Shown here one piece after another: positions 1-64,000 of a stretch of DNA of 64,000 nucleotides. Made by a program: the position numbers and the translations under genes. The first letter of the stretch is position 1, and each line of letters opens with the position of its first letter. A model generated the notes under the pieces. The model saw only the letters and a program-made list of their open reading frames with translations. It made no database searches and was not told the DNA's origin. This DNA comes from Sulfolobales archaeon (lineage in GTDB: Archaea > Thermoproteota > Thermoprotei_A > Sulfolobales > AG1). The stretch lies in NCBI GenBank assembly GCA_038867615.1, contig JAWBYA010000001.1:224001-288000 (forward strand). Reading direction: 5' to 3'.

Positions 1-1734
1 TATGTTGCTAGATACGTTACTCTGCTAACAGCTATATCGAGAGCCGTTGATGCTGGTGCAACTGTTGTGATAGCCGCGGGGAATGACGGGCCTGGGGGGT
101 ATACAATAAACTATCTATGCTATGCATCTGGGGTGATATGTGTTGGTGCCGTCGACTCCAGAGCTGGGAGTCTTTCGAGAACATCTGTGGCTATATTTAG
201 TGCACGAGGCCCCATACCATTCGATATAGCAGCGCCCGATGTGGCTGCCCCTGGTGTTGGTATAATCTCATCCATACCTATAAACAGGACGGCTGCTTTT
301 AGCGGAACCTCTATGGCTACACCCCATGTCTCTGGCGTAGCGGCTCTCTTAAAGCAGGCTCGCCCTGGATTGTCCCCCCTCGATATTAAGAGGGCTGTTG
401 TTCAATCAGCCTCGCCAGCACCTCTATCAGATCTCTATGAATCTCCTAATCCGTTCGATCAGGGAACAGGTGTTGTTATGGCTTTAGACGCTCTTAATAA
501 TCCTATTAGGCTCTCCTTCTCTGGCGGTGCTCTCCAGGGGCAGACCCAGACGCTGGTTATTCCGCCTGGGTCTAGTGCTTCTGCTGCTCTGCTTGTGAGT
601 AATATTGGGAACACTACTGTTCCTCTCAATATATATCTAACGGATCTTGTGAGCTATATGGGGTCCGGTGTTCTGAGGAATAGCTCTGCTAGCATTTCCC
701 AGCAATCCATATCATTATCACCTGGATCTAGCTCTCAGATCACGATCTCGATATCTGTCCCCTCTAGAACCCTTCCTGGAACCTATGCTGGGTATGTGAT
801 CGCTTCTACAGGTACTCATGCTGCAAAACTACCAATAGTAGTTGTTGTCCCGGCAACCCTTAGGGAAGATGCTACGAGCTTCTCAGCCTCTATATCTACT
901 ATAATAGGTGCTGGGCCTCCTGAGTGGGTTACTTTCAGGCTGTATGTCCCACAAGCTGTTGATGATCTTGTAAACATAGCGTCTTACTCCGACGGGCCTC
1001 TCCCACTAACGGTATACGCTATAACCCCGAGCAATAGGTTTGTAACCTCTGTTAGCGGTCTGCGTCTCCAAGAGAGGGGTGAATATATATTGATCCTAGA
1101 GATACCTGGGTTCTACGCCCTAGCAGGCCAGGCTATAATCACGCTCTCAGCACCAAAGGTCTTGCGAGGATTATCGCAGATAGAGACCCTAGCCTCCAAC
1201 GTCTCCTCACTTAGAAGTGGCTTAGAGAGTGTTAACGCATCACTCTCACAGAGATCACAGGCTCTTGAGTCGAGGCTCGAGAGCCTAGGATCTTCTGTTG
1301 AATCGATCAGATCTGCTGTACAAATACTCAACACAAGCCTTATCCTCTCACAGCAGCAGATAGATACCCTGGGCAAGAACCTAGCATCACTCGCACAGAC
1401 AGTAAGTGAAAACACAAGATCTATATCAAACCTAACAAGCTCCTTCCAAGGGTTCGTCAGCGATACCCAGAAAAGATTCTCAGACGTAGAGGGTAGATTA
1501 TCGAAGGCCGCAAGCGATATAGCAAGCCTTAGCGAGAGGTTCTCAAGCTTCCAGAACAGCGTGCAGCAAATGCTAGCAAGCCAGCAGAACTCCATAGCCG
1601 AGATAAGGAGTAACCTATCATCACTATCACAGAGCCTTGGAAACACAACAATAGTCTCAATAGCAGGTGTAGTGCTAGCCATAATCGGGATAGCGATAGG
1701 CGCGATAGCCTTCTCAAGAACTGGAAAGAAATAA
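1..1734 (+). CDS. S8 subtilisin-like serine protease, 5'-truncated by the window edge, with C-terminal coiled coil and membrane anchor
   Basis: The frame is open from base 1. It has the oxyanion motif AAGNDG, PDVAAPG and the catalytic SGTSMATPHVSG, then a Ser/Gln-rich heptad region and a hydrophobic C-terminal helix ending GKK. Confidence 0.9.
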   Translation, partial: YVARYVTLLTAISRAVDAGATVVIAAGNDGPGGYTINYLCYASGVICVGAVDSRAGSLSRTSVAIFSARGPIPFDIAAPDVAAPGVGIISSIPINRTAAFSGTSMATPHVSGVAALLKQARPGLSPLDIKRAVVQSASPAPLSDLYESPNPFDQGTGVVMALDALNNPIRLSFSGGALQGQTQTLVIPPGSSASAALLVSNIGNTTVPLNIYLTDLVSYMGSGVLRNSSASISQQSISLSPGSSSQITISISVPSRTLPGTYAGYVIASTGTHAAKLPIVVVVPATLREDATSFSASISTIIGAGPPEWVTFRLYVPQAVDDLVNIASYSDGPLPLTVYAITPSNRFVTSVSGLRLQERGEYILILEIPGFYALAGQAIITLSAPKVLRGLSQIETLASNVSSLRSGLESVNASLSQRSQALESRLESLGSSVESIRSAVQILNTSLILSQQQIDTLGKNLASLAQTVSENTRSISNLTSSFQGFVSDTQKRFSDVEGRLSKAASDIASLSERFSSFQNSVQQMLASQQNSIAEIRSNLSSLSQSLGNTTIVSIAGVVLAIIGIAIGAIAFSRTGKK

Positions 1735-1848
1735 ACGTAAGCAGCCATACCACATAGATCTCAGACCTCATAGATTTTTTCCCATAATCTCTAACCAAGA
1801 AAAACCTATACTTAAAACAAGCCTAATAGAACTATGATTAGAGAGCAG

Positions 1849-1926
1849 GGGCCCGTAGCTCAGCCAGGATAGAGCGTCGGCCTGCGGAGCCGGAGGTCCC
1901 GGGTTCAAATCCCGGCGGGCCCGCCA
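1849..1926 (+). tRNA. tRNA-Arg(GCG), intron-less, CCA encoded
   Basis: Acceptor stem GGGCCCG/CGGGCCC followed by GCCA; D-loop AGCCAGGATA; anticodon loop CT-GCG-GA; T-arm CCGGG-TTCAAAT-CCCGG. Confidence 0.97.
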
Positions 1927-2028
1927 GGCTTCTCATCATAACCTGGTTAAAAGTTCTTGATATAATCTTAGGGATCTTATTCTTGATCCTCTAGGACTGT
2001 TTGTGTGATAGGTCGTCTTGGCGAGATT

Positions 2029-3537
2029 CTATAGGGTTTTTGTGATGTATTTCTTCTCTAGGTATGATAGGTAGCTCGTTGGATCTATATCGATTCCTAG
2101 TGATCTCTTTAGGAGTTCTTTTGGAGCGTATGTTGAGCCCCATCTATGGATCTTTATTCTAAGCCATTCTCTTATTGGGGCTAGGTTGGGGGTTGATATA
2201 TAGCTATACAGGCTGCCTAGATCCTTTTCCATCGCGTCTCTTATTTGCGCGGCGATTATTGTTCCCAGTGTGTATGTTGGGAAGTATCCGACGGATCCTT
2301 GGCTCCAGTGTATGTCTTGTAATACTCCTTCGGAGTGTTTCTTGGGCTTTATCCCTAGATATCTATCCATAAGATCGTTCCACATTTCGGGCATGTCGTT
2401 AACGTTGATCTCTCCCGAGACAGCTAGCCTTTCGATTTCGAATCTAACAGCTATGTGGAGGTTATATGTAACCTCGTCAGCATCGACTCTTATCAGGCTT
2501 GGCCTTACTATGTTGAAATATCTATAGAGATCCTCTGGATCCTGGGACCAGAGGTAGCCGTTAAGAACATTTCTATAGAGATTCTCTATGAATGGCCTGC
2601 TCTTACCTATCATTAGCTCCCAGAACCTTGACTGTGATTCGTGAATCCCGAGCGATGCTCCAGTGGCTAGGGGTGATGCTCTAAGCGACTCATCTATCTG
2701 GAGCTCGTAGAGAGCGTGACCATATTCGTGGATAACCGAGAGTATTGTTCTCCTGAAATCCTTCCCTTCGTATCTCGTTGTTATCCTTACATCCCATATC
2801 CCCATGGAGGATGTGAATGGGTGTGCAGACTCGTCCAGCCTTAATCTCTTGGGGTTATGACCGAGGATCTCTAGGATCTTTTTGTTAACGCTTCTCATAA
2901 TATTAACATCATAGGGCTCTTCCTCGAGTCTGTGGTATTGTGGAAAATACCCCTCGCTCATAATTCTATCTAGGATCGATTTTAATCCTGGGGCCAGTTT
3001 ATCCATGATGCTCTTAAACTCCCTTGTTGTCAAGCCCTCTTCGTAGAGGTCTAGGAGTGCGTCGTATGGGTGCTCCCTATATCCTAGATGGTCTGCTATC
3101 TCCCTCTCGAGACCGAAGATCCTGGCTAAGTAAGGCTTGAACAGATCATAGTCATTCTTAGCCTTAGCATTTCTCCAAACAACGCTTGCTTCCGATGTGA
3201 TTCTGCTGAGCTCCTCAACAATCCTCGGAGGGATCTTTGTATAGTAGTCAACAAGCCTTCTCAGAACCCTCACAACGCCTCTCTCATAGTCGTTGAGATC
3301 CTCAGCCTTCTCAGCCCTCTCCAGCTTCTCTATAAACTCTCTCCTCGTAATCATCTTCTGGATCATTAGGTTGATCCTGCTAATAGCAATAGACCTCTCA
3401 TAAACCCCGTCCTCAGGCATGTATGTCTCTATATCCCACCCCATGAGGGATAGTGCGTGTTGGAGCGACCATATATCTGTATACTCCTCAACAAGCTCTC
3501 TAACCTCCCTCCTAACAAAGACGTTCTCAGAACCCAA
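2029..3537 (-). CDS. Thermostable carboxypeptidase, M32 family
   Basis: Motifs HPF, HEYGH, HESQ, IRVDAD and GYFPTY are present. Start moved to TTG at 3537 because the track start (3588) lies inside repeat family B. Confidence 0.93.
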   Translation of the reverse strand: MGSENVFVRREVRELVEEYTDIWSLQHALSLMGWDIETYMPEDGVYERSIAISRINLMIQKMITRREFIEKLERAEKAEDLNDYERGVVRVLRRLVDYYTKIPPRIVEELSRITSEASVVWRNAKAKNDYDLFKPYLARIFGLEREIADHLGYREHPYDALLDLYEEGLTTREFKSIMDKLAPGLKSILDRIMSEGYFPQYHRLEEEPYDVNIMRSVNKKILEILGHNPKRLRLDESAHPFTSSMGIWDVRITTRYEGKDFRRTILSVIHEYGHALYELQIDESLRASPLATGASLGIHESQSRFWELMIGKSRPFIENLYRNVLNGYLWSQDPEDLYRYFNIVRPSLIRVDADEVTYNLHIAVRFEIERLAVSGEINVNDMPEMWNDLMDRYLGIKPKKHSEGVLQDIHWSQGSVGYFPTYTLGTIIAAQIRDAMEKDLGSLYSYISTPNLAPIREWLRIKIHRWGSTYAPKELLKRSLGIDIDPTSYLSYLEKKYITKTL

Positions 3538-3574
3538 GCAGGGCACCAATTTTATAATGTATGGGGGTATAAGG

Positions 3575-3751
3575 GGTTTGGGTTTCATTGTTGCTGATAT
3601 TGCTTGATATCAACCGCTCTTCATAGATCCTCTCCTGCTCAGGCTGCTTTGGGATCTTCTCATCCTGGCTCTACCGTAAAATACATAGAACTTATATGAC
3701 GTTTTCGCAGAACCACGATTTGAACCCTCATGGAACTCGAAACGGTTAGCT
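3575..3751. mobile_element. Family B MITE-like element, short diverged copy B1
   Basis: Shares ggtttgggtttcat, tgcttgatatcaaccgctc, cttatat, gcagaac and atggaactcgaaac..gctatg with the copies at 11507 and 29907. Confidence 0.7.
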
Positions 3752-3777
3752 ATGAGTGATAACATGCGGGTCGTTAA

Positions 3778-3817
3778 GTTTATAAGGGGGCGTATCTAGA
3801 TATATCTAGATATATCT
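3778..3817 (+). promoter_or_regulatory. TATA box plus perfect 20-bp palindrome, putative PadR operator
   Basis: TTTATAA at ~3779-3785 is followed by the self-complementary TATCTAGATATATCTAGATA (3793-3812) just before the padR start. Confidence 0.65.
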
Positions 3818-4254
3818 TGAGGAAGGGATTGACCAAGTTGTTGGTGCTCTACCTCCTGCTGAGAGACGGGGATCTTCATGGTTATGAGATTATGAAGAAG
3901 ATTAAGAAGGAGACTAAGGGTGCCATATCACCCAGCCCTGGGAATATATACCCAGCCCTCAGAGAGTTGGCGTCTAGGGGTTTTGTGAGTGTTAGGGTTG
4001 ATGATATGGGGAGGAAGATCTATAGCCTTACAGAGAGGGGAAGAGAGTTTATTATGGAGAAAAAGGGCTTCATAGAGGAGATGCTTAGAAGCAATCCCTC
4101 GGAGGTTATAGAGGTTCTGGAGGAGATACATGCTCTGATAGTGAGTATTATGAGTGCTTGGAGAAATATGGATGAGGCTTCTAAGAAGGCTTTTGTAGAG
4201 GATCTCAGGAGGCTTAGAAGATCCCTGGGGGTAGGGATCGGTGTGGGCGGTTGA
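3817..4254 (+). CDS. PadR-family transcriptional regulator
   Basis: HGYEI, SPGNIYPAL and RKIYSLTERG match the PadR signature. Confidence 0.92.
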   Translation: MRKGLTKLLVLYLLLRDGDLHGYEIMKKIKKETKGAISPSPGNIYPALRELASRGFVSVRVDDMGRKIYSLTERGREFIMEKKGFIEEMLRSNPSEVIEVLEEIHALIVSIMSAWRNMDEASKKAFVEDLRRLRRSLGVGIGVGG

Positions 4255-5230
4255 GGTAGAGGATCTGCATAAGATCTATCCTGGGGGTGTTAAAGCCCTT
4301 AGCGGTGTTTCTTTCAAAGTCTCTAAAGGGGAGGTTTACTCCCTCCTAGGACCTAACGGTGCTGGGAAAACAACTACTATGAAGATCATAGCGACACTGC
4401 TTAAACCAACCTCTGGGAGGGTTATGGTTATGGGTATAGATGTCGCCTCTAACCCCGATTCTGTTAGAAAGATCATTGGCTACGTACCCCAGGATCTCTC
4501 GGCGGACGATGAGCTGACAGGAATAGAGAACGTTGTTCTCCAGGCCAGGCTCTACGGAATCCCTAAGGATAAGGCTGTGAGGAGGGCTAGAGAGTTGCTA
4601 GAGATGGTTGGGCTTGGCGAGGCTGCTAACAGGCTTGTGAAGAGCTATAGCGGTGGTATGAGGAGAAGGCTCGAGCTGGCCATGGGGCTGGTTAACGAGC
4701 CCGAGCTATTAATCCTGGACGAACCCACACTAGGGCTTGATGTGCAGTCAAAACTATCGCTCTGGGAGCATATTGAAAGGCTTAGGAAGGAGAAGAAGGT
4801 CACCATATTGATGACAACACACTATATGGATGAGGCTGATAGGCTGAGCGATAGGATAGCGATAATAGATAGGGGAAAGATCGTTGCCGAGGGTTCTCCT
4901 CAGGAGCTTAAGGCGAAGGTGGGGGGCGATGTGATAATGATCAAGATCTCATCAGACCCCCTGAAGGTCGCTGAGAAGTTGAAAATGATCGATGGTGTTC
5001 GTGGTGTTGATGTTATTGAGGGTAATATCAGGATCAAGGTGAATGTTGCTGAGACAATGCTCCCAGAGATCCTTAAGGTTTTGGGCAGCGTTGATGGTAA
5101 GATCGAGAGTATATCGATCACGAGACCCACGCTGGACCAGGTTTTCATAGAATATACAGGAAGAATGTTTAGAGACGAGGAGCCTGGCGACTTTAGGAGG
5201 CAGATGATGATCTGGAGGAGGAAGAGATGA
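4241..5230 (+). CDS. ABC exporter ATP-binding subunit, DrrA-like
   Basis: GPNGAGKTT, YSGGM, DEPT and THY motifs; C-terminal PTLDQVF. Confidence 0.93.
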   Translation: MWAVEVEDLHKIYPGGVKALSGVSFKVSKGEVYSLLGPNGAGKTTTMKIIATLLKPTSGRVMVMGIDVASNPDSVRKIIGYVPQDLSADDELTGIENVVLQARLYGIPKDKAVRRARELLEMVGLGEAANRLVKSYSGGMRRRLELAMGLVNEPELLILDEPTLGLDVQSKLSLWEHIERLRKEKKVTILMTTHYMDEADRLSDRIAIIDRGKIVAEGSPQELKAKVGGDVIMIKISSDPLKVAEKLKMIDGVRGVDVIEGNIRIKVNVAETMLPEILKVLGSVDGKIESISITRPTLDQVFIEYTGRMFRDEEPGDFRRQMMIWRRKR

Positions 5231-6075
5231 TGGGCGCACTATACACACTATACACGCTATATGAGAGGGAGATGAGGAAGTGGTTTAGGCAGAAGGTACA
5301 GCTAGTATTCATAGTAGTCATGCCCCTAATGTGGATGGGGCTTTTTGGGAAGAGCCTTAACTTCTCAGCACTACTCAGGATCCCAGATATACCTGGGGCT
5401 GAGCAGCTTAGAAACCAGATCCAGTTGCTAATAGAGGAGTACGTGATCAAGAGATACTTCGGTGGTTATGATTACTTCTCATTTTTCGTTATAGGGATGC
5501 TGAGCGTGTTCATACTATTCACAACGATGTGGAGCGGTATGAGCCTGGTTTTTGATAGAAGGCTTGGATATCTAAACAGATTCCTCGTAGCCCCTATACC
5601 GAGGTCGAGTATTGTTATGAGCAAGATCCTCTCCTCAGTAACAAGATCACTGATCCAGGTCACAGCACTACTCATAATAGCCCTAGCACTAGGACTAAGC
5701 CTAAAACCAGGCGTGGGTGTTATTGATATAGCGATCCTATATGGTGTTATAACACTGCTAGCACTCTCTTTTTCCTCAATATTCACAGCCATTGCTGTGA
5801 GGATAACAAGCCACGATCTAGTCATATCTATAGCAAACCTTGTCAACCTACCCCTAATGTTCACAAGCAACGCGATATTCCCAGTAGAGCAGATGCCCCA
5901 ATACCTACAAATAATAGCCAGAGCAAACCCCATAACACATGCTAATGTGATAACCAGGTATCACTTACTAGGGGTAGGGGATCCGGGATCTATGGTTACA
6001 TCCACAATATATATGGTTCTCTTCGCAACAGCATCTATAGCTATAGCGATCATAGCGTCGAGAAGGATCGAGTAG
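5227..6075 (+). CDS. ABC-2 type permease, DrrB-like
   Basis: Six TM segments, LVAPIPR and ANPITH motifs; overlaps the ATPase stop. Confidence 0.9.
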   Translation: MMGALYTLYTLYEREMRKWFRQKVQLVFIVVMPLMWMGLFGKSLNFSALLRIPDIPGAEQLRNQIQLLIEEYVIKRYFGGYDYFSFFVIGMLSVFILFTTMWSGMSLVFDRRLGYLNRFLVAPIPRSSIVMSKILSSVTRSLIQVTALLIIALALGLSLKPGVGVIDIAILYGVITLLALSFSSIFTAIAVRITSHDLVISIANLVNLPLMFTSNAIFPVEQMPQYLQIIARANPITHANVITRYHLLGVGDPGSMVTSTIYMVLFATASIAIAIIASRRIE

Positions 6076-6230
6076 CAACTCCATGTCATAGCCTGTATAG
6101 TAAGTTAAACACCTTTCAAAGATATAGCTAGCACTCAGAGATCTCCTAGTAAAGCTCCCCAGCAGAGAAACACGCTCTCTTAGTAAATAGTTAAAAAATC
6201 TTTATCGCGAGGCTATTAGCTTTTTCAGGA

Positions 6231-7439
6231 ATGGTTCTATGGCTTATAGCTCTAAGATCTGGGGCGTTATGGTTGGTGGAAAAGAGTGTTGTGATCGTTG
6301 CAAGCTGGCTTGGCTGGTTCTCGGTATTCCTAGTCAGGTTTGCACCAGCGCCGGTGCTTATATTGATAGAGAGGAGTTTTAACCTAACCCACGGAGAGGC
6401 GAGCCTGATCTTTACGAGCTATCTGCTAGCATATGCGGTGATGCAGATCCCTGCAGGGGTGTTGAGTGATAGGATAAACCCATCTAGAGTTATAGCTATA
6501 GGTCTCGCGATCATGACGGTTTCCGGCTTCGCTATGGGTTTAAGCCCGACCTTTGTAACAATGATCATTTTATCGTTTCTAACAGGCGTGGGTGCGGGGA
6601 CTTTCTATACATCGAGCACGTCTCTGCTCTCACTCTTATTCCCACCGCGTGAGAGGGAAAAGGTTCTCGGGATAGCATATTCAGGGATAGGTACAGGAAC
6701 CTCTGCAGCAATAGCTATCGGGGGGTTTCTTGGCAACCTGCTAGGGTGGAGGGGGATCTTCTTTGCACTAGCAATACCAGGTGCTGTGAGCGCGTTTCTC
6801 TTCACAAGGATAAAGATCCCTGCTCCCAATAAACCCCGTGGGAGTGGTTTCTCAAGCCTGGGGTTAGAGGTTCTCAGGATTAGGTCTATAGCGATCTGCA
6901 TAGTGATCCATGCATTGATACTGGTAACATATTTTGGTATCACGTCATTCACACCAACCTATATAGCGATATCGATAGGTAAGAGCCTGGTTGAGGCGGG
7001 CTTATTATTCCTAGTATTCCCCTTATCAGAGATCTTGGGCGGGCTTGTGGGGGGATATATGGCTAGCAGGATCGGTTCCAAAAGGGTTCTCATGATAAGC
7101 CTTCTATCGATCTCTATAGGAACTGCAGCGATCCCGTTCATGAGGTCAGAGATCTATGTAGTCCCTATTCTATCTATTATTGGCTTGATGTTTCGGGCAG
7201 CTGCCACAACCCTTCCACTGATCGTGGTTGAGAATACCCCAAGACATATACTTGGAGCTGTTCTTGGCTGGTATAACTCCACAGGCTTTGTGGGAGCTTC
7301 TATAGGGCCCTATATGTTTGGCTATATAGCAGATCTACACGGGTTTCTCCTATCCTATATAGCCCTCTCCTTCTTCCCACTCGTGTCTGTAATGCTGCTG
7401 CGTATGTTCAAAACGGGTTATGCAGCTAAAAACACATAG
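6231..7439 (+). CDS. MFS transporter
   Basis: About 12 TM segments; motif A-like GVLSDRINP. True start may be slightly downstream. Confidence 0.88.
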   Translation: MVLWLIALRSGALWLVEKSVVIVASWLGWFSVFLVRFAPAPVLILIERSFNLTHGEASLIFTSYLLAYAVMQIPAGVLSDRINPSRVIAIGLAIMTVSGFAMGLSPTFVTMIILSFLTGVGAGTFYTSSTSLLSLLFPPREREKVLGIAYSGIGTGTSAAIAIGGFLGNLLGWRGIFFALAIPGAVSAFLFTRIKIPAPNKPRGSGFSSLGLEVLRIRSIAICIVIHALILVTYFGITSFTPTYIAISIGKSLVEAGLLFLVFPLSEILGGLVGGYMASRIGSKRVLMISLLSISIGTAAIPFMRSEIYVVPILSIIGLMFRAAATTLPLIVVENTPRHILGAVLGWYNSTGFVGASIGPYMFGYIADLHGFLLSYIALSFFPLVSVMLLRMFKTGYAAKNT

Positions 7440-7447
7440 CTAGGTCT

Positions 7448-8770
7448 CTACGCTTTTACCAGCTCTTCAACGGATTTTCTAGCCGATTCAACTCCTCTAA
7501 CATACCATATTAGCGATGCTATGAGTCCGAAGGCCCATATTATAGATGCGAGGGTTAGGAAGAGGTTTGCGGGTATATATGTTTCGAAATAGACCACCAC
7601 AGCATTGCTCAGTATTGTTATGAATGTTATGAACCCGATGGTTGAAGCCCTAACACCTGTTGGGAATAGCTCGCTCTCCAGCGTGCTTAGGGAGGCCCAG
7701 GCCCATTCGGAGAAGATCATGTTTATAAACACCACTGCTAAGTATGTCTCTAGCGTGAATAGCCCGTGGATCGCTGCTAGTGTGGCTGCCGTTATAGTAC
7801 CCCCTAGGTATGATAATAACGTGGAGATCCTCCTGCTCCTATCTATGAGGGGTATTAGGATGAAGGCTCCTATAGATGCTCCGAGATTAGCTATAGCTAT
7901 ATTAAGCTCGACAGCACCGCTATAAGCGAAGCCCGCGGCATATGGTGCGTAGTAGGCGATAACGCTATAGGTTATATACTGGGATGCTGTTATTATGAGC
8001 AGTATTGCTAGTCTAAAGCTATATCTCCTCATAGCCTCGGCTAGCCCGATAGCTCTTTCTACAGGCGCGACCTTTCCAAGATCTATGGCTGTTACTCCCG
8101 CACTGCCAGCGATCCTCGATACAATGGTTCTAGCCTGTTCATACCTACCCTTCTGGATAAGCCATCTAGGGGATTCTGGTAGGTGGAATCTCGCGATAGC
8201 AACGATCGCTGCTAGCGCGGCTGCTGTTGCGACTACAGAGTTTATCTGGACATTTATATCTGTATATATAGCTCTATAGTAGAGTGCAAGGCCTGCTATT
8301 ATAGCTGCACCCACGTTCCACATGTTTGTTGATAGCATCATCGCCTTACCCCTATGCCTTGCTGGAATGAGCTCTGCTATTGCTGAGTATGCAGCGCCAA
8401 TCTCACCCCCGATCCCGAAGTTTATAGCAGATGTTAGGATCAATAGCTCGGTGAAGCCTCCGTGAAACGGTATCAGGAGGATTGTTGCGATGGTATATAT
8501 CAGGATAGATGTTATGAGCAAAACCCTCCTCCCATAGAGATCCGCAAGCCTTCCTAGAGCTAGGGCGCCTAGCATAAAGAAGATGAGGTTGACTGCAAAG
8601 ATCTCTGTAGCTCTCTCAGGCTCAACCAGATACATTATAGCAGGGGCTACTGTGAATAGAACACCGTCTAGAAAAAATGTGAGGGAGACTATTATAAAGA
8701 GCTTCCAGTGCTCTCTACCCCACCTAGCACTATCCAGCACCTCCCAGAAAGAACTCAACCATATCACCAC
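7448..8770 (-). CDS. MFS transporter, sugar-porter/SV2-like
   Basis: GRLADLYGRR, AELIPARHRG, LPESPRWL and SELFPTGVR motifs. Confidence 0.9.
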   Translation of the reverse strand: MVIWLSSFWEVLDSARWGREHWKLFIIVSLTFFLDGVLFTVAPAIMYLVEPERATEIFAVNLIFFMLGALALGRLADLYGRRVLLITSILIYTIATILLIPFHGGFTELLILTSAINFGIGGEIGAAYSAIAELIPARHRGKAMMLSTNMWNVGAAIIAGLALYYRAIYTDINVQINSVVATAAALAAIVAIARFHLPESPRWLIQKGRYEQARTIVSRIAGSAGVTAIDLGKVAPVERAIGLAEAMRRYSFRLAILLIITASQYITYSVIAYYAPYAAGFAYSGAVELNIAIANLGASIGAFILIPLIDRSRRISTLLSYLGGTITAATLAAIHGLFTLETYLAVVFINMIFSEWAWASLSTLESELFPTGVRASTIGFITFITILSNAVVVYFETYIPANLFLTLASIIWAFGLIASLIWYVRGVESARKSVEELVKA

Positions 8771-8907
8771 AACTCTGACACTATACGTAATATATAAGAA
8801 TTGCTATAGAAAATCTATAACAATAAGGAAAAAATATTAACCCATAGTTATAATACAGCTGGGACTAAGTTGAGTCAGCAATATAGACCTGATCTCTACG
8901 TTGTTCT

Positions 8908-8931
8908 ATTTCAATTCTATAGTAGATCGAC
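8908..8931 (-). CRISPR. Solitary CRISPR repeat R1 (GTCGATCTACTATAGAATTGAAAT)
   Basis: This 24-mer recurs at 11408 and 15136. It has the 3' ATTGAAA(N) end and the ATCTACTATAGAATTGAAAG core of Sulfolobales repeats. No array follows. Confidence 0.8.
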
Positions 8932-9123
8932 CCTGCGAAGTCATGGTTTGCTTTTAGCCTAACGACATTGGGGTTTCCATCTAGGTTCGAGAGATCATTC
9001 CCTGGGCGGCTTGAAGCTCTGCTCCCATCACCGTCCAGGGTCAGTATTGAGATCAACTCATCACCAGAAACAATTCCGATCAAAGCTTATAAATACCTCC
9101 CACGAGTATCAATAAGAAAACAG
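8932..9123 (-). repeat. Family A CRISPR-leader-like element, copy A1
   Basis: Co-linear with 15160-15357 and the split copy at 11432-11970; TATA at 9087-9094; palindrome at 9013-9025; terminal AGAAAACAG. Confidence 0.85.
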
Positions 9124-9146
9124 TTCTTCTCATAATTTTATAGTGT

Positions 9147-10151
9147 TTAGAGCTTCTCTTTCCTAAGATCTATCATGTCCTCTACATTCTCGCCAGTGCC
9201 TATGAGGGTTATTGGGACGCCTATCCTCTCCTCTAGATCTTCGATGAATCTGCGTGCTTCTTGGGGTAGTTTTCCCCATTCCCTAACCCCTCTAGCTTCT
9301 CTATACAGGGCGTCTAGCTTTGTTATAGCTACCTGGGTTGCTGAGTTGATTCTCACGGCTTTTCTGGCAAGTTCTATGTTGAAGGGTGCTACTCTTCTGA
9401 GCCTTCCTGTTACGGTTCCTCTTTCGATTAGGCCTAGTTTTTCAGCATCTTCGGGGCTTATCTCGCCCTCGAGAGGCCCTTCACCTACTCTTGTTACGAA
9501 TGATTTGAACACCACTATAACCTGGTCAACATGTTTTGGCCCAGCACCTATTTCTGACAAGATCCCTGCTGCTGATGTGTCTCTCGATGTTACGTAGGGG
9601 TAGGTTCCGTGGTAGAGGCTTAGAAAGAGTCCCTGTGTCCCTTCGACCAGGATCTCTTCTCCCCTCTCGATCATGTCGAGGATCTCTGGGGAGCTGTCGC
9701 AGATGAGATCCTCGATCTCTTTGAACTCCCATGCAAGCTTAAGCCTTCTAAGAACCCTCTCAGCCGTGGCAGCCCCTACCCCCTGGAACGTGGATCCTAT
9801 GCTTCTGAGCTTTTCATCAAGAGCCTCCATCTCGACGTGTCTCTTCTCTATAACGCCTGAGTATCTATCGACACATATCCTGCCCTGGGTTCTTGTCTCC
9901 TCGATCTCTTTTAAGAGGGTATCGATCCTTATGAGGGAGCCTCTGGCTATGAATAGCCTTATATCTTTATTTATGAATGTCGAGGGGACTAGCCTTAGCT
10001 TCCAAACCCTACCTCTATAGGTTAGAGTGTGTCCAGCATTAACACTCCCGGTCCTGATACTAGCACTATATCCTCCCCTGAGTCCTAGGTAGCCGGCTAC
10101 CTTACCCTTACCCTCGTCTCCGAAGAATCCTCCACATACTATTGTTATCAT
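9147..10151 (-). CDS. purA: Adenylosuccinate synthetase, short archaeal form
   Basis: GDEGKGK, NAGHT, EGTQG, GTYPYVTS, GTVTGRLRR and TKLD motifs. Confidence 0.96.
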   Translation of the reverse strand: MITIVCGGFFGDEGKGKVAGYLGLRGGYSASIRTGSVNAGHTLTYRGRVWKLRLVPSTFINKDIRLFIARGSLIRIDTLLKEIEETRTQGRICVDRYSGVIEKRHVEMEALDEKLRSIGSTFQGVGAATAERVLRRLKLAWEFKEIEDLICDSSPEILDMIERGEEILVEGTQGLFLSLYHGTYPYVTSRDTSAAGILSEIGAGPKHVDQVIVVFKSFVTRVGEGPLEGEISPEDAEKLGLIERGTVTGRLRRVAPFNIELARKAVRINSATQVAITKLDALYREARGVREWGKLPQEARRFIEDLEERIGVPITLIGTGENVEDMIDLRKEKL

Positions 10152-10152
10152 T

Positions 10153-11259
10153 CTACCCCAGCCTCACGCCGTGATCCCTATGATAGCTCTCTCTATGAGC
10201 CCCTGGTGCTAGGATAACAAACCTAGCCCTCTCCCACAGCTCCTCTATATTTCTAGCACCGACATATGAGAAGCCCGATCTCAGCCCGCTCACTATGTTT
10301 GAGACAACCTCGGCGACAACTCCTCTATATGGTACGAGCATCTCTATACCCTCTGCAGCATATGACGATAGATCCTCGGGATCCTGGTTATCTATAGATA
10401 CTCTCTGAAGGTATGAGGAATTACTAGCCATACCTCTATACAGCTTATACTTTCTACCATCGATCATAACGGGTTTTCCAGGAGCCTCCTCGGTTCCTGC
10501 TAATAGATAGCCTATCATCGCGCTCGAAGCCCCAGCCGCCAGTGCTTTAACAATATCGCCCGAGGATCTCATACCACCATCCGCTATGATCGGGACTCCG
10601 TAGGGTTTCGCAACGCTATATACATTCATGATCGCTGTGAGCTGGGGAACACCTACACCGGCAACGATTCTCGTGATACAGACATGCCCCGGACCTATAC
10701 CCACCTTGATCCCGTCTACATCTAGCTCGATAAGATCCCTTGCAGCCTCTCCTGTAGCTATGTTACCCACAACGATATCCACGGAATCGCTGATAACCTT
10801 CTTAATATTCCTCACAGCCTCGAAAACTGGTTTTGAATGAGCATGGGCGACATCAATCACTATAGCATCAACACCAGATCTATAGAGCCTCTCAGCCCTC
10901 TCCAGATAATCCCCCCTCACACCAACTGCAGCTGCTACGGCGAGCCTTCCATCAAGGCCTAGCGATTCGTTGCTCGATAATCCTACGGGTTGTTCTTTAA
11001 CCCTCTTCACCTCTTCCACCTGTCTATCGATCGGCATGAATCTATGTATAACACCTATCCCACCCATCCTGGCCATAGCTATAGCCATTCTCGATTCCGT
11101 CACACTATCCATTGCTGCACTTACTAACGGTATATTGATCCATATTCTTCTAGAGAACCTTGTTCTCAGCGACACCTCTGACCTTGAGTTAAGATCCGAG
11201 TAGCTAGGAACTAGAAGGACATCATCTAGGGAGAGACCATAGCCTATTACTTTGCCCAG
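10153..11259 (-). CDS. IMPDH/GMP reductase family protein without CBS domain, GMP-reductase-like
   Basis: SAAMDSV, GIGVIHR, IDVAHAH, GIGPGHVCITR, ADGG and YRGMAS motifs. The conserved N-terminal LSLDDVLLVP lies upstream of the track start, implying a CTG start at 11259. Confidence 0.85.
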   Translation of the reverse strand: MGKVIGYGLSLDDVLLVPSYSDLNSRSEVSLRTRFSRRIWINIPLVSAAMDSVTESRMAIAMARMGGIGVIHRFMPIDRQVEEVKRVKEQPVGLSSNESLGLDGRLAVAAAVGVRGDYLERAERLYRSGVDAIVIDVAHAHSKPVFEAVRNIKKVISDSVDIVVGNIATGEAARDLIELDVDGIKVGIGPGHVCITRIVAGVGVPQLTAIMNVYSVAKPYGVPIIADGGMRSSGDIVKALAAGASSAMIGYLLAGTEEAPGKPVMIDGRKYKLYRGMASNSSYLQRVSIDNQDPEDLSSYAAEGIEMLVPYRGVVAEVVSNIVSGLRSGFSYVGARNIEELWERARFVILAPGAHRESYHRDHGVRLG

Positions 11260-11347
11260 ATATCCCTAACAATCCTGTGTTTAAGGGGTATATAAATACT
11301 AGGCGAAAAAGATCTTTTTATTACCATGAAAAAGTAAAAACCTATCC

Positions 11348-11431
11348 CTTTCTATTAATAGCTACTTGGTATGCTATCTCAGCGGCTTTCTCGCCAGAGA
11401 GAAGCATCTTTCAATTCTATAGTAGATCGAC
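11348..11431 (-). CRISPR. Mini-CRISPR unit: repeat R2 (11408-11431), 37-nt spacer-like segment and possible degenerate terminal repeat (11348-11370)
   Basis: R2 is ctttcaattctatagtagatcgac on the + strand. 60 bp lower lies ctttctattaatagctacttggt, a partial match. R2 itself is solid; the second repeat is tentative. Confidence 0.65.
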
Positions 11432-11970
11432 CCTGTGGGTTTGTTGATGACTGTTGAGCCCAGCTGCATAGGGCTTCTATCTATTGTGAGATCATTCCCT
11501 AGATGGGGTTCGGGCTTCATAGCGGTTGATTTTGCTTGATATCAACCGCTCAGCCCTTGGTTTCATAGGCCTCAGGGCCCCTTTCATTGGAGCCCTTATC
11601 ACTGGCCTCCACCCGTTCGGGGTGACCCCAACCCACAGCTTCCCTTCATTGCATTGCTCTGGTTCATTGCTGTGGGGAACCCCTGCATTTTGGATTTTAT
11701 TTAACCCGCCCCTCGGGTCTCTATCTCTATCCTCATTGTTGGGCGGCATCCCAGTGAAATATAAGAGCTTATATAAGGTTACATTACTGCAGAACTACGA
11801 GCTTAATATCAACCCCTATAAACCACCATGAAGCTCGAAGCAGCTGGCTACGGCTTGGAGCTATGCTCCCATCACCACCTAGAGTCAATATTGAGATCAA
11901 CTCATCACCAGAAACAATTTTAATCAGATATTATAAATCTTTACATAGGATATCAGTAAGAAAAACAGCC
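11432..11970 (-). repeat. Family A leader-like element, copy A2, split by a family B insertion
   Basis: 11432-11506 and 11850-11970 rejoin to a sequence co-linear with A1 and A3; TATA at 11931-11938; palindrome at 11857-11869. Confidence 0.85.
11507..11849. mobile_element. Family B MITE-like element, long copy B2 nested in A2
   Basis: Imperfect ~34-bp subterminal inverted repeats (26/34 by hand); flanked by ATGG and ACGG; close homolog at 29907-30161. Confidence 0.85.
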
Positions 11971-12130
11971 TGTTATAATTATGTCGCCCTTCGAGTACTC
12001 CTTGATCATGTTGTGAAGGCTTCTGCGAAGATTCTCTTACTAGCTATGTCTTTCACTTCTAAGCCTTTCTTAGGGTATTTATAAGTATTCTATAGATAAT
12101 CTATTTATGGGTTCCTTTTTTAAAGCGGGA

Positions 12131-13357
12131 TCATACGGGTTTCATCAGGATCTTCTCTTCGTTGAGTAGGTAGGATGATGCTATGATCATTATTATTGAG
12201 AATACTGCTAGGGCTAGTAGGTGGGTCATAGATCCTGTTATATCTCCTAGGGAGAAGAGTCTTATGGCTAGCACTGAGTGTGTATATGGAAGGATCATCA
12301 TTGGTATGGATACGCTTGTGGGCAGCCTATCTATATCTACGAATAATGCTGAGAAGAAGATAGATGATGCTATAACCGTTATTATTGATGAGGCTATCTG
12401 GGCAGACCTTACAGTGGCGCTCCTAACTATGATTGGTAGTGAGAGTGCTAGTGTTGAGAGTATTGTTAGGTAGACTACGAAGGCGCTTAGAAGCACTAGC
12501 TGTGGATCGTAGACGCTTGTGCCAAGAGCTCCGTGGGCTAGGATCTGGAGGAAGATCACCACGGCTATGATCTCTATTGCTGCTGCGAATAACCCCACAA
12601 GAGAGCTTGAGAATGCTTTAGCTAGTATGAGATCCCGTCTCCTCAGCGGGGCCATTAGAAGCACCTCAAGGGTTCTCCTCTCCTTCTCACCAAGGATCGA
12701 GTCGACAACATATGTGGTTGCAGGTGTTGCTACAAATATTAGTGAGAATGCTAGTAGTCTTGCAACATAGATTCTCAAGGCTTGCTCGTATCCGATCTCC
12801 TCTCCAGTTGGTGTTATGTATGTTGTTAGAAGAACAACCACAGGATCCCTTATACTCTCGGGGTTAGCATTGATCTCTGCCCTCGATGCTAGGAGCCCGA
12901 TCTTGAGGTTTGATACGTGGGTTGAGAGTTCCTGTAGGACTGAATATAGATCTGAGAGAAGCCTGTCAGCCCTAGGAGACCCAGGGATCCTCTGGATCTC
13001 TACATATGCTCTATCAACTAGAGAGGATAGGTTTTTCGAGAACCCCTGGGGTATGATTAGCACAGCATCTATTGGGGAGCTAGTCTCACCAATATATACT
13101 GAGTAGCCCTTAGAAACCATGGATCTCGATATATATTCAGATATATCCGAAGACTCTATAGTGATATTCCCTATAGAGCCTGTCGAGCTATCCCTGTTAA
13201 CTATAAGCAGGGCTCCCTGCTCGAGGGATTGTAGATAGGTGCTCATAAAGCCTAGGAGGGGTAGCATGATGAGGGGCAGGGCTCCCAGGGCTGCTAGGGT
13301 TCTATAATCCCTCACAAGCTCTAGGAACTCCTTCCATATTAGGGGTCTCATGCCCAT
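12131..13357 (-). CDS. ABC-2 permease, NatB-like
   Basis: KEFLELVRD N-terminus, GEKERRTLEVLL, PYTH; coupled to the adjacent ATPase. Confidence 0.88.
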   Translation of the reverse strand: MGMRPLIWKEFLELVRDYRTLAALGALPLIMLPLLGFMSTYLQSLEQGALLIVNRDSSTGSIGNITIESSDISEYISRSMVSKGYSVYIGETSSPIDAVLIIPQGFSKNLSSLVDRAYVEIQRIPGSPRADRLLSDLYSVLQELSTHVSNLKIGLLASRAEINANPESIRDPVVVLLTTYITPTGEEIGYEQALRIYVARLLAFSLIFVATPATTYVVDSILGEKERRTLEVLLMAPLRRRDLILAKAFSSSLVGLFAAAIEIIAVVIFLQILAHGALGTSVYDPQLVLLSAFVVYLTILSTLALSLPIIVRSATVRSAQIASSIITVIASSIFFSALFVDIDRLPTSVSIPMMILPYTHSVLAIRLFSLGDITGSMTHLLALAVFSIIMIIASSYLLNEEKILMKPV

Positions 13358-13361
13358 AGAT

Positions 13362-14108
13362 CTATCCCCCAGATCTTGATACAAGGCTTACGAAAGACTC
13401 CTCGAGATTCTTAGCACCCGTGATCCTCTTTATCTCCTCCACACTACCCTCACCAACGATGACACCGTTGTTTATTAAGGCAACCCTATCGCATAGATAT
13501 TCCACTTCAAACATGTTATGGCTTGAAAGGATAACAGAGGATCCGGTGGGTTTTGAGTACTCTTTAATAGCCTCTCTAACCTGTAGCGATGAGAATACAT
13601 CAAGGCCTGATGTTGGCTCGTCTAGAATTGCTAGGCGTGGCTCTGACATGAATACCCTTGCTATTAGCAACCTCCTCCTCATCCCCTTACTATATGTTCC
13701 AGCCCTCCTCCTTAGGTCGTTTATAGAGAGTCCGGAGATCCTGATCCCTATATCTAGGGCCTTCTCAACATCGAGGCCATAGAGCTCTGCGAAGAATCTC
13801 AGATACTCTAGACCACTTAGCCTCGAATACACATCAGCCTCTTCCGGGAGATAGCTTATCCTTCTCCTAATACTCGGCAGATCCCTATTCTCCCTCAGAT
13901 CTACGCCCAAGATCCTCACACTACCCGAGGTGGGTTTAGCAAGGGTTGCCGCTATCCTTAGCGTTGTTGTCTTCCCAGCACCGTTAGGCCCTACGAGACA
14001 ATAGATCTCTCCAGGCGCTACCCTAAAGCTAATACCCCTCAGAACCTCCCTAGATCCATAGCTCTTCCTGACATCGATAAACTCAACCACATTCTCCACA
14101 ACAGGCAC
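13362..14108 (-). CDS. ABC transporter ATP-binding protein, NatA-like
   Basis: GPNGAGKTT, YSKGM, DEPT, SSH and NLEESF motifs. Confidence 0.92.
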   Translation of the reverse strand: MPVVENVVEFIDVRKSYGSREVLRGISFRVAPGEIYCLVGPNGAGKTTTLRIAATLAKPTSGSVRILGVDLRENRDLPSIRRRISYLPEEADVYSRLSGLEYLRFFAELYGLDVEKALDIGIRISGLSINDLRRRAGTYSKGMRRRLLIARVFMSEPRLAILDEPTSGLDVFSSLQVREAIKEYSKPTGSSVILSSHNMFEVEYLCDRVALINNGVIVGEGSVEEIKRITGAKNLEESFVSLVSRSGG

Positions 14109-14168
14109 TCATGATTAGTAATACATGCGATAATATATAGGGTTCCTCCATATAATATTGGTGATCCT

Positions 14169-14432
14169 TTGGGAGAGGTGGAGGAACCGCCTGAGGATCT
14201 CATAGAGGGTTTGAAGAGCATTATAAAGATAGTTAAGGAGTCTAGGAAGCATATTGGAGAGGATAGATGGAGCACGATCGAAGAGGATCTAGTGATGCTG
14301 ATATCAGATATACTCCACGCATGGATGGAGAAGAACAACATAGATCCCGACAAAGCCACCGTGAGAATCGAGGTTGAGGAGGAGGAAATAGAGGTAGAGA
14401 TCCCGAGAAGAATCACAAGGTTTAGAATGTAA
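14169..14432 (+). CDS. Hypothetical acidic protein
   Basis: GGTGA SD-like motif upstream, native codon style, fills the intergenic gap. Confidence 0.65.
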   Translation: MGEVEEPPEDLIEGLKSIIKIVKESRKHIGEDRWSTIEEDLVMLISDILHAWMEKNNIDPDKATVRIEVEEEEIEVEIPRRITRFRM

Positions 14433-14465
14433 CAGCTAGTATACCAAGAATCGCGGGAGCCGTGG

Positions 14466-14969
14466 ATGGCGTGTCGATTACCTAGAGAGCCAGGTGTATA
14501 TATTATCATCATAAGAGTTGGCAGAGATACTAGTATAACTACACACGGTGGAAAGAGATTCACTATCCCATCTGGCGTGTACCTCTATATAGGGTCAGCA
14601 ATGGGTAAGGGAGGTATATATAGAAGGGTTGCAAGACATATAAACAAACCCAGATCTCTCTTCTGGCATATTGATTATCTATTGCATCAACAATCCACAG
14701 AAATCCTGGGGATCCTTTACAAGACGCATGAGGATCGAGAGGATTACGAGGCAAGACTAGCCCTAGCCTTTAAAGAGATCTTCACAGGAATCCCTGGTTT
14801 TGGGTGTAGCGACAAACCCGAGGACTATTCCCACCTATACCTATGCGGCTACTCCGAGGATGAATGTCTAGAGAGGATAAATGAGACGGGCATAGCTGAT
14901 CTAACTTATTGCCGTATAAACGATCTTGCAGGCGTCTCGAACATATCCCACAGATCCCGATCCCTATAG
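14466..14969 (+). CDS. GIY-YIG/Uri-like nuclease, DUF123 family
   Basis: PGVY, GVYLYIGSA, WHIDYL, GFGCSD and SHL motifs. Confidence 0.88.
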   Translation: MACRLPREPGVYIIIIRVGRDTSITTHGGKRFTIPSGVYLYIGSAMGKGGIYRRVARHINKPRSLFWHIDYLLHQQSTEILGILYKTHEDREDYEARLALAFKEIFTGIPGFGCSDKPEDYSHLYLCGYSEDECLERINETGIADLTYCRINDLAGVSNISHRSRSL

Positions 14970-15135
14970 ATCTGTGATGCAGAGACACGCCCAGACTTGA
15001 TATAAGGGAGCATAAAATAACAACAATCGATACCCAGAGACAAACCATATCGAGGAGCGGTTTGTCTAAAAACATCAGATCCTTTTGGATATTGCTATAC
15101 CAACCCAGCTTGCTACTAGTCCAAACAATAATCCC

Positions 15136-15159
15136 TTTTCAATTCTATAGTAGATCGAT
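15136..15159 (-). CRISPR. Solitary CRISPR repeat R3 (ATCGATCTACTATAGAATTGAAAA)
   Basis: The internal 22 nt are identical to R1 and R2; it abuts leader copy A3; no second repeat was seen. Confidence 0.8.
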
Positions 15160-15357
15160 CCCATGGGTTTATGGGCTGCCGTCGAGCCAAACAGCACTTG
15201 ACTCCCATCTAGGTTTAAGGGATCATCCCCCGGATGGCTCGGAGCATTGCTCCCATCACCACCCAGAATCAACATGGAGATCAACTCATCACCAAAAACA
15301 ATTCCAACCATAAGATTATAAATCTTTCCCACGAATATTAAAAAGAAAACAGCCCAG
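15160..15357 (-). repeat. Family A leader-like element, copy A3
   Basis: Co-linear with A1; TATA at 15316-15323; palindrome GGAGCATTGCTCC at 15241-15253; terminal AAAAGAAAACAGCCCAG. Confidence 0.85.
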
Positions 15358-15483
15358 AGCCTATCCCAAGAAAAGCTCCTATACCGCCGGCTAATCCTGT
15401 TAATACTCTGTCTCGGGTGCTTCTCACAAGCTCCTTGGATGCGATAGCACGCTACCCCTGCTTTAAGTCTTTTAGGTATATTT

Positions 15484-16641
15484 TTATAGTAACCATTTGG
15501 CTCCGTGTCTCAGTAGGTGTTTTGATATAACTAGCTTCAGGATCTCGTTTGTCCCCTCGCCTATTTCGAGGAGTTTTGAGTCTCTATAGATCCTCTCGAC
15601 GTTGCTTTCCTTACTATACCCATAGCCCCCCATGAGTCTTACAGCCTCGTTAGCAACCCTCACACTGGCTTGGGATGAGTGGAGCTTTGTGACGGCAGCC
15701 ATTACTGGGAAGTCCTCTGATCCTTTTCTATAGAGCTCTGCAGCCCTGTATACAAGGGATCTTGAGCTCTCTATAAGTGTATAGAGATCTGCTAGTGTGA
15801 ACTGGATCGCCTGGAACTCTATAACAGGCTTTTCGAAAGCTATCCTCTGTGTTAGGAATGAGTATGCCTCCTCATAGGCAGCCTCGGCTAACCCTACTCC
15901 TAGAGCGCTTATTGCAACCCTGCCCACGTTGAGAGCATCCATAGCTACTTTAAAGCCTTCCCGGGGAGGTGCTATGATATCGTCATCTCCTGCTCTGCAC
16001 TCATCTATAACAACCTCAGCTGTTCCCGTACCTCTAAAGCCCATAACCTCTATGGGGTTTGTCTTTATACAGCTGCTTCTCTTTAGCAGAACCGCGGCTA
16101 TATTCCTATGCCTCTCACTCCTAGGCCCGGTTCTCCCGAACACTATGAAGTAGTCAGCATAAAGCCCCTGGGTTATCCAGGTTTTTGTACCCTTGACAAC
16201 CCACTCTCCCCCCTGTCTCTCTATGCTTGTCTCTATGTTGGCGGCATCGCTCCCACAGCAAGGCTCGCTGAGGGCGAAGGATCCTATAGCATCGCCGGAA
16301 GCTAGTTTTGGGATAACCTCCTCAGCAACCCTCTTGGAAGCATTGCTGACAAGGATATGGGTTACAAGTGTTCCCTGAACCTCAGATATAAGGGCAACAG
16401 AGCCGCTGAACCTAGCAAGCTCTTCCAAGACCACAGAGACTCCTAGGAGGTCTAGACCAGCTCCCCCAAGATCTTCTGGGACGTTTGGCGCCAGTATCCC
16501 CATCCTACCCATCTCCCTGACAAGCTCCCTCGGGTACCAGTTCTCGGCATCTATCTTTCTAGCGAGTGGGACGACATGTTTTGAGGCAAACTCTCTAACG
16601 CTCTTCCTAAGAATCAATAGATCTTCCTCCACGCAATCCAC
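15484..16641 (-). CDS. Acyl-CoA dehydrogenase
   Basis: FALSEP.GSD, GTKTWIT, MGGYGY and EIGEGTNEI motifs. Confidence 0.95.
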   Translation of the reverse strand: MDCVEEDLLILRKSVREFASKHVVPLARKIDAENWYPRELVREMGRMGILAPNVPEDLGGAGLDLLGVSVVLEELARFSGSVALISEVQGTLVTHILVSNASKRVAEEVIPKLASGDAIGSFALSEPCCGSDAANIETSIERQGGEWVVKGTKTWITQGLYADYFIVFGRTGPRSERHRNIAAVLLKRSSCIKTNPIEVMGFRGTGTAEVVIDECRAGDDDIIAPPREGFKVAMDALNVGRVAISALGVGLAEAAYEEAYSFLTQRIAFEKPVIEFQAIQFTLADLYTLIESSRSLVYRAAELYRKGSEDFPVMAAVTKLHSSQASVRVANEAVRLMGGYGYSKESNVERIYRDSKLLEIGEGTNEILKLVISKHLLRHGAKWLL

Positions 16642-16828
16642 CCATGTCTAGTACGTTAGGGAGGCTATATGATTCCTTTAACACGTTTCGATCGATATTT
16701 TGGCTTTATAATGCTAGCATGACTAGCTCTTATCATACAAGCCAGCGATCGGATCTCCGACCAATATAGAATCTTTAGAGTGTTGCTTATTAGTTCGCAC
16801 TGTAAATTATCTAGCAGAGCGTGTCCTC

Positions 16829-17338
16829 ATGCCGAGGATCAGGGTTGTGAGGCTCCATGTGCAGGGAGGTAAGGCGTCGCCAGCACCGCCGCTCGGGCCT
16901 ACTCTGCAACAGCTAGGGTTAGATCCCGCGAAGGTTGTTGATGATATTAACAAAGCTACAAAGCCCTATGAGGGGTATGAGGTGAGGGTCGACGTGATCG
17001 TTGATCTTGATACTCTTCACTACGATCTCAGGGTTAAGCTACCAACCACTACGAGCTTGCTCTTAAAAGCTGTTGGTGCGGAAGCACCGTCGGGGGATCC
17101 TGCTCATAAGAAGATCGGGGATCTGAGTCTCGAGAAGATCGTGGAGATAGCTATTATTAAGAAACCGGAGCTCAATGCCAAGAGTCTGAAAGCCGCTGTG
17201 AAAACGATTCTTGGGAGTGCTAAGAGCATTGGGATCACTGTTGAGGGGAAAGACCCTAAGGAGGTTCAGGCAGAGATAGATAGAGGTCTTCACGATTCAT
17301 TATTGCTTAAATATGAGGATAGGTGGAGATCTCAGTAG
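16829..17338 (+). CDS. rpl11: 50S ribosomal protein uL11
   Basis: [14 protein letters not shown] and [17 protein letters not shown]. Confidence 0.96.
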
Positions 17339-17352
17339 GAGGGGTAGTGCTT

Positions 17353-18000
17353 ATGCTGTCAAAAGAGATCCTTGTGCAGAGAATAGCTGAGGCGATCAAG
17401 ATAGGCTCTGGAAGGAGGTTTAAACAAAGCGTTGAGCTGGTTGTTGTTTTCAAAGGAATCGATCCCAAATCCCCTAAGGCGAGGTTCAGAGACGCGGTGT
17501 ATCTACCCAAGGGGCTTGGGAAGAGCTCGTATATATGTGTAGTAGCAGATGGTGACACCCTTATAAGGGCTAGGAATGCTGGTGTAGATCTCGCGATCTC
17601 TAGGGAGGAGCTCCAGAAGCTCAGCAAGAAGCAGGCTAAGGCTATAGCCTCTAAGTGTGACTGGATCCTTGTGAGAACGGACCTCATGGGTCTTGCCGGA
17701 AGGATCCTGGGACCAGCCCTCGGACCTAGGGGGAAGGCGCCGACGCCTCTTGATGTGAACGCAGATATAGCTTCTCTGGTCAAGTACTATAGATCAGTTA
17801 CAAGGCTTAGGAACAAAGAGCAGCCCTTCGTCTCAGGGATTATAGGGAGAGAGGATATGAATCCCGAGGATCTTGCTGAGAACGCCCTCGCAGTGCTCGG
17901 CTTTATAGAGAATAAGCTGGAAGAGCCTTTATCGGTTGCTGTTAAGAAGATTATTGTTAAAACAACCATGGGTGTACCGGTAGAGGTGCCTGTTCAATGA
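17353..18000 (+). CDS. rpl1: 50S ribosomal protein uL1
   Basis: RRFKQSVEL, LGPALGPRGK and KTTMG; start taken at ATG 17353. Confidence 0.96.
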   Translation: MLSKEILVQRIAEAIKIGSGRRFKQSVELVVVFKGIDPKSPKARFRDAVYLPKGLGKSSYICVVADGDTLIRARNAGVDLAISREELQKLSKKQAKAIASKCDWILVRTDLMGLAGRILGPALGPRGKAPTPLDVNADIASLVKYYRSVTRLRNKEQPFVSGIIGREDMNPEDLAENALAVLGFIENKLEEPLSVAVKKIIVKTTMGVPVEVPVQ

Positions 18001-19064
18001 GGGGTAGGACTAGGAGGCTTTATGAGAAAGCCCTTAAAGATATGAAAAGGGCTAGAGAGGAGCGTGTTAGGAAGTCTATTGAGGCTAAAGCCGCCCTTGC
18101 CGAAGAGATCAAGAAGATCCTTAGGGGCTCTAGGAGCTTTGTCGTGATCTCAGCAACGAGGCTGCCGGGATCACAGTTCCTAGAGATCAAGAGGAAGCTT
18201 GAGGCCAAGGGGCTTAGGGTAAACATGATCAAGGGGAAGGTTTTCCTCAAAGCAGCAGCAGATCTAGGGCTGAAGGGCGTTGAGAAGATGGAGCCAATGG
18301 TGACTAACCCAAGCATATTCATATTCTCATCAGATCATAACGTGTTCGAGCTAGGAGAGATTGTGAGGAGCATAAAGGCATATAGAAAGGCTAAGCCTGG
18401 TGATAAAACTGACGCGGAGATCGTGATCCCAGCCGGGCCTACCGGTATACCTCCAGGGCCTATGATAAGCGTCTTCGGCAGGCTAAAGATCCCTGTACAG
18501 CCGAGGGGCTCAGAGATCCATGTGATCAGGGATACGGTTGTGGCAAAACCAGGGCAGGAGATAAGCCCTGAGCTAGCCTCACTGCTAAACAAGCTTGGCA
18601 TAACACCGTTCATAGTTAAACCCAACCTTGTGTTCGGCTATGAGGATGGCTTAGTAATACCTGGGGAGAACCTGGTTCTCGACATAGAGGGGACTAGGAA
18701 GACGCTTATAGACGCTATATCGAGGGGCTATGCACTGGCAACAGAGCTCGTGATCCCAGATAAGATCGTTATGGAGATGGTGATTAGAAAAGCCTATATG
18801 AGAGCCCTCTCGATCTCGACGGAAATCGGGCTGGTTACTCCGGAGAGCGCTCCAGAGATTATTAGGAGAGCATATGCTAAAGCTCTAGCCCTAGCCCAAG
18901 CCCTCCAGGGATCCGTGGATCTAGGGTTAAAGGTAGTGGCAGAGACCAAGGCTCAGGAGCAGGCTAAGAAGGAGGAGAAGAAAGAGCCAGCAGAGGAGGA
19001 GAAGGAGAAGAAAGAGGTTAGTGAGGAAGAGTTAGAACAGGGTCTCTCAGCGCTCTTCGGCTAG
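17997..19064 (+). CDS. rpl10: 50S ribosomal protein uL10 (P0)
   Basis: IPAGPTGIPPGP; acidic tail ending GLSALFG. Confidence 0.96.
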   Translation: MRGRTRRLYEKALKDMKRAREERVRKSIEAKAALAEEIKKILRGSRSFVVISATRLPGSQFLEIKRKLEAKGLRVNMIKGKVFLKAAADLGLKGVEKMEPMVTNPSIFIFSSDHNVFELGEIVRSIKAYRKAKPGDKTDAEIVIPAGPTGIPPGPMISVFGRLKIPVQPRGSEIHVIRDTVVAKPGQEISPELASLLNKLGITPFIVKPNLVFGYEDGLVIPGENLVLDIEGTRKTLIDAISRGYALATELVIPDKIVMEMVIRKAYMRALSISTEIGLVTPESAPEIIRRAYAKALALAQALQGSVDLGLKVVAETKAQEQAKKEEKKEPAEEEKEKKEVSEEELEQGLSALFG

Positions 19065-19075
19065 CCCGCTCAAAA

Positions 19076-19903
19076 CTAGCTTGTTTTAGGCGTTCTTGAG
19101 AGTATCTTCTTAGCTATCCTGTAGTGGACAACATCTATCATCTCACTACCAAGCCTTGCAGCGCCCCTACCGCTTTTAGATGCTTCTTCAAAGACCTCTA
19201 TCACCTTCAAGGCCCACTCTATCTCCTGCTTAGATGGTGTGAATACCTCGTTAGCTATATCGATCTGTTTAGGATGGATCAGGGTTTTCCCCACATATCC
19301 TAGCTTCTTAGCCTCGAGAGCGTCTCTCCTAAAACCCTCTAGATCGTCTATGTTGAAGTAAACCTTATCTATAGCATCAACGCCGTAGGATGATGCAACC
19401 ATAGCTACTAGGGCTCTTATAAATTGGTTATTCTCATAGGCCTCTGGGCTTCCACCAACGCTCAGGGCTAGATCTGCGGGGCCCCATGTTATCGCCACCA
19501 CACCCTCTGATCTAGCTATATCCTCTATCCTTAGAAAACCCCTTGCAGTCTCGATCAGGGGGAAGATGTTTTTACCACTAGCCCTATATATAAAGCTTAG
19601 ATCATTCTCAGCCTTCGGGATCATTATACATGACGCATTATCCCATCTAGCGACATATGCTAGATCCTCTATCCCTTCCCGAGTATAGATAGGGTTGATC
19701 CTAACGCAAACCTCTCTACCGCCCCAGCTTAGCTCCTTTAGAAGACTTCCCAAGAGCTCTCTAGCCCTTTCCTTCTCACCAGCCGGTACTGAATCCTCGA
19801 GATCTAGGATCACCGAGTCTGAGTTAAGATCGCATGATTTCCTTATCTTTCTCTCATCGTTTCCCGGTACAAAGAGCATGCTCCTCCTCGGCATCAAGCC
19901 CAC
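19076..19903 (-). CDS. CitE/HpcH-family CoA-ester lyase (citryl/malyl/citramalyl-CoA lyase-like)
   Basis: RRSMLFVPG, DLEDSV, VRIN, LIETA, GPADL and GK.LIHP motifs. Confidence 0.92.
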   Translation of the reverse strand: MGLMPRRSMLFVPGNDERKIRKSCDLNSDSVILDLEDSVPAGEKERARELLGSLLKELSWGGREVCVRINPIYTREGIEDLAYVARWDNASCIMIPKAENDLSFIYRASGKNIFPLIETARGFLRIEDIARSEGVVAITWGPADLALSVGGSPEAYENNQFIRALVAMVASSYGVDAIDKVYFNIDDLEGFRRDALEAKKLGYVGKTLIHPKQIDIANEVFTPSKQEIEWALKVIEVFEEASKSGRGAARLGSEMIDVVHYRIAKKILSRTPKTS

Positions 19904-20394
19904 CTATGGTCTCTCTTAGGAACCATTATGGTTCTATCACATTCTAGCAAGAGATCGTTGTTCTGGTTATAAGCCCTTATCCTCAGCCTAACGATCCCGA
20001 ATCCTGGTCTGCTCTTCGACTCCCTAGCCTCGATAACCTCTGCCTCAGCATATATAGTGTCTCCTGAGAACACGGGTTTGTGGAACTTAACATTCTCTAT
20101 CCCTAGCATAAAGCCTCTAGACGATAGGTGGGTTGTGAGCCCTATTGCTATTGATAGGGTTAGCAGTCCATTAACCACTAATCTACCCTTGAAAGGCTCG
20201 CCTGGATAGTTCTTCTCGGTATAGCCCTTATCAAAGTGGATTGGGTTAACATTGCTTGTGAGGAGTGTAAACCATATGTTATCTACATCAGTAACGGTCC
20301 TCCCAAGGGGGTTTCTATATCTAAGCCCGGGCTTTAGATCCTCGAAATAAGGACCTGAGAGAGCCCGTTCAACTAGGGATCCGTAGTCCTCCAA
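19894..20394 (-). CDS. MaoC-family hotdog dehydratase/hydratase
   Basis: YFEDL, GRTVTDVDN, NPIHFD and PVFSGDT motifs. Confidence 0.92.
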   Translation of the reverse strand: MEDYGSLVERALSGPYFEDLKPGLRYRNPLGRTVTDVDNIWFTLLTSNVNPIHFDKGYTEKNYPGEPFKGRLVVNGLLTLSIAIGLTTHLSSRGFMLGIENVKFHKPVFSGDTIYAEAEVIEARESKSRPGFGIVRLRIRAYNQNNDLLLECDRTIMVPKRDHRWA

Positions 20395-20467
20395 TCTGTT
20401 CCCTATATCTGTTGCCTTCTTATAAATATATTGTTTCTATGTGGATAGAGAGGTTTATTGATAGTTT

Positions 20468-21358
20468 CTAGCTCTTCTCGCTTGGAGGTCTCCTCACAGG
20501 TACTAGCTGTTCCAGAAGCCTGGTTGCTCCTAGGAGTAGTTCCATCGGTATCACGATCTTTGTTGATGGCGTGCTTGAGATCGATTTAAGGGCTTCTAGG
20601 TATTGCAGGTAGAGAGTGTTATAATCAACCCTAGATGCTGCTGAGTTTATAAGCTCAAGCGCCCTCGATACCCCTTCAGCCCTCAGGATCTCTGCCTGCT
20701 TATCTCCCTCAGCTTTTCTGATCTGTGATTCTTTATACCCCTCTGCCTCTAGTATTGCTGCCTGCTTCTTACCCTCTGCCTCTAGGATCATGGCTCTCCT
20801 TGTTCTCTCAGCCGACATTTGTCTAATCATTGCCTCCTGCACATCCCTAGGAGGCTTGATCTCTCTTATCTCAACAGAGGTCACCTTGATCCCCCACCTA
20901 TCCGTGACCTCGTCAAGCTTAGCTCTCAGCGTGCTATTAATATACTCCCTCTTTGCAAGGACATCGTCTAGCATGAGATCCCCAACCACAGCCCTTAGCG
21001 TGGTTACAGCCATACCGGTGGAGGCTGTTACATAGTTACTCACAGCTGTCACGGACTTCACGGGATCGAATACCTTGAGATAGACCAATAGATCTATATC
21101 AACCGGGGCGTTATCCTTAGTTATACAGGTCTGGGGCGGTATGTCTATAACAAACTCCCTAAGATCAACCCTCTGGGCAGTATCTATTATCGGAACCAAG
21201 AAGATCAGCCCGGGACCCCTCACACCTATCATCCTACCCAGTCTAAAGACAACTAGCCTCTCATACTCAGGCACGATCCTTATAGATCTTGCGAGGATTG
21301 CTAGGAGGATTATTAGAACAAGAATTATTAGAATTAGAGATACTGGATCTAGAGGCAT
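20468..21358 (-). CDS. SPFH/band 7 stomatin-like protein
   Basis: N-terminal TM, YERLVVFRLG, ITKDN and QMSAER. Confidence 0.95.
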   Translation of the reverse strand: MPLDPVSLILIILVLIILLAILARSIRIVPEYERLVVFRLGRMIGVRGPGLIFLVPIIDTAQRVDLREFVIDIPPQTCITKDNAPVDIDLLVYLKVFDPVKSVTAVSNYVTASTGMAVTTLRAVVGDLMLDDVLAKREYINSTLRAKLDEVTDRWGIKVTSVEIREIKPPRDVQEAMIRQMSAERTRRAMILEAEGKKQAAILEAEGYKESQIRKAEGDKQAEILRAEGVSRALELINSAASRVDYNTLYLQYLEALKSISSTPSTKIVIPMELLLGATRLLEQLVPVRRPPSEKS

Positions 21359-21568
21359 TAAACAACCCGTAAAATACTCTATTCAAAGACTTATAAACCT
21401 TGAGCTGTTGGAAGGCCCGTGAGACTCTGGATATTTCCCATAGATCTATGCTGTCATTAAGATCCTAGCCAGAAGCACTGCCCAGGCTCCTTAGCGTCTC
21501 GCCAACCTTGTATTTGATACACCTAATGAGTATAGCTCGTTGTTATGAGCTTCTCTATTTTAGGACTA

Positions 21569-22570
21569 TTAGCTATGGTGATCCAGATATAATGGGATCT
21601 CTTTCACAAGATCTTTTGCTAAAGGTCTATCTATTACTAGTCTTAGGGTGTAGGTGTTCTCTCTATAGCCTATGAAGATCGTGTTTTCCTCTCCAAGGAT
21701 GCTCTTAATCTCTTTGGCTATATCCTCCATGTCGAGTGTTTTTTCGTGTGTTATTATGATGAGAGGTCTGCATATTGGTAGCTCGGTTTCGAAGGATCCT
21801 GATCTTCCTGAGTAGATCTTGAGTGGGGCTTTTCCGATAAAGCTTCCACGGATCTCTTCTCCAGCTCCTATCTCGACTCTATATGATCTTGCTCGTTTTA
21901 TCATTAGGGGTGCTATGCGTCCAATAACTCTGCATCCTATGAATTCTAGTCTGTAGAAGCATAGCTCTCCATCACCCTCAACCTTCTCATTAACAACCTT
22001 ATTGCTGGTAATCCTGGGTGTTATTGGTATGATGATTATATCTCTATACCTACCCCCAGAGATCTTCAGGATCTTTCCATCAAAAAACCCCTCATTGGTT
22101 GGGAAAATAGCCAGGATATTGCTAACCCCCAGCTCCTTCAAATCATACCCTGTAGAAACCTCAGAGATCTTCTCAAAAATCTTGGTAGTAATATACCTAG
22201 TCGTGGTGTCATGAGCCTCACCACCGATAGAGATCGATATAATATTTCTGCTAATCTCGCCCTTAATGGTGGCTCTATAGAGCTCTAACAGCTCTCCCGA
22301 GGGTAGAGTGAGCCTGGAGATCTTCAATTTATCGGAGAACTCTCTTAGAGCTTCATTCCTCTCTGCTGTGAGCAGTATCCATTTAATAAGCAGTAGAAGC
22401 CCGGCTCCCCATATAAGTATAGCTATATAGGTTACTAGAGGGTTGCTGATTATCCGTAATACTACAACTGTGGTAATTATCAATATAACTATAGAGAGAA
22501 TACTACAGAATAAAGGCATCACAAGATCTTTCTCAACAGTGATTACGAGAGGATCACGATCGCTGGTCAA
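21569..22570 (-). CDS. Uncharacterised protein with two N-terminal TM helices, paralog of 50962-52005
   Basis: Shares NEGFFDGKILKI, IAPLM.KRARSYRVEIG and FIGYREN.Y.L.LVIDRPLAKDLVKEIP with 50962-52005. Confidence 0.85.
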   Translation of the reverse strand: MTSDRDPLVITVEKDLVMPLFCSILSIVILIITTVVVLRIISNPLVTYIAILIWGAGLLLLIKWILLTAERNEALREFSDKLKISRLTLPSGELLELYRATIKGEISRNIISISIGGEAHDTTTRYITTKIFEKISEVSTGYDLKELGVSNILAIFPTNEGFFDGKILKISGGRYRDIIIIPITPRITSNKVVNEKVEGDGELCFYRLEFIGCRVIGRIAPLMIKRARSYRVEIGAGEEIRGSFIGKAPLKIYSGRSGSFETELPICRPLIIITHEKTLDMEDIAKEIKSILGEENTIFIGYRENTYTLRLVIDRPLAKDLVKEIPLYLDHHS

Positions 22571-22744
22571 GGCTGCTAAATGCTATTAAAGAAAAGCCCT
22601 TAAAAATCTTCGAGAGGTCATATTCATAAACTGTTTGCTATCTCTGATACCCTTGATGTTTATCGATATTGTTTCGTTATCCGAGATCTTAACACTGAGA
22701 TGGGATAGGTTGTAAGACTTCAGCCTCTTAATGGTTGTAGTATT

Positions 22745-23995
22745 CTAGCCGTTCTCGGCTTTCTTTACTTTTAAAATGATCCCCTCCATCGATACTACGA
22801 CTACCTTCGATCCTGACGGTATCTTGCCACTGACAGAATATGCTGTCCATTCCTCGCCTGCTACGTAGACCACACCGGGGGTGTTTTCGTCTATATCTGT
22901 CTTTGCAAGACCTATCTTTCCAACAATAAGCTCTTCCGGCTTGTATCTCTTCATCCTCACAGCCTGCCCTGCTTTATATGCTATGAAGCCTACGAGCCCG
23001 CCAAATCCTAGTATGAGGGCTGCTACCCCTGCTAGTTCTAGGCTTAGGGTTCCCGGGGGTCTCTGGAGTATTAGCATTGATATCCCTGCTGCTATCAGGA
23101 CTATGCCTGCTATTCCGAAGGCGCCGAAGCCTGGTGTTGTGACCTCTATTAGTGTTAGCACTACTCCTGAGAGTAGGAGGGTTATTACCAAGAGGTCTGG
23201 GGGTACGAGGCTCATGCCATAGAGGGCTAGCAGGATTAGGAGGGCGCCTGCTATCGCGTATCCCTGAAAACCTGTGGTGAAGATCTCTGCTAGTATTAGG
23301 TAGACTCCTATTGTTAGTATGAGCGAATATATCAGTGGATCAGATAGTAGAGAGACTATTCCCTCAAAGAAATCCTTACTATATCTAGACCCAATCACGA
23401 GACCCTCTTTATCGAGCACCTCCTCAAGACTTGAGGCTGGAGATGCTATGCCTATCGAGACAGCTTCCCTCTCAGTCAGTGTTAGGCTCTCCTTAACAAA
23501 TCTCTCAGCGATCTCCACCTTAGCCGGGTCGTCAAAGGCTCTTTGAGCCAAAGCCCTGAATCTCGAGGCAACATAGCTCACAGTCTTCTCATCAGAGGGT
23601 ATAGGTTTGGCAGCCCCTATACTGCTCCCAGGCCCCATATAGATCTTTCCACACGCTATCGCAACCATAGATGCTGCCGAGGCAGCCTTCCCACCCGGGG
23701 GTATGTATGCAACACACCTAGCACCTGAGCCAACCAATATCTCGGCTATCCTGTCAGCAGATGCTACATAGCCTCCATAGCTATCTATGATGAGTGTAAT
23801 CGACATGCTATTATCAAGAGCGCTCTTCACAGCCCTCTCTACCAGGGAGACCATCCCGCCGTCGATGTTACCAATAACATCGACTACTATGGTGGACTGC
23901 TTAGAGGCGCTTTGGGCTAATACAGCTATATGGATTGATGTGGTGAGAATGAATAACACCGTGACTAGCGTTATTAAAGCACTATATCCCCTCAT
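22745..23995 (-). CDS. nfeD: NfeD/STOPP membrane-bound ClpP-class protease
   Basis: IDSYGG, AASAA, GAAKP, TM block and C-terminal OB fold GEEWTA. Confidence 0.92.
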   Translation of the reverse strand: MRGYSALITLVTVLFILTTSIHIAVLAQSASKQSTIVVDVIGNIDGGMVSLVERAVKSALDNSMSITLIIDSYGGYVASADRIAEILVGSGARCVAYIPPGGKAASAASMVAIACGKIYMGPGSSIGAAKPIPSDEKTVSYVASRFRALAQRAFDDPAKVEIAERFVKESLTLTEREAVSIGIASPASSLEEVLDKEGLVIGSRYSKDFFEGIVSLLSDPLIYSLILTIGVYLILAEIFTTGFQGYAIAGALLILLALYGMSLVPPDLLVITLLLSGVVLTLIEVTTPGFGAFGIAGIVLIAAGISMLILQRPPGTLSLELAGVAALILGFGGLVGFIAYKAGQAVRMKRYKPEELIVGKIGLAKTDIDENTPGVVYVAGEEWTAYSVSGKIPSGSKVVVVSMEGIILKVKKAENG

Positions 23996-24054
23996 AAGAG
24001 TGTCCAGTAGTAATAAGTAAGGGGATGTATAAAACCATAATTGTGGGGATCAGT

Positions 24055-24981
24055 ATGATCTGTTCTAAGGCTCCTGGGAAGATAATCCTGTTTGGAGAGC
24101 ACTTTGTAGTGAAAGGGGTTCCGGGTATTGGCATGGCTGTCAGCTCCTATGCAAAGGCATGTGTTGAGGAAAGCGATAAGAACACGGTTTTATCGAAACA
24201 GCTGGGCCTGGTTTATGACGAGGCTGAGGGGGTAGGTTTTGGGGGTGGCTTTGAAGTTATATTCAAGCTCATCGCCTCTATGGGTTGCTCTAAGAGGGTG
24301 AGGGCTTATATAGATTCCTCTATATTTATGGGCTCTGGGATGGGTTCTTCAGCAGCATCCTCGGTTGCTCTGATCCATGCTCTCATGAGGCTCTGCGGTT
24401 TAGACCCCTCTAAGGAGGTTGTGTCTAGGATAGCCTTTGAGGCTGAGAAGGCTGTCCACGGAAAACCTAGCGGTATTGATAATACCCTAGCAACCTATGG
24501 GGGGCTACTTTACTACAGATCCGGGGTTTTTGAGAGGATAGATATCAAATGGCCCGAGGAGTATTCGTTGCTTGTTGTGAACACAGGGATCCATAGAGAG
24601 ACAGGGGTTGTGGTTAAAGACGTTCTAAACCTCTATGAGAGGAGGAGAGGGGTTTTAGAACATATATACAAGGCTGCGGAAGAGCTTGTAAACCAAGCCC
24701 TAGCAATGCTGAAGAAAGGGGATTTCGAGAACCTGGGGGAGTTGATGAATATAAACCAAGGATTACTATATACTGTGAATGTTTCATGCCCGAAATGTGA
24801 GGAGATAATCTGGCTCCTCAGGAGAAACAAAGCCCTAGGGGTCAAGCTAAGCGGTGCTGGGAGGGGAGGGATCATAATAGCCCTATATAGAAAGAAAGAT
24901 CTAGAGGGTGTGAGGCAGCTACTAAAAGAAGAGAGCCTAGTAGTAAGCCTCGACGAGCAAGGGGTTCTTTCAATTTCGTAG
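24055..24981 (+). CDS. mvk: Mevalonate kinase (GHMP family)
   Basis: APGKIILFGEHFVV, GSGMGSSAA, HGKPSGID and KLSGAGRGG motifs. Confidence 0.93.
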   Translation: MICSKAPGKIILFGEHFVVKGVPGIGMAVSSYAKACVEESDKNTVLSKQLGLVYDEAEGVGFGGGFEVIFKLIASMGCSKRVRAYIDSSIFMGSGMGSSAASSVALIHALMRLCGLDPSKEVVSRIAFEAEKAVHGKPSGIDNTLATYGGLLYYRSGVFERIDIKWPEEYSLLVVNTGIHRETGVVVKDVLNLYERRRGVLEHIYKAAEELVNQALAMLKKGDFENLGELMNINQGLLYTVNVSCPKCEEIIWLLRRNKALGVKLSGAGRGGIIIALYRKKDLEGVRQLLKEESLVVSLDEQGVLSIS

Positions 24982-24990
24982 TAAATCGGC
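24967..24990 (-). repeat. Degenerate CRISPR-repeat copy R4 overlapping the mvk stop codon
   Basis: ctttcaatttcgtagtaaatcggc matches R2 at 19/24; the ATTGAAAG handle is intact on the - strand. Confidence 0.6.
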
Positions 24991-25163
24991 GAAACAGTCC
25001 TCGGTGTATAAATAATCGGCTGGGTTTGGGACTTATAAAAACAAAAGATCCCTTGGGTCGTTTTAGAAGATTCTGTGGAAGAAGAGATAAAGATACTAAG
25101 GCTATTGGGTTTTGCCATCATTAAAACTAAGGATCAAATACGAAGTTCCGCATAATATAGTAG

Positions 25164-28145
25164 TTAAGTCGATCTACTAAAGAATTGGGAGAGATCGCGG
25201 TAGAGCTCTACAAGCATCTCCTCCACATCCTCTCTCCTCAAGCTCGGTTGCAGGGCTTTTAACACCATGGTATCTAGCTCGATCCTTTTTTCCTGGGGCG
25301 GGAAGTATTGTTCCGGCAGTCTTTTTAGCTCGGAGTGTTTGAACATATCGAAGATCTCTGAGAGAGTGTTGATCTTACCTTCTGGAAGTGATGTGATATC
25401 AAGGACTGGGAGGAGTTTCCAGTGGGTTATTTTAAGACTGCTCCACGCACCCTCGGTCTCCTCCCTGTGGGCTATGATGCTCATAATCCCCCATGTGGTG
25501 TTAAGCCATAGGCATAGCGCTTTGAGCTTTCTATCATCGTTGCCTGTTTTGAGTCTAACGGCATAGAATATGTTTGAGAGTACAGGTTTTGTAACATAGA
25601 TCGCTGTTACATGGGCTGTGTTGAGCCTTATTCTCTCTGGGACGAGGAGGCTGCTTGCAAACCTCTCAAATATTCTTCTCGCTTTCCCATCCTTCGGAAG
25701 GATCCGGGCGTTAGGATCGGTCTGTAACCGGGTTCTCAACTCTTCTCCCCCACCATATAGGGCTGGCAGAGATCCTGGCGCCTCTGCAGCTCTTCTAAAG
25801 CTATCGTGGAATTGATGCCTGTCAATCCCGATCACCGCTATCTCTCCAAGCCTCTTAACCGGGATCCTTATCTCTCTAGCTCCAAGCCTTATACTACCCT
25901 CTAGCAGCTCTAACACATAGTTTGAGAGCCGCGGGTTTGTGAATGCTAATAGCTTTCCCCAGTTATCCAGGTGCTTTAGAAGCAATCGCCTCGGGATCGT
26001 ATATACAATGCCACAAGATCTTCCAGCCTCTACATTGCTGCCTAGGCTGCTGCTCCCTAGCGTTATATCTATCTCAGCGGCTTTCCCACACCTATCTATG
26101 ATTTCATGTGCCAGCCATACTCCCTCAAGTGCTGTTTTAGGTTTTCTGACCAGGTTTGCTATGCATGTTCTCTCATCCTCAACATGCTTATCAACCCTCC
26201 TTGCGATCACGAGGCACTCGCTCAGGTCTGTAGATTCGCTAAAACCATAGCCTTCTTCGGGATCGTTGCTAACAATAACATATTCTAGGTGGAATCTCGA
26301 TGCTAAGAACGATCGTGCGAGGAACCAGCTTATCCCTGACAAGAGATTCCTGGGTAGAACAAACGCTATCCTACCCCCCTCTTTTACCAGCTCCCCAGCA
26401 ATGTATAGGAAGAGGAGCCCTTCACCAGCCTGTCCAATCTCTAGGAAGGTTTTTACACCTTCCCCGCTGAGTGAGGTTTCTAGTTCTTTCAGGAAAGCCT
26501 TTCCCTCGCTAGTCTCGGATAACATGTATCTCACATATTCTCTAAGTCTCTTGTAGGATCTGAGGAGCTTCTCCCTAGCATGCTTATCCACTATAAAGCC
26601 GAAGAGCCCTGATTCTTTCCTGCCGCCTCTTCCAGTTGCTCTGGTGAAGGGAGGGTTCATTATGATTAGGTCAAACCTTTCTGGAAGATCTATTATTTCT
26701 TCCTTCCTAGAGGCAGAGATCCTGATTATACCTCTGCTCCTCGGAGGGTTTGCAAGAATCCTCTGCACTAGATCCAGGCTTCCCATAGATACAGATCCGT
26801 TAGGGCCTATTCCAAGCGGTGCTGTGTAGATATTCATGCTTTGTGGAGAAGCTTCGGGATTATGGAGGGCAAGGATCGTGGTTGTTATATATGTTGCGAA
26901 TCTAAGGGAATCCAACCCCCAGAGGGTTTTCTCCAAAACAGTCCTGTGGAAGCCCTCAACATCGACTTCCAACCCTTCTTTCAAGCGATCTCTGGTATAG
27001 AGGTATAGAAGACCATCGTAAGAGGCTGAGAGAAGAGTTCCCGAGCCGCATGCTAGATCGGCTATTCTGAAATTATCAAGAGAGCTGAGGCTCTGCCACG
27101 CCTGGTTTGGGGTTGTAAGGGCTAGTCTGGCAAGCAGGTACGATGAAGGTATGCTTGTAAAATATGTTGCTAGGTTCTTCCTAACAGCCCAGCTCCCTAC
27201 TATTGTATGGTATATCTTGCCCGCGAAATCGCGTCTCAACAAGGTCTTGTTGCTTGCTATGCTGCTTGCAAAGCCGATCAGATCCATGATCGCTTGTTGA
27301 GCGTCTATAGGGAGTTTTTCAACGATCTCCTTGGCAATGCTGAAGATCGGTTGGTTGTTTATTTTAACAATACTATCGAAGGCTTTCTCAAGGGCTGGTA
27401 GGCCGTTTCTCCCTCCTACCAGGCTTTCCAGGGGTTTGAGGCCGTGTTTGGCTCTTATACTCTCATAGAGTATGGCGCTTAGGAGGATAGCTAGGGCTGC
27501 TTTACCATAGATCATTTCCTTGATATCCTCTACCTCTCCTATGGAGATGCCGTAGAGTTTATGGAAAACATTGTAGAGCTCTCTACATATAGATAGATCT
27601 CTATCCACAGAGCCTAGGGTTTTGATTAGCCGGTTGATAAGCTTCTCTATCTCCTCCTCGGCTTTTCTAATCATTTCCTCCAAAACCAGGTGCTGGATCG
27701 CTTGGTCTATGCTATCCCTTAGAAGGGGTACATCGACCCTAAGCCACCCTTGCGTGAGCAGCTCTCGCGGAGATTCCTTAGATCTCTTCTCCAAGAAGCG
27801 CGATAGATTTCTCGTCACATCTTCTCCGGGTATGAAGAACCTAGCCCTCAATACAGATCTTTCCAAGATCTCCTCGATCTCATCCTCCGCAACTTCCTCA
27901 GGAAAAGCCTGTCTATCATACCAGATAGCTACGGCTATGTCGCAAAGCCCGCTCTCAAGCCTCTCTATCGCATTTCTTTCAGCAACACGAGCTTCGTAGG
28001 ATCCTTCGAGGGCTATTCTGAAACCCTTATACAGAAGAACTATGCCTGTAGAACCATCTATATATATCTCAACCCTCTCTTTAAAACCATGCCTCCCAAG
28101 CAGCCGGGCTAAGGTCCTGCTAACCCTACCTTCATCGATACCCAA
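25164..28145 (-). CDS. Type IIG/Eco57I-like fused restriction-modification protein (amino-DNA methyltransferase)
   Basis: 993 aa; motif I DLACGSGTLL; motif IV NPPF; long C-terminal target-recognition region. Confidence 0.88.
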   Translation of the reverse strand: MGIDEGRVSRTLARLLGRHGFKERVEIYIDGSTGIVLLYKGFRIALEGSYEARVAERNAIERLESGLCDIAVAIWYDRQAFPEEVAEDEIEEILERSVLRARFFIPGEDVTRNLSRFLEKRSKESPRELLTQGWLRVDVPLLRDSIDQAIQHLVLEEMIRKAEEEIEKLINRLIKTLGSVDRDLSICRELYNVFHKLYGISIGEVEDIKEMIYGKAALAILLSAILYESIRAKHGLKPLESLVGGRNGLPALEKAFDSIVKINNQPIFSIAKEIVEKLPIDAQQAIMDLIGFASSIASNKTLLRRDFAGKIYHTIVGSWAVRKNLATYFTSIPSSYLLARLALTTPNQAWQSLSSLDNFRIADLACGSGTLLSASYDGLLYLYTRDRLKEGLEVDVEGFHRTVLEKTLWGLDSLRFATYITTTILALHNPEASPQSMNIYTAPLGIGPNGSVSMGSLDLVQRILANPPRSRGIIRISASRKEEIIDLPERFDLIIMNPPFTRATGRGGRKESGLFGFIVDKHAREKLLRSYKRLREYVRYMLSETSEGKAFLKELETSLSGEGVKTFLEIGQAGEGLLFLYIAGELVKEGGRIAFVLPRNLLSGISWFLARSFLASRFHLEYVIVSNDPEEGYGFSESTDLSECLVIARRVDKHVEDERTCIANLVRKPKTALEGVWLAHEIIDRCGKAAEIDITLGSSSLGSNVEAGRSCGIVYTIPRRLLLKHLDNWGKLLAFTNPRLSNYVLELLEGSIRLGAREIRIPVKRLGEIAVIGIDRHQFHDSFRRAAEAPGSLPALYGGGEELRTRLQTDPNARILPKDGKARRIFERFASSLLVPERIRLNTAHVTAIYVTKPVLSNIFYAVRLKTGNDDRKLKALCLWLNTTWGIMSIIAHREETEGAWSSLKITHWKLLPVLDITSLPEGKINTLSEIFDMFKHSELKRLPEQYFPPQEKRIELDTMVLKALQPSLRREDVEEMLVELYRDLSQFFSRST
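25168..25191 (+). repeat. Degenerate CRISPR-repeat copy R5 inside the last codons of the R-M gene
   Basis: gtcgatctactaaagaattgggag matches the R2 repeat at 21/24 and is inverted relative to R4. Confidence 0.7.
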
Positions 28146-28459
28146 TCCGTATCCCCAACCACATTTATCCGGTATCCTGTTACATGGATGACGCGCTCTG
28201 CCTAATTAAAATAGATATTCGAGGCTTCTTAGCTATTATAGGTAGCAAGAGAAATCTATATAAATAGCATAGCTATCAGAGTTGGTGCAGATAGCGAAAC
28301 AGGTGAGATGCTTAGGTGATGGTATTCGATTAGACCCTAACGATCTCGTGGCTTAAATCTCTAAGGACGCTTTAGCGATAAACAAGAGTGATCGAACTAT
28401 GGCTAGGTATTTATCATGTATTTTTATATTTTTCTGCTAACTACCGGTTGGTGTTCTTG

Positions 28460-29845
28460 TTGAGCCCGAACTATGATGAGATCTCTAGAAAAGCTGTTCG
28501 GTATATTGAGGATAACTATAACAGGTATATAGATCTTCTTGGAAGCCTTATTGAGTATAAAACAGTGGCTGCCTGGGGAGGAGACGATATGGCTAGGTGT
28601 GCAGATTACCTTGCATCAATTCTCAGGGAGAGGGGTTTCAAGACCCAGATTAAAAGTGGTGGTGGGCATCCAGTGGTTCTAGCCGAGGTTGGTTCAGGCT
28701 CTAGGAGCGTGCTTATATATAACCACTATGACGTCCAGCCCCCCGATCCTGTTGAGCTCTGGGAGAGTGATCCTTTTAAGCTGTCTAGGAGGGGGGATTA
28801 TCTGTTCGCGAGGGGTGTTGCTGATAATAAGGGTAATATTGCTGCTAGGATCGGCGCGATCGACGCGATCATTGATAGCATCGATAAGCTCGACCTCAAG
28901 ATCAAGTTCTTTATAGAGGGCGAGGAGGAGATCGGATCACCAACCCTTGGGAGGGTTATTCAGGATAATAAGGAGTGGATAAGATCTGATGGGGGGATAT
29001 GGGAGACGGGATATATTAGAAGAGATGATAGGCTCGGCATAAGCCTTGGCTTCAAGGGCATGCTATATATAGAGATTATTCTCAAAGGGGCTTCGAGGGA
29101 TGTTCACAGCGGTAATGCCCCCCTGGTTCCCAACCCTGTGTGGAGGATGGTTAGGCTGCTCTCTCTCCTCAAGGATGAGCATGGCAGGATCTATGTTCCA
29201 GGCTTCTACGACGACATAGATCCCGAGTTCGTGAGGGCTGGTGAAGAGCTTGTGAAGAAAATGGATACAGCAGAGCTTGAGGAGATGATGAAGGATCTAG
29301 GGCTTAAGAGCTTCGTCGGGGGTGTAAGCGGTTACGAGGCTCTCAGGAAACTCCACCTAGAACCATCGCTAAACGTCTCAGGCCTCTACTCCGGCTATAC
29401 TGGTAAGGGTTCAAAAACAATAGTACCCTCGATAGCTGGGGCTAAGATCGATATAAGACCAGTCCCAGGCCAAGACCCAGAGAAGATCCTCGGCAATCTC
29501 AAGAAATATCTGAAGGAGAACGGCTTTGAAGACGCCCAGATCGTTGTGCACAGCATGTATAGATCTGGATATACAAAGCCCGGAGAGGCAATAGTGAGGG
29601 CTACGGTTAACGCAGCTATAAAAGCCTATGGGAAAGAGCCGTCTGTATCTCCTCTCTCCGGAGGCTCAGGCCCTATGTATTACTTCACCAACATTGCTGG
29701 AACCCCAATGAGCGGGGCTGGTGTAGGGTATTACGGCTCGAAAGCCCATGCACCTAACGAGAACATAAGGGTTAGGGATTTCGTTAACGGGATGAAACAC
29801 TTCGCCCTAACCCTTATAGAGTTCTCAGCCCTAGCTAGGAAGTAG
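28460..29845 (+). CDS. M20/M25/M40 metallopeptidase (ArgE/DapE-like dipeptidase)
   Basis: YNHYDVQP, RGVADNKG, EGEEEIGS and HAPNE motifs; start refined to TTG 28460. Confidence 0.93.
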   Translation: MSPNYDEISRKAVRYIEDNYNRYIDLLGSLIEYKTVAAWGGDDMARCADYLASILRERGFKTQIKSGGGHPVVLAEVGSGSRSVLIYNHYDVQPPDPVELWESDPFKLSRRGDYLFARGVADNKGNIAARIGAIDAIIDSIDKLDLKIKFFIEGEEEIGSPTLGRVIQDNKEWIRSDGGIWETGYIRRDDRLGISLGFKGMLYIEIILKGASRDVHSGNAPLVPNPVWRMVRLLSLLKDEHGRIYVPGFYDDIDPEFVRAGEELVKKMDTAELEEMMKDLGLKSFVGGVSGYEALRKLHLEPSLNVSGLYSGYTGKGSKTIVPSIAGAKIDIRPVPGQDPEKILGNLKKYLKENGFEDAQIVVHSMYRSGYTKPGEAIVRATVNAAIKAYGKEPSVSPLSGGSGPMYYFTNIAGTPMSGAGVGYYGSKAHAPNENIRVRDFVNGMKHFALTLIEFSALARK

Positions 29846-29906
29846 AGTCTCCACCGGATCCTAGTTTTTCCCAGCAAGGTTTTTGGTAAGCCGTGATCCT
29901 ATGTGG

Positions 29907-30161
29907 GGTTCGGGCTTCATTGCGGTTGATATTGATATCAACCGCTCTTCCCTTGGCTTCATAGGCCTCAGGGCTCCTTTCATTGGGGCCCATATCCTGG
30001 ATCTCTCTGTATTTACCCCGCCCACTCGGGTCTTTATTTTTTACCCTCATTGTTGGGCAGCATCCCATAGAATAACAGGGCTTATATAATGTTCATTACT
30101 GCAGAACTACGGGTTTAATATCAACCCCTATAAACCACCATGAAACCTGAAACAGCCGGCT
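29907..30161. mobile_element. Family B MITE-like element, copy B3
   Basis: Aligns to B2 but lacks a ~90-bp internal block; 11-bp perfect IR GCGGTTGATAT-tg-ATATCAACCGC; flanked by TGG on both sides. Confidence 0.85.
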
Positions 30162-30174
30162 ATGGCGGTGACAA

Positions 30175-31029
30175 CTATATAGCCATTAGGAAGACTCCTG
30201 TGAATGCTACTACCGCTGCTATGTAACCCCGCAGCCCGGGGTTCTCGGCTGTTCTGCTATAGAAAACCCTTGTCAGTGTTGTTGCAACAACGGGTCTTAT
30301 GTTCTGTAGAGGGGTTACTATGCTTGCTCCTAGCTGGACTAGCGCGACATATCTAGCCACCTGCCCCAGCGATGCTAGAACCCCTGCTAGGTATACTGCT
30401 GTGTTGTTTCTGCTAAAGATACCGCGGATCTCTGTGTTTCTCAGTAGGAATGCCTCGAAGGCTATGCTGGAGGTATATGCTATCAAGGCTCCTGCGAACG
30501 GGTCTCCGCCATTTATATTTCCAAGCCTGCTTAGAAAGATGGCTAGCGCTAGCCCGAAAGAGGCTATAAGCCCGGCAATTATCCCTCTTGGATCCTTTTT
30601 GATCTCGCCCCTCCATGCCACCATGATGGCTGCTATAAGTATTAAAAGAGCTCCTAGTGCCTGGGTTGGTGATACTCTTTCTCCCACACCAGTACCTAGA
30701 GCTATACCGATCACTATGCTTAGGGTGAGCATTATACTTGCTCCGCTAGCACCTATAGTCCTTATAGCCACATAGAGAGAGGCTCTCCCAACGTTGAAGT
30801 TCACCAGCCCGGCTATTATGTATAGTATAATAGACTCGATGCTAATTGCACTAAAACCCCAGAAAACCAGTGAGAAGAGAAACACGACAGGATAGCCCGA
30901 GATGAGAGATGCAAGCAACATATGGCGGGAATCCATATTAGAGCGGGAACCCCTGATCACAACATCGTGCATACCGAAGAAAACACCAACGCTAGTCCCT
31001 ACAGCATATAAAACCAGGGGATCGAGCAA
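30175..31029 (-). CDS. EamA/DMT-family transporter
   Basis: About 10 TM segments in two repeats, with a GERVS-type linker. Confidence 0.8.
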   Translation of the reverse strand: MLDPLVLYAVGTSVGVFFGMHDVVIRGSRSNMDSRHMLLASLISGYPVVFLFSLVFWGFSAISIESIILYIIAGLVNFNVGRASLYVAIRTIGASGASIMLTLSIVIGIALGTGVGERVSPTQALGALLILIAAIMVAWRGEIKKDPRGIIAGLIASFGLALAIFLSRLGNINGGDPFAGALIAYTSSIAFEAFLLRNTEIRGIFSRNNTAVYLAGVLASLGQVARYVALVQLGASIVTPLQNIRPVVATTLTRVFYSRTAENPGLRGYIAAVVAFTGVFLMAI

Positions 31030-31298
31030 TCGAGATTCACCAATGTATGCTCAATTATAGGTTTCTGTTACCAGCCTAAATACTGCGAACCACTCCTAGC
31101 AGATCTGAAATACATCAACCACATCGAGGAAAGATCCTAGCGAGCCTGATTGGCTGAATAGCCCCAGAATCGCGGGGCCAAGTTTTCGAGGGTCTTGTAT
31201 CTGCAAACAGCTTCAGGCTTTATTAAACCTGGTCTAGGTTTAACTCTAGAGGCTTATCATTTAATCGAAATGGATCTATGCTCGGCTCGTTTGGTTTG

Positions 31299-32216
31299 CT
31301 AGTATACCGGTGTAACCCATTCTCTATACTTCGGAACTTTGTTGAGCACTATTTCCTTGTAATAGTTAGAGATCTTTTGTGTCGCAGGCCCTGGGGATCC
31401 TGATCCTATGGTTTTTCCATCCACCTCGATCACTGGTGTAACCTCGGCTGCTGTACCTACCATGAAGATCTCGTCTGCTACATAGAGTTCTTCCCTCGTT
31501 ATGTCTCTCTCTTCAACCTTGTAGCCTAGGTCTTCTGCGATCCTGAAGACGGTGTCTCTTGTAATCCCCTCGAGTATAGATGCATATACAGGTGGTGTGT
31601 ATATAACGCCCCTCCTGACTATGAATAGATTCTCCCCAGACCCCTCGGCTATATAGCCCCTCCAGTCGAGCAACACGGCTTCGTCATAGCCTGATGATAT
31701 CGCCTCCGAGAGGGCTATGACTGAGTTTAGATAGATCCCAGATGCTTTAGCCATAACAGGCATTGAGAAGCCTGGAACTCTTCTCCAGCTCACGACCTTC
31801 ACTTTAACCCCCTTTGGTTTGAGGTAGTGTCCGAAGGGGATGGCTGCTATGGATACCCTTGTGGGTACTTTGGATATATCTAGCGAGATGCTTCCCTCAC
31901 CGGCGAAGGCTATGGGTCTTATGTATATATTCTCCTGGAACTCGTTAACCCTCACGGTCTTCACCGTAGCGTCGATCAGATCTTCAAGTCCGTATCCCAG
32001 TCTAAGCCCCACTATCTTAGCCGAGTTGATCATTCTTACCATATGGTCCCTGAGCCTGAATATATAGAGATTATTACCATCCCAGTAGCCCCTGATCCCC
32101 TCGAACACCGCTGTCCCGTAGTGGAGGGCGTGTGTCATTACATGGATATATGCCTTACCACACTCAACAAGATCGCCGTCCATCCATATATACCTAGTCC
32201 TTGTGCACATGGACAT
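31299..32216 (-). CDS. ilvE: Branched-chain amino-acid aminotransferase
   Basis: HALHYGTAVFEGIR, EGSGENLF, LEGITR and GTAAEV motifs. Confidence 0.96.
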   Translation of the reverse strand: MSMCTRTRYIWMDGDLVECGKAYIHVMTHALHYGTAVFEGIRGYWDGNNLYIFRLRDHMVRMINSAKIVGLRLGYGLEDLIDATVKTVRVNEFQENIYIRPIAFAGEGSISLDISKVPTRVSIAAIPFGHYLKPKGVKVKVVSWRRVPGFSMPVMAKASGIYLNSVIALSEAISSGYDEAVLLDWRGYIAEGSGENLFIVRRGVIYTPPVYASILEGITRDTVFRIAEDLGYKVEERDITREELYVADEIFMVGTAAEVTPVIEVDGKTIGSGSPGPATQKISNYYKEIVLNKVPKYREWVTPVY

Positions 32217-32347
32217 TTTTGATCGTGTGGTAGTGTTGCTGAGCACCTTATAAGGTTTACGCCTATAGTTATTCATAGAATCCCTAGGGCTCTGGCTAGC
32301 AGTGTAAAGCCTTATCAGCCTAGAGAGTATATCTGGCAGGTGAGTCT

Positions 32348-33292
32348 ATGAGGAAGGCTCTGGTGAGGGCATATATGTCATCAGCCAACCTGGGGCCTGG
32401 GTTCGATATACTCGCGGTAGCTCTTGATGCGTTCTACGATGAGGTGGAGGTTAGGGTTGTTGGAGAGGGTCTGAGCAGGATCAGCCTGAGTGTTGGCGGT
32501 AAATACGGATCCCAGGTACCAGCTGGGGAGGATAACGCTGTGCTTGCACCAATAGAGAAGGCCTTAGAAATAGCTGGGGAGAAGCTCCAGCTCGAGGTAA
32601 CACTTAATAAGGGAGTACCTCCGGGTAGGGGTCTTGGGAGTAGTGGTGCCTCTTCAGCAGCTGCTGCGAGGGCTGTGAGCGAGATCCTGGGCGGTGTTTT
32701 TCGTGATAGCGAGCTGGTATACATAGCAGGGGAGGGTGAGAGGAAAGTCTCTGGGGAGCCTCACTATGATAATGTCTCTGCAAGCCTCCTCGGAGGATTC
32801 GTCCTGGTAAGCCCTGGGGAGAGTGTTAGGGCTAGCAGGATACCTGGTGGTGAGGGTTTCAGCTTCCTCCTAGCAATCCCAGAGATCCAGGTGCCTCCTA
32901 AGAAGACAGGGCATGCTAGATCCGTGATCCCGAGGCAGGTGAGCCTGGCTGACTATATAGCTAACTCCTCCAGCCTGGCAAAACTTATCCTAGGGATAGT
33001 TACTAACAATCCAAAGCTAGCTGGCGAGGGGATGATGGATAGGATAGTAGAGCCGGCTAGGGAGAGGGCAGGGCTCATACCACTATACTCTGAGGTGAAG
33101 AACAACGCTCTAAAGGCAGGAGCCTATGGCGTTGTTGTAAGCGGTGCCGGGCCAAGCATATTGATCCTAGCAGATAGAGAGATCCATGGAGAGCTTAGGA
33201 ACATGTTAACCGAGATCTATGCTAAGAGGGGCTATAAAGCTACGATCGTGAGCGCCACCCCAGCCCCGGGTGCCCGTGTAATTATAGGCTAG
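32348..33292 (+). CDS. thrB: Homoserine kinase
   Basis: SSANLGPGFD, PPGRGLGSSGAS, HYDNV and SGAGPS motifs. Confidence 0.95.
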   Translation: MRKALVRAYMSSANLGPGFDILAVALDAFYDEVEVRVVGEGLSRISLSVGGKYGSQVPAGEDNAVLAPIEKALEIAGEKLQLEVTLNKGVPPGRGLGSSGASSAAAARAVSEILGGVFRDSELVYIAGEGERKVSGEPHYDNVSASLLGGFVLVSPGESVRASRIPGGEGFSFLLAIPEIQVPPKKTGHARSVIPRQVSLADYIANSSSLAKLILGIVTNNPKLAGEGMMDRIVEPARERAGLIPLYSEVKNNALKAGAYGVVVSGAGPSILILADREIHGELRNMLTEIYAKRGYKATIVSATPAPGARVIIG

Positions 33293-33322
33293 ATTGTTTA
33301 GAGATGGCGAGCTCACCAGGAT

Positions 33323-33757
33323 CTATGGCTCGGGCCATTTTCTCCAATCACCGAACTTCCTATCATATTCAGGACACCCTCTTCTATAGCTAACGCCTCC
33401 CTTCCATTCAACATTAACGAACAGGCTATAGAATAGCCTCTCCCTCAATGAGGGTTTCTTAACGAGGGGCGAGATCGTCTTTATAAACCTCTCCATATCA
33501 TCTCTTGAGGAGAAGTAGATAATCACGATCCCTGAAGATGCTAGGGATAATGGTGGACCGAATATCGAGTATTTAACCACCATATTCATCTCTTTCAGCA
33601 TTTTTAGCAAGTCCTTCAAAGGGATCTTTAGCGATGATACCGGGATCCCGACTTTATAGCATGAGAGCGAGTTACTATGCTGGACTCCTCTCTCAAAGCT
33701 AGCCCAGCACTCACCGCACTTGTTCCACTCGCCAAACCTCTTCCATCTAATACCCAT
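33323..33757 (-). CDS. Conserved-looking hypothetical protein
   Basis: Native codon style; CGEC and RRGCPEY motifs; function not recognised. Confidence 0.7.
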   Translation of the reverse strand: MGIRWKRFGEWNKCGECWASFERGVQHSNSLSCYKVGIPVSSLKIPLKDLLKMLKEMNMVVKYSIFGPPLSLASSGIVIIYFSSRDDMERFIKTISPLVKKPSLRERLFYSLFVNVEWKGGVSYRRGCPEYDRKFGDWRKWPEP

Positions 33758-34080
33758 ATCTTATCATCTAGCCTGATTTTGAATACCACTAGCCAGCTAT
33801 ATATTACCCTAAATCCAGGCTTTAACGCTGCTATCGTGCTAAACGCTGGCGATCCTATAGATCCTTTACATGTGGAGTTATTTAGATAAGATACATAGCA
33901 ACGTATAAAGCTATATGGCTATCAGGCAGTATAAGAGTTGTTAAGAATCACAATGGGGTCTTCGGCTAATACGTAGGTAACTCTGCTAAGATCAGAGAGA
34001 TCCTAGGATTATTGTTAATAATTCAGCTAGTAGGGAAGTGTTCTCATTAACTCACTATCATATAGGTATGTGGAGAGAGT

Positions 34081-34371
34081 ATGGAGGTAGATATCAAGAG
34101 GCTTGAGAGGCTCGCGCTCCTAAAGCTAAGTGATGAGGAGGAGAGGGCGTTGTCGAAAGATATTGAGAAGATCATTGGTTTTTTCAAACAGCTGGACGGG
34201 ATCGTTCTCGAAGGTGTAGAGCCTTTATTCCATGTTATGGAGAAGGAGGCCGGGGTTAGGGAGGATAGTGTTGAGAAGGGTATAGAGAAGGCGTGGATAG
34301 AGAAGAGCGCGGCAAAAACGATAGACGGCTATGTTGTTGGTCCTAGAACGATAACTGGTGAGGAGTCTTGA
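34081..34371 (+). CDS. gatC: Asp/Glu-tRNA amidotransferase subunit C
   Basis: LERLALL, VEPL and REDSV; directly upstream of gatA. Confidence 0.92.
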   Translation: MEVDIKRLERLALLKLSDEEERALSKDIEKIIGFFKQLDGIVLEGVEPLFHVMEKEAGVREDSVEKGIEKAWIEKSAAKTIDGYVVGPRTITGEES

Positions 34372-35825
34372 GTCTCGTTGACAAGCAGCTGAGGTATGTG
34401 GTTGAGGCTGTTAGGGATAATAGGGAGGCTTTGAGTGAGTATATATATAGGCTTTACGAGAGGATCGAGAGGTATGAGGAGAGGCTTAAAGGCTTCATAA
34501 CACTCAGGCCAGCTGATACAGTGATCAGGGAGGCTCTTGAGGCTAACAGGCTTGGCAAACCCCTCGCAGGGATCCCGATAGCTGTTAAGGATAACATATC
34601 AACCGAGGGGGTTAGAACAACATGCGCCTCGGCCATCCTTGAGAACTATATACCGCCCTACGATGCTACGGTTGTTAAAAGGCTTAGAGAAGCTGGTGCG
34701 GTGGTCATCGGTAAGACTAATATGGATGAGTTTGCAATGGGATCTACTACAGAGACAAGCCATTTCGGCCCTTCGAGAAACCCCTGGGATCCCTCTAGAG
34801 TTCCCGGCGGTAGTTCCGGAGGTAGTGGTGTTGTTGTTTCAGCATATATGGCTCCAGCAGCCCTTGGAAGCGATACGGGAGGCTCTGTGAGGAATCCAGC
34901 AGCATATACAGGGATCTTTGGGTATAAACCCACATACGGCGGCTTGAGCAGGTATGGCTTGATAGCGTACGCAAGCTCTCTAGACCAGATTGGTCTTATG
35001 ACGAGGGATTCTGTCGATGCAGCCCTTCTCCTCGAATACATAGCTGGTGAGGATCCCAGAGACCCTACATCCCTGGATCTGAGGGTTAGTGGGCTTTTCA
35101 AAGAGATCTCAGGGTTAGGGGAGGGTAGAGATCTTCCAAAGGCTAGGCTGGTCATTGTTAAGGAGATGTGGAGCGGTGTCGAAGATCACGTGTTTAGAAC
35201 AACCATGAATGCTGTTGAGAAGCTCTCCTCAGAGGGCTTTGAGGTTGAGGAGGTAAGTGTTCCTGAGGTTTCCTACGCACTCCCAGCTTACTATGTGATC
35301 GCCTTTGCAGAGGCTAGTTCTAATCTCTCTAGATATGGGATCCCCTTATACGGGTTATCAAGAGATCCTGAGAACACCTCGTGGATCGACTACTACTCTG
35401 AGATAAGATCCAAGGGGTTTGGTAGAGAGGTTAAGAGGAGGATCATGCTTGGAAGCTTTATACTGAGTGCTGGGTATTATGAGCAATACTATATCAAAGC
35501 CCTCAAGGTTAGGAGGATCCTTAGGGATAGATTGCTGCCATTATTGAGAAGGGGCTATATAGCATCGCCAACAATGCCTATACAGCCTCCAAGGCTTGGA
35601 GAGGCTATCGAGGATCCTTTGAGGCTATATGCTATGGATATAGAGACAGTCATACCTAACCTCATAGGATCTCCAGCCATAAGCCTTGTCGCTGGTTTCG
35701 CTAACTCCCTCCCAGTAGGGCTCCAGCTAATAGGCCCTCCCCTAGGCGATCGAGATCTCCTCTTAATAGCCAGGACTATCGAGATCATTATAGGGTTGTC
35801 CAACCTAAGCCCGCAGATGGGGTGA
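34368..35825 (+). CDS. gatA: Asp/Glu-tRNA amidotransferase subunit A
   Basis: VKDNI, GKTNMDEFAMGS, GGSSGGS and GSDTGGS motifs. Confidence 0.96.
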   Translation: MSLVDKQLRYVVEAVRDNREALSEYIYRLYERIERYEERLKGFITLRPADTVIREALEANRLGKPLAGIPIAVKDNISTEGVRTTCASAILENYIPPYDATVVKRLREAGAVVIGKTNMDEFAMGSTTETSHFGPSRNPWDPSRVPGGSSGGSGVVVSAYMAPAALGSDTGGSVRNPAAYTGIFGYKPTYGGLSRYGLIAYASSLDQIGLMTRDSVDAALLLEYIAGEDPRDPTSLDLRVSGLFKEISGLGEGRDLPKARLVIVKEMWSGVEDHVFRTTMNAVEKLSSEGFEVEEVSVPEVSYALPAYYVIAFAEASSNLSRYGIPLYGLSRDPENTSWIDYYSEIRSKGFGREVKRRIMLGSFILSAGYYEQYYIKALKVRRILRDRLLPLLRRGYIASPTMPIQPPRLGEAIEDPLRLYAMDIETVIPNLIGSPAISLVAGFANSLPVGLQLIGPPLGDRDLLLIARTIEIIIGLSNLSPQMG

Positions 35826-37276
35826 ATAAAGTGACCCCACAGAAAGCAGTTATAGGGCTTGAGATCCACATCCAGGTTAATACTGTGAGGAGTAAGATGT
35901 TCTGCACATGCTCACAGGATTATAGAGGAGCACCGCCGAACACTAACGTGTGCCCCGTATGTCTAGGCCTCCCAGGATCTCTCCCCGTACCTAACAGGGA
36001 GGTTATTAGGAAGGCTATTATGCTCGCCCTAGCCCTAGGATCCAGGGTATTGGATAAGGTGGTATTTGTTAGAAAACACTACTTCTACCCAGATCTCCCG
36101 AAGGGGTATCAGATAAGCCAGCATAGAGGTCCCGGGATGGCTCCCATAGCTGTTGGGGGTTCTCTTGAGATAGAGGGCGATAGCGGTCCCAAGAGGGTTA
36201 GGATGAGGAGGCTAGGGGTTGAGGAGGATCCAGCTAGGATCACCTACCCATCAGGCGATCCTACTAGGAGTAGCTATAGCCTTATCGACTATAACAGATC
36301 CGGTGTACCATTAATAGAGGTTGTAACAGAACCAGATCTCTCAAGCCCGAAGGAGGCTAGAGTATTTATGGAGAAACTGTTAGAGCTTGTGGATCATCTC
36401 GGGATCTCTAACCCAGATCTAGAGGGCGCCTTCAGAGTTGATGTAAACATATCCATAGAGGGTGGCGAGAGGGTTGAGGTTAAGAACATAGGCTCTCTCA
36501 AGGATATCGAGAAGGCTATAAGCTATGAGGTTGTTAGGCAGAGGGCCGTGCTAGCAGCTGGGGGGAAGATCCAGAGGGAGACCAGGCACTGGGATCCTGT
36601 GAAGGGTGTAACCATAGTCTCAAGGTATAAGGAGCTTGAGGAGGAATATAGATACTTCCCAGACCCCGACCTACCCCCTATAGCTATTACTAGCAGCATT
36701 GTGGAGGAGATAGCTTCTAAAATGCCCGAGCTGCCATGGCATAGGGCTGAGAGGTATGTTAAGACCTATGGATTAACCCAATATGTGTCGAGAGTCCTGG
36801 TGAGTAGGAAAAGGCTTTCAGAGTTCTTCGAAGAAGTTGTAAAGATCTATGGCGATCCGAGGAGGGTTGCTGACCTCCTCATAAACGACTTCTTAGGGAT
36901 CGTTAATGAGAGGGGAGGAAACCTCGATATGGTGAAGGCCTCGCCCCAGAGTATTGCGAAGCTCCTCTCATTAATGGATCAGGGCGTGATCAGTGTAAAG
37001 ATCATGAAGATGATCCTCGAGAGAGTAGTGCTGGGAGGAGAGGATCCGGAAGAGATAGTTGCTAGGGAGAACCTAAAGGTAATAGCAAGCGATGAGGAGC
37101 TTGAGGAGCTTGCAGAGAAGGTTATCAAGGAGAACCCCAAGGCTGTTGAAGATGCTAAGAAGAATCCTAAGGCTATAAACTATCTAGTCGGGCAGGTGAT
37201 GAAACTAACTAGGGGGAGAGCGGATCCCCAGAAGATAGCTGCGATAATAAGGAGAAAACTCTCCATAGGATCCTGA
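35822..37276 (+). CDS. gatB: Asp/Glu-tRNA amidotransferase subunit B
   Basis: IGLEIH, YFYPDLPKGYQISQ and YRYFPDPDLPP; C-terminal YqeY domain. Confidence 0.97.
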   Translation: MNKVTPQKAVIGLEIHIQVNTVRSKMFCTCSQDYRGAPPNTNVCPVCLGLPGSLPVPNREVIRKAIMLALALGSRVLDKVVFVRKHYFYPDLPKGYQISQHRGPGMAPIAVGGSLEIEGDSGPKRVRMRRLGVEEDPARITYPSGDPTRSSYSLIDYNRSGVPLIEVVTEPDLSSPKEARVFMEKLLELVDHLGISNPDLEGAFRVDVNISIEGGERVEVKNIGSLKDIEKAISYEVVRQRAVLAAGGKIQRETRHWDPVKGVTIVSRYKELEEEYRYFPDPDLPPIAITSSIVEEIASKMPELPWHRAERYVKTYGLTQYVSRVLVSRKRLSEFFEEVVKIYGDPRRVADLLINDFLGIVNERGGNLDMVKASPQSIAKLLSLMDQGVISVKIMKMILERVVLGGEDPEEIVARENLKVIASDEELEELAEKVIKENPKAVEDAKKNPKAINYLVGQVMKLTRGRADPQKIAAIIRRKLSIGS

Positions 37277-37513
37277 GCCGTTCTAAATTATTTCAGGCAT
37301 CGTACAGGTTACAGGCTTACAGGTCTAGAATATATTTCGATGATCCCTGACCAATGATGATATTAATAGAGATCCAGGTGTGTTGGTAAAAGAAGAACAA
37401 GGGCATAGGGTTTCTCTATAATAGCGAGCAGAGGATCTGTGAAGAAGAGCTATGGGTTGAGAAGGCTCTGAATTGGTTGAGACTAATTAATATGGGTTCC
37501 GGTGAGAGGTATT

Positions 37514-37534
37514 AACAGCTATGAACCCCGAACC
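37514..37534. repeat. Family B inverted-repeat end, possible remnant element spanning ~37290-37534
   Basis: aacagctatgaaccccgaacc matches the reverse complement of the B2 left end at 19/21; a weaker partner end lies at ~37290-37310. Confidence 0.5.
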
Positions 37535-37572
37535 TGAGCTCTACTCATTAATACCTGCCTTAGCATATATAG

Positions 37573-39246
37573 ATGGGTTTAGCCGCTATGAAGTACTCTA
37601 CCGCCGAGCCGTTGGTGGATCCTTACGAGGCTGTGGAGATCTTTCTTAAAGAGTTAGGGCCTTTAGAGATAGGTTGTGAGGAGATCTTCATAGAAGATAG
37701 CATTGGGAGGGTTGCTTGTAGCGATATAGTGCTACCCATACCACTCCCACCCTTTCCAAGATCCCTGGTTGATGGCTATGCTGTTCTCTACAGCGATGTG
37801 GCTGGCGCTTCTAGGGATAGGCCTGTTAGGCTAAGCCTTGCTGGGAGGATAGGTGTTGGTGTCGGTGCCGAGCACATATTGATCAAGCCGGGTACTTGTT
37901 ACGAGGTGGCAACAGGCTCCCATCTCCCTAGGAACACGGATCTAGTGGTTCCTTTTGAAGATACTGAGGAGAAAGGTTCTGAGGTGATTATCTATAGCTC
38001 TCCCAAGAGGGGTGATAATATAGCCTACCCGGGCAGCGACCTACCCTCGGGAACCGTTATTGTTAAGAAGGGATGGGTTATGGATGAGAAAGCCCTAGCA
38101 GCACTTGCATCTGCAGGGATTAAGAGGATATCTGTTTATAGAAAGCCGAGGGTATGTGTAGTATCAACTGGCAAGGAGCTTCTGGAGCCTGGAGAGCCTC
38201 TCAGGCCTGGTATGGTGTATGAGTCTAATCTAAGATCTCTGAAAGCTCTTCTAGAATCCAGGGGGTTTGATGTAGAGCCTGTTGGCATTGTTGGCGATGA
38301 TATAGATGATCTGAGGAGAGCGATTCTTAGCAGTGTCGAAAGATGCGATCTAGTAGTGACCACCGGGGGAACCTCGGCTGGTGTTGAGGATAACGTATAC
38401 AGGGTTGTGGGCGAGGCTGGAAGAATTATTGTGAGAGGTGTGAAGCTAAGGCCAGGCAAACCAACAAGCCTCGGGATCATTAAGGGTAAGCCTGTTGTGA
38501 GCATCTCGGGGAACCCCGTAGCTGTGTTTGTTCTAGTGGAGATGGTTCTGCCAAGGCTTCTTAGGAGGATTAAGGGTGAAGATGAGATCCCCAGAGCCCC
38601 TACCCAGGGGCGTGCAAGGCTTCTTAGGAGGATTAAGGGTTCGAGGGGAAGGATAGCTGTTATACCAAGTATACTTGTTAAAGGCTCTGGAGGGCTTTTC
38701 ATCCTACCCTGGGTTCTTGGGAGCTATATGATCTCGAGGCTGTCCTTGGCAGATGCATATATAGAGATCCACTATAGCAGGGGTAAGCCTGTAGAGGTTG
38801 GTGAGGAGGTAGAGTACAAGGCCCTTGGAAGAGAGCCTAGAGTGTTTGTTCTTGAGGCGAGCGAGATCGCGGGGGGAGTGGATGTGGTGGGCGATAGGCT
38901 TATAATATATGCCTCGCGGGAAGAGGCTGAGATGTGGCTTGGTATGGGGGCAGCATCCTTGATCCATGTGTGCGATGGTTACAGGATAAAGGGTGATAGG
39001 GTTTTGGTTGAGATGAAAACACTCCCAGAGAGTAGGAGTTATGGTAGGGAATTCGGTGTTCTTGCTAGAGATAGGATCGAGAGGGTTCCGGGATATGGTG
39101 GGGATAGCTGCTTCTCAAGAATCGTGGGAGAGATCCTTAGGGAGAGGGGTGTGGAGGACTATGTGGTTATCGATGTGGACTTACCCTCACAGGCTAGAGA
39201 TATGTTTGCACAGGGTCTTGTGGACATAGCTTTAGAGCCTCTCTAA
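37573..39246 (+). CDS. moeA: Molybdopterin molybdotransferase MoeA with C-terminal extension
   Basis: RSLVDGYA, STGKEL, TTGGTSAG, RPGKP and SGNP motifs; extra ~140-aa C-terminal domain. Confidence 0.92.
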   Translation: MGLAAMKYSTAEPLVDPYEAVEIFLKELGPLEIGCEEIFIEDSIGRVACSDIVLPIPLPPFPRSLVDGYAVLYSDVAGASRDRPVRLSLAGRIGVGVGAEHILIKPGTCYEVATGSHLPRNTDLVVPFEDTEEKGSEVIIYSSPKRGDNIAYPGSDLPSGTVIVKKGWVMDEKALAALASAGIKRISVYRKPRVCVVSTGKELLEPGEPLRPGMVYESNLRSLKALLESRGFDVEPVGIVGDDIDDLRRAILSSVERCDLVVTTGGTSAGVEDNVYRVVGEAGRIIVRGVKLRPGKPTSLGIIKGKPVVSISGNPVAVFVLVEMVLPRLLRRIKGEDEIPRAPTQGRARLLRRIKGSRGRIAVIPSILVKGSGGLFILPWVLGSYMISRLSLADAYIEIHYSRGKPVEVGEEVEYKALGREPRVFVLEASEIAGGVDVVGDRLIIYASREEAEMWLGMGAASLIHVCDGYRIKGDRVLVEMKTLPESRSYGREFGVLARDRIERVPGYGGDSCFSRIVGEILRERGVEDYVVIDVDLPSQARDMFAQGLVDIALEPL

Positions 39247-39363
39247 ATGAGATCCAATAGATCTCTAGCCACAGCTTAAAGATCGAGCAAGCAGATCGAG
39301 ATCCTCATCGTTCATGTTACCATTAAATGTCCTTCTTATTATAGTTAATGGTGGTAACACCTA

Positions 39364-40110
39364 TTGGGCTTTTTAAGAGATCTTTTATCTCTTGTGTCGT
39401 TTCTAACGATCTATCCGGTTCCGAGTAAATATAGATCTCTATATGATGCTGCGTCAGCATTCTATCTATCCCCTATGGTTGGCTTTCTAAGAGGTGTTCC
39501 CGGCTTTATCATCCTAACAATAGCGGGATCTCTACCCCAACAATTCCTAGCAGGATTCGCTATTGCTCTCCACATCATTATACAGGGTTTTCTACATATA
39601 GACGGCTTTATAGACTTCAGCGAGGCTCTTCTAGCATCTAGGTTTGGTAGGGATGCAAGGGCTATTATGAAGGATAGGTATAGAGGATCCTATGGGATCG
39701 CCTCTATGGGTCTATATATAGCTTTGCTCTACTCCTCATTATCATCGATAGATCCTAAGCTCCTCCCAGTGGTTTACCTCCTGGGCGAGGTTATCCATGG
39801 TGGATCTATGGTTATCTGCATGGGGCTTGGGAGGGTCGAGCCCTATGAGGGTCTTGGAAGCGTTTTTAAAAGATCCCTTAGCCGTGGTAGGGTAGCGATC
39901 TCCATGGTGGTTCTAATCACACTCTACAGCTTGGTGTCCCTGTTATCACTAGGATCCCTGCCCCTATATCAGTTAGTCCTTGCTATACTAGCACCGGTGT
40001 TTTCAGCTATGATCGCTAACAGGGTTCTCGGGTATGTTAGTGGGGATGTAGCCGGCTTCTCTGGCGAGGCTAGCTATGTGTTTTTCATGATCTCGTGGGT
40101 ATCCATATGA
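39364..40110 (+). CDS. cobS: Adenosylcobinamide-GDP ribazoletransferase
   Basis: FLT..P, HIDGFIDFSEAL, MKD..RGSYG and GYVSGDVAG motifs. Confidence 0.9.
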   Translation: MGFLRDLLSLVSFLTIYPVPSKYRSLYDAASAFYLSPMVGFLRGVPGFIILTIAGSLPQQFLAGFAIALHIIIQGFLHIDGFIDFSEALLASRFGRDARAIMKDRYRGSYGIASMGLYIALLYSSLSSIDPKLLPVVYLLGEVIHGGSMVICMGLGRVEPYEGLGSVFKRSLSRGRVAISMVVLITLYSLVSLLSLGSLPLYQLVLAILAPVFSAMIANRVLGYVSGDVAGFSGEASYVFFMISWVSI

Positions 40111-41111
40111 TCGATTTTCTCCTACCCGCGGGATTGTTTGAGATAGTTGCTCCTATATTATTAGGACTCTTAATGGATCTCCTATACCCGTATCACAGGG
40201 GCTTGCTCCTCAAGGTACACCCGGTTCATACAGCATATACTATGGCTAGGTTTCTCTCCCCACCTGGTTCTAGTAGGGCTAGGGGGGTTGTTACATGGCT
40301 TGTTGTCATGATTGTTCACTGCACCGTCTATGGATCTCTTCTCTATATAGCCCGCATGCTCGGAGAGATCTTCTGGATCCTTGTCTCGGCATATATAGTG
40401 AAGCTCTCAGTATCCGTAAGGCTTTTAGTAGATATCGTGAGGGGCGTGGCGAGATGTCTCGAGGCAGGCGATATAGCATGTGCTAGGGAGAAGACATCGT
40501 GGATCGTTAGGAGGGATACTAGCAGGCTGGGGGAGGGGCATTTAGCATCAGCCTCGATAGAATCGCTCTTTGAGAGCACAGTCGATGGTATAGCATCGCC
40601 CCTGCTATACACAGCCCTCCTAGGACCTATGGGAGGACTTATACAGAGGCTTATAAACACTCTAGACGGGGCTCTTGGATTCAAAACACCCGAGTATATA
40701 AAGGCCGGGTGGCTCTCGGCAAAAGCCGATACTATTATTAACTATATACCAGCCAGGCTCGTGGCAATCATGATCATTATCCTCGCGCCAATAGCTGGGG
40801 GTAGTATTGGGAGAGCCCTAAAGATCTATATAGAGTATAGGAGAAAGACTGAGAGTGTGAATGCCGGGCACCCTATGGCGGCTGCTGCCGGGAGTCTCGG
40901 TATCAGACTAGAGAAGGTGGGGAGCTATGTGCTTGGTGAGGGCCCTTTACCAGGTTATCGAGATATATATAGAGCTTTGGGACTATTTGCAGCTGTCCTG
41001 ATCCTTGTATACATAGTTACACTTGTTATTGCTATCTATGCAAACTATCTCGTATTTCACCAGGGTTTATTCTCTCGCTGGATCCTCGTGTTTTTCATGC
41101 CTGAAAGATAA
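40107..41111 (+). CDS. cbiB: Adenosylcobinamide-phosphate synthase CbiB/CobD
   Basis: HPV, IVRRDT, ESTVDG, INTLDGALG, NYIPARL and SVNAG motifs. Confidence 0.92.
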   Translation: MIDFLLPAGLFEIVAPILLGLLMDLLYPYHRGLLLKVHPVHTAYTMARFLSPPGSSRARGVVTWLVVMIVHCTVYGSLLYIARMLGEIFWILVSAYIVKLSVSVRLLVDIVRGVARCLEAGDIACAREKTSWIVRRDTSRLGEGHLASASIESLFESTVDGIASPLLYTALLGPMGGLIQRLINTLDGALGFKTPEYIKAGWLSAKADTIINYIPARLVAIMIIILAPIAGGSIGRALKIYIEYRRKTESVNAGHPMAAAAGSLGIRLEKVGSYVLGEGPLPGYRDIYRALGLFAAVLILVYIVTLVIAIYANYLVFHQGLFSRWILVFFMPER

Positions 41112-41206
41112 TTATTATATTCTAGGTATGTTTGTCCACGACACAAGTATGGAGAGAACGGGTTGGTGGAGGTAGAGATAACATGTTTATAATGCTATAT
41201 CAACTG

Positions 41207-42544
41207 CTACGATGTCATCTCTATCAGTCTGGCAAGGGTTATGATCCTTCCTTGGTTTATATTGATAGCATTAACTCCTCTTCCTCTCAGCTCTTTTGCC
41301 AAGGCCATGCTGTCCTTGAGCATCTCCATTAACTTGATCTTAGAGCCTAGATCTAGTCTTCTGGCTAGATCTAGGCTTGGGGTTGGGATGACTGTGTAGA
41401 AAGAGCCTCCAGCATTTCTCACAGTCCTTTCTATTCTCTCTATAGCTGTGACGACAGCGCTAGAATCTCTCGAGGGTGCTGTGAAGAGTAGCACTATGTC
41501 TCCTCCTTTTAGATTTCTCATTAGTAGTTTCGTAAGAGGTCTGGGATCTATATCGCTAACCACGGTATCCTGGGAGAAGCTAATTCTAGCCATTCTTGAT
41601 AGAATACTCCTATACCCGCCAAGCCCTCTTGAGGGCCCAACAAGATCTATGGTCTCTCTGGAGTATAGTGCTAGGAACATTGCATCGCCCCTGGATGCTG
41701 AGTACCTCGACATTGTCGCTATAATTCTCGCCGCGTTTTCAAAAGGCGTCTCTCTATAGGGTCCTGTGAACATATCGCCTGCTATGAGGAGTATGTAGAA
41801 TATATTGCCCGACGCCTCTTTCTCTGTCTCTTTAACTATCAATCTGCCCCATCTGGCTGTATGTCTCCACACGATCCTTCTGGGCTCGTCTCCCTCTCTA
41901 TACTCTCTCACGCTGAGGAACTCGGTACCGCTTCCAGAGATTCTTGATCTAGCCATCCCTATAGATCTCGCTAGGAGAAGGCTGGATCTGAGGCTTGAGG
42001 GGATTAATCTTGGTAGCACGAGAAGCTCTACAGGCTCTCCCACATCGATCTCATCGCTTCTAAAGAGACCTAGAGGATCTCTGACAACGATCCTCAGCGG
42101 GCCTATAAGATGCCTCCCGGTCCTAGCCTCAAAGGCTGCTTTATATGTTGCACACCCCCTTGGGGGGATCATGATAAAGGCCCTTCTAGATCCTTTGGAA
42201 AGCCTCAAATGCTCCGGGTATACTAGGAAGATCTCTATAGGGCCTATTGGTATTAACCCACTATTACACAGCCTGTATGTTACCCAGAGTTCGTCTCCCT
42301 CAAAACCCCTGTCAGCAGCACCCCTAACCCCAGACCTGGTGATTTTATTCATAGATATATTGACATACCCCATGAGGACTAGAGAGAGGATTACCAGGAA
42401 AACCCCTGACCACACAAGAACCCGGGAATAGCTCGCAGGAATCCCGATCAGGTTTCCTGGAAAGGATCCGATAGTTATAAATATGGCAGCCACAAGAACC
42501 ACGGAAGCAAGCCTCTCGGTTGATTTCACTATATGCTGCGACAT
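41207..42544 (-). CDS. DUF58-domain membrane protein
   Basis: DPLGLF and EFLSVREYREGDEPRRIVWR.TAR motifs. Confidence 0.9.
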   Translation of the reverse strand: MSQHIVKSTERLASVVLVAAIFITIGSFPGNLIGIPASYSRVLVWSGVFLVILSLVLMGYVNISMNKITRSGVRGAADRGFEGDELWVTYRLCNSGLIPIGPIEIFLVYPEHLRLSKGSRRAFIMIPPRGCATYKAAFEARTGRHLIGPLRIVVRDPLGLFRSDEIDVGEPVELLVLPRLIPSSLRSSLLLARSIGMARSRISGSGTEFLSVREYREGDEPRRIVWRHTARWGRLIVKETEKEASGNIFYILLIAGDMFTGPYRETPFENAARIIATMSRYSASRGDAMFLALYSRETIDLVGPSRGLGGYRSILSRMARISFSQDTVVSDIDPRPLTKLLMRNLKGGDIVLLFTAPSRDSSAVVTAIERIERTVRNAGGSFYTVIPTPSLDLARRLDLGSKIKLMEMLKDSMALAKELRGRGVNAININQGRIITLARLIEMTS

Positions 42545-42799
42545 TGTTCCTCTGATATTGCTAGGTGTCAGGGTATATATTGTAATGCGTCATTGAGAAA
42601 GATCTTAAAAGATCTCGCAAAACGCTCCCCATTCTGAGAACAGAGCATAGCTCCCATGAGGCTAGAGTGGATCGTGAGGGAAGCTATAGGTATATGTACA
42701 AGATTCAGGTTCTAAAGTATTAATAATAAATAAAGATGAGTCTATGTGGGTCACAAGGACTATATTTCTTAGGGCACCTGCCGATAGTCTGCGACACCA

Positions 42800-42860
42800 T
42801 ATGTAGCTCTATGTATTTAAATTGATGTTAATGTCATCAATATTGGTACATATGTATGTA
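42800..42860 (+). promoter_or_regulatory. pst operon promoter with putative operator sites
   Basis: TTTAAA at ~42816 is followed at once by the IR ATTGATG-N7-CATCAAT (42821-42841); TATGTA recurs at 42800, 42810 and 42851. Confidence 0.45.
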
Positions 42861-42898
42861 TATATCTCTCCTTATTGGTACAAACGATTGGTGAAAGG

Positions 42899-44167
42899 AT
42901 GTCGAAGAAAATAATACCGATAGGAGTGCTTATAGCTATAATAGCTATAGGAGCTGTGGCGCTCTTCGTATATAAACCATGGGGAGGAGCGGGAACACAG
43001 GCTATACAACCTACTGAGACGGCAAGGACTACAATAGCAGCAACAGCTACGGCTACCGCGACTACCACGCCCTCGGGAATGGCTGTTTTGACATTCACCT
43101 ATGAAGACCTATCGGTGAAAGCAGAGATCCCCAGGAAAGAGGTTTTGATAACAGGCGGGGGTTCGTCGTTCGTGAACCCACAGATGCAGGCCTGGGCGCA
43201 GAAATTCAGGTCTGTAAGTGGGGGCTATGTTACTATTAACTATCAGAGTATTGGTAGCGGTGCTGGCGAGGCTAAATGGTTTGATAAAGCCCTAGATTTC
43301 GGCGCATCTGACGTTCCCATATCTAAGACAACATATGATAAGCTTGTCTCGCGCAAAGCCTCCTTCATCCAGATACCCTTAGTAGCTGGGGGTGTTGGGA
43401 TAATATACAATATACCTGAGTGGGATGAGAGCAAATGCGGGCCTCTGAGACTCTCTGGAGATGTTATAGCTGATATCTATCTAGGAAAGATCCTCTATTG
43501 GGATGACGATAGGATCAAGATGCAGCAGGTTGAGAGTTGCAGATCACTGTTACCCCACGAAATTATCAGGGGTATTCATAGGAGTGATGGGAGCGGTACA
43601 ACAGCTCTCTTCACACTATACCTGTCAACGGTATCAAGCGAGTGGAAGACAAAGGTAGGTTCTGGCTATACTGTAGAATGGCCGAGGGATGCGATGGGAT
43701 ATGGAGAGGGTGCTAAGGGCAATGAGGGTGTGAGTGCAAAGGTTAAGGGGACTAAATACGCAATAGGGTATGTTGAGTACTCATATGCCGTGGCTAACAA
43801 GATCTCTATGGCTGCTCTTAAGAACAAGGATGGCTTCTATGTAGTACCCTCTGCCGAGGCTGTTATGGAGGCGCTTAAGAGGGGTGCTAAAGATCTGCCA
43901 CCGCCCTCCTCTTTCTGGGGGGATGTTCCTGCTACTCTTATAAATAGGGAGGGTGAGAAGACATACCCCATAGTTGGTATGGTGTATGCGTTCATCTACA
44001 CAGATATAGTTAGCAATAAGGATCTGGCGGCGGCTATTACAGCGTTCTTCAAATGGGTATTAACAGAGGGTCAGAAGTCTGAGAACATAGTTGTGGGCTA
44101 TGTACCGCTTCCAAAGGAGCTTGCAGCTAAGGCTATTAAGTATATAGAGGATTATCTGAAATACTAG
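42899..44167 (+). CDS. pstS: Phosphate ABC transporter substrate-binding protein
   Basis: GGGSSF, YQSIGSGAG, DFGASD and RSDGSGTT motifs; Thr/Ala linker after the TM helix. Confidence 0.96.
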   Translation: MSKKIIPIGVLIAIIAIGAVALFVYKPWGGAGTQAIQPTETARTTIAATATATATTTPSGMAVLTFTYEDLSVKAEIPRKEVLITGGGSSFVNPQMQAWAQKFRSVSGGYVTINYQSIGSGAGEAKWFDKALDFGASDVPISKTTYDKLVSRKASFIQIPLVAGGVGIIYNIPEWDESKCGPLRLSGDVIADIYLGKILYWDDDRIKMQQVESCRSLLPHEIIRGIHRSDGSGTTALFTLYLSTVSSEWKTKVGSGYTVEWPRDAMGYGEGAKGNEGVSAKVKGTKYAIGYVEYSYAVANKISMAALKNKDGFYVVPSAEAVMEALKRGAKDLPPPSSFWGDVPATLINREGEKTYPIVGMVYAFIYTDIVSNKDLAAAITAFFKWVLTEGQKSENIVVGYVPLPKELAAKAIKYIEDYLKY

Positions 44168-44180
44168 TTAGGAGTGGCGG

Positions 44181-45104
44181 GTGGGGGCTCTGAGGCTTTT
44201 TGAGAAGAGCCTTTTTAGGAAGAATAGAGAGTATTTTTTCCTGCTTTTAGCGTTAGCCAACATAGCTATAGTATTTATAGTTATAACGATAAATCTCGTA
44301 CTAGCCGGGCAGGGGGTTAGGATCTTCGTAAAAGAAGGGCTATCATTTATAACAACAAGTACGTGGAGTGGTGTTAAAGAGAGCTATGGTATTCTCTTCG
44401 CACTCGGCGGTACCCTGGTTACTGGCGGGATAGCGATAGCGATAGCGGCTTTACTAGCCATAGGGTCTGCTGTTACCATAATAGAGATCTTGCCAAGCTG
44501 GGCTAGGGCTTTTGCAAGCACACTAACAGATCTCTCGGCAGCCATACCGACGGTGATATACGGGTTGTGGGGGTTATTCGTATTGTCGCCTGCGATAGGT
44601 GGTCTTATCTCCACACCTCCTCTCTCGCTGCTCACACCATATCTAGGCTTTCCTGGCTCTCTTGGGACCTCTCTTCTCTCTGCATCGATACTCCTCTCTA
44701 TAATGATAGTCCCGTTCTCTACAGCTATAATAAGGGAGTCTCTAGCCAGGGTGCCTAGATATATTGATGAGGCTCTATACTCTCTCGGGCTCACGAAGTT
44801 CGAGGTTATTATGATCAAGCTTAGATATATTAGGACATCTATACTGACAGCACTAATGATCTCTTACGGTAGGGCTGTTGGTGAGACTGTTGCTGTTGCA
44901 ATGGTTGTTGGTAATGTTCTTAACCCCGATTTCTGGAGGATCTTCAGCCCTGGCTACACTATAGCGAGCCTCATAGCTGATCAGTACCAAAATGCCGAGG
45001 CGTATACATATATGGTTCCAGCCATATTTGGGATGGCATTGATCCTTTTCCTAATAGGGCTCGGGATCAATATATATGTATCTATAATCTCGAGGAGGGG
45101 TTAG
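44181..45104 (+). CDS. pstC: Phosphate ABC permease
   Basis: AIPTVIYGLWG and GRAVGETVAV motifs. Confidence 0.94.
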   Translation: MGALRLFEKSLFRKNREYFFLLLALANIAIVFIVITINLVLAGQGVRIFVKEGLSFITTSTWSGVKESYGILFALGGTLVTGGIAIAIAALLAIGSAVTIIEILPSWARAFASTLTDLSAAIPTVIYGLWGLFVLSPAIGGLISTPPLSLLTPYLGFPGSLGTSLLSASILLSIMIVPFSTAIIRESLARVPRYIDEALYSLGLTKFEVIMIKLRYIRTSILTALMISYGRAVGETVAVAMVVGNVLNPDFWRIFSPGYTIASLIADQYQNAEAYTYMVPAIFGMALILFLIGLGINIYVSIISRRG

Positions 45105-45105
45105 G

Positions 45106-45987
45106 ATGGATACCAGGAGGCTTAGATCTAGTTTAGGGTTGTTGGTCTTCGCATTACTATTCGCCATATCCATACTCCCGGTTTTTCACCTAATAGCTGT
45201 CGTGTTTATAAACGGCTCTAGCGTTATAGCAAGCAACTTCCCAGGCTTCTTCTACGAGGAGAGACCCCTCCCAGGCACGGAGGAGGTGGGTGGTGTTGGG
45301 CCATATATACTGGGTACACTGATCCTAGTATCTTTGGCAACGGTTATAGCAACCCCTATAGCGATCTTCGCAGCTATATATGCGACCCAGAGTTTGAGGA
45401 GCAAGCTAGGGTTTGCCACATCAACGCTTACAAGGGCTATGATAGAGTTCCCCACAATCATTGTCGGGCTGAGTGTATATGGATTCCTAAGGATCCTGGA
45501 TGAGGTTTTGGGCATGCTCGGTCTCCAGAACCCTATACCTAGGTTCAGCGCCCTCTCGGGGGCAATAGCCCTGGCTATAGTCATGATCCCATTTATATAC
45601 ACACAGATCGAGGATGGGCTTCGAAGCGTGCCAAACGATCTGAGGGAGGCTATTTATTCTCTGGGATCCTCTAGGATCAAGGCTTCAATAATAATGATGA
45701 GATATATCAAGGCGACAGTGATTACGGCACTCGCTATAGGGGTTGGCAAGGCTTTGGGCGAGACTGCTCCCCTCTTCTTCACAGCCTTTGGCAGCGACCT
45801 CTACCCACCGATCGATTCTGGAATGCTCTTTAGACCAATAGGATCACTTACCCTTGGTATATATAACATGGCTCTCTCAGGGTATGATAACTGGATCAGA
45901 GCCTCATGGGGTGCGGCTCTCATACTGCTCTCCATATCGATAACTCTTTTCATAGTTTCAAGGATACTCTCTCTCAGGAGGTGGTAA
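45106..45987 (+). CDS. pstA: Phosphate ABC permease
   Basis: PTIIVGL and GETAPL motifs. Confidence 0.94.
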
Positions 45988-45991
45988 GGCG

Positions 45992-46765
45992 TTGGGGACA
46001 TCTGGAGCCTCTATAGAGATCAAAGACCTCAGGGTCTGGTTTGGGGCTAGAGAGGTTATTAAGGGAGTAAGCCTTTCGATCCCGCGTAATGTTGTCTTCA
46101 CCATAATGGGTCCCTCGGGTAGCGGTAAGTCTACCATTCTTAGGGCTATTAACAGACTGCTAGACCTATACCCTGAGGCGAGGGTTGAGGGTAGAGTTAT
46201 CATAGATGGTGTCGATGTATATGGAGATACCGCTAATCCGATGGCTATTAGGAGGATGGTGGGTATGGTGTTCCAGATCCCTAACCCCATACCAAGTATG
46301 TCTATCTATGACAACGTAGCCCTGGGTCCGAGGCTCAATAGGCTTGTTAGGAGCAAGAATGAGCTTGATGAGCTTGTTAGATGGGCTCTTGAGAAGGCCT
46401 ATCTATGGGATGAGGTTAAGGATAGGCTTGGAGCACCTGCTGGTAAGCTCTCTGGGGGTCAGCAGCAGAGGCTATGTATAGCTAGGGCTCTGGCTATGAG
46501 GCCTAAGGCTATCCTGATGGATGAGCCTACCTCGAACCTAGATCCCGTGGGTACCGCTAGGATTGAAAGCCTTATAACCGAGCTTAAAGAAATCCTGACG
46601 GTGGTCTTGGTAACCCATAATACTTTCCAAGCCTCCAGGGTTTCTGACTATGTTGCCTTCATATATGATGGTAGGCTTATCGAGGTCGGCCCGGCATCAA
46701 AGATCTTTACAAGACCTGAGAACGAGCTTACAGAGAAATACATAACGGGGAGGATGGCGGCTTGA
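45992..46765 (+). CDS. pstB: Phosphate ABC ATPase
   Basis: [24 protein letters not shown] and TEKYITG motifs. Confidence 0.96.
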
Positions 46766-47355
46766 GGCCCATAGATTATCGTGTAAAGGGTTTGGAGAAC
46801 ATGCTTAAAGAGATCTCGAGGATCTCTGAGGAGATCGTTGAGAACGTTGTAAGCTTAAAAGCAACCCCCGATTCTATTAGGAAACATATTGACGATGTTA
46901 GGGAGATGAGGCTTGAGATACATAGAAATATAGTTGAGATCATGGCTAGGTACCAGCCCACAGCATCAGATCTCAGGGGGCTTATAGCAGCTTTGGAGAT
47001 ATCCTACGGACTCTATAGGTTCTCTAGATACGCCCTCGACATATCGACGGTGCTCGATAGGGTTACCAGGATAAGTGGTGCTAGCTGTGATCTGAGATAC
47101 TCTAGTGTTATCTCTAAACGGGTTGTCGAGATGGTTAGGGGGAGTATAGAGGCTTTCCTTAACAGGGATAAGGGTAGGGCTAGGGCTATTATCGAGATGG
47201 ATAGAGAGGTTGACCAGACCCTCTTCACGGCTCTTGACGAGGCTTCTAGATCGGCTAATATTTGCTCAACCCTAGACCTCCTCATACTAATGTATCTAGA
47301 GAGGATAGCGGATCACTCGGTATACATAGCCAATGAGATAATAGAGATGCTGTAG
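46762..47355 (+). CDS. phoU: Phosphate uptake regulator
   Basis: YQPTASDLR and YLERIADH motifs. Confidence 0.92.
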
Positions 47356-47381
47356 AGGTATATACCCCTCATGCAATATCT

Positions 47382-48293
47382 ATGATGATCCCGATGCCAG
47401 GTCTAGCCGAGCAGGAGTTCGAGAAATACAGAGAGGCGGGGAGGATAGCGAAGAGTGTTAAGGAGGAGGCTCAGAAGCTTGTCTCCAGCGGGAGATCTGT
47501 TCTTGAGACCGCGGTCAAGATCGAGGAGATCATAAGATCCCTGGGAGGAGAGCCAGCATTCCCAGTCAACATATCAATAGGCTCTGTCGCAGCCCACTAC
47601 ACGCCAACATATAGCGATAAGAGCCTATTCCCTGAGAAGGGGCTTGTAAAGATAGATTTTGGTGTTCATGTCGATGGCTATATCGTTGACACAGCATTCA
47701 CAATAGATCTTGGCGGTGATTATAGAGTTATAATGGATGCCGCGAAGGAGGCCCTCGAAAAAGCCCTATCTAGGGTTTCGCCAGGTGTTTCTTTTAGAGA
47801 TGTGGGGAGGATTGTTGAAGAGACTGCTAAGAGATATTCCCTGAAACCTGTGAGGAACCTGAGTGGGCATAGAATAGATAGGTATAAGATCCATGCTGGC
47901 GAGTCTATACCAAACTACCAAGAAGCACTGATACCGTGGAGATTCAGAGAAGGAGGGGTATATGCTATAGAGCCTTTCATAACAAGCGGTGCCGGCTTGG
48001 TATCAGAAGGTAGGCTTATAACCATATATTCTGTTAAGAAAACAAAGGTTAAATCCTCGGAGGAGGAGGCACGGGTTCTGAGAGAGGCTATAGCTAGGTT
48101 CAAAGGGCTTCCTTTTTGCAGCAGGTGGTTGGCAGACCTGGGTGGCGATATCGATGCAGTGCTCGAGAGCCTAAGATCTAAGGGTGCTCTCCACCCATAC
48201 CCAGTCCTAGTAGAGGTTTCCGGAGCTCAGGTGGCCCAGTTTGAGGAAACAATAGCTATATATGAGGGGTCTGTATATATATTGACGCGCTAG
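47382..48293 (+). CDS. map: Methionine aminopeptidase type II
   Basis: AFPVNIS, AAHYT, DFGVHVDGY, NLSGH and AIEPF motifs. Confidence 0.96.
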   Translation: MMIPMPGLAEQEFEKYREAGRIAKSVKEEAQKLVSSGRSVLETAVKIEEIIRSLGGEPAFPVNISIGSVAAHYTPTYSDKSLFPEKGLVKIDFGVHVDGYIVDTAFTIDLGGDYRVIMDAAKEALEKALSRVSPGVSFRDVGRIVEETAKRYSLKPVRNLSGHRIDRYKIHAGESIPNYQEALIPWRFREGGVYAIEPFITSGAGLVSEGRLITIYSVKKTKVKSSEEEARVLREAIARFKGLPFCSRWLADLGGDIDAVLESLRSKGALHPYPVLVEVSGAQVAQFEETIAIYEGSVYILTR

Positions 48294-48400
48294 TTGTTCC
48301 CGAAAACAGCGATCCCACAGATCCACAGGCTAAGCTAACTCTGTAACGATGATTTAAGTATCTCCTTGCGTTCTCATATATGGTGCGTATAGTGTATAAT

Positions 48401-49510
48401 ATGCAGGTCTCGAACCCCTCTGGTGTTGATAGTACGGTGCTTCTATTCTGGATCATAATAAATATTCTCTGGTTTCTATTGCTGTTCACAGATCTCCCCG
48501 ATAAGATCAGGATCTATAGGTGGGATAGAGTCATAAGGTTCAGGCTATCCCAGATAGAGGGGCTAGCCCTAGAGACTAGGAAGGCCTCTGAGGATCATCT
48601 AAAAGAGCTCGGGATCAAGGAGCCGGGATCGGTAATAGATGGTTTTGTAAACAACAATTTCTTGATAGAGCCTGTCTCTATAGAGCCCATCGATATTGTG
48701 AAGAGGCTGGGTCATCTTATAAGGGTGAGGGATGATAAGATAAAGAGCTACGCATCATCAATACTGCCCAATGCTGATCAGGCTAAAAGGGAGAACTTAG
48801 AGGTTATCCTAGAGATAAACTGGGTCCTCAGCTATGTTCACAGAGTTGTGAGGCACTTCTATCTATTGGGTAAGAAGACCCAGAACTGGATGCTCCTCTA
48901 CCAGCTAGTCCTGATCCTCCCAGCCCTTATCAAAGAGCTCGAGGCCTATAAAAAAGCAGTCGAGCCCTTTAGGCTGGGGATACCTATAGGGGATTCCGCC
49001 GGGCCTCTCGTGGTCTCGATGATGGCCCCCAATGCTGAGAGGATCAAGATTACGGATGAGACTGTATATAGTACCGTTGATCTTGAGGGGAGAAAGGTAT
49101 ATCTCATCAAGGCAGAAGGTCCCGGGGGGACTGTTGGGAGACCTGGCGAGGCTGTTGCTAAGCTTGCTGAGCAGCTCGAGTGCAGGATCTCGAGGATCAT
49201 AACAGTCGATGCCGCTCTAAAGCTGGAGGGGGAGAAGAGTGGCGAGGTTGCTGAGGGTACCGGGGCTGCTATAGGGGATCCAGGGCCTGAGAAGATATCT
49301 ATTGAGAGAACTGCTATCAAATGCGGCGCTCCCCTAGACGCTGTGATTATCAAGATGAGTTCTGAGGAGGCTATAACCCACATGACCAAGGAGATCTATG
49401 AGGGTGTTTCTAAAGCTGTCGAGGTTGTGAAGAGAATTATTAGGGAGAGGACTAAGGAAGGGGATCAGGTTATAGTTGCGGGTATTGGGAATACTCTGGG
49501 TGTTCTTTGA
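48401..49510 (+). CDS. DUF1512-family protein
   Basis: PIGDSAGPLV, KAEGPGG.VG, ITVDAALKLEGE and GIGNT motifs; crenarchaeal neighbour of map. Confidence 0.85.
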   Translation: MQVSNPSGVDSTVLLFWIIINILWFLLLFTDLPDKIRIYRWDRVIRFRLSQIEGLALETRKASEDHLKELGIKEPGSVIDGFVNNNFLIEPVSIEPIDIVKRLGHLIRVRDDKIKSYASSILPNADQAKRENLEVILEINWVLSYVHRVVRHFYLLGKKTQNWMLLYQLVLILPALIKELEAYKKAVEPFRLGIPIGDSAGPLVVSMMAPNAERIKITDETVYSTVDLEGRKVYLIKAEGPGGTVGRPGEAVAKLAEQLECRISRIITVDAALKLEGEKSGEVAEGTGAAIGDPGPEKISIERTAIKCGAPLDAVIIKMSSEEAITHMTKEIYEGVSKAVEVVKRIIRERTKEGDQVIVAGIGNTLGVL

Positions 49511-49521
49511 TTAAAAAACAG

Positions 49522-49812
49522 TTATCTCTTTATCTTTACAACTATCTCTATAGTTGATACTCTGGATCTCCTTCCCTCTTTGCTTTGAACTTCCTCGCTA
49601 CCGATGTTTATCCTCTCGACAACTATGCCGTTCTTGAGAAATCTATTCCTAACGATCTCTACTGCATCTACAGCCCTGCTAATCGATCTACCCCTAGCTT
49701 TGACAACGATCTCATCTACACCCTGGCTGGCTAGCTGTAGTATTGCTAGCACATAGCTCATCACTGGTTTTTTACCTACTAGCACGGTGTTTATTGGTTG
49801 TGGCTGGACCAT
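49522..49812 (-). CDS. albA: Chromatin protein Alba
   Basis: [24 protein letters not shown] and VSTIEI motifs. Confidence 0.96.
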
Positions 49813-49881
49813 CTGTATCACCCAGGATCCTGTCATATGAAGATAAGCTATTAGGTTTTATAAGCTTTCCGTAGATCCCTA

Positions 49882-50070
49882 CTATTTCTTAATAAACTCT
49901 GTATAGTGGCATTTACCGCAGTACCACCTAGCCCCGCCTGGTTCGTAATAACCCATAGTCGAGCCGCATCTCGGGCACTGTTTGTTCTTGAGCTTTATGC
50001 TCCTAGTCTTGGTGTCTATTATATATAGCGATGATCTGAATCTCTTTTCACCGCCTTTCTCCTTGCTCAC
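49882..50070 (-). CDS. rps27ae: 30S ribosomal protein eS31 (S27ae)
   Basis: Zinc ribbon CPRCG...CGKCHYT; downstream of eS24. Confidence 0.93.
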   Translation of the reverse strand: MSKEKGGEKRFRSSLYIIDTKTRSIKLKNKQCPRCGSTMGYYEPGGARWYCGKCHYTEFIKK

Positions 50071-50414
50071 TGCCCACCACCCTCCTTCTTAGAGGATCTC
50101 TCTATGAGGTGTTTAGGCTCGAATTTCTCGAGAACGGCTCTATCGTTATATATATGGACCCATGCTTTGGAGGAGTCCCTACCATACTCGGTCTCTATCC
50201 TTCTAACAACCACAAGATCTGGGCTGACTCCCAGGAGCTTTGAGACGGCATCGATGACCTCAAGCCTTGATGGTGTTCCTTTACCTCTATGCTCGATCCT
50301 TATAACAGCCTCTCTCCTCTGGATCACTTTATTCTCCTTCTGGGAAACAACTAGAAAGATCACACCGCTATCCAGCTTAAGAACAGGACCCTGGGCAGAG
50401 CCTCCACCCGCCAT
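50067..50414 (-). CDS. rps24e: 30S ribosomal protein eS24
   Basis: N.VIQRRE, GTPSR, IETEYG and FEPKHLI motifs. Confidence 0.94.
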   Translation of the reverse strand: MAGGGSAQGPVLKLDSGVIFLVVSQKENKVIQRREAVIRIEHRGKGTPSRLEVIDAVSKLLGVSPDLVVVRRIETEYGRDSSKAWVHIYNDRAVLEKFEPKHLIERSSKKEGGGQ

Positions 50415-50564
50415 TGATTCCGCCTCTTAGATAGTATGATTGAGAGCTTATTAGCAGGTGTTCGAGCTTTCATCGATTAATAAATACCAAAACCTTTCCC
50501 CTCAGCTTTCTCGATCCAGAGCTCTCCCACAGAATCCTTACCATTAGCCTTAACCTATTCAGCC

Positions 50565-50830
50565 GTTTGTCCCTGGATGTTCATTCCACTCATTTTATTC
50601 ATGGTCTTATCCAGGGGTTTTCGTCTCAACCCTCAGGATCTCGGATCTCTAATCCTGCTGGGTCATGGGTGGCTGTCGAGCCAAAGGGCATGTGGATCCC
50701 ATCTAGGATAAGCTCCGGATGGATTGGAGCGCTGCTCCCGTCTAGGGCTTGTGGGGAAAGATCCACACTGGGGGCAATACATTTCAATGATTATAAATAC
50801 CTCCTACGAATACCAAAAGGAAAAGCCCAG
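50565..50830 (-). repeat. Family A leader-like element, repeat-less copy A4
   Basis: Shares gtcgagccaa, cccatctagg, GGAGC-N3-GCTCC (50726-50738), TATA (50791-50798) and aaagcccag with A1-A3; near-identical inverted copy at 58820-59161. Confidence 0.88.
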
Positions 50831-50961
50831 CTGTAGAATATTTTGAACAAAGCCATGTAATCTAATATTGGTTCTAGTTATCCTATTGGCGGCTCAACCA
50901 CCTTATTATAGAATCTTTATAAATGTGGAATGCGTATAGAATTATATGTAGATGATCGGCA

Positions 50962-52005
50962 TTGAGCACCGATAGTCCCTATGTGTTTGTGGTTGAGAGA
51001 AGCGCGGCCAGATTCTTTTTAAAAGGGTTTATGCTCCTCTTTTTCATCACAGTCTCTACCCTCCTTATAGTTACATCTATAATCATAGCCATAGACCCCA
51101 CGGTGACATCGATCCTTGTACTTATACTTGCACCTATGCTTGCACCTATTATTGTGTTCCTGCTACTGATTAGAAGGATGATGATCATAGTGAGGAGAAA
51201 CCGTGTTTTAAGAGAGCTCTCGGAGAAGCTGCAGAGCCACGGGCCAAACGCGCTCCTAGGAGAGCGGGTAGAGCTCTTCAAAGCCACCTTTGAGGGGGTG
51301 GTTGAGACATTCATGGGAGGCGTAGACAGCGGGCTTAGAAGGAGTAGGCATATTCGTACCAGAGGGATGTATATGACTACAAAGAGGCTCGAGAAGATTG
51401 GTGATGTATATTCTGGACAGGATCTGGCCGAGCTAGGCTCGGGAAACATCATGGCCTTCATTCCATCTAACGAGGGGTTCTTCGACGGAAAGATCCTGAA
51501 GATCGTTGGAGGTAATTATGACAACATAGCAATCATACCAATAACACCCAAAATTACTACTAAGGTTATTGAAGAGAGCGTCGTAGGAGATGACGATGCA
51601 TGCAACTACGGGCTAGAGCTCAAGGGATGCAGGATCAGAGGTAACATAGCACCTCTTATGTCGAAACGAGCCAGATCATATAGGGTTGAGATAGGTATAG
51701 GAGGGGATCTTCATGCAAGGGGGTTTAAACTTCCACTCAGGCTTTTCTCAAAAAGGATCTATTCGGGAGAGCCGGGAACCTTTGAGGCTGAAGCTATTAT
51801 CTGTAAACCAATGATCCTTTTGATTGATATAGACACAATAAATATGGAGGACATAGCTAGAAAGATGAAGAAGTTCCTCGGAATCAGGGATTTCTTCGGA
51901 CAGGGCGAGGCGACCTTTATAGGTTATAGAGAAAACGTGTATGTTCTAAAACTGGTTATAGACAGGCCCTTAGCGAAGGATCTTGTAAAAGAGATCCCGA
52001 TCTAG
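50962..52005 (+). CDS. Uncharacterised protein with two N-terminal TM helices, paralog of 21569-22570
   Basis: Multiple identical peptide blocks shared with 21569-22570. Confidence 0.85.
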   Translation: MSTDSPYVFVVERSAARFFLKGFMLLFFITVSTLLIVTSIIIAIDPTVTSILVLILAPMLAPIIVFLLLIRRMMIIVRRNRVLRELSEKLQSHGPNALLGERVELFKATFEGVVETFMGGVDSGLRRSRHIRTRGMYMTTKRLEKIGDVYSGQDLAELGSGNIMAFIPSNEGFFDGKILKIVGGNYDNIAIIPITPKITTKVIEESVVGDDDACNYGLELKGCRIRGNIAPLMSKRARSYRVEIGIGGDLHARGFKLPLRLFSKRIYSGEPGTFEAEAIICKPMILLIDIDTINMEDIARKMKKFLGIRDFFGQGEATFIGYRENVYVLKLVIDRPLAKDLVKEIPI

Positions 52006-52129
52006 CCTTGCTCCATGTTAAAACGATCCCACAGAACATGTCTGTAAATATATACTTAAGTTACAGAGGGTGCTGAGCAGAGGTGCTATAGATGCGTGTT
52101 ACTCGTTTTCCTGCTATTTTATAGGAAGG

Positions 52130-52921
52130 CTATGTTGCCATAGTAGATCCGCTACTCATTAGTGTGAGAGATATCTCCTCAAGCCTCCTCTTTATATGTA
52201 GCAGAGCCTCGCCCAGTATCTTGTTATTATCATAGCCATTCAATATCTCCTCAAGCTCTTCCCTAGATCTGTTCTTCAGGATCTTTATCTCTTCCACAAG
52301 AAGCGGGACAGTCCTGACAACGTTATCCACTATCGTTATATCTGCAGCCCTTGCTGTCCTTGATAACGGATTGAGGTCTATCGCTATAACCTTCTTACCC
52401 ATCCTCTTCAGAGCCTCTGTCCTATCGCCATCCTCTAGAGCTACTAGCACCACATCTGCAACTAGGATCCCCTCCCTGCTAACAAGCCTCCTCTCACTGC
52501 TAAGCCCTGGTACTCCTTCGACAACATCATCAACACCGAGAACCCTTGGCGCCCCCAACCCTATTAGCTTCCTCGCTATCCTCTCAGCCCGCTCGCGTGT
52601 CCTGTAGAATAGGTTCACCTCGAGCGGTGCTCCCAGCTCTCTTGACAGTCTAATAAGATCCTCAGGGACGAGGGCCGCTGTATTGCCATTAACACTTATA
52701 ACGGGCCTCCTTGCTAGTAGGAGGAGGGCTGCTGAGGCTTTTATAGCCTTTCTAGCAGGCTCTATTGTTTTCTCACCTATCAGGTAGTCGAAGCACTCAC
52801 CCCTCCCATGGGCTATCAGACCCTGTGGTACAACTATCCCCTCTCTGAAACCCTCGACAAGCCTCTCCCTGATTAGTAGAGACTCTCTCCTAGGATGATC
52901 CGGAGGTATCCATGTCTCCAA
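52130..52921 (-). CDS. Phosphopantothenate synthetase (archaeal PPS)
   Basis: [35 protein letters not shown] and IDLNPLSRT motifs; start refined to TTG 52921. Confidence 0.93.
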
Positions 52922-53849
52922 CTGCCTCGAACCCCTTAACAGCCGGTTTATATATGCCAAGAACCTTTTTAACAAGGCTCCCTATAGATCTGGGGATCTC
53001 AAGCTCAGCACCCTTTCTATGGGCTATCACTAGGAGGGATTTCTTAGCATAGTATCCCAGCACCTCCCCCCTCCTCACAAGAGGATCAAGGGATCTATCT
53101 ATAGCATTGCCAAAATCCCCTGAGAGGAAACCTACTCTTCTAGAGAAACCGTTAGAGATCTCTAGAAACATCTCTAAACCAGGATCCTTCTGAAACTCTC
53201 TATAAGCCTCCATACCAGCACTAGCTATCCTATCCCACATGGTGCTAAGCATATCTGGGGTAGTGATCCTTCTCTCTATAGATGCTATTGTGAAGAACAC
53301 CCTATCAAGCTCAGGATCCCTTATAGCTATAGCCTCACCATAGCCCGGCGCTCCCGGCTTTAGCCTCATCACAAGCCCACCACCAGTAACCATGGCTATC
53401 ACATCCCCCAACCCTGTTAGTGAGAGAACCTCAGCCTTGTGGGCAAGCCTGGACGCTTCTAAAAGGTTCTCCTTAACAGAGCAGGATCCAAGCCTATTCT
53501 TTATCGCTTCGCAGGATAGTGCAAGGGCTATGAAGGCGCTAACAGCTCCCCCCATCCCAAGAGGTATAGATGACCTCACCTCAATACCGTTTCCAAGCAT
53601 GGCTTCCTCCTCAATGATCCTTGCAGGCTTGATCTCGACACAGCCACCATCAACCATAACCCTACAGTCTATCTTTAACCCTCTGCCATAGATGCCCGGC
53701 TCAACCAAAACCCCAGCGCCGAGGGAGCCTGTTGTGAGCGGATCACCGCTCCTAACAGGAACCCAGAACCCTGTTATATGGTGCGGGGACCTGTATATCG
53801 TGTTAGAGACCCTAGAGTAATAACCAACTCGGGGAAAAAGGTTTTCCAC
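52890..53849 (-). CDS. Pantoate kinase (GHMP family)
   Basis: [26 protein letters not shown] and PGAPG motifs; adjacent to PPS; start uncertain. Confidence 0.88.
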
Positions 53850-53855
53850 GGATCA

Positions 53856-54467
53856 TCAGTGCGTGAATTCTATATTATCAACACTCCTAACAATCCTGCC
53901 TTTATAGAGGAAATCAACCTGCCTCAAAGCAGCATATAGATCGAACTGGGTTAGTGCAGAGATCCCGTCTATAGGGACAACTATATCGAACCATCTTAGA
54001 GCAGCACTACCAGCTGTGTGGAGAACACAGATGTTAGCCACGGTTCCCGTTATTATGAGCACATCCCTCCTCAACACCCTTGAGAGGAGATGCTCTAGCT
54101 GTGTTCCGTAGAATGCATCATACCTCAGCTTCTTAATAACAATATCACCCTCAATGGGTTTGAGCTCCTCAACGATCTCTGCCCCCCATGTTTCTGCAAC
54201 AGCATGCTCCCCCCAGATCCTGAACTCAGGGTCTTCCTTCATATGCCAATCCTGTGTATAGATCACAGGTACCCCATGGATCCTAGCCCTGTTTATAAGC
54301 CTAGCTATGTTCGCTATGGTTTTGGGGGCATCGGGTACGAATAACCTTCCCCTGGGGTGGGCGAAGTCGTTCTGCATATCAACGACTATAACTGCTGCTC
54401 TAGCCGGGTCTATGCTCACCTTCTCATGGATCGTGATCTCTGGTAACTGAATACTCTGGGGAAGCAT
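53856..54467 (-). CDS. Isochorismatase/nicotinamidase-like cysteine hydrolase
   Basis: VVDMQNDF, QDWH, KLRYDAF and ANICVLHT motifs. Confidence 0.92.
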   Translation of the reverse strand: MLPQSIQLPEITIHEKVSIDPARAAVIVVDMQNDFAHPRGRLFVPDAPKTIANIARLINRARIHGVPVIYTQDWHMKEDPEFRIWGEHAVAETWGAEIVEELKPIEGDIVIKKLRYDAFYGTQLEHLLSRVLRRDVLIITGTVANICVLHTAGSAALRWFDIVVPIDGISALTQFDLYAALRQVDFLYKGRIVRSVDNIEFTH

Positions 54468-54526
54468 AGAACCACCATAGTGAACATGTGTTCGCAACTT
54501 ATAAGTTAATAATAACAACATCGAGG

Positions 54527-55546
54527 TTATATGGGTGAGAGCCTCCCCAACCTCTTCTCAAGAATACGTGGGATTGTTTTCAACACATCATCAAGAGTAG
54601 CCTTGAGAGAGGCTACAGCTGCTAGCCTATGACCTCCCCAACCTCCACCATAGACATCTGCGAGCTCTCCCAGGATTAATTCCCCTAACCCCATCTCTCT
54701 ACAAACCTCCTCCGAACATCTGGCAACGACTCTCACGAGACCATCCTTCTCCGAGAGTACTAGAGCTATATCGCACCCAGCCCCCATTAGAACCTGGGCT
54801 GACGACGCCTCGTAAGCCCCTACATGGGTTATGCATACGAGCACATTATCCCCGGATCTATATGCTGTGAGCCTTGACATCGATTTAAGCCTAGCTATCC
54901 TCTCGCTAATCTCAAGGGGTCTTTTTATGAGCCTCAATGCATCCTGTATCCTTGCACCCTGCGTCATAAGGAACCTGGTTGCCTCGATAGCTGCGAGCGA
55001 GGCTATAGATAGCGATCTTGTGTCATAGAGTATCCCGGCCAAGATCATGTTGGCAGCATCACCCGAGCTAATCTCGATAGAGAGCTCCTCTAGCATTAGT
55101 GTGCAGAGCTCTGTTGTGGATGAGGCGCCGCCCTCTATAATCCTCCTCGCTCCCGGTGATTGTTCGGGGGATATATGATGATCTATTATGTATATGTCTC
55201 TAAATACACCGCACTCCACAGGAGATCTTGAGCATGAGGGTGTGTCAACAAGGACAAGAACCCATGCGTCATTACCAACCCTTCCTGGGCACTCCTCTAT
55301 ATAGCCTTTTGAAACCATGCTCTGGAAAAGAGGCTTCGATATAAGGTCTAAACCGCCCTCTGTGACAAAGCATGCGGGCTTGCCAGAGGATCTCAGGGCT
55401 ATGAGGGAAATCGAGAGTGCTGAGGATATAGAATCAGGATCCGCTGATGGATGTGACGTTACCGCTATTCTTTTTACCCTCGAGACCTCCCACAGCTCCC
55501 TCCCTAGATCTCTTAATTCTCTCCTCAGCCTCGCCAAATCCAGCAT
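54527..55546 (-). CDS. DHH-family phosphoesterase
   Basis: HPSADPDS, VDT, IDHH, GILYDT and GWGGH..AA motifs. Confidence 0.9.
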   Translation of the reverse strand: MLDLARLRRELRDLGRELWEVSRVKRIAVTSHPSADPDSISSALSISLIALRSSGKPACFVTEGGLDLISKPLFQSMVSKGYIEECPGRVGNDAWVLVLVDTPSCSRSPVECGVFRDIYIIDHHISPEQSPGARRIIEGGASSTTELCTLMLEELSIEISSGDAANMILAGILYDTRSLSIASLAAIEATRFLMTQGARIQDALRLIKRPLEISERIARLKSMSRLTAYRSGDNVLVCITHVGAYEASSAQVLMGAGCDIALVLSEKDGLVRVVARCSEEVCREMGLGELILGELADVYGGGWGGHRLAAVASLKATLDDVLKTIPRILEKRLGRLSPI

Positions 55547-55784
55547 CGATCACCTCGTCAACTATTCTAAAAAACGTCTTATCATCAAGCGGGGCCGGTG
55601 AGAACACCTGAAGATCTATCCCGAGATCTATACCCCCATCCCTTGATCTCGCCACCTTTATTGCCACAACATATTGAGCCTTTTTACCAAGCCTTCTCTC
55701 AATCTCCTTCCCCACTCTATCCTCAACAGCTATTGCTAGATCCTCTAGAGATGATCCGCTAGCCTCCTCCGCCCTTTCTTCCAT
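55434..55784 (-). CDS. Small archaeal protein, DUF3194-like
   Basis: Acidic small protein between prefoldin beta and the DHH gene; family call is from context. Confidence 0.6.
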   Translation of the reverse strand: MEERAEEASGSSLEDLAIAVEDRVGKEIERRLGKKAQYVVAIKVARSRDGGIDLGIDLQVFSPAPLDDKTFFRIVDEVIDAGFGEAEERIKRSREGAVGGLEGKKNSGNVTSISGS

Positions 55785-56133
55785 AGTATCTTCCCATGAT
55801 CTCGTTAACCCTTGCCTCAAGATCCCTTATCTCAGAGCTTATACTAGACTCCTGCCTCTCAAGAGCCCTAAGCCTGAGCTCAAGTATATCCTTCCTATCA
55901 CTCAGCTCCTTCTCAGCGTCTTCCTTACTAACCCTCACCATGAGATGCCCAGCACTCTTGAATATAAGGGCATCGGGAGCAGCTCCCTTGAGGAGTTCAA
56001 GAGCTCTCTCAACTTCTTTCAGCTCGGCCTGAACAACACCCTTCTCAGCCTGAACCTGTCCAAGCTTCGCCCTAAGTTGCTGTAGCTTCACCGCATACTG
56101 CTCAAGCTCCGGTGGGACAACCTCCGCCAACAC
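55759..56133 (-). CDS. pfdB: Prefoldin subunit beta
   Basis: Coiled coil, IFKSAGHLMV hairpin, coiled coil, LELRL..LERQE. Confidence 0.93.
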   Translation of the reverse strand: MLAEVVPPELEQYAVKLQQLRAKLGQVQAEKGVVQAELKEVERALELLKGAAPDALIFKSAGHLMVRVSKEDAEKELSDRKDILELRLRALERQESSISSEIRDLEARVNEIMGRYYGRKGGGG

Positions 56134-56331
56134 ATACCCCTGTATAGTAGCATATGAACCCTTATTTTTTCAATTTTTCATTCCATAGAAGATCGGTAGA
56201 CCTTGCTGGAAGCCCTTCCCGGTATTTATAGCTATATAGAGACCTTCGCATTGAGCATAGCTATTGTTTTAACAAAGCCAAGGTTTATTGGTCTTGTGTT
56301 TCTGACCATTGTTTCCACGGGATCTTCGATG

Positions 56332-57174
56332 CTATCTCTTTATATAGGGCTTGAACTCATAGTCGATCTTCATTATATCGTCTGTATATAGCCTCCACCC
56401 CATAGATCCTGCCAGCTCTTCAACATGCTCTTTAGAAGTAGCCCTTGGTATTGGTACTAGTGTGCTCCACTTCTGATACCAGTTAAGGGCTATCTGGAGC
56501 GGTGTTTTCCCATACCTAGCTCCTATCTCCTTCAAAACCTGGTTTGATGATAATGCCCCTTTATCGAGGGGTGTGTATGCTAGGTATAGTATCCCCTCTT
56601 TCTCGCAATACGGTATTACATCGATCTCGTCTCCTCTGTTTGTGAGGCTATATCTATTCTCAACAACAGCTATATCCGTGTGGCTTAGTAGGGATCTAGC
56701 CTCCTCTATCTGGCTCAGGCTGAAGTTAGAAACCCCTATGCTCCTCACCAGCCCCTCCCTCCACAGATCCTCCAGAACCCTTAGAGCTTCTCTCAGGGGT
56801 GTGTCTTTCTCGAGCCAGTGTATTAGATATGAATCCACATATTCGAGACCAAGTCTCGAGAGGGAGCCTCTGAGCGATTTATAGATCGAGTCTCTATCCC
56901 TCAGATTGCGGGGATGTATCTTGGTAACTATAAAGAGATCCTCTCTACGGCCTCCCCAAACCTTTATAGCCTTGCCAACAACCTCTTCAGCAAAACCATC
57001 GCTATAGATCTCTGCTGTATCGATCAAAGTAATCCCTAGCTGAAAAGCCCTCACAACCCCCTCAACCCATATAGATTCAAGAGACCTATCAGTCCTCCTA
57101 CCCCCTGTCCCCAACCCTATTGGTGGAACACTCCTACCAAGCTTGGGTATATACTTCTGCTCCAAAGACATCAC
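56332..57174 (-). CDS. Aldo/keto reductase
   Basis: IDTAEIY, IVTK, LIHW, IGVSNF and AYTPL motifs. Confidence 0.95.
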   Translation of the reverse strand: MMSLEQKYIPKLGRSVPPIGLGTGGRRTDRSLESIWVEGVVRAFQLGITLIDTAEIYSDGFAEEVVGKAIKVWGGRREDLFIVTKIHPRNLRDRDSIYKSLRGSLSRLGLEYVDSYLIHWLEKDTPLREALRVLEDLWREGLVRSIGVSNFSLSQIEEARSLLSHTDIAVVENRYSLTNRGDEIDVIPYCEKEGILYLAYTPLDKGALSSNQVLKEIGARYGKTPLQIALNWYQKWSTLVPIPRATSKEHVEELAGSMGWRLYTDDIMKIDYEFKPYIKR

Positions 57175-57341
57175 CGAGGTAGTAATTTAAGGCATATAAT
57201 AAGCAGGGATCTCAAAACAAGAACATATGATCGTATCTATGATATTATCAAGTATACAGCAAACACTTAGCCAAACTAAACACGGGTTGGACATGCCGGC
57301 ATGATAAATAAGGACACTCTATATAATACCTTGGTGGTCTT

Positions 57342-58106
57342 CTGAGAATTGCTGCAGCATCCTGGAGCGGGGGGAAGGATTCCTATCTAGCCTTCCACAG
57401 CGCTTATGAGAAGGGATTAAGGATCCTCTATACGATCCACATGCATGTTGAAGACATGGTATCATATCACGGACCTCTAGACATCATAATGGCTCAGCAA
57501 GCCTCACTCAACACAATTGGGATTGTGAGAAGAACAACCTGGGGCGAGTATGAGAAGCATTTTAAAGAGATACTTGCAGGTCTCAAGAGAATCGGTGTTG
57601 AGGCAGCCGTATTTGGCGACATATATATCGAGGATCATAGACTGTGGGTTGAAAGAGTATGCAGAGAGATAGGGATCGAGGCTCTAGAACCCCTATGGGG
57701 ATTCAATAGTCTCGAAAACGTTAGAAGGGCTCTAAACATGGGTGTTAAAGCCCTGATCGTGAGGGTTCATGATAGAGAGCCTCTCTCAAAACATGTTGGG
57801 CGTGTATTGGATGGAGAGGTGATAGAGGATCTCGTAAGGGAGGGAATAGACCCCTCGGGAGAGCACGGCGAATACCACACAATAGTCCTCGACGCTCCCC
57901 TCTTCAGATATAGGGTAGAGATCGTTGAGGGAAGGATAGAGATCCTTAGCGGAAAGATGGCTGATAGAACCTATAGATATAGAGTGTTTATTCCAACAAA
58001 ATACAGGGTTGTTGATAAGCACGAGGGCTTCAAAAGAGCTTCTCAAGAACAAAAGCTACATAACACCCATCCCCAGAGGCTTCTACGTCCCTCAACAAAA
58101 ACCTAG
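57342..58106 (+). CDS. Diphthine--ammonia ligase-like PP-loop ATPase
   Basis: SWSGGKDS is in frame upstream of the track start; VFGDI, EPLW and DPSGEHGEYHT.V.DAPLF follow; requires a CTG start at 57342. Confidence 0.88.
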   Translation: MRIAAASWSGGKDSYLAFHSAYEKGLRILYTIHMHVEDMVSYHGPLDIIMAQQASLNTIGIVRRTTWGEYEKHFKEILAGLKRIGVEAAVFGDIYIEDHRLWVERVCREIGIEALEPLWGFNSLENVRRALNMGVKALIVRVHDREPLSKHVGRVLDGEVIEDLVREGIDPSGEHGEYHTIVLDAPLFRYRVEIVEGRIEILSGKMADRTYRYRVFIPTKYRVVDKHEGFKRASQEQKLHNTHPQRLLRPSTKT

Positions 58107-58165
58107 TATGGGTCTACCCTATCTATAGCGTGTGAATATATGATATAAAAAGATCTATTTGGTCT

Positions 58166-58660
58166 TTACTTAGCGGTCTGTCCTTTCTTAAGTTTCTCTA
58201 AAACCCTCTCTACCTCATTATAGTCAGGCTCTACCCTCGGATCTTCTGAGACCCATTTATACACAACAACACCCTTAGGATCTATTATGAACACCGCTCT
58301 CTTAGCCAGCCTCTTAAGCCCTAGCCCGAGAAGGTCTGGCATCACTACACCGTATTTCTCTATAACCTCCCTGTTATAGTCGCTCAGCAGTGTGAAGTTA
58401 AGCCTATTAACCTCTTTAAACACTCTTAGAACAAACGGGCTGTCAACACTTATACCTATCACTTCAGCGTCTAGACCCTCAAGCTTAGCCATTCTGTCTC
58501 TAAATGTGCACATCTCCCTTGTACATACCTCGGTAAATGCTCCTGGAAAGAAGGCTAGCACAACAAACCTACCCTTTGCCAGGAACTCTGAGAGGCTTCT
58601 CTTCTTAAGCGTTGTGTCTAAGAGTTCGAAGTCAGGCGCCTTCTCACCGACCTGAACCAC
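58166..58660 (-). CDS. Peroxiredoxin, BCP/PrxQ-like
   Basis: FPGAFTEVCTREMC, GISVDS, LLSD and KRAVFII motifs. Confidence 0.93.
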   Translation of the reverse strand: MVQVGEKAPDFELLDTTLKKRSLSEFLAKGRFVVLAFFPGAFTEVCTREMCTFRDRMAKLEGLDAEVIGISVDSPFVLRVFKEVNRLNFTLLSDYNREVIEKYGVVMPDLLGLGLKRLAKRAVFIIDPKGVVVYKWVSEDPRVEPDYNEVERVLEKLKKGQTAK

Positions 58661-58819
58661 TAGATTTTCACCTCATCACTTTCGTATGAAGCCTTATATA
58701 TACTCCTAACCAGCTAACCAGCATTTCACGAGGATCCAGCATCTCTAAGCGCATAATCCTTATAGAGACACATAGCTATTCTTCCACATAGCAGCAGACC
58801 TGAGGGTTATGAGGAGGAT

Positions 58820-59161
58820 TGGGCTGTTTTCTTTTTGATATATATAAGGAGGATTAATAGGTTTTGGAAATTTTCATTGATATAGGGGCAATGCCTGTGG
58901 GCTGCTTTCCTGCTAACACCCAGGGGTATTTATAGTCCTTGAAATGTATTACCCCCAGTGTGGATCTTTCCCCACAAGCCCTAGACGGGAGCAGCGCTCC
59001 AATCCATCCGGAGCTTATCCTAGATGGGATCCACATGCCCTTTGGCTCGACGGTCGCCCATGACCCCGCAGGATCAGAGATCCGAGATCCTGAGGGTGGA
59101 GACGAAAACCCCTGGATGTGACCATGAATAAAATGAGTGGAATGAAGATCCGGGGACAAAC
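58820..59161 (+). repeat. Family A leader-like element, repeat-less copy A5 with duplicated 5' head, upstream of cas6
   Basis: Reverse complement of A4 with ~13 differences in ~235 bp by hand; TATA at 58928-58935; TGGGCTG(T/C)TTTC-type head at both 58820 and 58898. Confidence 0.88.
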
Positions 59162-59247
59162 TGTGTCATATTATGCATGAAGTACAGTGTTCGCTGTGTT
59201 GTTGGGAATCGAAATATTATGGAATTTGGAATAATTATTGAGGGGCT

Positions 59248-60219
59248 ATGGAGGGTTCCGGCGAGAACTCAGGAGGGGCTTGGCATGTTGGGGATTTTCT
59301 AGTAAATATTTATTTGAGCCTGACTCCTGTTCGTGACGTGATCCTACCCCCTCTCAGCTCTAAGGTTATTAAGAATTTAATAGATTCTGGGAGCTTTCTC
59401 AAGGGTTTGGGGACTCTTAGTTCTTCAAAGGATCACTATAAGCCTTTCTTCATATCATGTCTCTATAGGGCTGATGGTAAGAGGCTATATAGAGTTCATG
59501 GCAAGAAGGGCTATGATAGTCTGTTAACTGCTAGGGGTGGGGAGCATCTCATGGCGAGGGTGTCTGCTGTTGTGCCGAGGGACGTTATAGGTGATTTGCT
59601 AGGCATTGGGAGAGGGGGTTTTGAGACGAGCTATGGCTCTTTTAATGTTGTTTTCGACAAGATCGAGGTTATAGATCTTAGGGAGCTCAGGCTCGACCTC
59701 TCAAGGGGTCTTGTTATGGTTTTTAAAACACCTGTTATCCTATCCCCGAAGATTATTCTACCACCGCTGAAGAAGATCATGGATAAGTATGGTAAAACGA
59801 AGATCGGTCATCTAACGCTACCAGTACCTGGGTTGATCTTTGCACATGCTCTCAGACTATGGAATAGATCTGTGCCGGAGGATCTTAGGTTAACGAGGCC
59901 GAATGATAAGGATGATATATACTCATACAGAGCTGCAGTGATGGGTACAGCTTTAACCGAGGTGGTGGATCACAAAACCTGGACCGAGACAGTAATTCTA
60001 GGGAAGAATGAGAAAGGGGTTCTTAGAAAGACCAGAGGGTTTAGAGGGTATATTGTTATGAATATAAAGCACAAGATCACTAGGAGGGCTATGGAGAGGG
60101 CGCTAGCCCTAGCCAAATACCTGGGGATTGGGAGGGGTAGGGGTATAGGTCTTGGCGAGGTAGAGATCGATCTTAGGGTTGAGAGAGGAGGGACCGAGCT
60201 GGGTAGCGAGGGTATCTAG
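59248..60219 (+). CDS. cas6: CRISPR-associated endoribonuclease Cas6, stand-alone
   Basis: C-terminal G-rich loop ALAKYLGIGRGRGIGLGEV (GhGxxxxxGhG); KPFFIS, F.TP and RGFRG blocks of the crenarchaeal Cas6 RAMP fold. No other cas gene in the window. Confidence 0.9.
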   Translation: MEGSGENSGGAWHVGDFLVNIYLSLTPVRDVILPPLSSKVIKNLIDSGSFLKGLGTLSSSKDHYKPFFISCLYRADGKRLYRVHGKKGYDSLLTARGGEHLMARVSAVVPRDVIGDLLGIGRGGFETSYGSFNVVFDKIEVIDLRELRLDLSRGLVMVFKTPVILSPKIILPPLKKIMDKYGKTKIGHLTLPVPGLIFAHALRLWNRSVPEDLRLTRPNDKDDIYSYRAAVMGTALTEVVDHKTWTETVILGKNEKGVLRKTRGFRGYIVMNIKHKITRRAMERALALAKYLGIGRGRGIGLGEVEIDLRVERGGTELGSEGI

Positions 60220-60224
60220 GGATT

Positions 60225-61985
60225 TTATTCGACCTCCACCACGAGATCCACGATCCTTCTCTCTAGAACGCGGTATAAACCCATGTAGGTCACCCTTATC
60301 TCGGGTATCACGGTCAGGCTTAGCAGTTGTATCTCTTGCAACAGCCCCTCAGGATCTTCTGCACCGTGTTCTCTAAGTGTTCTGAAAAGCCCTCCCAGTT
60401 CTGAGGCCACCTCATAATGGCTTTTCGTCGACATGAGCCCCGCTATCCTTAGCTCGATGGAAGCCTCTACCTTAGATCTGTGTGTAAATACTATGCCCCC
60501 GCCAAGTTTTATAGTGGCTTCGATAGCGCTTGTAATGTCTTCTAAAGAGCTCCCAACAGCTATTATGTTGTGGGAGTCGTGGGCTATGCTTGAAGCTATA
60601 GCCCCTTCTATTGGTATATCTACACCAACCCCTGTATAGCTATGCCCGCTTCCATATCTATTAACAACAGATACATATACGACCCCATCGTCAAGGTTTT
60701 TAGCACCGCACTCAAGCCTAACCCTTTCTTCCTTTGTAAGGGTTGTCCCGTGGATCGGTCTCACGGCTCTCACAACAGCTTCTTCACATCCTTTAGGTAG
60801 ATCCAGCGATATTCTTAGATGCGGCGGTGCCTTAATGCTATTGGTTATGATAGGCTCTGATAGAGCTATGGGGTCTTCGTGCCCCAAGTATTTGTGATTC
60901 CTCGCCACGAGTGCTCCATCTACATATACCTCTTCAACAGAGACTTTCTCGAGATCGTTGATCAATATTAGATCTGCATATCTACCAGGAGCTATGGATC
61001 CGAGCCATCTGTGAAGACCGTAGAGGATCGCTGGGGCTATTGTTGCGCTTGCAATAGCCTTCACAGGATCTACGCCGAGCTCTATAGCCCTCCTAACCGC
61101 TCTATCCATATGCCCCTCCCTGGCTATGTGTAGGCAGTGTATATCGTCTGTAGCTATGGGGACTATGTGTGGAAACCTATCTATAGCTCTATAGAGTCTC
61201 TCTAGATCCCTCCAGCTAGAGCCATACCTAACAATAGGGATCATCCCCTTAGAAAGCCTCTCAGAGAGCTCCTCCCAAGATGTAACCTCATGATCATTGC
61301 TTATCCCCAGCGAGATATATGCATCGAGATCCTCACCACTTAGTCCCGCGGCATGGCCCTGGACAATCTGCCTCATAGCTAGCCTTGAGGAGTATTCGAG
61401 GAAAACGTTATCGCCATCGAGCAGGGAGCCTGTGTCCATTATCTCGCCAACGCCGGAGAATCTATCCACATTACCGAGGATCTCGTCATACTTTATCACG
61501 GCCCCACCACGATCAGGAGATCTAAGGCTTGCAGGCACGTTGGGGGGTATTAATAGGAACACCTTGAGGGGTGTTCCGCTGAGCTCTCTAGCCATATACT
61601 CCACACCAGCTAGCCCTGCTACATTAGCTATCTCGTGCGGGTCTGCGAAAACAGTGGTTGTGCCCCTCGAGAGAACCGCTTTGGAGAACTCAGCAGGTCT
61701 GAGGAGTGTGCTCTCTATATGGGTGTGGGCATCTATGAAACCAGGGGCGAGGGTTTTGCCACGCGCATCTATCTCTCTAGTATAGATCCCTCTAGATCTT
61801 CGACATCTACCTACACAGGCTATTATCCTCCCCTTAATAGCTATATTAATATGTTCGATCACATCTCCTCTCCATACATCAACCACAGAGGCGTTTGTTA
61901 TAACCAGATCGGCTGGTTCAAGCCCTAAAGAGGATCTCGAGGCCCTAGCCAACTCCTCGGGCTTGGGCCTAATATCGGCGAGCAC
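60225..61985 (-). CDS. ade: Adenine deaminase
   Basis: PGFIDAHTHIES, DPHEIANV, NDHE, TDD and SIAHDSHN motifs; start refined to GTG 61985. Confidence 0.95.
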   Translation of the reverse strand: MLADIRPKPEELARASRSSLGLEPADLVITNASVVDVWRGDVIEHINIAIKGRIIACVGRCRRSRGIYTREIDARGKTLAPGFIDAHTHIESTLLRPAEFSKAVLSRGTTTVFADPHEIANVAGLAGVEYMARELSGTPLKVFLLIPPNVPASLRSPDRGGAVIKYDEILGNVDRFSGVGEIMDTGSLLDGDNVFLEYSSRLAMRQIVQGHAAGLSGEDLDAYISLGISNDHEVTSWEELSERLSKGMIPIVRYGSSWRDLERLYRAIDRFPHIVPIATDDIHCLHIAREGHMDRAVRRAIELGVDPVKAIASATIAPAILYGLHRWLGSIAPGRYADLILINDLEKVSVEEVYVDGALVARNHKYLGHEDPIALSEPIITNSIKAPPHLRISLDLPKGCEEAVVRAVRPIHGTTLTKEERVRLECGAKNLDDGVVYVSVVNRYGSGHSYTGVGVDIPIEGAIASSIAHDSHNIIAVGSSLEDITSAIEATIKLGGGIVFTHRSKVEASIELRIAGLMSTKSHYEVASELGGLFRTLREHGAEDPEGLLQEIQLLSLTVIPEIRVTYMGLYRVLERRIVDLVVEVE

Positions 61986-62175
61986 AGGCAACAGAGCTCC
62001 TCTACTGTTATTATATGAGAAGTGCTTAAAAATACCAAAGCATTGCCGAATCAAAATACCGATATTTATATACATATGTGTAAAAAAGATGCCTGGGACG
62101 CAGGATCCCGGGTGTTGGTAAACATATCGTGTAGAATATATATTTCTCTAACAAGTATATCTTTGGGATGGCTAT

Positions 62176-62553
62176 ATGCCCACGCTGGATACAATGCTAA
62201 TCCTCGGGCTCATAGTCTTACTCCTCGTGCTAGGTCCTACAAAGCTACCCCAGTTTGCCAAAGCTATTGGAGAGGCTGTGAGGGAGTTTAGAAGGGCATC
62301 ATCCGCCGTTATCGAGGAGCCTCAGCCGCAGAGGGAGGCGTCGAGGGCCCAGCAACCGCATCATGTGCAGCAAACTCAAGAGGCACAGCAAGCCCAGGCA
62401 CCAGCTTCAACAGAGATCGATACCAATAATGCTATTGTTGCGGCCGCCATAAAGGAGGGTATAGATGTTAGGGGTAAGTCTATAGAGCAGATAGCAGAGG
62501 AGCTTGCCAAGAAGCTTAAGGAGAAAAAGGCTGCTGGAGCTAGCTATATGTAG
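62176..62553 (+). CDS. tatA: Twin-arginine translocase TatA/E
   Basis: TM helix followed by GPTKLPQFAKAIGEAVREFRRA amphipathic helix. Confidence 0.92.
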   Translation: MPTLDTMLILGLIVLLLVLGPTKLPQFAKAIGEAVREFRRASSAVIEEPQPQREASRAQQPHHVQQTQEAQQAQAPASTEIDTNNAIVAAAIKEGIDVRGKSIEQIAEELAKKLKEKKAAGASYM

Positions 62554-62617
62554 GGTTAGATTCCTAGCTATATGTGTGTTTTTAGCTCTTATAGTGATTA
62601 CTAACAGGTGTTGAGGG

Positions 62618-63082
62618 ATAAAGAGGATCCCGATAAGGGTTGGTGTTGGAGCGGTTGTTATACATAACGGGAATGTCTTGCTGGTGAAGAGGAGAAATCC
62701 CCCCTCTGCTAATATGTGGAGCATCCCAGGAGGGCATGTAGAGCCTGGCGAGGGTGTTATGGAAGCAGCTGTTAGGGAGCTGTTGGAGGAGACAGGCGTT
62801 GTTGGGAAACCCCTGGGCATTATAGATATCACGGATCTCTTTGTGAAGAATCGGAGGGGAGATCTGGCTGTGAGGTATATTATAATAGATGTTCTTGTCG
62901 AGCCTGTCAAGATAGATCTCAAGCCCGGGAGCGATGCTCTCGACGCTATCTTCATACCCCTTGACAGGGTTTTGGAAATGGATCTCACACCCTCTACTAG
63001 GAGGTTTTTCGAGAAAATGCTCTCTCGAGGTTCGTGCTCTATAGAGCCTTCTGAGGTATATATAGTTGAGGAGATTTTCTAA
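62618..63082 (+). CDS. NUDIX hydrolase, ADP-ribose pyrophosphatase-like
   Basis: Nudix box GGHVEPGE...AAVRELLEETG. The N-terminal strand P.RVGVGAVV is upstream of the track start; start at ATA 62618 is tentative. Confidence 0.88.
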   Translation: MKRIPIRVGVGAVVIHNGNVLLVKRRNPPSANMWSIPGGHVEPGEGVMEAAVRELLEETGVVGKPLGIIDITDLFVKNRRGDLAVRYIIIDVLVEPVKIDLKPGSDALDAIFIPLDRVLEMDLTPSTRRFFEKMLSRGSCSIEPSEVYIVEEIF

Positions 63083-63489
63083 CCCACACTATATCCCGTA
63101 TCTTCGCAAATCCTTCTGAGGTTCTCTACGCTTGTTACTAGGAAGCCTTCTCCTGAGTCTTCGTATATAACCTCGAAACCTATTTCGGATAGAAGATCTG
63201 GTTTGGTCTCGAGGGCTTTCTTAAGGGCGTCTGTGAATCTTGGGAAGCTCTCCGTAGATCTGTATGATTGGAATAACCCATATAGAGAGATCTTGATGCT
63301 CTTCTGACCAGTTATGGCTATATAGTCGAGTATATCTCTGCACCTCCTAGAGAGATACAGCTTTATGGTCTCTATGACAATAACACCCGGATCCTCGGTG
63401 CTCTGTTCATCCCCGCCCAGTCCTGCACCAATGCTCACTAGCAAACCCCTGATCTCTTTGTGAACATGCTTATATAGATCCTGCTCCAC
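63079..63489 (-). CDS. Hypothetical protein
   Basis: Fills the gap with a 4-bp convergent overlap; native codon style. Confidence 0.65.
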   Translation of the reverse strand: MEQDLYKHVHKEIRGLLVSIGAGLGGDEQSTEDPGVIVIETIKLYLSRRCRDILDYIAITGQKSIKISLYGLFQSYRSTESFPRFTDALKKALETKPDLLSEIGFEVIYEDSGEGFLVTSVENLRRICEDTGYSVG

Positions 63490-63556
63490 GGATCCTTGGA
63501 ATTAATCGAAATACCATAGCGGCTGTATTATATTTCGGACTAGCACCATATTATCG

Positions 63557-63997
63557 GTGCCTCTATTGCCCTTCGAGGCTAGGTATAGGGTGTATTGGTC
63601 CGAGACAGATGCTGCCGGAATAGCTCACTTCACCAGCATTCTCAGGATTGTTGAGAGGGCTGAGGAGGATCTATATAGATCTAAGGGGATGGGGGAGGTG
63701 CATAGACTGATACCGAGAATCGAGGTTCATGCCAGGTATAGAAGCCCCCTGAGATGGGGCGACGAGATCAGGGTTAGGCTTGAGCTGGATGAGGCTAGAT
63801 CTAGGGGGCTTAGGTATAGATTCGAGATCTATAACGAGACAACCGGGAAGCATGCTGCCGAGGGCTATGTGGCTTTCGCCTGTGTTGAGAAAGAGGATAA
63901 CGGTATAAGGGCTGTTGAGTGTCCTAAGGAGTTGATAAATCTATGGATGGAGACGAAAGCCGGGTCACAGCCTCACACCACAGATCACAAAGCCTAG
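63557..63997 (+). CDS. 4-HBT/YbgC-like acyl-CoA thioesterase
   Basis: VYWSETDAAGIAHF and YRSPLRWGD motifs. Confidence 0.9.
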   Translation: MPLLPFEARYRVYWSETDAAGIAHFTSILRIVERAEEDLYRSKGMGEVHRLIPRIEVHARYRSPLRWGDEIRVRLELDEARSRGLRYRFEIYNETTGKHAAEGYVAFACVEKEDNGIRAVECPKELINLWMETKAGSQPHTTDHKA

Positions 63998-64000
63998 GGT

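Follow-up and report, generated by a model that had tools for sequence, protein, structure and literature searches.

The 64-kb window, the whole stretch of DNA that was analysed, comes from a 2.2-Mb Sulfolobales genome (G000). This genome is metagenome-assembled and 94% complete, so mixing of strains is possible. We compared it with three relatives (G001, G002 and G003); C1, C2 and so on denote its contigs. The window contains five intergenic copies of one element, A1 to A5 (Table 1), all at the places given in a first-pass annotation, and we refined their limits. The five copies are real, but the family is far larger than that annotation suggested, as a whole-genome nhmmer search located 65 element loci across the 2.2 Mb. 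Copies that carry a whole guide-RNA scaffold are called L-type and copies that carry a CRISPR repeat R-type, the latter being R+ or R- according to whether the right-end terminus is present. The R subfamily has 11 copies in G000 (A1-A3 and eight more), and element bodies are 20-30% divergent between copies. In the repeat-bearing window copies the distance from TATA box to repeat is about 159 nt. The duplicated promoter module of A5 has TATA boxes near 58840 and 58930, and A5 is 95% identical to A4 over 237 nt in inverted orientation. At the gathering score of Rfam, tRNA was the sole match in the window, and none fell on the elements or on nine related loci; A3 had a weak match to the C/D-box RNA sR14 (17.4 bits versus a gathering score of 38). 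The MITE inside A2 belongs to a second family with several dozen matches in G000. It follows tnpB hits at C1:12309 and C1:51361, and a full-length copy also sits in an orthologous R element of G002.

Table 1. Elements, repeats and neighbouring features in the window
Feature	Position	Strand	Remarks
A1, R-type	8909-9123	-	IS left end with TATA, 5' scaffold helices 1-2, repeat
A1 TATA	about 9087-9096	-	
A1 CRISPR repeat, 23 nt	8909-8931	-	adjoins host DNA
thi4 C-terminal remnant	11348-11407	-	would-be "spacer" side of A2
A2, R-type	11409-11968	-	split by family-2 MITE
A2 CRISPR repeat	11409-11431	-	
Family-2 MITE inside A2	11505-11857	.	unrelated to the A2 family; from a second tnpB insertion sequence
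pspC-domain gene, C-terminal remnant	15078-15134	-	
A3, R-type	15137-15352	-	
A3 CRISPR repeat	15137-15159	-	
pspC-domain gene, N-terminal remnant	15353-15445		
A4, L-type	about 50563-50828	-	short left end, whole guide-RNA scaffold, right-end terminus ...GGGACAAACGG
Inverted segment, 8 kb, housekeeping genes	50829-58819	.	flipped versus G002 and G003; inverted A4 and A5 at its ends
A5, full L-type	58820-59164	+	duplicated promoter module, whole scaffold, right end
cas6, 323 aa	59248-60219	+	PF17952 9.9e-17; PF10040 1.9e-9

The element shares homology with the two ends of a 1.5-kb insertion sequence (IS) whose only gene is tnpB, as expected of a non-autonomous derivative. The full IS (1494 bp at C2:203162-204655, with an ORF bearing PF07282) recurs in G002 and G003 at 87-89% identity. 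Positions 8-168 of A5 match the left end of the IS (C2:204491-204655 and C1:2119-2283), and positions 155-355 match its right end beside tnpB (C2:203158-203370 and C1:780-1002). Of the five TnpB zinc-ribbon hits in G000, two (C1:985-1179 and C2:203360-203554) are located directly upstream of L-type scaffold copies. What had been described as a TATA box plus a terminal motif is the left end of the IS with its promoter, and the window copies are miniature non-autonomous derivatives of this IS. A4 and A5, previously taken for repeat-less leaders, are complete derivatives of this kind. Pairs of filled and empty sites of L-type copies or the IS were clean in 5/5 cases and lay beside GG(G) with no target duplication, and such a fixed short motif without target-site duplication is typical of TnpB-IS derivatives. 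A search of the 94% complete G000 for the Y1 transposase TnpA (PF01797) gave no hits. One serine recombinase (PF00239, C23:6616-7053) is the sole candidate mobiliser, with a putative link to the IS; the GG ends and the lack of Y1 hits fit IS607-type mobilisation as outlined in PMC13565253.

The GGAGC-N3-GCTCC palindrome shared by the copies is the tip of helix 1 of a TnpB guide-RNA (omegaRNA) scaffold. This covarying scaffold is conserved in several families of the Sulfolobales order, and in two other families the same RNA follows the TnpB C-terminus. Among 23 sequences, 88.5% of the cells in paired positions were paired compared with 81.8% in shuffled alignments, and none of 500 shuffles reached the observed value; compensatory changes occurred in 20 of 55 pairs, matched by one shuffle in 500, and versions of the structure that were slid along the sequence were only 33-46% paired. 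In the full IS and the L-type copies the scaffold has the position expected of an omegaRNA, overlapping the 3' end of tnpB and running through to the right end ...GGGACAAACGG. In A1-A3 the scaffold does not extend in full to the guide. The 3' strands of helix 3 and of the long-range helix are missing from R copies, together with the whole of helix 4, and 23 nt of host CRISPR repeat stand in place of this 3' half of the scaffold. The switch from scaffold to repeat falls at the identical scaffold position in all 11 R copies, and the replaced half is the part that lies directly against the guide in a TnpB guide RNA.

As noted earlier, A1, A2 and A3 each finish in one solitary CRISPR-type repeat, and A4 and A5 have none. 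The terminal repeat is GTCGATCTACTATAGAATTGAAA, of which 23 nt are common to the three copies and base 24 varies (T, G, A). It matches 21 of 23 bases of GAAGATCTACTATAGAATTGAAAG, the repeat of the 122-repeat array of G000, with differences at positions 2-3, and is identical (23/23) both to a variant at C1:487941, in the two-repeat mini-array C1:487878-487964, and to the repeat of a 67-repeat metagenomic array (L093). It is thus a genuine CRISPR repeat of the ATTGAAAG class, nearly identical to the host array repeat as in a leader-repeat locus. Such a locus would also have at least two repeats with a spacer, and no second repeat follows any of the 15 repeat-bearing copies examined (11 in G000 and four further copies in G002 and G003). 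At A2 and A3, contigs of other public runs read from the flank through the repeat into the element without a mismatch, so an array collapsed by the assembler is unlikely at these two sites; none of the contigs spanned A1.

The cas6 gene directly behind A5 is real, as its two Pfam domains confirm. It had been regarded as an orphan. Yet a full type I-A interference module (Csa5, Cas7, Cas5a, Cas3', Cas3'' and CsaX) and the adaptation genes Csa1, Cas1, Cas2 and Cas4 lie on the same contig beside the 122-repeat array, about 340 kb away, a cas6 paralog with 33% identity is located on contig C11, and the syntenic cas6 of G003 has no A5 next to it. The true leaders of G000 (C1:634763+, C27, C1:4877xx and C7:43774) consist of a TATA box, an internal degenerate repeat, about 100 nt and the first repeat, and neither nhmmer nor BLAST matched any of them to the element. 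The sequence upstream of the solitary repeat is instead the IS left end plus the 5' scaffold. The idea that the copies are dispersed host leader-repeat units, serving as seeds for arrays or as CreA-like regulators, gains from the genuine repeat and the presence of adaptation genes. It is largely refuted, and we regard it as very improbable, by a body unrelated to true leaders, the consistent absence of a second repeat, the disruption of genes by the copies and their distance from cas genes. Furthermore, the single match in a metagenome scan for R body, repeat, spacer and repeat was an ordinary array found by chance, and the 45-nt flanks of the repeats had no trans or partial-match targets above chance-level matches of 16-20 nt.

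Comparison with the relatives revealed what happened at the sites of insertion. In R+ copies the repeat is still followed by the 11-nt right-end terminus, and one such copy is inserted cleanly. In R- copies (A1-A3 and similar ones) the terminus and 65-650 bp of adjoining host DNA are missing, and the repeat therefore abuts host sequence. Host DNA was replaced at 4/4 R- sites with both junctions readable (A1, A2, A3 and G002:C28). A1 is absent from G002 and G003, which have about 600 bp with a gene for a 156-aa wHTH protein at this place. A2 replaces about 650 bp within thi4, which is intact in G001, G002 and G003; the destroyed gene was the sole thi4 of G000, where only a 20-codon remnant is left. 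At A3, 320 bp have been replaced in a PspC-domain gene whose G003 counterpart is intact. At 6/6 lineage-specific R- copies homology to the element-free allele restarts 0-3 nt from base 23 of the repeat. Three copies do not fit the simple picture of a repeat that abuts its native flank: at C1:114556 a gap of about 35 nt separates the repeat from the point where homology to G002 restarts, at C2:202753 G000 and G002 disagree over the first ~20 nt past the repeat, and at C1:143599 ~140 nt of unique DNA come after the repeat, with an L-type hybrid at the same left junction in G003. Simple decay of arrays was also considered and is refuted, since the relatives carry intact genes rather than arrays at the sites of A1-A3.

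Genomes that share 90-95% identity differ in which copies they have, and this bears out the suggestion that the copies spread like a mobile element. A3 also occurs in G002, within a 355-nt tract that has seven differences (98% identity) and reaches just ~50-90 nt into flanks that are about 91% identical; this tract speaks for recent spread. One R copy is part of a 12-kb segment with 100% identity among three genomes that elsewhere share 90-95% identity. A pattern scan for R elements found two loci in one other genome among genome contigs and none in IMG/VR viral contigs, and in these sequence collections the R elements appear to be confined to a narrow clade. The repeats have 0, 0, 1, 0, 1 and 0 mismatches in recent copies and 2, 3 and 3 in copies common with relatives. 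Hence, old R copies decay and no selection at the level of the host is visible, and the R feature serves the element, not the host, because resident copies lose their repeats with age.

We conclude that the copies are miniature TnpB-IS derivatives, the R copies being chimeras that could supply flank-derived, crRNA-like guides to Cas6 and Cascade (probability about 0.6). The internal promoter would drive transcription through the repeat into the flank, and Cas6 would cut 8 nt ahead of the repeat end. As base 24 is not conserved, the 8-nt handle would be ATTGAAAN, and the RNA consisting of ATTGAAAN plus flank could act as a crRNA-like guide for the type I-A Cascade, just as the parent element provides TnpB with a guide from its flank. 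Less probable, and in our view unlikely, is a neutral accident in which a single past recombination joined one miniature element to a CRISPR array or a solitary repeat, the 23 nt were carried along without function, and the adjacent deletions arose when an element with a damaged right end transposed or excised incorrectly. Such an accident would be consistent with the decayed repeats of old copies, the destruction of genes by R- copies (including the sole thi4), the lack of trans targets for the flanks and the narrow distribution, as well as with one low-depth metatranscriptome, examined as contigs, in which only array-like contigs covered repeats and none extended across an R body. It does not readily explain why recent copies have perfect or near-perfect repeats despite bodies that differ by 20-30%, which argues that the repeat is kept intact in still-spreading lineages, and random deletion does not predict the exact host junction of the six lineage-specific R- copies. 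R copies are most likely selfish chimeras, with the supply of guides to Cas6 and Cascade as a putative role.

The exact junction at the repeat end could also point to CRISPR-powered homing, in which the flank crRNA matches element-free alleles, whose target has native sequence rather than the repeat in front of it. Type I-A cleavage of these alleles and recombinational repair with the R- allele as template would then copy the element. Such a process would parallel TnpB homing at empty sites and follow the same logic as the parent TnpB system as presented in 10.1101/2023.03.14.532601. The A3 tract, 98% identical between genomes otherwise about 91% alike, would suit such a process. A1 and A2 are not found in close relatives and are still at least 19% different from every other G000 copy, which points to the import of ready-made alleles. 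In the element-free alleles the trinucleotides before the junction are TCT, GCA, CCT, CCT, CCG and CTC, that is three CCN and one TCN of six in a 24-nt register chosen post hoc. CCN is the type I-A PAM in work on Sulfolobales. However, the trinucleotides upstream of the three protospacers that matched a spacer are CTA, CTA and TGT, just one conversion-like tract was seen, and older shared R copies are no more similar than their flanks. Moreover, R+ copies could not target empty sites, because the first 11 bases of their spacer are transposon-derived. We therefore hold homing to be doubtful, and equally speculative is a natural effector swap in which the flank-reading TnpB cassette was re-tooled with a host repeat, whereby a guide against element-free alleles would go to Cas6 and type I-A Cascade instead of TnpB. 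If true, such a CRISPR-powered homing or gene-drive element would pass gene-destroying replacement alleles from strain to strain among related archaea.

A decoy role akin to that of RNA anti-CRISPRs, for which Racr is a precedent in the account of PMC10651486, appears improbable. Solitary repeats with their own putatively strong promoter, in about 11 copies and with one on the 12-kb segment identical in three genomes, might soak up Cas6 or Cascade subunits and blunt immunity for the benefit of the transposon family or of mobile DNA carrying it. Yet the copies are chromosomal, many are decayed and lie in disrupted genes, viral contigs had no matches, and G000 keeps its 122-repeat array and an intact cas set.

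Apparent dispersed CRISPR leaders can thus be transposon guide-RNA modules, which is a trap for annotation. In the R copies, which are natural chimeras, a class 1 CRISPR repeat occupies precisely the junction of a TnpB guide RNA with its guide, an unusual arrangement of putative function. Should the repeat be in use, it would directly illustrate the transfer of guide-RNA modules between transposon (OMEGA) and CRISPR systems, and a selfish element would be borrowing the host Cascade. Whether or not it is used, the elements reshape the genome: an 8-kb segment has been inverted, and three genes, the only thi4 among them, were lost within 6.5 kb.

Several known systems resemble the family in part. 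The long-repeat/short-repeat units of Methanocaldococcus jannaschii comprise many dispersed copies of a long element followed by CRISPR repeats. They are real leaders heading arrays, whereas R copies derive from a transposon and have a single repeat without spacers. Racr, CreA/CreTA and crlRNAs, as far as their descriptions go, likewise consist of a lone repeat that has a promoter to itself and stands apart from any array, and the examples described there are in viruses or cas loci and have defined targets. R copies differ by lying inside a transposon derivative, scattered in disrupted genes at least 340 kb from the cas locus, with no detectable trans target and no promoter target as for CreA or crlRNAs. 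PATE-like miniature derivatives of IS200/IS605-IS607 elements are similar to A4 and A5 in having a left end plus a right end with guide-RNA scaffold, and, in the features reported in 10.1101/2023.03.14.532601, in being multicopy, without target duplication and in need of TnpB and a transposase in trans. Unlike these, the window family has its own archaeal TATA promoter and reaches dozens of copies in one crenarchaeal genus, compared with 1-3 in other families of the order. In omegaRNA-guided TnpB homing the guide is likewise right-end flanking DNA, with the element-free allele as natural target. R copies have a class 1 (Cas6/Cascade) repeat instead of the TnpB-binding 3' scaffold, and any guide would therefore serve a different effector. 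CRISPR-associated transposons with atypical or delocalized crRNAs, in the accounts consulted, are also mobile elements with a repeat-linked guide for their own targeting; they have their own Cas genes and a fixed spacer, whereas the R element has no cas gene and its "spacer" is the insertion flank. Finally, the TnpB-to-Cas12 intermediates called TranC, as portrayed in PMC13565253, also unite a TnpB guide-RNA scaffold with CRISPR repeats. The TranC repeats are type V-like and a TnpB-like effector is retained, whereas the R element has a type I-A repeat and has lost the TnpB-binding part.

The five element copies A1-A5 lie where the first-pass annotation had placed them, but the stretch that it read as a CRISPR leader is found again in insertion sequences (IS) that carry tnpB only. 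Elsewhere in the order, other genera as well as other families keep the central 100-180 nt at 1-3 copies per genome, and queries with A3 and A5 matched 13 and 15 of 31 genomes, respectively (the genome under study, G000, counted in both). In two other families of the order the RNA directly follows the TnpB C-terminus (PF07282 at 1.6e-13), and two of the five TnpB zinc-ribbon matches in G000 lie immediately upstream of copies with the whole guide-RNA scaffold (L copies). A full IS of 1494 bp at C2:203162-204655 has counterparts in the relatives G002 and G003 at 87-89% identity, and the 165 nt at its left end correspond to the 5' part of A5. With RNAalifold, a four-helix scaffold structure was supported on 23 intact scaffold copies taken from several genomes; 22 of the 45 full-length copies were left out. 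Paired cells amounted to 88.5%, compared to 81.8% in column shuffles, none of 500 of which reached this value; compensatory changes occurred in 20 of 55 pairs, matched by 1 of 500 shuffles, and slid structures gave a pairing of only 33-46%. What was read as a leader thus consists of the left end of a tnpB-only IS together with its guide-RNA (omegaRNA) scaffold, and we put the probability of this transposon identity at roughly 90%. A4 and A5 (95% identity over 237 nt), taken earlier for leaders without a repeat, are protein-less miniatures of it, and such miniatures are already known (10.1101/2023.03.14.532601).

The element is mobile. An empty counterpart site in a relative was available for five L-type or IS insertions, and all five were clean, with a GG end, beside GG(G) and without duplication. 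No Y1 transposase was found in G000, and its only serine recombinase is encoded at C23:6616-7053, on a contig of 7.4 kb. Judged from these sequence features, mobilisation of the IS607 type (PMC13565253) would fit. Two spacers from the array of a congener (L012) match C23, so this contig is itself probably a mobile element.

Features of the window, G000 and its relatives. Positions without a contig are those of the window; contigs without a genome belong to G000
Feature	Position	Strand	Remarks
A1	8909-9123	minus	ends in GTCGATCTACTATAGAATTGAAA; base after 23-nt stretch, T
A2	11409-11968	minus	ends in GTCGATCTACTATAGAATTGAAA; base after 23-nt stretch, G
A3	15137-15352	minus	ends in GTCGATCTACTATAGAATTGAAA; base after 23-nt stretch, A
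A4	about 50563-50828	minus	without repeat
A5	58820-59164	plus	without repeat
A1 site			~600 bp including 156-aa wHTH gene in G002, G003; replaced in G000
A2 site			~650 bp inside thi4 (PF01946, 5e-65), intact in G001, G002, G003; replaced in G000
A3 site			320 bp of PspC-domain gene, intact in G003; replaced in G000
Other R copies	C1:114363, C1:143588, C1:485433, C1:535912, C2:202570, C4:201422, C5:93952, C7:66331		plus one fragment at C4:28496
R+ examples	C5:93962; G002:C37; G002:C2; C4:201441		C5:93962 in G000, G002, G003; C4:201441 degenerate
Family-2 copies	11505-11857, 29900-30166, 3568-3619		11505-11857 interrupts A2
Cas6 ORF	59248-60219		PF17952 at 9.9e-17, PF10040 at 1.9e-9
Csa5, Cas7/Csa2, Cas5a, Cas3', Cas3'', CsaX	C1:615.5-624.7 kb
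Csa1, Cas1, Cas2, Cas4, Csx1, ring nuclease	C1:635-640 kb		adjoins array
Main array	C1:626880-634762		122 repeats, repeat GAAGATCTACTATAGAATTGAAAG
Mini-array	C1:487878-487964		two repeats, TCGATC variant, as in A1-A3

The window spans C1:224001-288000 of G000 (2.22 Mb in 28 contigs, assembled from metagenomes). Searching this genome with nhmmer and the queries A1, A3, A4 and A5 gave 65 element loci, 11 of which are terminated by a solitary repeat (R copies). Most of the remaining loci are L copies of ~345 nt with a sharp end in ...CATCCAGGGACAAACGG, and two, C2:148729 and C4:137233, are hybrids with an R-style 5' part and an L-style 3' part. In every R copy the scaffold breaks off at one common point, within the 5' strand of helix 3, and gives way to the repeat, of which 23 nt are common to A1-A3; the scaffold portion that would lie next to the guide in a TnpB guide RNA is therefore missing. 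R copies come in two forms: in R+ the repeat is followed by an 11-nt right-end terminus, (A/G)GAGACAAACGG, and in R- it lies directly against host DNA. The R+ copy on G002:C37 is a clean insertion after GGG within a miniature element of a second family (family 2). Contigs from other public runs spanned flank, repeat and element of A2 and A3 without mismatch, A1 not being bridged; therefore A2 and A3 are not arrays collapsed by the assembler.

Against Rfam, neither the gathering score nor a cutoff of E up to 10 brought up a match on the elements, save a weak C/D-box match (sR14, 17.4 bits, E 0.02) at 15237-15296 on the minus strand, in an R-specific insert of helix 1 in A3, where GUGAUGA and GUGAUGG motifs suggest kink-turns. 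The only gathering-score Rfam match in the window is a tRNA gene at 1849-1923 (plus strand).

The insert in A2 is a miniature of a second tnpB IS. This family 2 has several dozen matches in the genome, and its parent IS matches TnpB at C1:12309 and C1:51361. The orthologous R element of G002 carries the full-length second IS at another position than in A2; R copies were thus hit twice by family-2 elements, at different positions.

At the sites of A1-A3 the relatives hold genes, not arrays, and the R copies have destroyed these genes by replacement; G000 has no other copy of thi4. Similarly, an R- copy on G002:C28 replaces ~65 bp found in G000. All four sites regain homology with the element-free allele 0-3 nt from repeat base 23, as do C1:535917 and G003:C11 on their repeat side, and three of the four left junctions adjoin GG(G) in the intact allele, as in normal insertions. 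Other junctions were less tidy: homology restarts ~35 nt beyond the repeat at C1:114556, at C2:202753 G000 and G002 disagree over the first ~20 nt beyond the repeat, and at C1:143599 the repeat is followed by ~140 nt of unique DNA, with an L-type hybrid of only ~80% identity at the left junction in G003. No motif, microhomology or GG crossover was common to the deletion ends across the compared sites. In the simplest order of events, an R+ copy would insert cleanly and later lose its terminus and adjacent DNA to become R-.

Repeat mismatches numbered 0, 0, 1, 0, 1 and 0 in copies restricted to one or two genomes and 2, 3 and 3 in more widely shared ones; at C5:93962 the ATTGAAA end is mutated in each of three orthologues. 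Selection thus does not preserve the repeat in resident copies. A neutral accident that left R copies with a functionless repeat is a serious rival to any role for it. Recently arrived copies have an intact repeat though their bodies differ by 20-30%, and the repeat is therefore maintained in lineages that are still spreading. The A3 tract (15088-15442, 355 nt) has 7 differences between G000 and G002 within surroundings of 5 kb that are ~91% identical, which from the sequences resembles a recent transfer that left a short conversion tract. A 12-kb segment with one R and one L copy (C7:57045-69045, L047) shares 100% identity with G003:C15:272594-284594 and, for 7 kb, with G002:C44, in genomes otherwise 90-95% alike; a recent transfer would explain this, as would an artefact of assembly or binning. 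In exact-pattern scans, a single further species-level genome, a Sulfolobales archaeon MAG, contained R junctions. Literature searches brought up no title or abstract on a TnpB-IS derivative that contains a CRISPR repeat; such cases may stand in the supplementary tables of TnpB surveys.

The cas6 gene of the window had been called an orphan. Pfam matches bear out its identity, but G000 contains a type I-A set and the adaptation genes Csa1-Cas1-Cas2-Cas4, and the gene is therefore not an orphan. G003 has cas6 at the same place without A5 beside it. Relative to G003 and G002, G000 has the 8-kb stretch from A4 to A5 in inverted orientation, and the adjacency of A5 and cas6 is thus a by-product of rearrangement; the A4 junction has one L copy in G002 and none in G003. 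The inverted block (50829-58819), flanked by inverted element copies, holds housekeeping genes (phosphopantothenate synthetase, isochorismatase, DHH, aldo-keto reductase, diphthamide synthase and peroxiredoxin). C11, which has a different repeat, encodes another Cas7 and a paralog of Cas6. The G000 assembly gave no match to the type III RAMP protein family (PF03787); its CARF genes (Csx1, ring nuclease) are at C1:635100-637700 (L089 402-2983), next to cas1.

Besides the main array, a second array starts on C27. Compared to the main-array repeat, the repeat of A1-A3 has TC in place of AA at positions 2-3. The R body is unrelated to the true array leaders of G000. These leaders (C1:634763-634900, C27 and C1:487752-487877) have a degenerate repeat ~110-126 nt upstream of the first repeat and a further half-repeat in between. 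The degenerate repeat inside them has its layout in common with a second class of solitary repeats (C1:485791, 606100, 429135, 450530 and 387802), in which a TATA box is followed by ~25 nt and one repeat, without R body; two of these are 4-10 kb from the type I-A operon. The window itself has a degenerate solitary repeat without R body at 25167-25190 on the plus strand (AGTCGATCTACTAAAGAATTGGGA, 4 mismatches), and a possible, more degenerate partner, likewise without R body, lies ~160 nt upstream in opposite orientation. In a search for the PAM, the 121 main-array spacers had no useful self or locus matches and no match in a phage collection; pooling spacers from a relative's array yielded three imperfect protospacers with CTA, CTA and TGT upstream.

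What might an R copy do? Transcription from its promoter would run past the repeat and on into flanking DNA; from this transcript Cas6 would free an RNA of ATTGAAAN and flank, which Cascade could load. In RNA run X14, the only one covering part of the window and searched as contigs only, repeat-spacer-repeat contigs landed on solitary repeats and no contig crossed an R body, which fits transcription and silence of R copies alike. We regard actual crRNA-like use of R copies as doubtful, and still less probable is homing, in which R- alleles would attack element-free alleles via such guides. Other roles for the repeat appear weak. As a regulator, an R copy would act on targets in trans, but its 45-nt flanks gave only chance-level matches; with regard to a decoy, an exact-pattern scan of viral contigs gave no R-junction match. 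R copies could also seed new arrays, but a metagenome scan for intermediates, an R body with a second repeat, returned a single contig of 4408 nt (L093). We rejected it as an intermediate: it is an ordinary 67-repeat array, a spacer of which matched the first motif by chance. Its repeat consists of the exact R variant followed by G, so arrays with the R variant exist in nature. The crRNA-like reading, tentative as it is, has a parallel in the parent IS: there, too, the guide of TnpB is taken from the flank, and the proposed guide of R copies would mirror that arrangement.

Follow-up and report, generated by a model that had tools for sequence, protein, structure and literature searches.

The 3' end of a large N6-adenine DNA-methyltransferase-like gene, located in the 64,000-nt stretch of a Sulfolobales chromosome that we analysed (the window), contains a single copy of the 24-nt CRISPR repeat of its genus, and a second, probable copy lies inverted over the stop codon of the convergent neighbor, a mevalonate-kinase-like gene. 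We consider it likely that these copies, R5 and probably R4, are fossils left by an ancient rearrangement. Read backwards, the repeat supplies the C-terminus and stop codon of a defense-type methylase gene, with no sign of a role as an RNA guide. The two copies alone are a small evolutionary curiosity and matter mainly as a pointer.

R5 (25168-25191, + strand) reads GTCGATCTACTAAAGAATTGGGAG, and R4 (24967-24990, - strand) reads CTTTCAATTTCGTAGTAAATCGGC on the + strand and GCCGATTTACTACGAAATTGAAAG on the - strand. As a reference for counting matches we used the solitary-repeat consensus, which is the sequence of a further copy, R2 (11408-11431, - strand; GTCGATCTACTATAGAATTGAAAG). The same sequence is the repeat of a two-repeat array at C1:487879/487942 and therefore belongs to a resident CRISPR family; array repeats of the congener G003 (contig C15) are 96-100% identical to it over 23-25 nt. 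Our counts bear out the earlier note's description of the pair: R5 carries this family's repeat with 3 mismatches (21/24) and R4 with 5 (19/24), in inverted orientation and separated by 177 bp. Compared with each other, the two arms are identical at 17/24 positions. Among 20 first-order Markov genomes, searched on both strands and scaled to 2.2 Mb, chance matches averaged 0 at four or fewer mismatches, 0.2 at five, and 3.15 at six. R5 is thus far beyond chance, and because two congeners have it at the corresponding position, with mutations of one consensus that differ between them, its sequence marks it as certainly repeat-derived.

The consequences for the methylase-like gene (25164-28145, - strand, 993 aa), which we delimited from its open reading frame, Pfam and PADLOC matches, and a homologue alignment, are visible in its last codons. 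The protein contains an NPPF motif and weakly matches Pfam N6_Mtase and PADLOC MTase_I/mad2/type IIG; the designation R-M gene given to it previously is thus roughly right as regards the methyltransferase, while no restriction partner was identified. Its sequence ends ..DLSQFFSRST*, and the last eight codons, S986-T993 (SQFFSRST), are supplied by R5 in reverse complement. Homologues from four genomes of other genera (G077, with three loci, G044, G034, and G098), which are 40-54% identical, end in a conserved ..(L/I)Y....ALKxW..* tail that is missing here, and within the genus the tail is instead (S/Y/F)QF(F/Y/H)(S/G)(R/G)ST, in agreement with the suspicion that this C-terminus might be lineage-specific. 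The homologue alignment reaches only residue 983-986 of 993, and similarity ends exactly at the 3' end of the repeat, which means that it took the place of about 11 native codons.

The mvk gene (24025-24981, + strand, 318 aa), assigned to a mevalonate-kinase-like GHMP kinase from its open reading frame, a profile match, and orthologue tails, ends ..GVLSIS*, and R4 spans its codons L-S-I-S, the stop, and 9 nt further. R4 is a probable repeat derivative only. Between this genome (G000) and G003 it is identical at 23/24 positions, and the G003 form matches the consensus at 18/24; between G000 and the third species, G002, only 11/24 columns are identical, and no R4 is recognizable there. Since CTTTCG is found in both G003 and G002, and CTTTCA in G000, the ancestral R4 was probably the six-mismatch form now seen in G003. 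There is some chance, albeit a rather small one, that only R5 is repeat-derived and that R4 is a fortuitous resemblance aided by the mvk tail codons, leaving no inverted pair at all. About three six-mismatch matches are expected per genome by chance, G002 has no recognizable copy, and, measured against orthologues in another genus, the mvk tail has an unremarkable length. Nevertheless, the expectation for a match within 300 bp on either side of R5 is ~5e-5 with five mismatches, as in G000, and still only ~1e-3 with six. Furthermore, the remaining five-mismatch matches in the genome, those in the C11 array excepted, all lie in clearly repeat-related contexts, the part of R4 outside mvk (TAAATCGGC) also fits the repeat (7/9), and a TATAAGT motif of leader type precedes R4.

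Comparison of the locus across the three species, whose pairwise DNA identity is 85-95%, shows a repeat in decay. R5 deviates from the consensus at positions 13, 21, and 22 in G000 (three mismatches), at position 22 in G003 (one mismatch), and at positions 8, 11, and 14 in G002 (three mismatches); because these changes differ between species, the ancestral R5 was the consensus repeat itself. Pairwise identities are 87.5/75/83% for R5, 92/85/88% for the 300 nt of the gene that follow, and 96/88/87% beyond those, and all three differences between G000 and G003 within R5 alter the encoded residue. R5 is diverging faster than the adjoining coding DNA. The 8-nt handle, with consensus ATTGAAAG, is retained in R5 of G002 and has changed to ATTGGGAG in G000 and to ATTGATAG in G003; the R4 handle, which is ATTGAAAG in G000, has become ATCGAAAG in G003 through a synonymous change in mvk. 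R4 and R5 are also the most degenerate solitary copies genome-wide. The two have probably drifted like weakly constrained sequence, with no upkeep as Cas6 or crRNA substrates, although three species this close offer limited power for detecting constraint over 24 nt.

While the data show the homology, the junction, the decay, and the lack of type III genes in the assembly, what the original unit was and in which order the changes took place are matters that we infer. Before the three sampled species diverged, the methylase-like gene would have acquired repeat-bearing DNA at its 3' end, derived from a solitary promoter+repeat unit or from the remaining stump of a CRISPR locus. The join lies exactly at the repeat 3' end, with some 11 native codons removed, and the methylase reading frame now continues in antisense across the repeat as far as the first stop, a single base past it. 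R4 would be a more decayed inverted copy over the ordinary, variable tail of mvk, and both copies would have been drifting ever since. The view that the site is the scar of a decayed CRISPR locus that captured the R-M gene thus holds in part: repeat-bearing DNA appears to have been joined to the methylase gene, while its source may have been either such a locus or a solitary promoter+repeat unit. The upstream flank of R5 resembles promoter+repeat units only at p ~0.10.

Junctions like that at R5 are also found at other repeat copies. In addition to the true arrays, at C1:626879-634761 and C11:15505-16574, this genome contains about 25 further dispersed solitary repeats, and dozens lie outside arrays across it and its two nearest relatives. 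Some end promoter-RNA-repeat elements of roughly 216 bp (E+repeat elements), a family that we regard as a more interesting lead than R4 and R5. Three are in the window, all on the - strand: R1 (8908-9123; 215 bp), with a TATA box, a structured-RNA-like body of ~165 nt, and the repeat at its 3' end; R2 (11408-12000), with a nested MITE-like insert of ~343 bp at 11507-11849; and R3 (15136-15352; 217 bp), which also occurs in G002. In all three, similarity to G003 breaks at the repeat 3' end, and G003 has other sequence in place, which is coding at R2 (Thi4-like) and at R3 (320 bp of intact coding sequence). In an alignment of 10 paralogues no other 24-nt block is as well conserved as the repeat, which has a mean pairwise identity of 85% compared with 65% for the body, and 0/165 body windows reach its level. 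Selection on the repeat is thus visible in these elements but not at R4 and R5.

It is conceivable, if rather improbable, that R4 and R5 are themselves fossils of a genus-specific family of mobile promoter-RNA-CRISPR-repeat units, akin to solitary repeat units (SRUs) or RNA anti-CRISPRs (Racrs) but chromosomal, of which the E+repeat elements (215-217 bp) would be the living members. The repeat 3' end would then be one insertion or recombination junction, with adjacent gene segments deleted or replaced, and the repeat would be selected as a Cas6-processed 3' end, a decoy for Cas proteins, or a mobility terminus. If so, a MITE-like RNA element would have taken up CRISPR repeats, which would now be reshaping the ends of host genes. 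Regardless of R4 and R5, the E+repeat elements carry a repeat under visible constraint and mark sites of gene-segment replacement; should they prove to be expressed and processed, they would represent a MITE-borne equivalent, on the chromosome, of the solitary repeat units of viruses, and a tractable case for the role of single CRISPR repeats outside arrays.

The 177-bp spacer between the convergent genes (24991-25167) consists of unique sequence with a G+C content of 36%, compared with 47% for the window, and contains TTATAAAA at 25033-25040, so the AT-rich gap with a TATA-like sequence noted earlier is indeed present. Its fold is not unusual (z-scores of -1.2 and -0.7), and an alignment of the three species revealed no conserved small ORF. 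A 16-nt block, AAACAAAAGATCCCTT (25039-25054), is invariant in the three species and forms on the - strand a T-run, TCTTTTGTTT, the probable terminator of the methylase-like gene. This spacer also bears on the proposal that R4, R5, and the interior form a 225-bp non-autonomous mobile element, casposon- or MITE-like, with CRISPR repeats as terminal inverted repeats. The inverted arms, a total length near that of the E+repeat elements, and a genome rich in MITE-like families (at least two) agree with it, as does a weak likeness of R4 to the E 5' end (13/17, p ~0.008 before correction for nine tests). Against it, the interior has no second copy in this genome or in any of the six genus genomes searched, and the proposal is therefore unsupported. 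We saw no target-site duplication in the R4 and R5 flanks, and all three genomes holding the locus have the unit, so there is no empty site. Moreover, the interior contains no Cas1 or transposase ORF, an nhmmer search with the E profile matched the repeat part only, and the E 5' end does not correspond to an inverted CRISPR repeat (p ~0.4-0.7). We consider an element of this kind very unlikely.

A regulatory explanation had also been advanced, in which divergent transcripts through R4 and R5 would be cut by Cas6 into handle-bearing antisense RNAs that guide type III cutting of the mvk and methylase mRNAs while leaving Cas10 unactivated. The logic is established: handle/anti-tag pairing blocks Cas10 activation while the type III complex cuts complementary RNA. 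A stand-alone Cas6 gene lies in the window at 59248-60219 (+ strand; Cas6_N 1e-16, CRISPR_Cas6 2e-9), with a second, weaker copy on C11; CARF-type genes (Csx1, APE2256) adjoin the big array, and a type III module is present in each of the two nearest relatives. Yet the effector genes, Cas10 and the Cas7-like RAMPs, were not found: the assembly gave 0 matches to PF03787 RAMPs and to TIGR02577 (Cmr2), a single partial match of 22 bits, below cut-off, to TIGR02578 (Csm1), and no tblastn match to any of six type III ORFs of G003. With the assembly at 94% completeness, this does not prove that they are absent, and given the CARF-type genes and the relatives, a type III system may reside in the unassembled 5.6% of the genome.

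Features of the repeats themselves speak further against such guides. Handle mutations are present in R5 of two of the three species and in the G003 copy of R4, R5 is evolving more rapidly than its surroundings, and R4 is lost in G002. A TATA-like motif, TTTATAAGT (25031-25039, - strand), of the type seen upstream of leaders and solitary repeats, is directed into R4 and kept in G003, but it lies 40 nt upstream, compared with 20-26 nt elsewhere. At that usual distance [CT]ATAAG[CT] precedes 7/17 repeat matches outside E+repeat elements and arrays (background, 15-45 nt window, 1.8%), and it is absent from the 60 nt upstream of R5, whose nearest A/T-rich box (25150-25160) would start an RNA within the repeat. 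Nor did a genome scan support the anticipated enrichment at gene 3' ends: of the 22 other solitary copies, 11 point in the same direction as the nearest downstream ORF and 11 converge with it, and neither gene 3' ends nor the antisense orientation is favored. We therefore regard guide RNAs from this site as highly improbable, though a weak antisense transcript might still run into mvk from the TATAAGT motif upstream of R4.

The fossil copies that we favor share features with several known systems. Like orphan or degenerate arrays and leader remnants, R4 and R5 represent a resident-family repeat without adjacent cas genes, with TATAAGT upstream of R4. Unlike such arrays, they have no spacer-sized spacing and no direct pair, there being one repeat on each side, inverted, 177 bp apart, and neither TRF nor a direct-repeat scan found an array in the window. 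Their divergent orientation recalls the paired arrays of Sulfolobales, which flank an adaptation cassette. A degenerate repeat that together with its flank yields a crRNA-like RNA regulating a host gene is the idea behind CreA of CreTA, scaRNA, and tracr-L, but those lie within or beside cas operons and are conserved, with the handle kept, whereas here the handle is decaying and no matching effector was found. As in gene-end remodelling by MITEs, a short foreign sequence has given a host gene new terminal codons and a stop, although, unlike MITEs, the R4-R5 unit is single-copy and without target duplication.

A further parallel is with SRUs and Racrs, described as single repeats on viruses or plasmids that are intergenic and expressed (PMC10651486; reviewed in PMC8616872). 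R5, around which 100 bp are free of further repeats, resembles those in PMC10651486 as a lone CRISPR repeat of host type that adjoins neither cas genes nor an array. The SRUs described there lie directly 3' of promoters, some being RNA anti-CRISPRs, and many solitary repeats are kept in this genome, with those borne by E+repeat elements selectively conserved; R4 and R5 might thus be binding sites, acting as decoys for Cas6 or other Cas proteins or, through a repeat-binding protein, shaping termination of the convergent genes. This seems scarcely probable, as no other solitary copy in the genome is as degenerate as R4 and R5, and neither of the two is conserved. Moreover, compared with the SRUs of PMC10651486, which are intergenic and on mobile elements, they are chromosomal, show no constraint, and overlap coding sequence, with R5 inside the methylase ORF and R4 over the mvk stop. 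Copies elsewhere in this genome resemble SRUs in that they lie 20-26 nt past a TATA-like motif or end a promoter-bearing element.

The earlier note described two single CRISPR-repeat-like 24-mers at the 3' ends of convergent genes, and their coordinates and inverted layout read as first described. Relative to the R2 24-mer GTCGATCTACTATAGAATTGAAAG (window 11408-11431, - strand), R4 (24967-24990) has 5 mismatches and R5 (25168-25191) has 3, and their 5' ends face a 177-bp spacer of 36% G+C. The last four codons and stop of an mvk-like gene (GHMP-kinase/mevalonate-kinase-like; 24025-24981) lie inside R4, while R5, taken as its reverse complement, supplies S986-T993 of a 993-aa N6-adenine-methyltransferase-like protein (25164-28145, - strand; hereafter the methylase). 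The best reading of the pair, which we hold with moderate confidence, is a relic of repeat-bearing DNA that became fused to the 3' end of the methylase gene.

The assembly (G000; 2.22 Mb in 28 contigs, 94% complete, with the window at C1:224001-288000) carries a large array of ~120 repeats (GAAGATCTACTATAGAATTGAAAG) at C1:626879-634761, a 17-repeat array adjoining type I-A genes on C11, small arrays, and 32 further matches at <=5 mismatches outside the two large arrays. Chance matches in Markov-simulated genomes numbered 0.2 at 5 mismatches and 3.15 at 6; because there were 0 at <=4, R5 certainly derives from a CRISPR repeat. Such a derivation is only probable for R4. Both congeners examined, G003 and G002, read CTTTCG at the R4 site where G000 reads CTTTCA, so an older form of R4 had 6 mismatches; the number of matches expected within 300 bp of R5 is about 5e-5 for the 5-mismatch form and about 1e-3 for the 6-mismatch form. 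In G002 the outer half of R4 is lost, only 11/24 alignment columns being identical to G000, and local alignment to the repeat gave nothing significant at that site. The large G000 array has the GAAGATC repeat variant; the solitary G000 copies instead match the array repeats of G003, its nearest relative. Over 23-25 nt those array repeats (G003 C15:251883-258522) agree at 96-100% with the GTCGATC variant, and their array adjoins a type III module.

The two genes differ in how their ends relate to the repeats. The mvk C-terminus (..DEQGVLSIS*) is of ordinary length beside sister-genus orthologues ending ..DLHGVSQI*, ..DERGVRDLLE* and ..DLYGVRSL*. By this comparison mvk gained no repeat-coded extension, R4 merely overlapping its variable last residues. 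The methylase, detected in 12/121 genomes of the order, is another matter. Homologues from other genera (three loci in G077, and G044, G034 and G098) have a tail of ..(L/I)Y....ALKxW followed by 1-6 residues, and their alignments to the G000 protein end at residue 983-986. In G000, G003 and G002, everything after ..LYRDL is read from the repeat, as SQFFSRST, YQFYSRST or FQFHGGST. This places a breakpoint at the repeat's 3' end, where homologue similarity stops: some 11 native codons were lost, and the methylase frame now crosses the repeat and stops one base past it. In a second such case, a 183-aa ORF has a repeat on its opposite strand inside its 3' end, at C4:28549-28572 (+); that ORF stops 26 nt past the repeat, in sequence derived from the dispersed element E.

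All three species have R5 at this site, where its sequence has drifted. Its departures from the consensus fall at positions 13, 21 and 22 in G000, at 22 in G003, and at 8, 11 and 14 in G002. Its pairwise identities (G000-G003 87.5%, G000-G002 75%, G003-G002 83%) can be set beside those of the next 300 nt of the methylase gene (92%, 85% and 88%, in the same order), of sequence further into the gene (96%, 88% and 87%) and of the intergenic interior (87%, 52% and 57%). The 8-nt handle is altered in R5 in 2/3 species, and in R4 of G003 through a synonymous mvk change. On these comparisons the repeat is not maintained. In contrast, the repeat is the best-conserved block of the E+repeat family: across 10 aligned copies its mean pairwise identity is 85% versus 65% for the body, and 0/165 windows of the E body are as well conserved.

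This family offers an analogy for the event at R5. Element E has about 70 copies in G000, most ending in a hairpin and then ..GGTGGAAGTCCCTGGAT.., and 12-13 of them have a CRISPR repeat in place of the usual end. Three E+repeat units lie in the window on the - strand: R1 (8908-9123), R2 (11408-12000) and R3 (15136-15352). Relative to G003 (C4:102600-121000; G002 was also compared), all three are replacement alleles. R1 comprises 215 bp (8909-9123) against about 602 bp in G003, R3 217 bp against about 320 bp, and R2 614 bp (11408-12021) against 706 bp, the R2 values being BLAST boundaries of which the left is not exact. In all three, similarity to G003 ends at the 3' edge of the repeat; in R1 and R3 it also breaks at CTGTTTTCTT. 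Where R2 and R3 stand, G003 has intact coding sequence, covering most of a Thi4-like gene at R2 and part of a gene for a membrane protein at R3. R3 is common to the more distant G002 and absent from the closer G003. Since the R5 junction is of the same kind as these, R5 may be the fossil of a comparable event, an analogy rather than a shown homology. Of the earlier proposal that the pair is the scar of a decayed CRISPR locus, the fusion of repeat-bearing DNA at the methylase 3' end fits the data, in that homologous tails stop at the repeat; the fused DNA may have been such a locus or a solitary promoter+repeat unit. Elsewhere, a variable region at C1:485-488 kb is heavily rearranged relative to both G003 and G002. 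A homing-type mechanism, with the post-repeat flank as guide against element-free alleles, was considered and rejected: in G003 the flank follows a CCN motif, the PAM of type I-A systems in Sulfolobales, at 1/3 sites.

That R4 and R5 are the terminal inverted repeats of a 225-bp mobile element, as the inverted layout had also suggested, is not supported. Searches of G000 and of six genomes from the genus found no paralogue of the 177-bp interior, no duplication was seen flanking the unit, and the E-family profile matches only its repeat part. Around mvk the sister genus shares no synteny that would define an empty site. A search of 25250-34000 for a second, att-like repeat on the other side of the methylase gene returned a best match with 9 mismatches; that gene is unremarkable in G+C. 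When folded, the 225-nt unit gave z = -1.2 (+ strand) and -0.7 (- strand), with only the R4:R5 arms pairing. Small ORFs in the interior were discarded, their frames and stops differing among the three species. An invariant interior 16-mer forms a T-run on the - strand and is probably a terminator. Among four sequencing runs compared, DNA contigs of X5 and X6 reproduce the window exactly and X9 has G003-like and G002-like alleles; these runs added nothing on R4 or R5. One contig of X9, another hot-spring run, matches rightwards from 25154 and has leader-type sequence upstream (..GCTTATAAGCTAGATAAGAATA). This contig may represent either an allele of the locus or another organism's leader+repeat locus aligned at 80%.

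A functional reading, in which the pair yields antisense RNAs for a type III complex, fares no better. The handle is altered, R5 has no promoter motif at the usual distance, and no type III effector was found in the assembly: PF03787 and Cmr2 had 0 matches, Csm1 gave one 22-bit fragment, and tblastn with the six type III ORFs of G003 matched 0/6. The absence of type III genes from G000 is not proven, because G003 and G002 have them and the assembly is incomplete. In G003 (C15:258000-277000, compared with G000 C1:621500-641472 and the end of G000 contig C7) the six-gene module sits between the array and genes matching that end of C7. G000 has Cas6 genes in the window (59248-60219) and on C11, and Cas1, Csa1, Cas4, Csx1 and an APE2256-type gene adjoin its large array. 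The motif [CT]ATAAG[CT] lies 20-26 nt upstream in 7/17 listed non-E, non-array matches (four solitary repeats, three leaders), against a background of 1.8% for a 15-45 nt window; it lies 40 nt upstream of R4 and is missing at R5. As a promoter+repeat unit or leader, the R5 upstream flank scored 8 (background 4.8 +- 2.1; p about 0.10) and the R4 flank gave p about 0.98; both were rejected. Nor did solitary repeats prove enriched antisense to gene 3' ends. By crude ORF calls, 11 of 22 other copies point the same way as the closest ORF downstream and 11 converge with it; apart from R4 and R5 the repeat falls in an ORF 3' end at C4:28549, and an opposite-strand ORF, perhaps a spurious call, extends across C1:535916. 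No protein gene is shared among 52 ORFs neighbouring solitary repeats.

The E+repeat unit (~216 bp) consists of a TATA box, a ~165-nt structured-RNA-like body and the repeat as its 3' end; the body reads as one long hairpin, some of whose changes are compensatory. Other G000 copies lie at C1:114557, 143598, 485433 and 535916, C2:202754, C4:28549 and 201440, C5:93961 and C7:66523, and the matches listed include 11 in G002 and 5 in G003. Rfam gave only sub-threshold matches for one E+repeat copy (best C/D-box sR46, 14 bits, E 0.62), none for a long-form E copy, and across the window a single tRNA that passed the gathering threshold. The E 5' end was rejected as an inverted CRISPR repeat (p about 0.4-0.7). 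A small body hairpin, as at 8975-8995 (- strand), shows stem covariation (CUCUC/GAGAG, CUCC/GGAG, UCCC/GGGA); its loop, AGUAGAU in most copies, is complementary to AUCUACU of the repeat, and RNAalifold pairs the two. Bodies without the repeat, such as 58884-59130 (+) and 50652-50830 (-) in the window, often lie upstream of unrelated genes, and one copy is just upstream of the stand-alone Cas6 gene (59248-60219). Nested in the E copy of R2 is a MITE-like element of ~343-350 bp (11507-11849) with ~16 near-full-length genome copies at 81-89% identity (BLAST) and many fragments; among titles and abstract openings, nothing fitted CRISPR repeats carried by Sulfolobus-type MITEs. Solitary repeat units are already known (PMC10651486, PMC8616872), and like architecture occurs here in chromosomal intergenic regions at four extracted loci. 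In these (L074:1579-1658, L075:1530-1553, L023:8791-8814 and L073:1600-1623) the repeat lies 20-25 nt downstream of [CT]ATAAG[CT], the layout of true CRISPR leader starts, and L074, whose second repeat is degenerate, forms a mini-array with one spacer.
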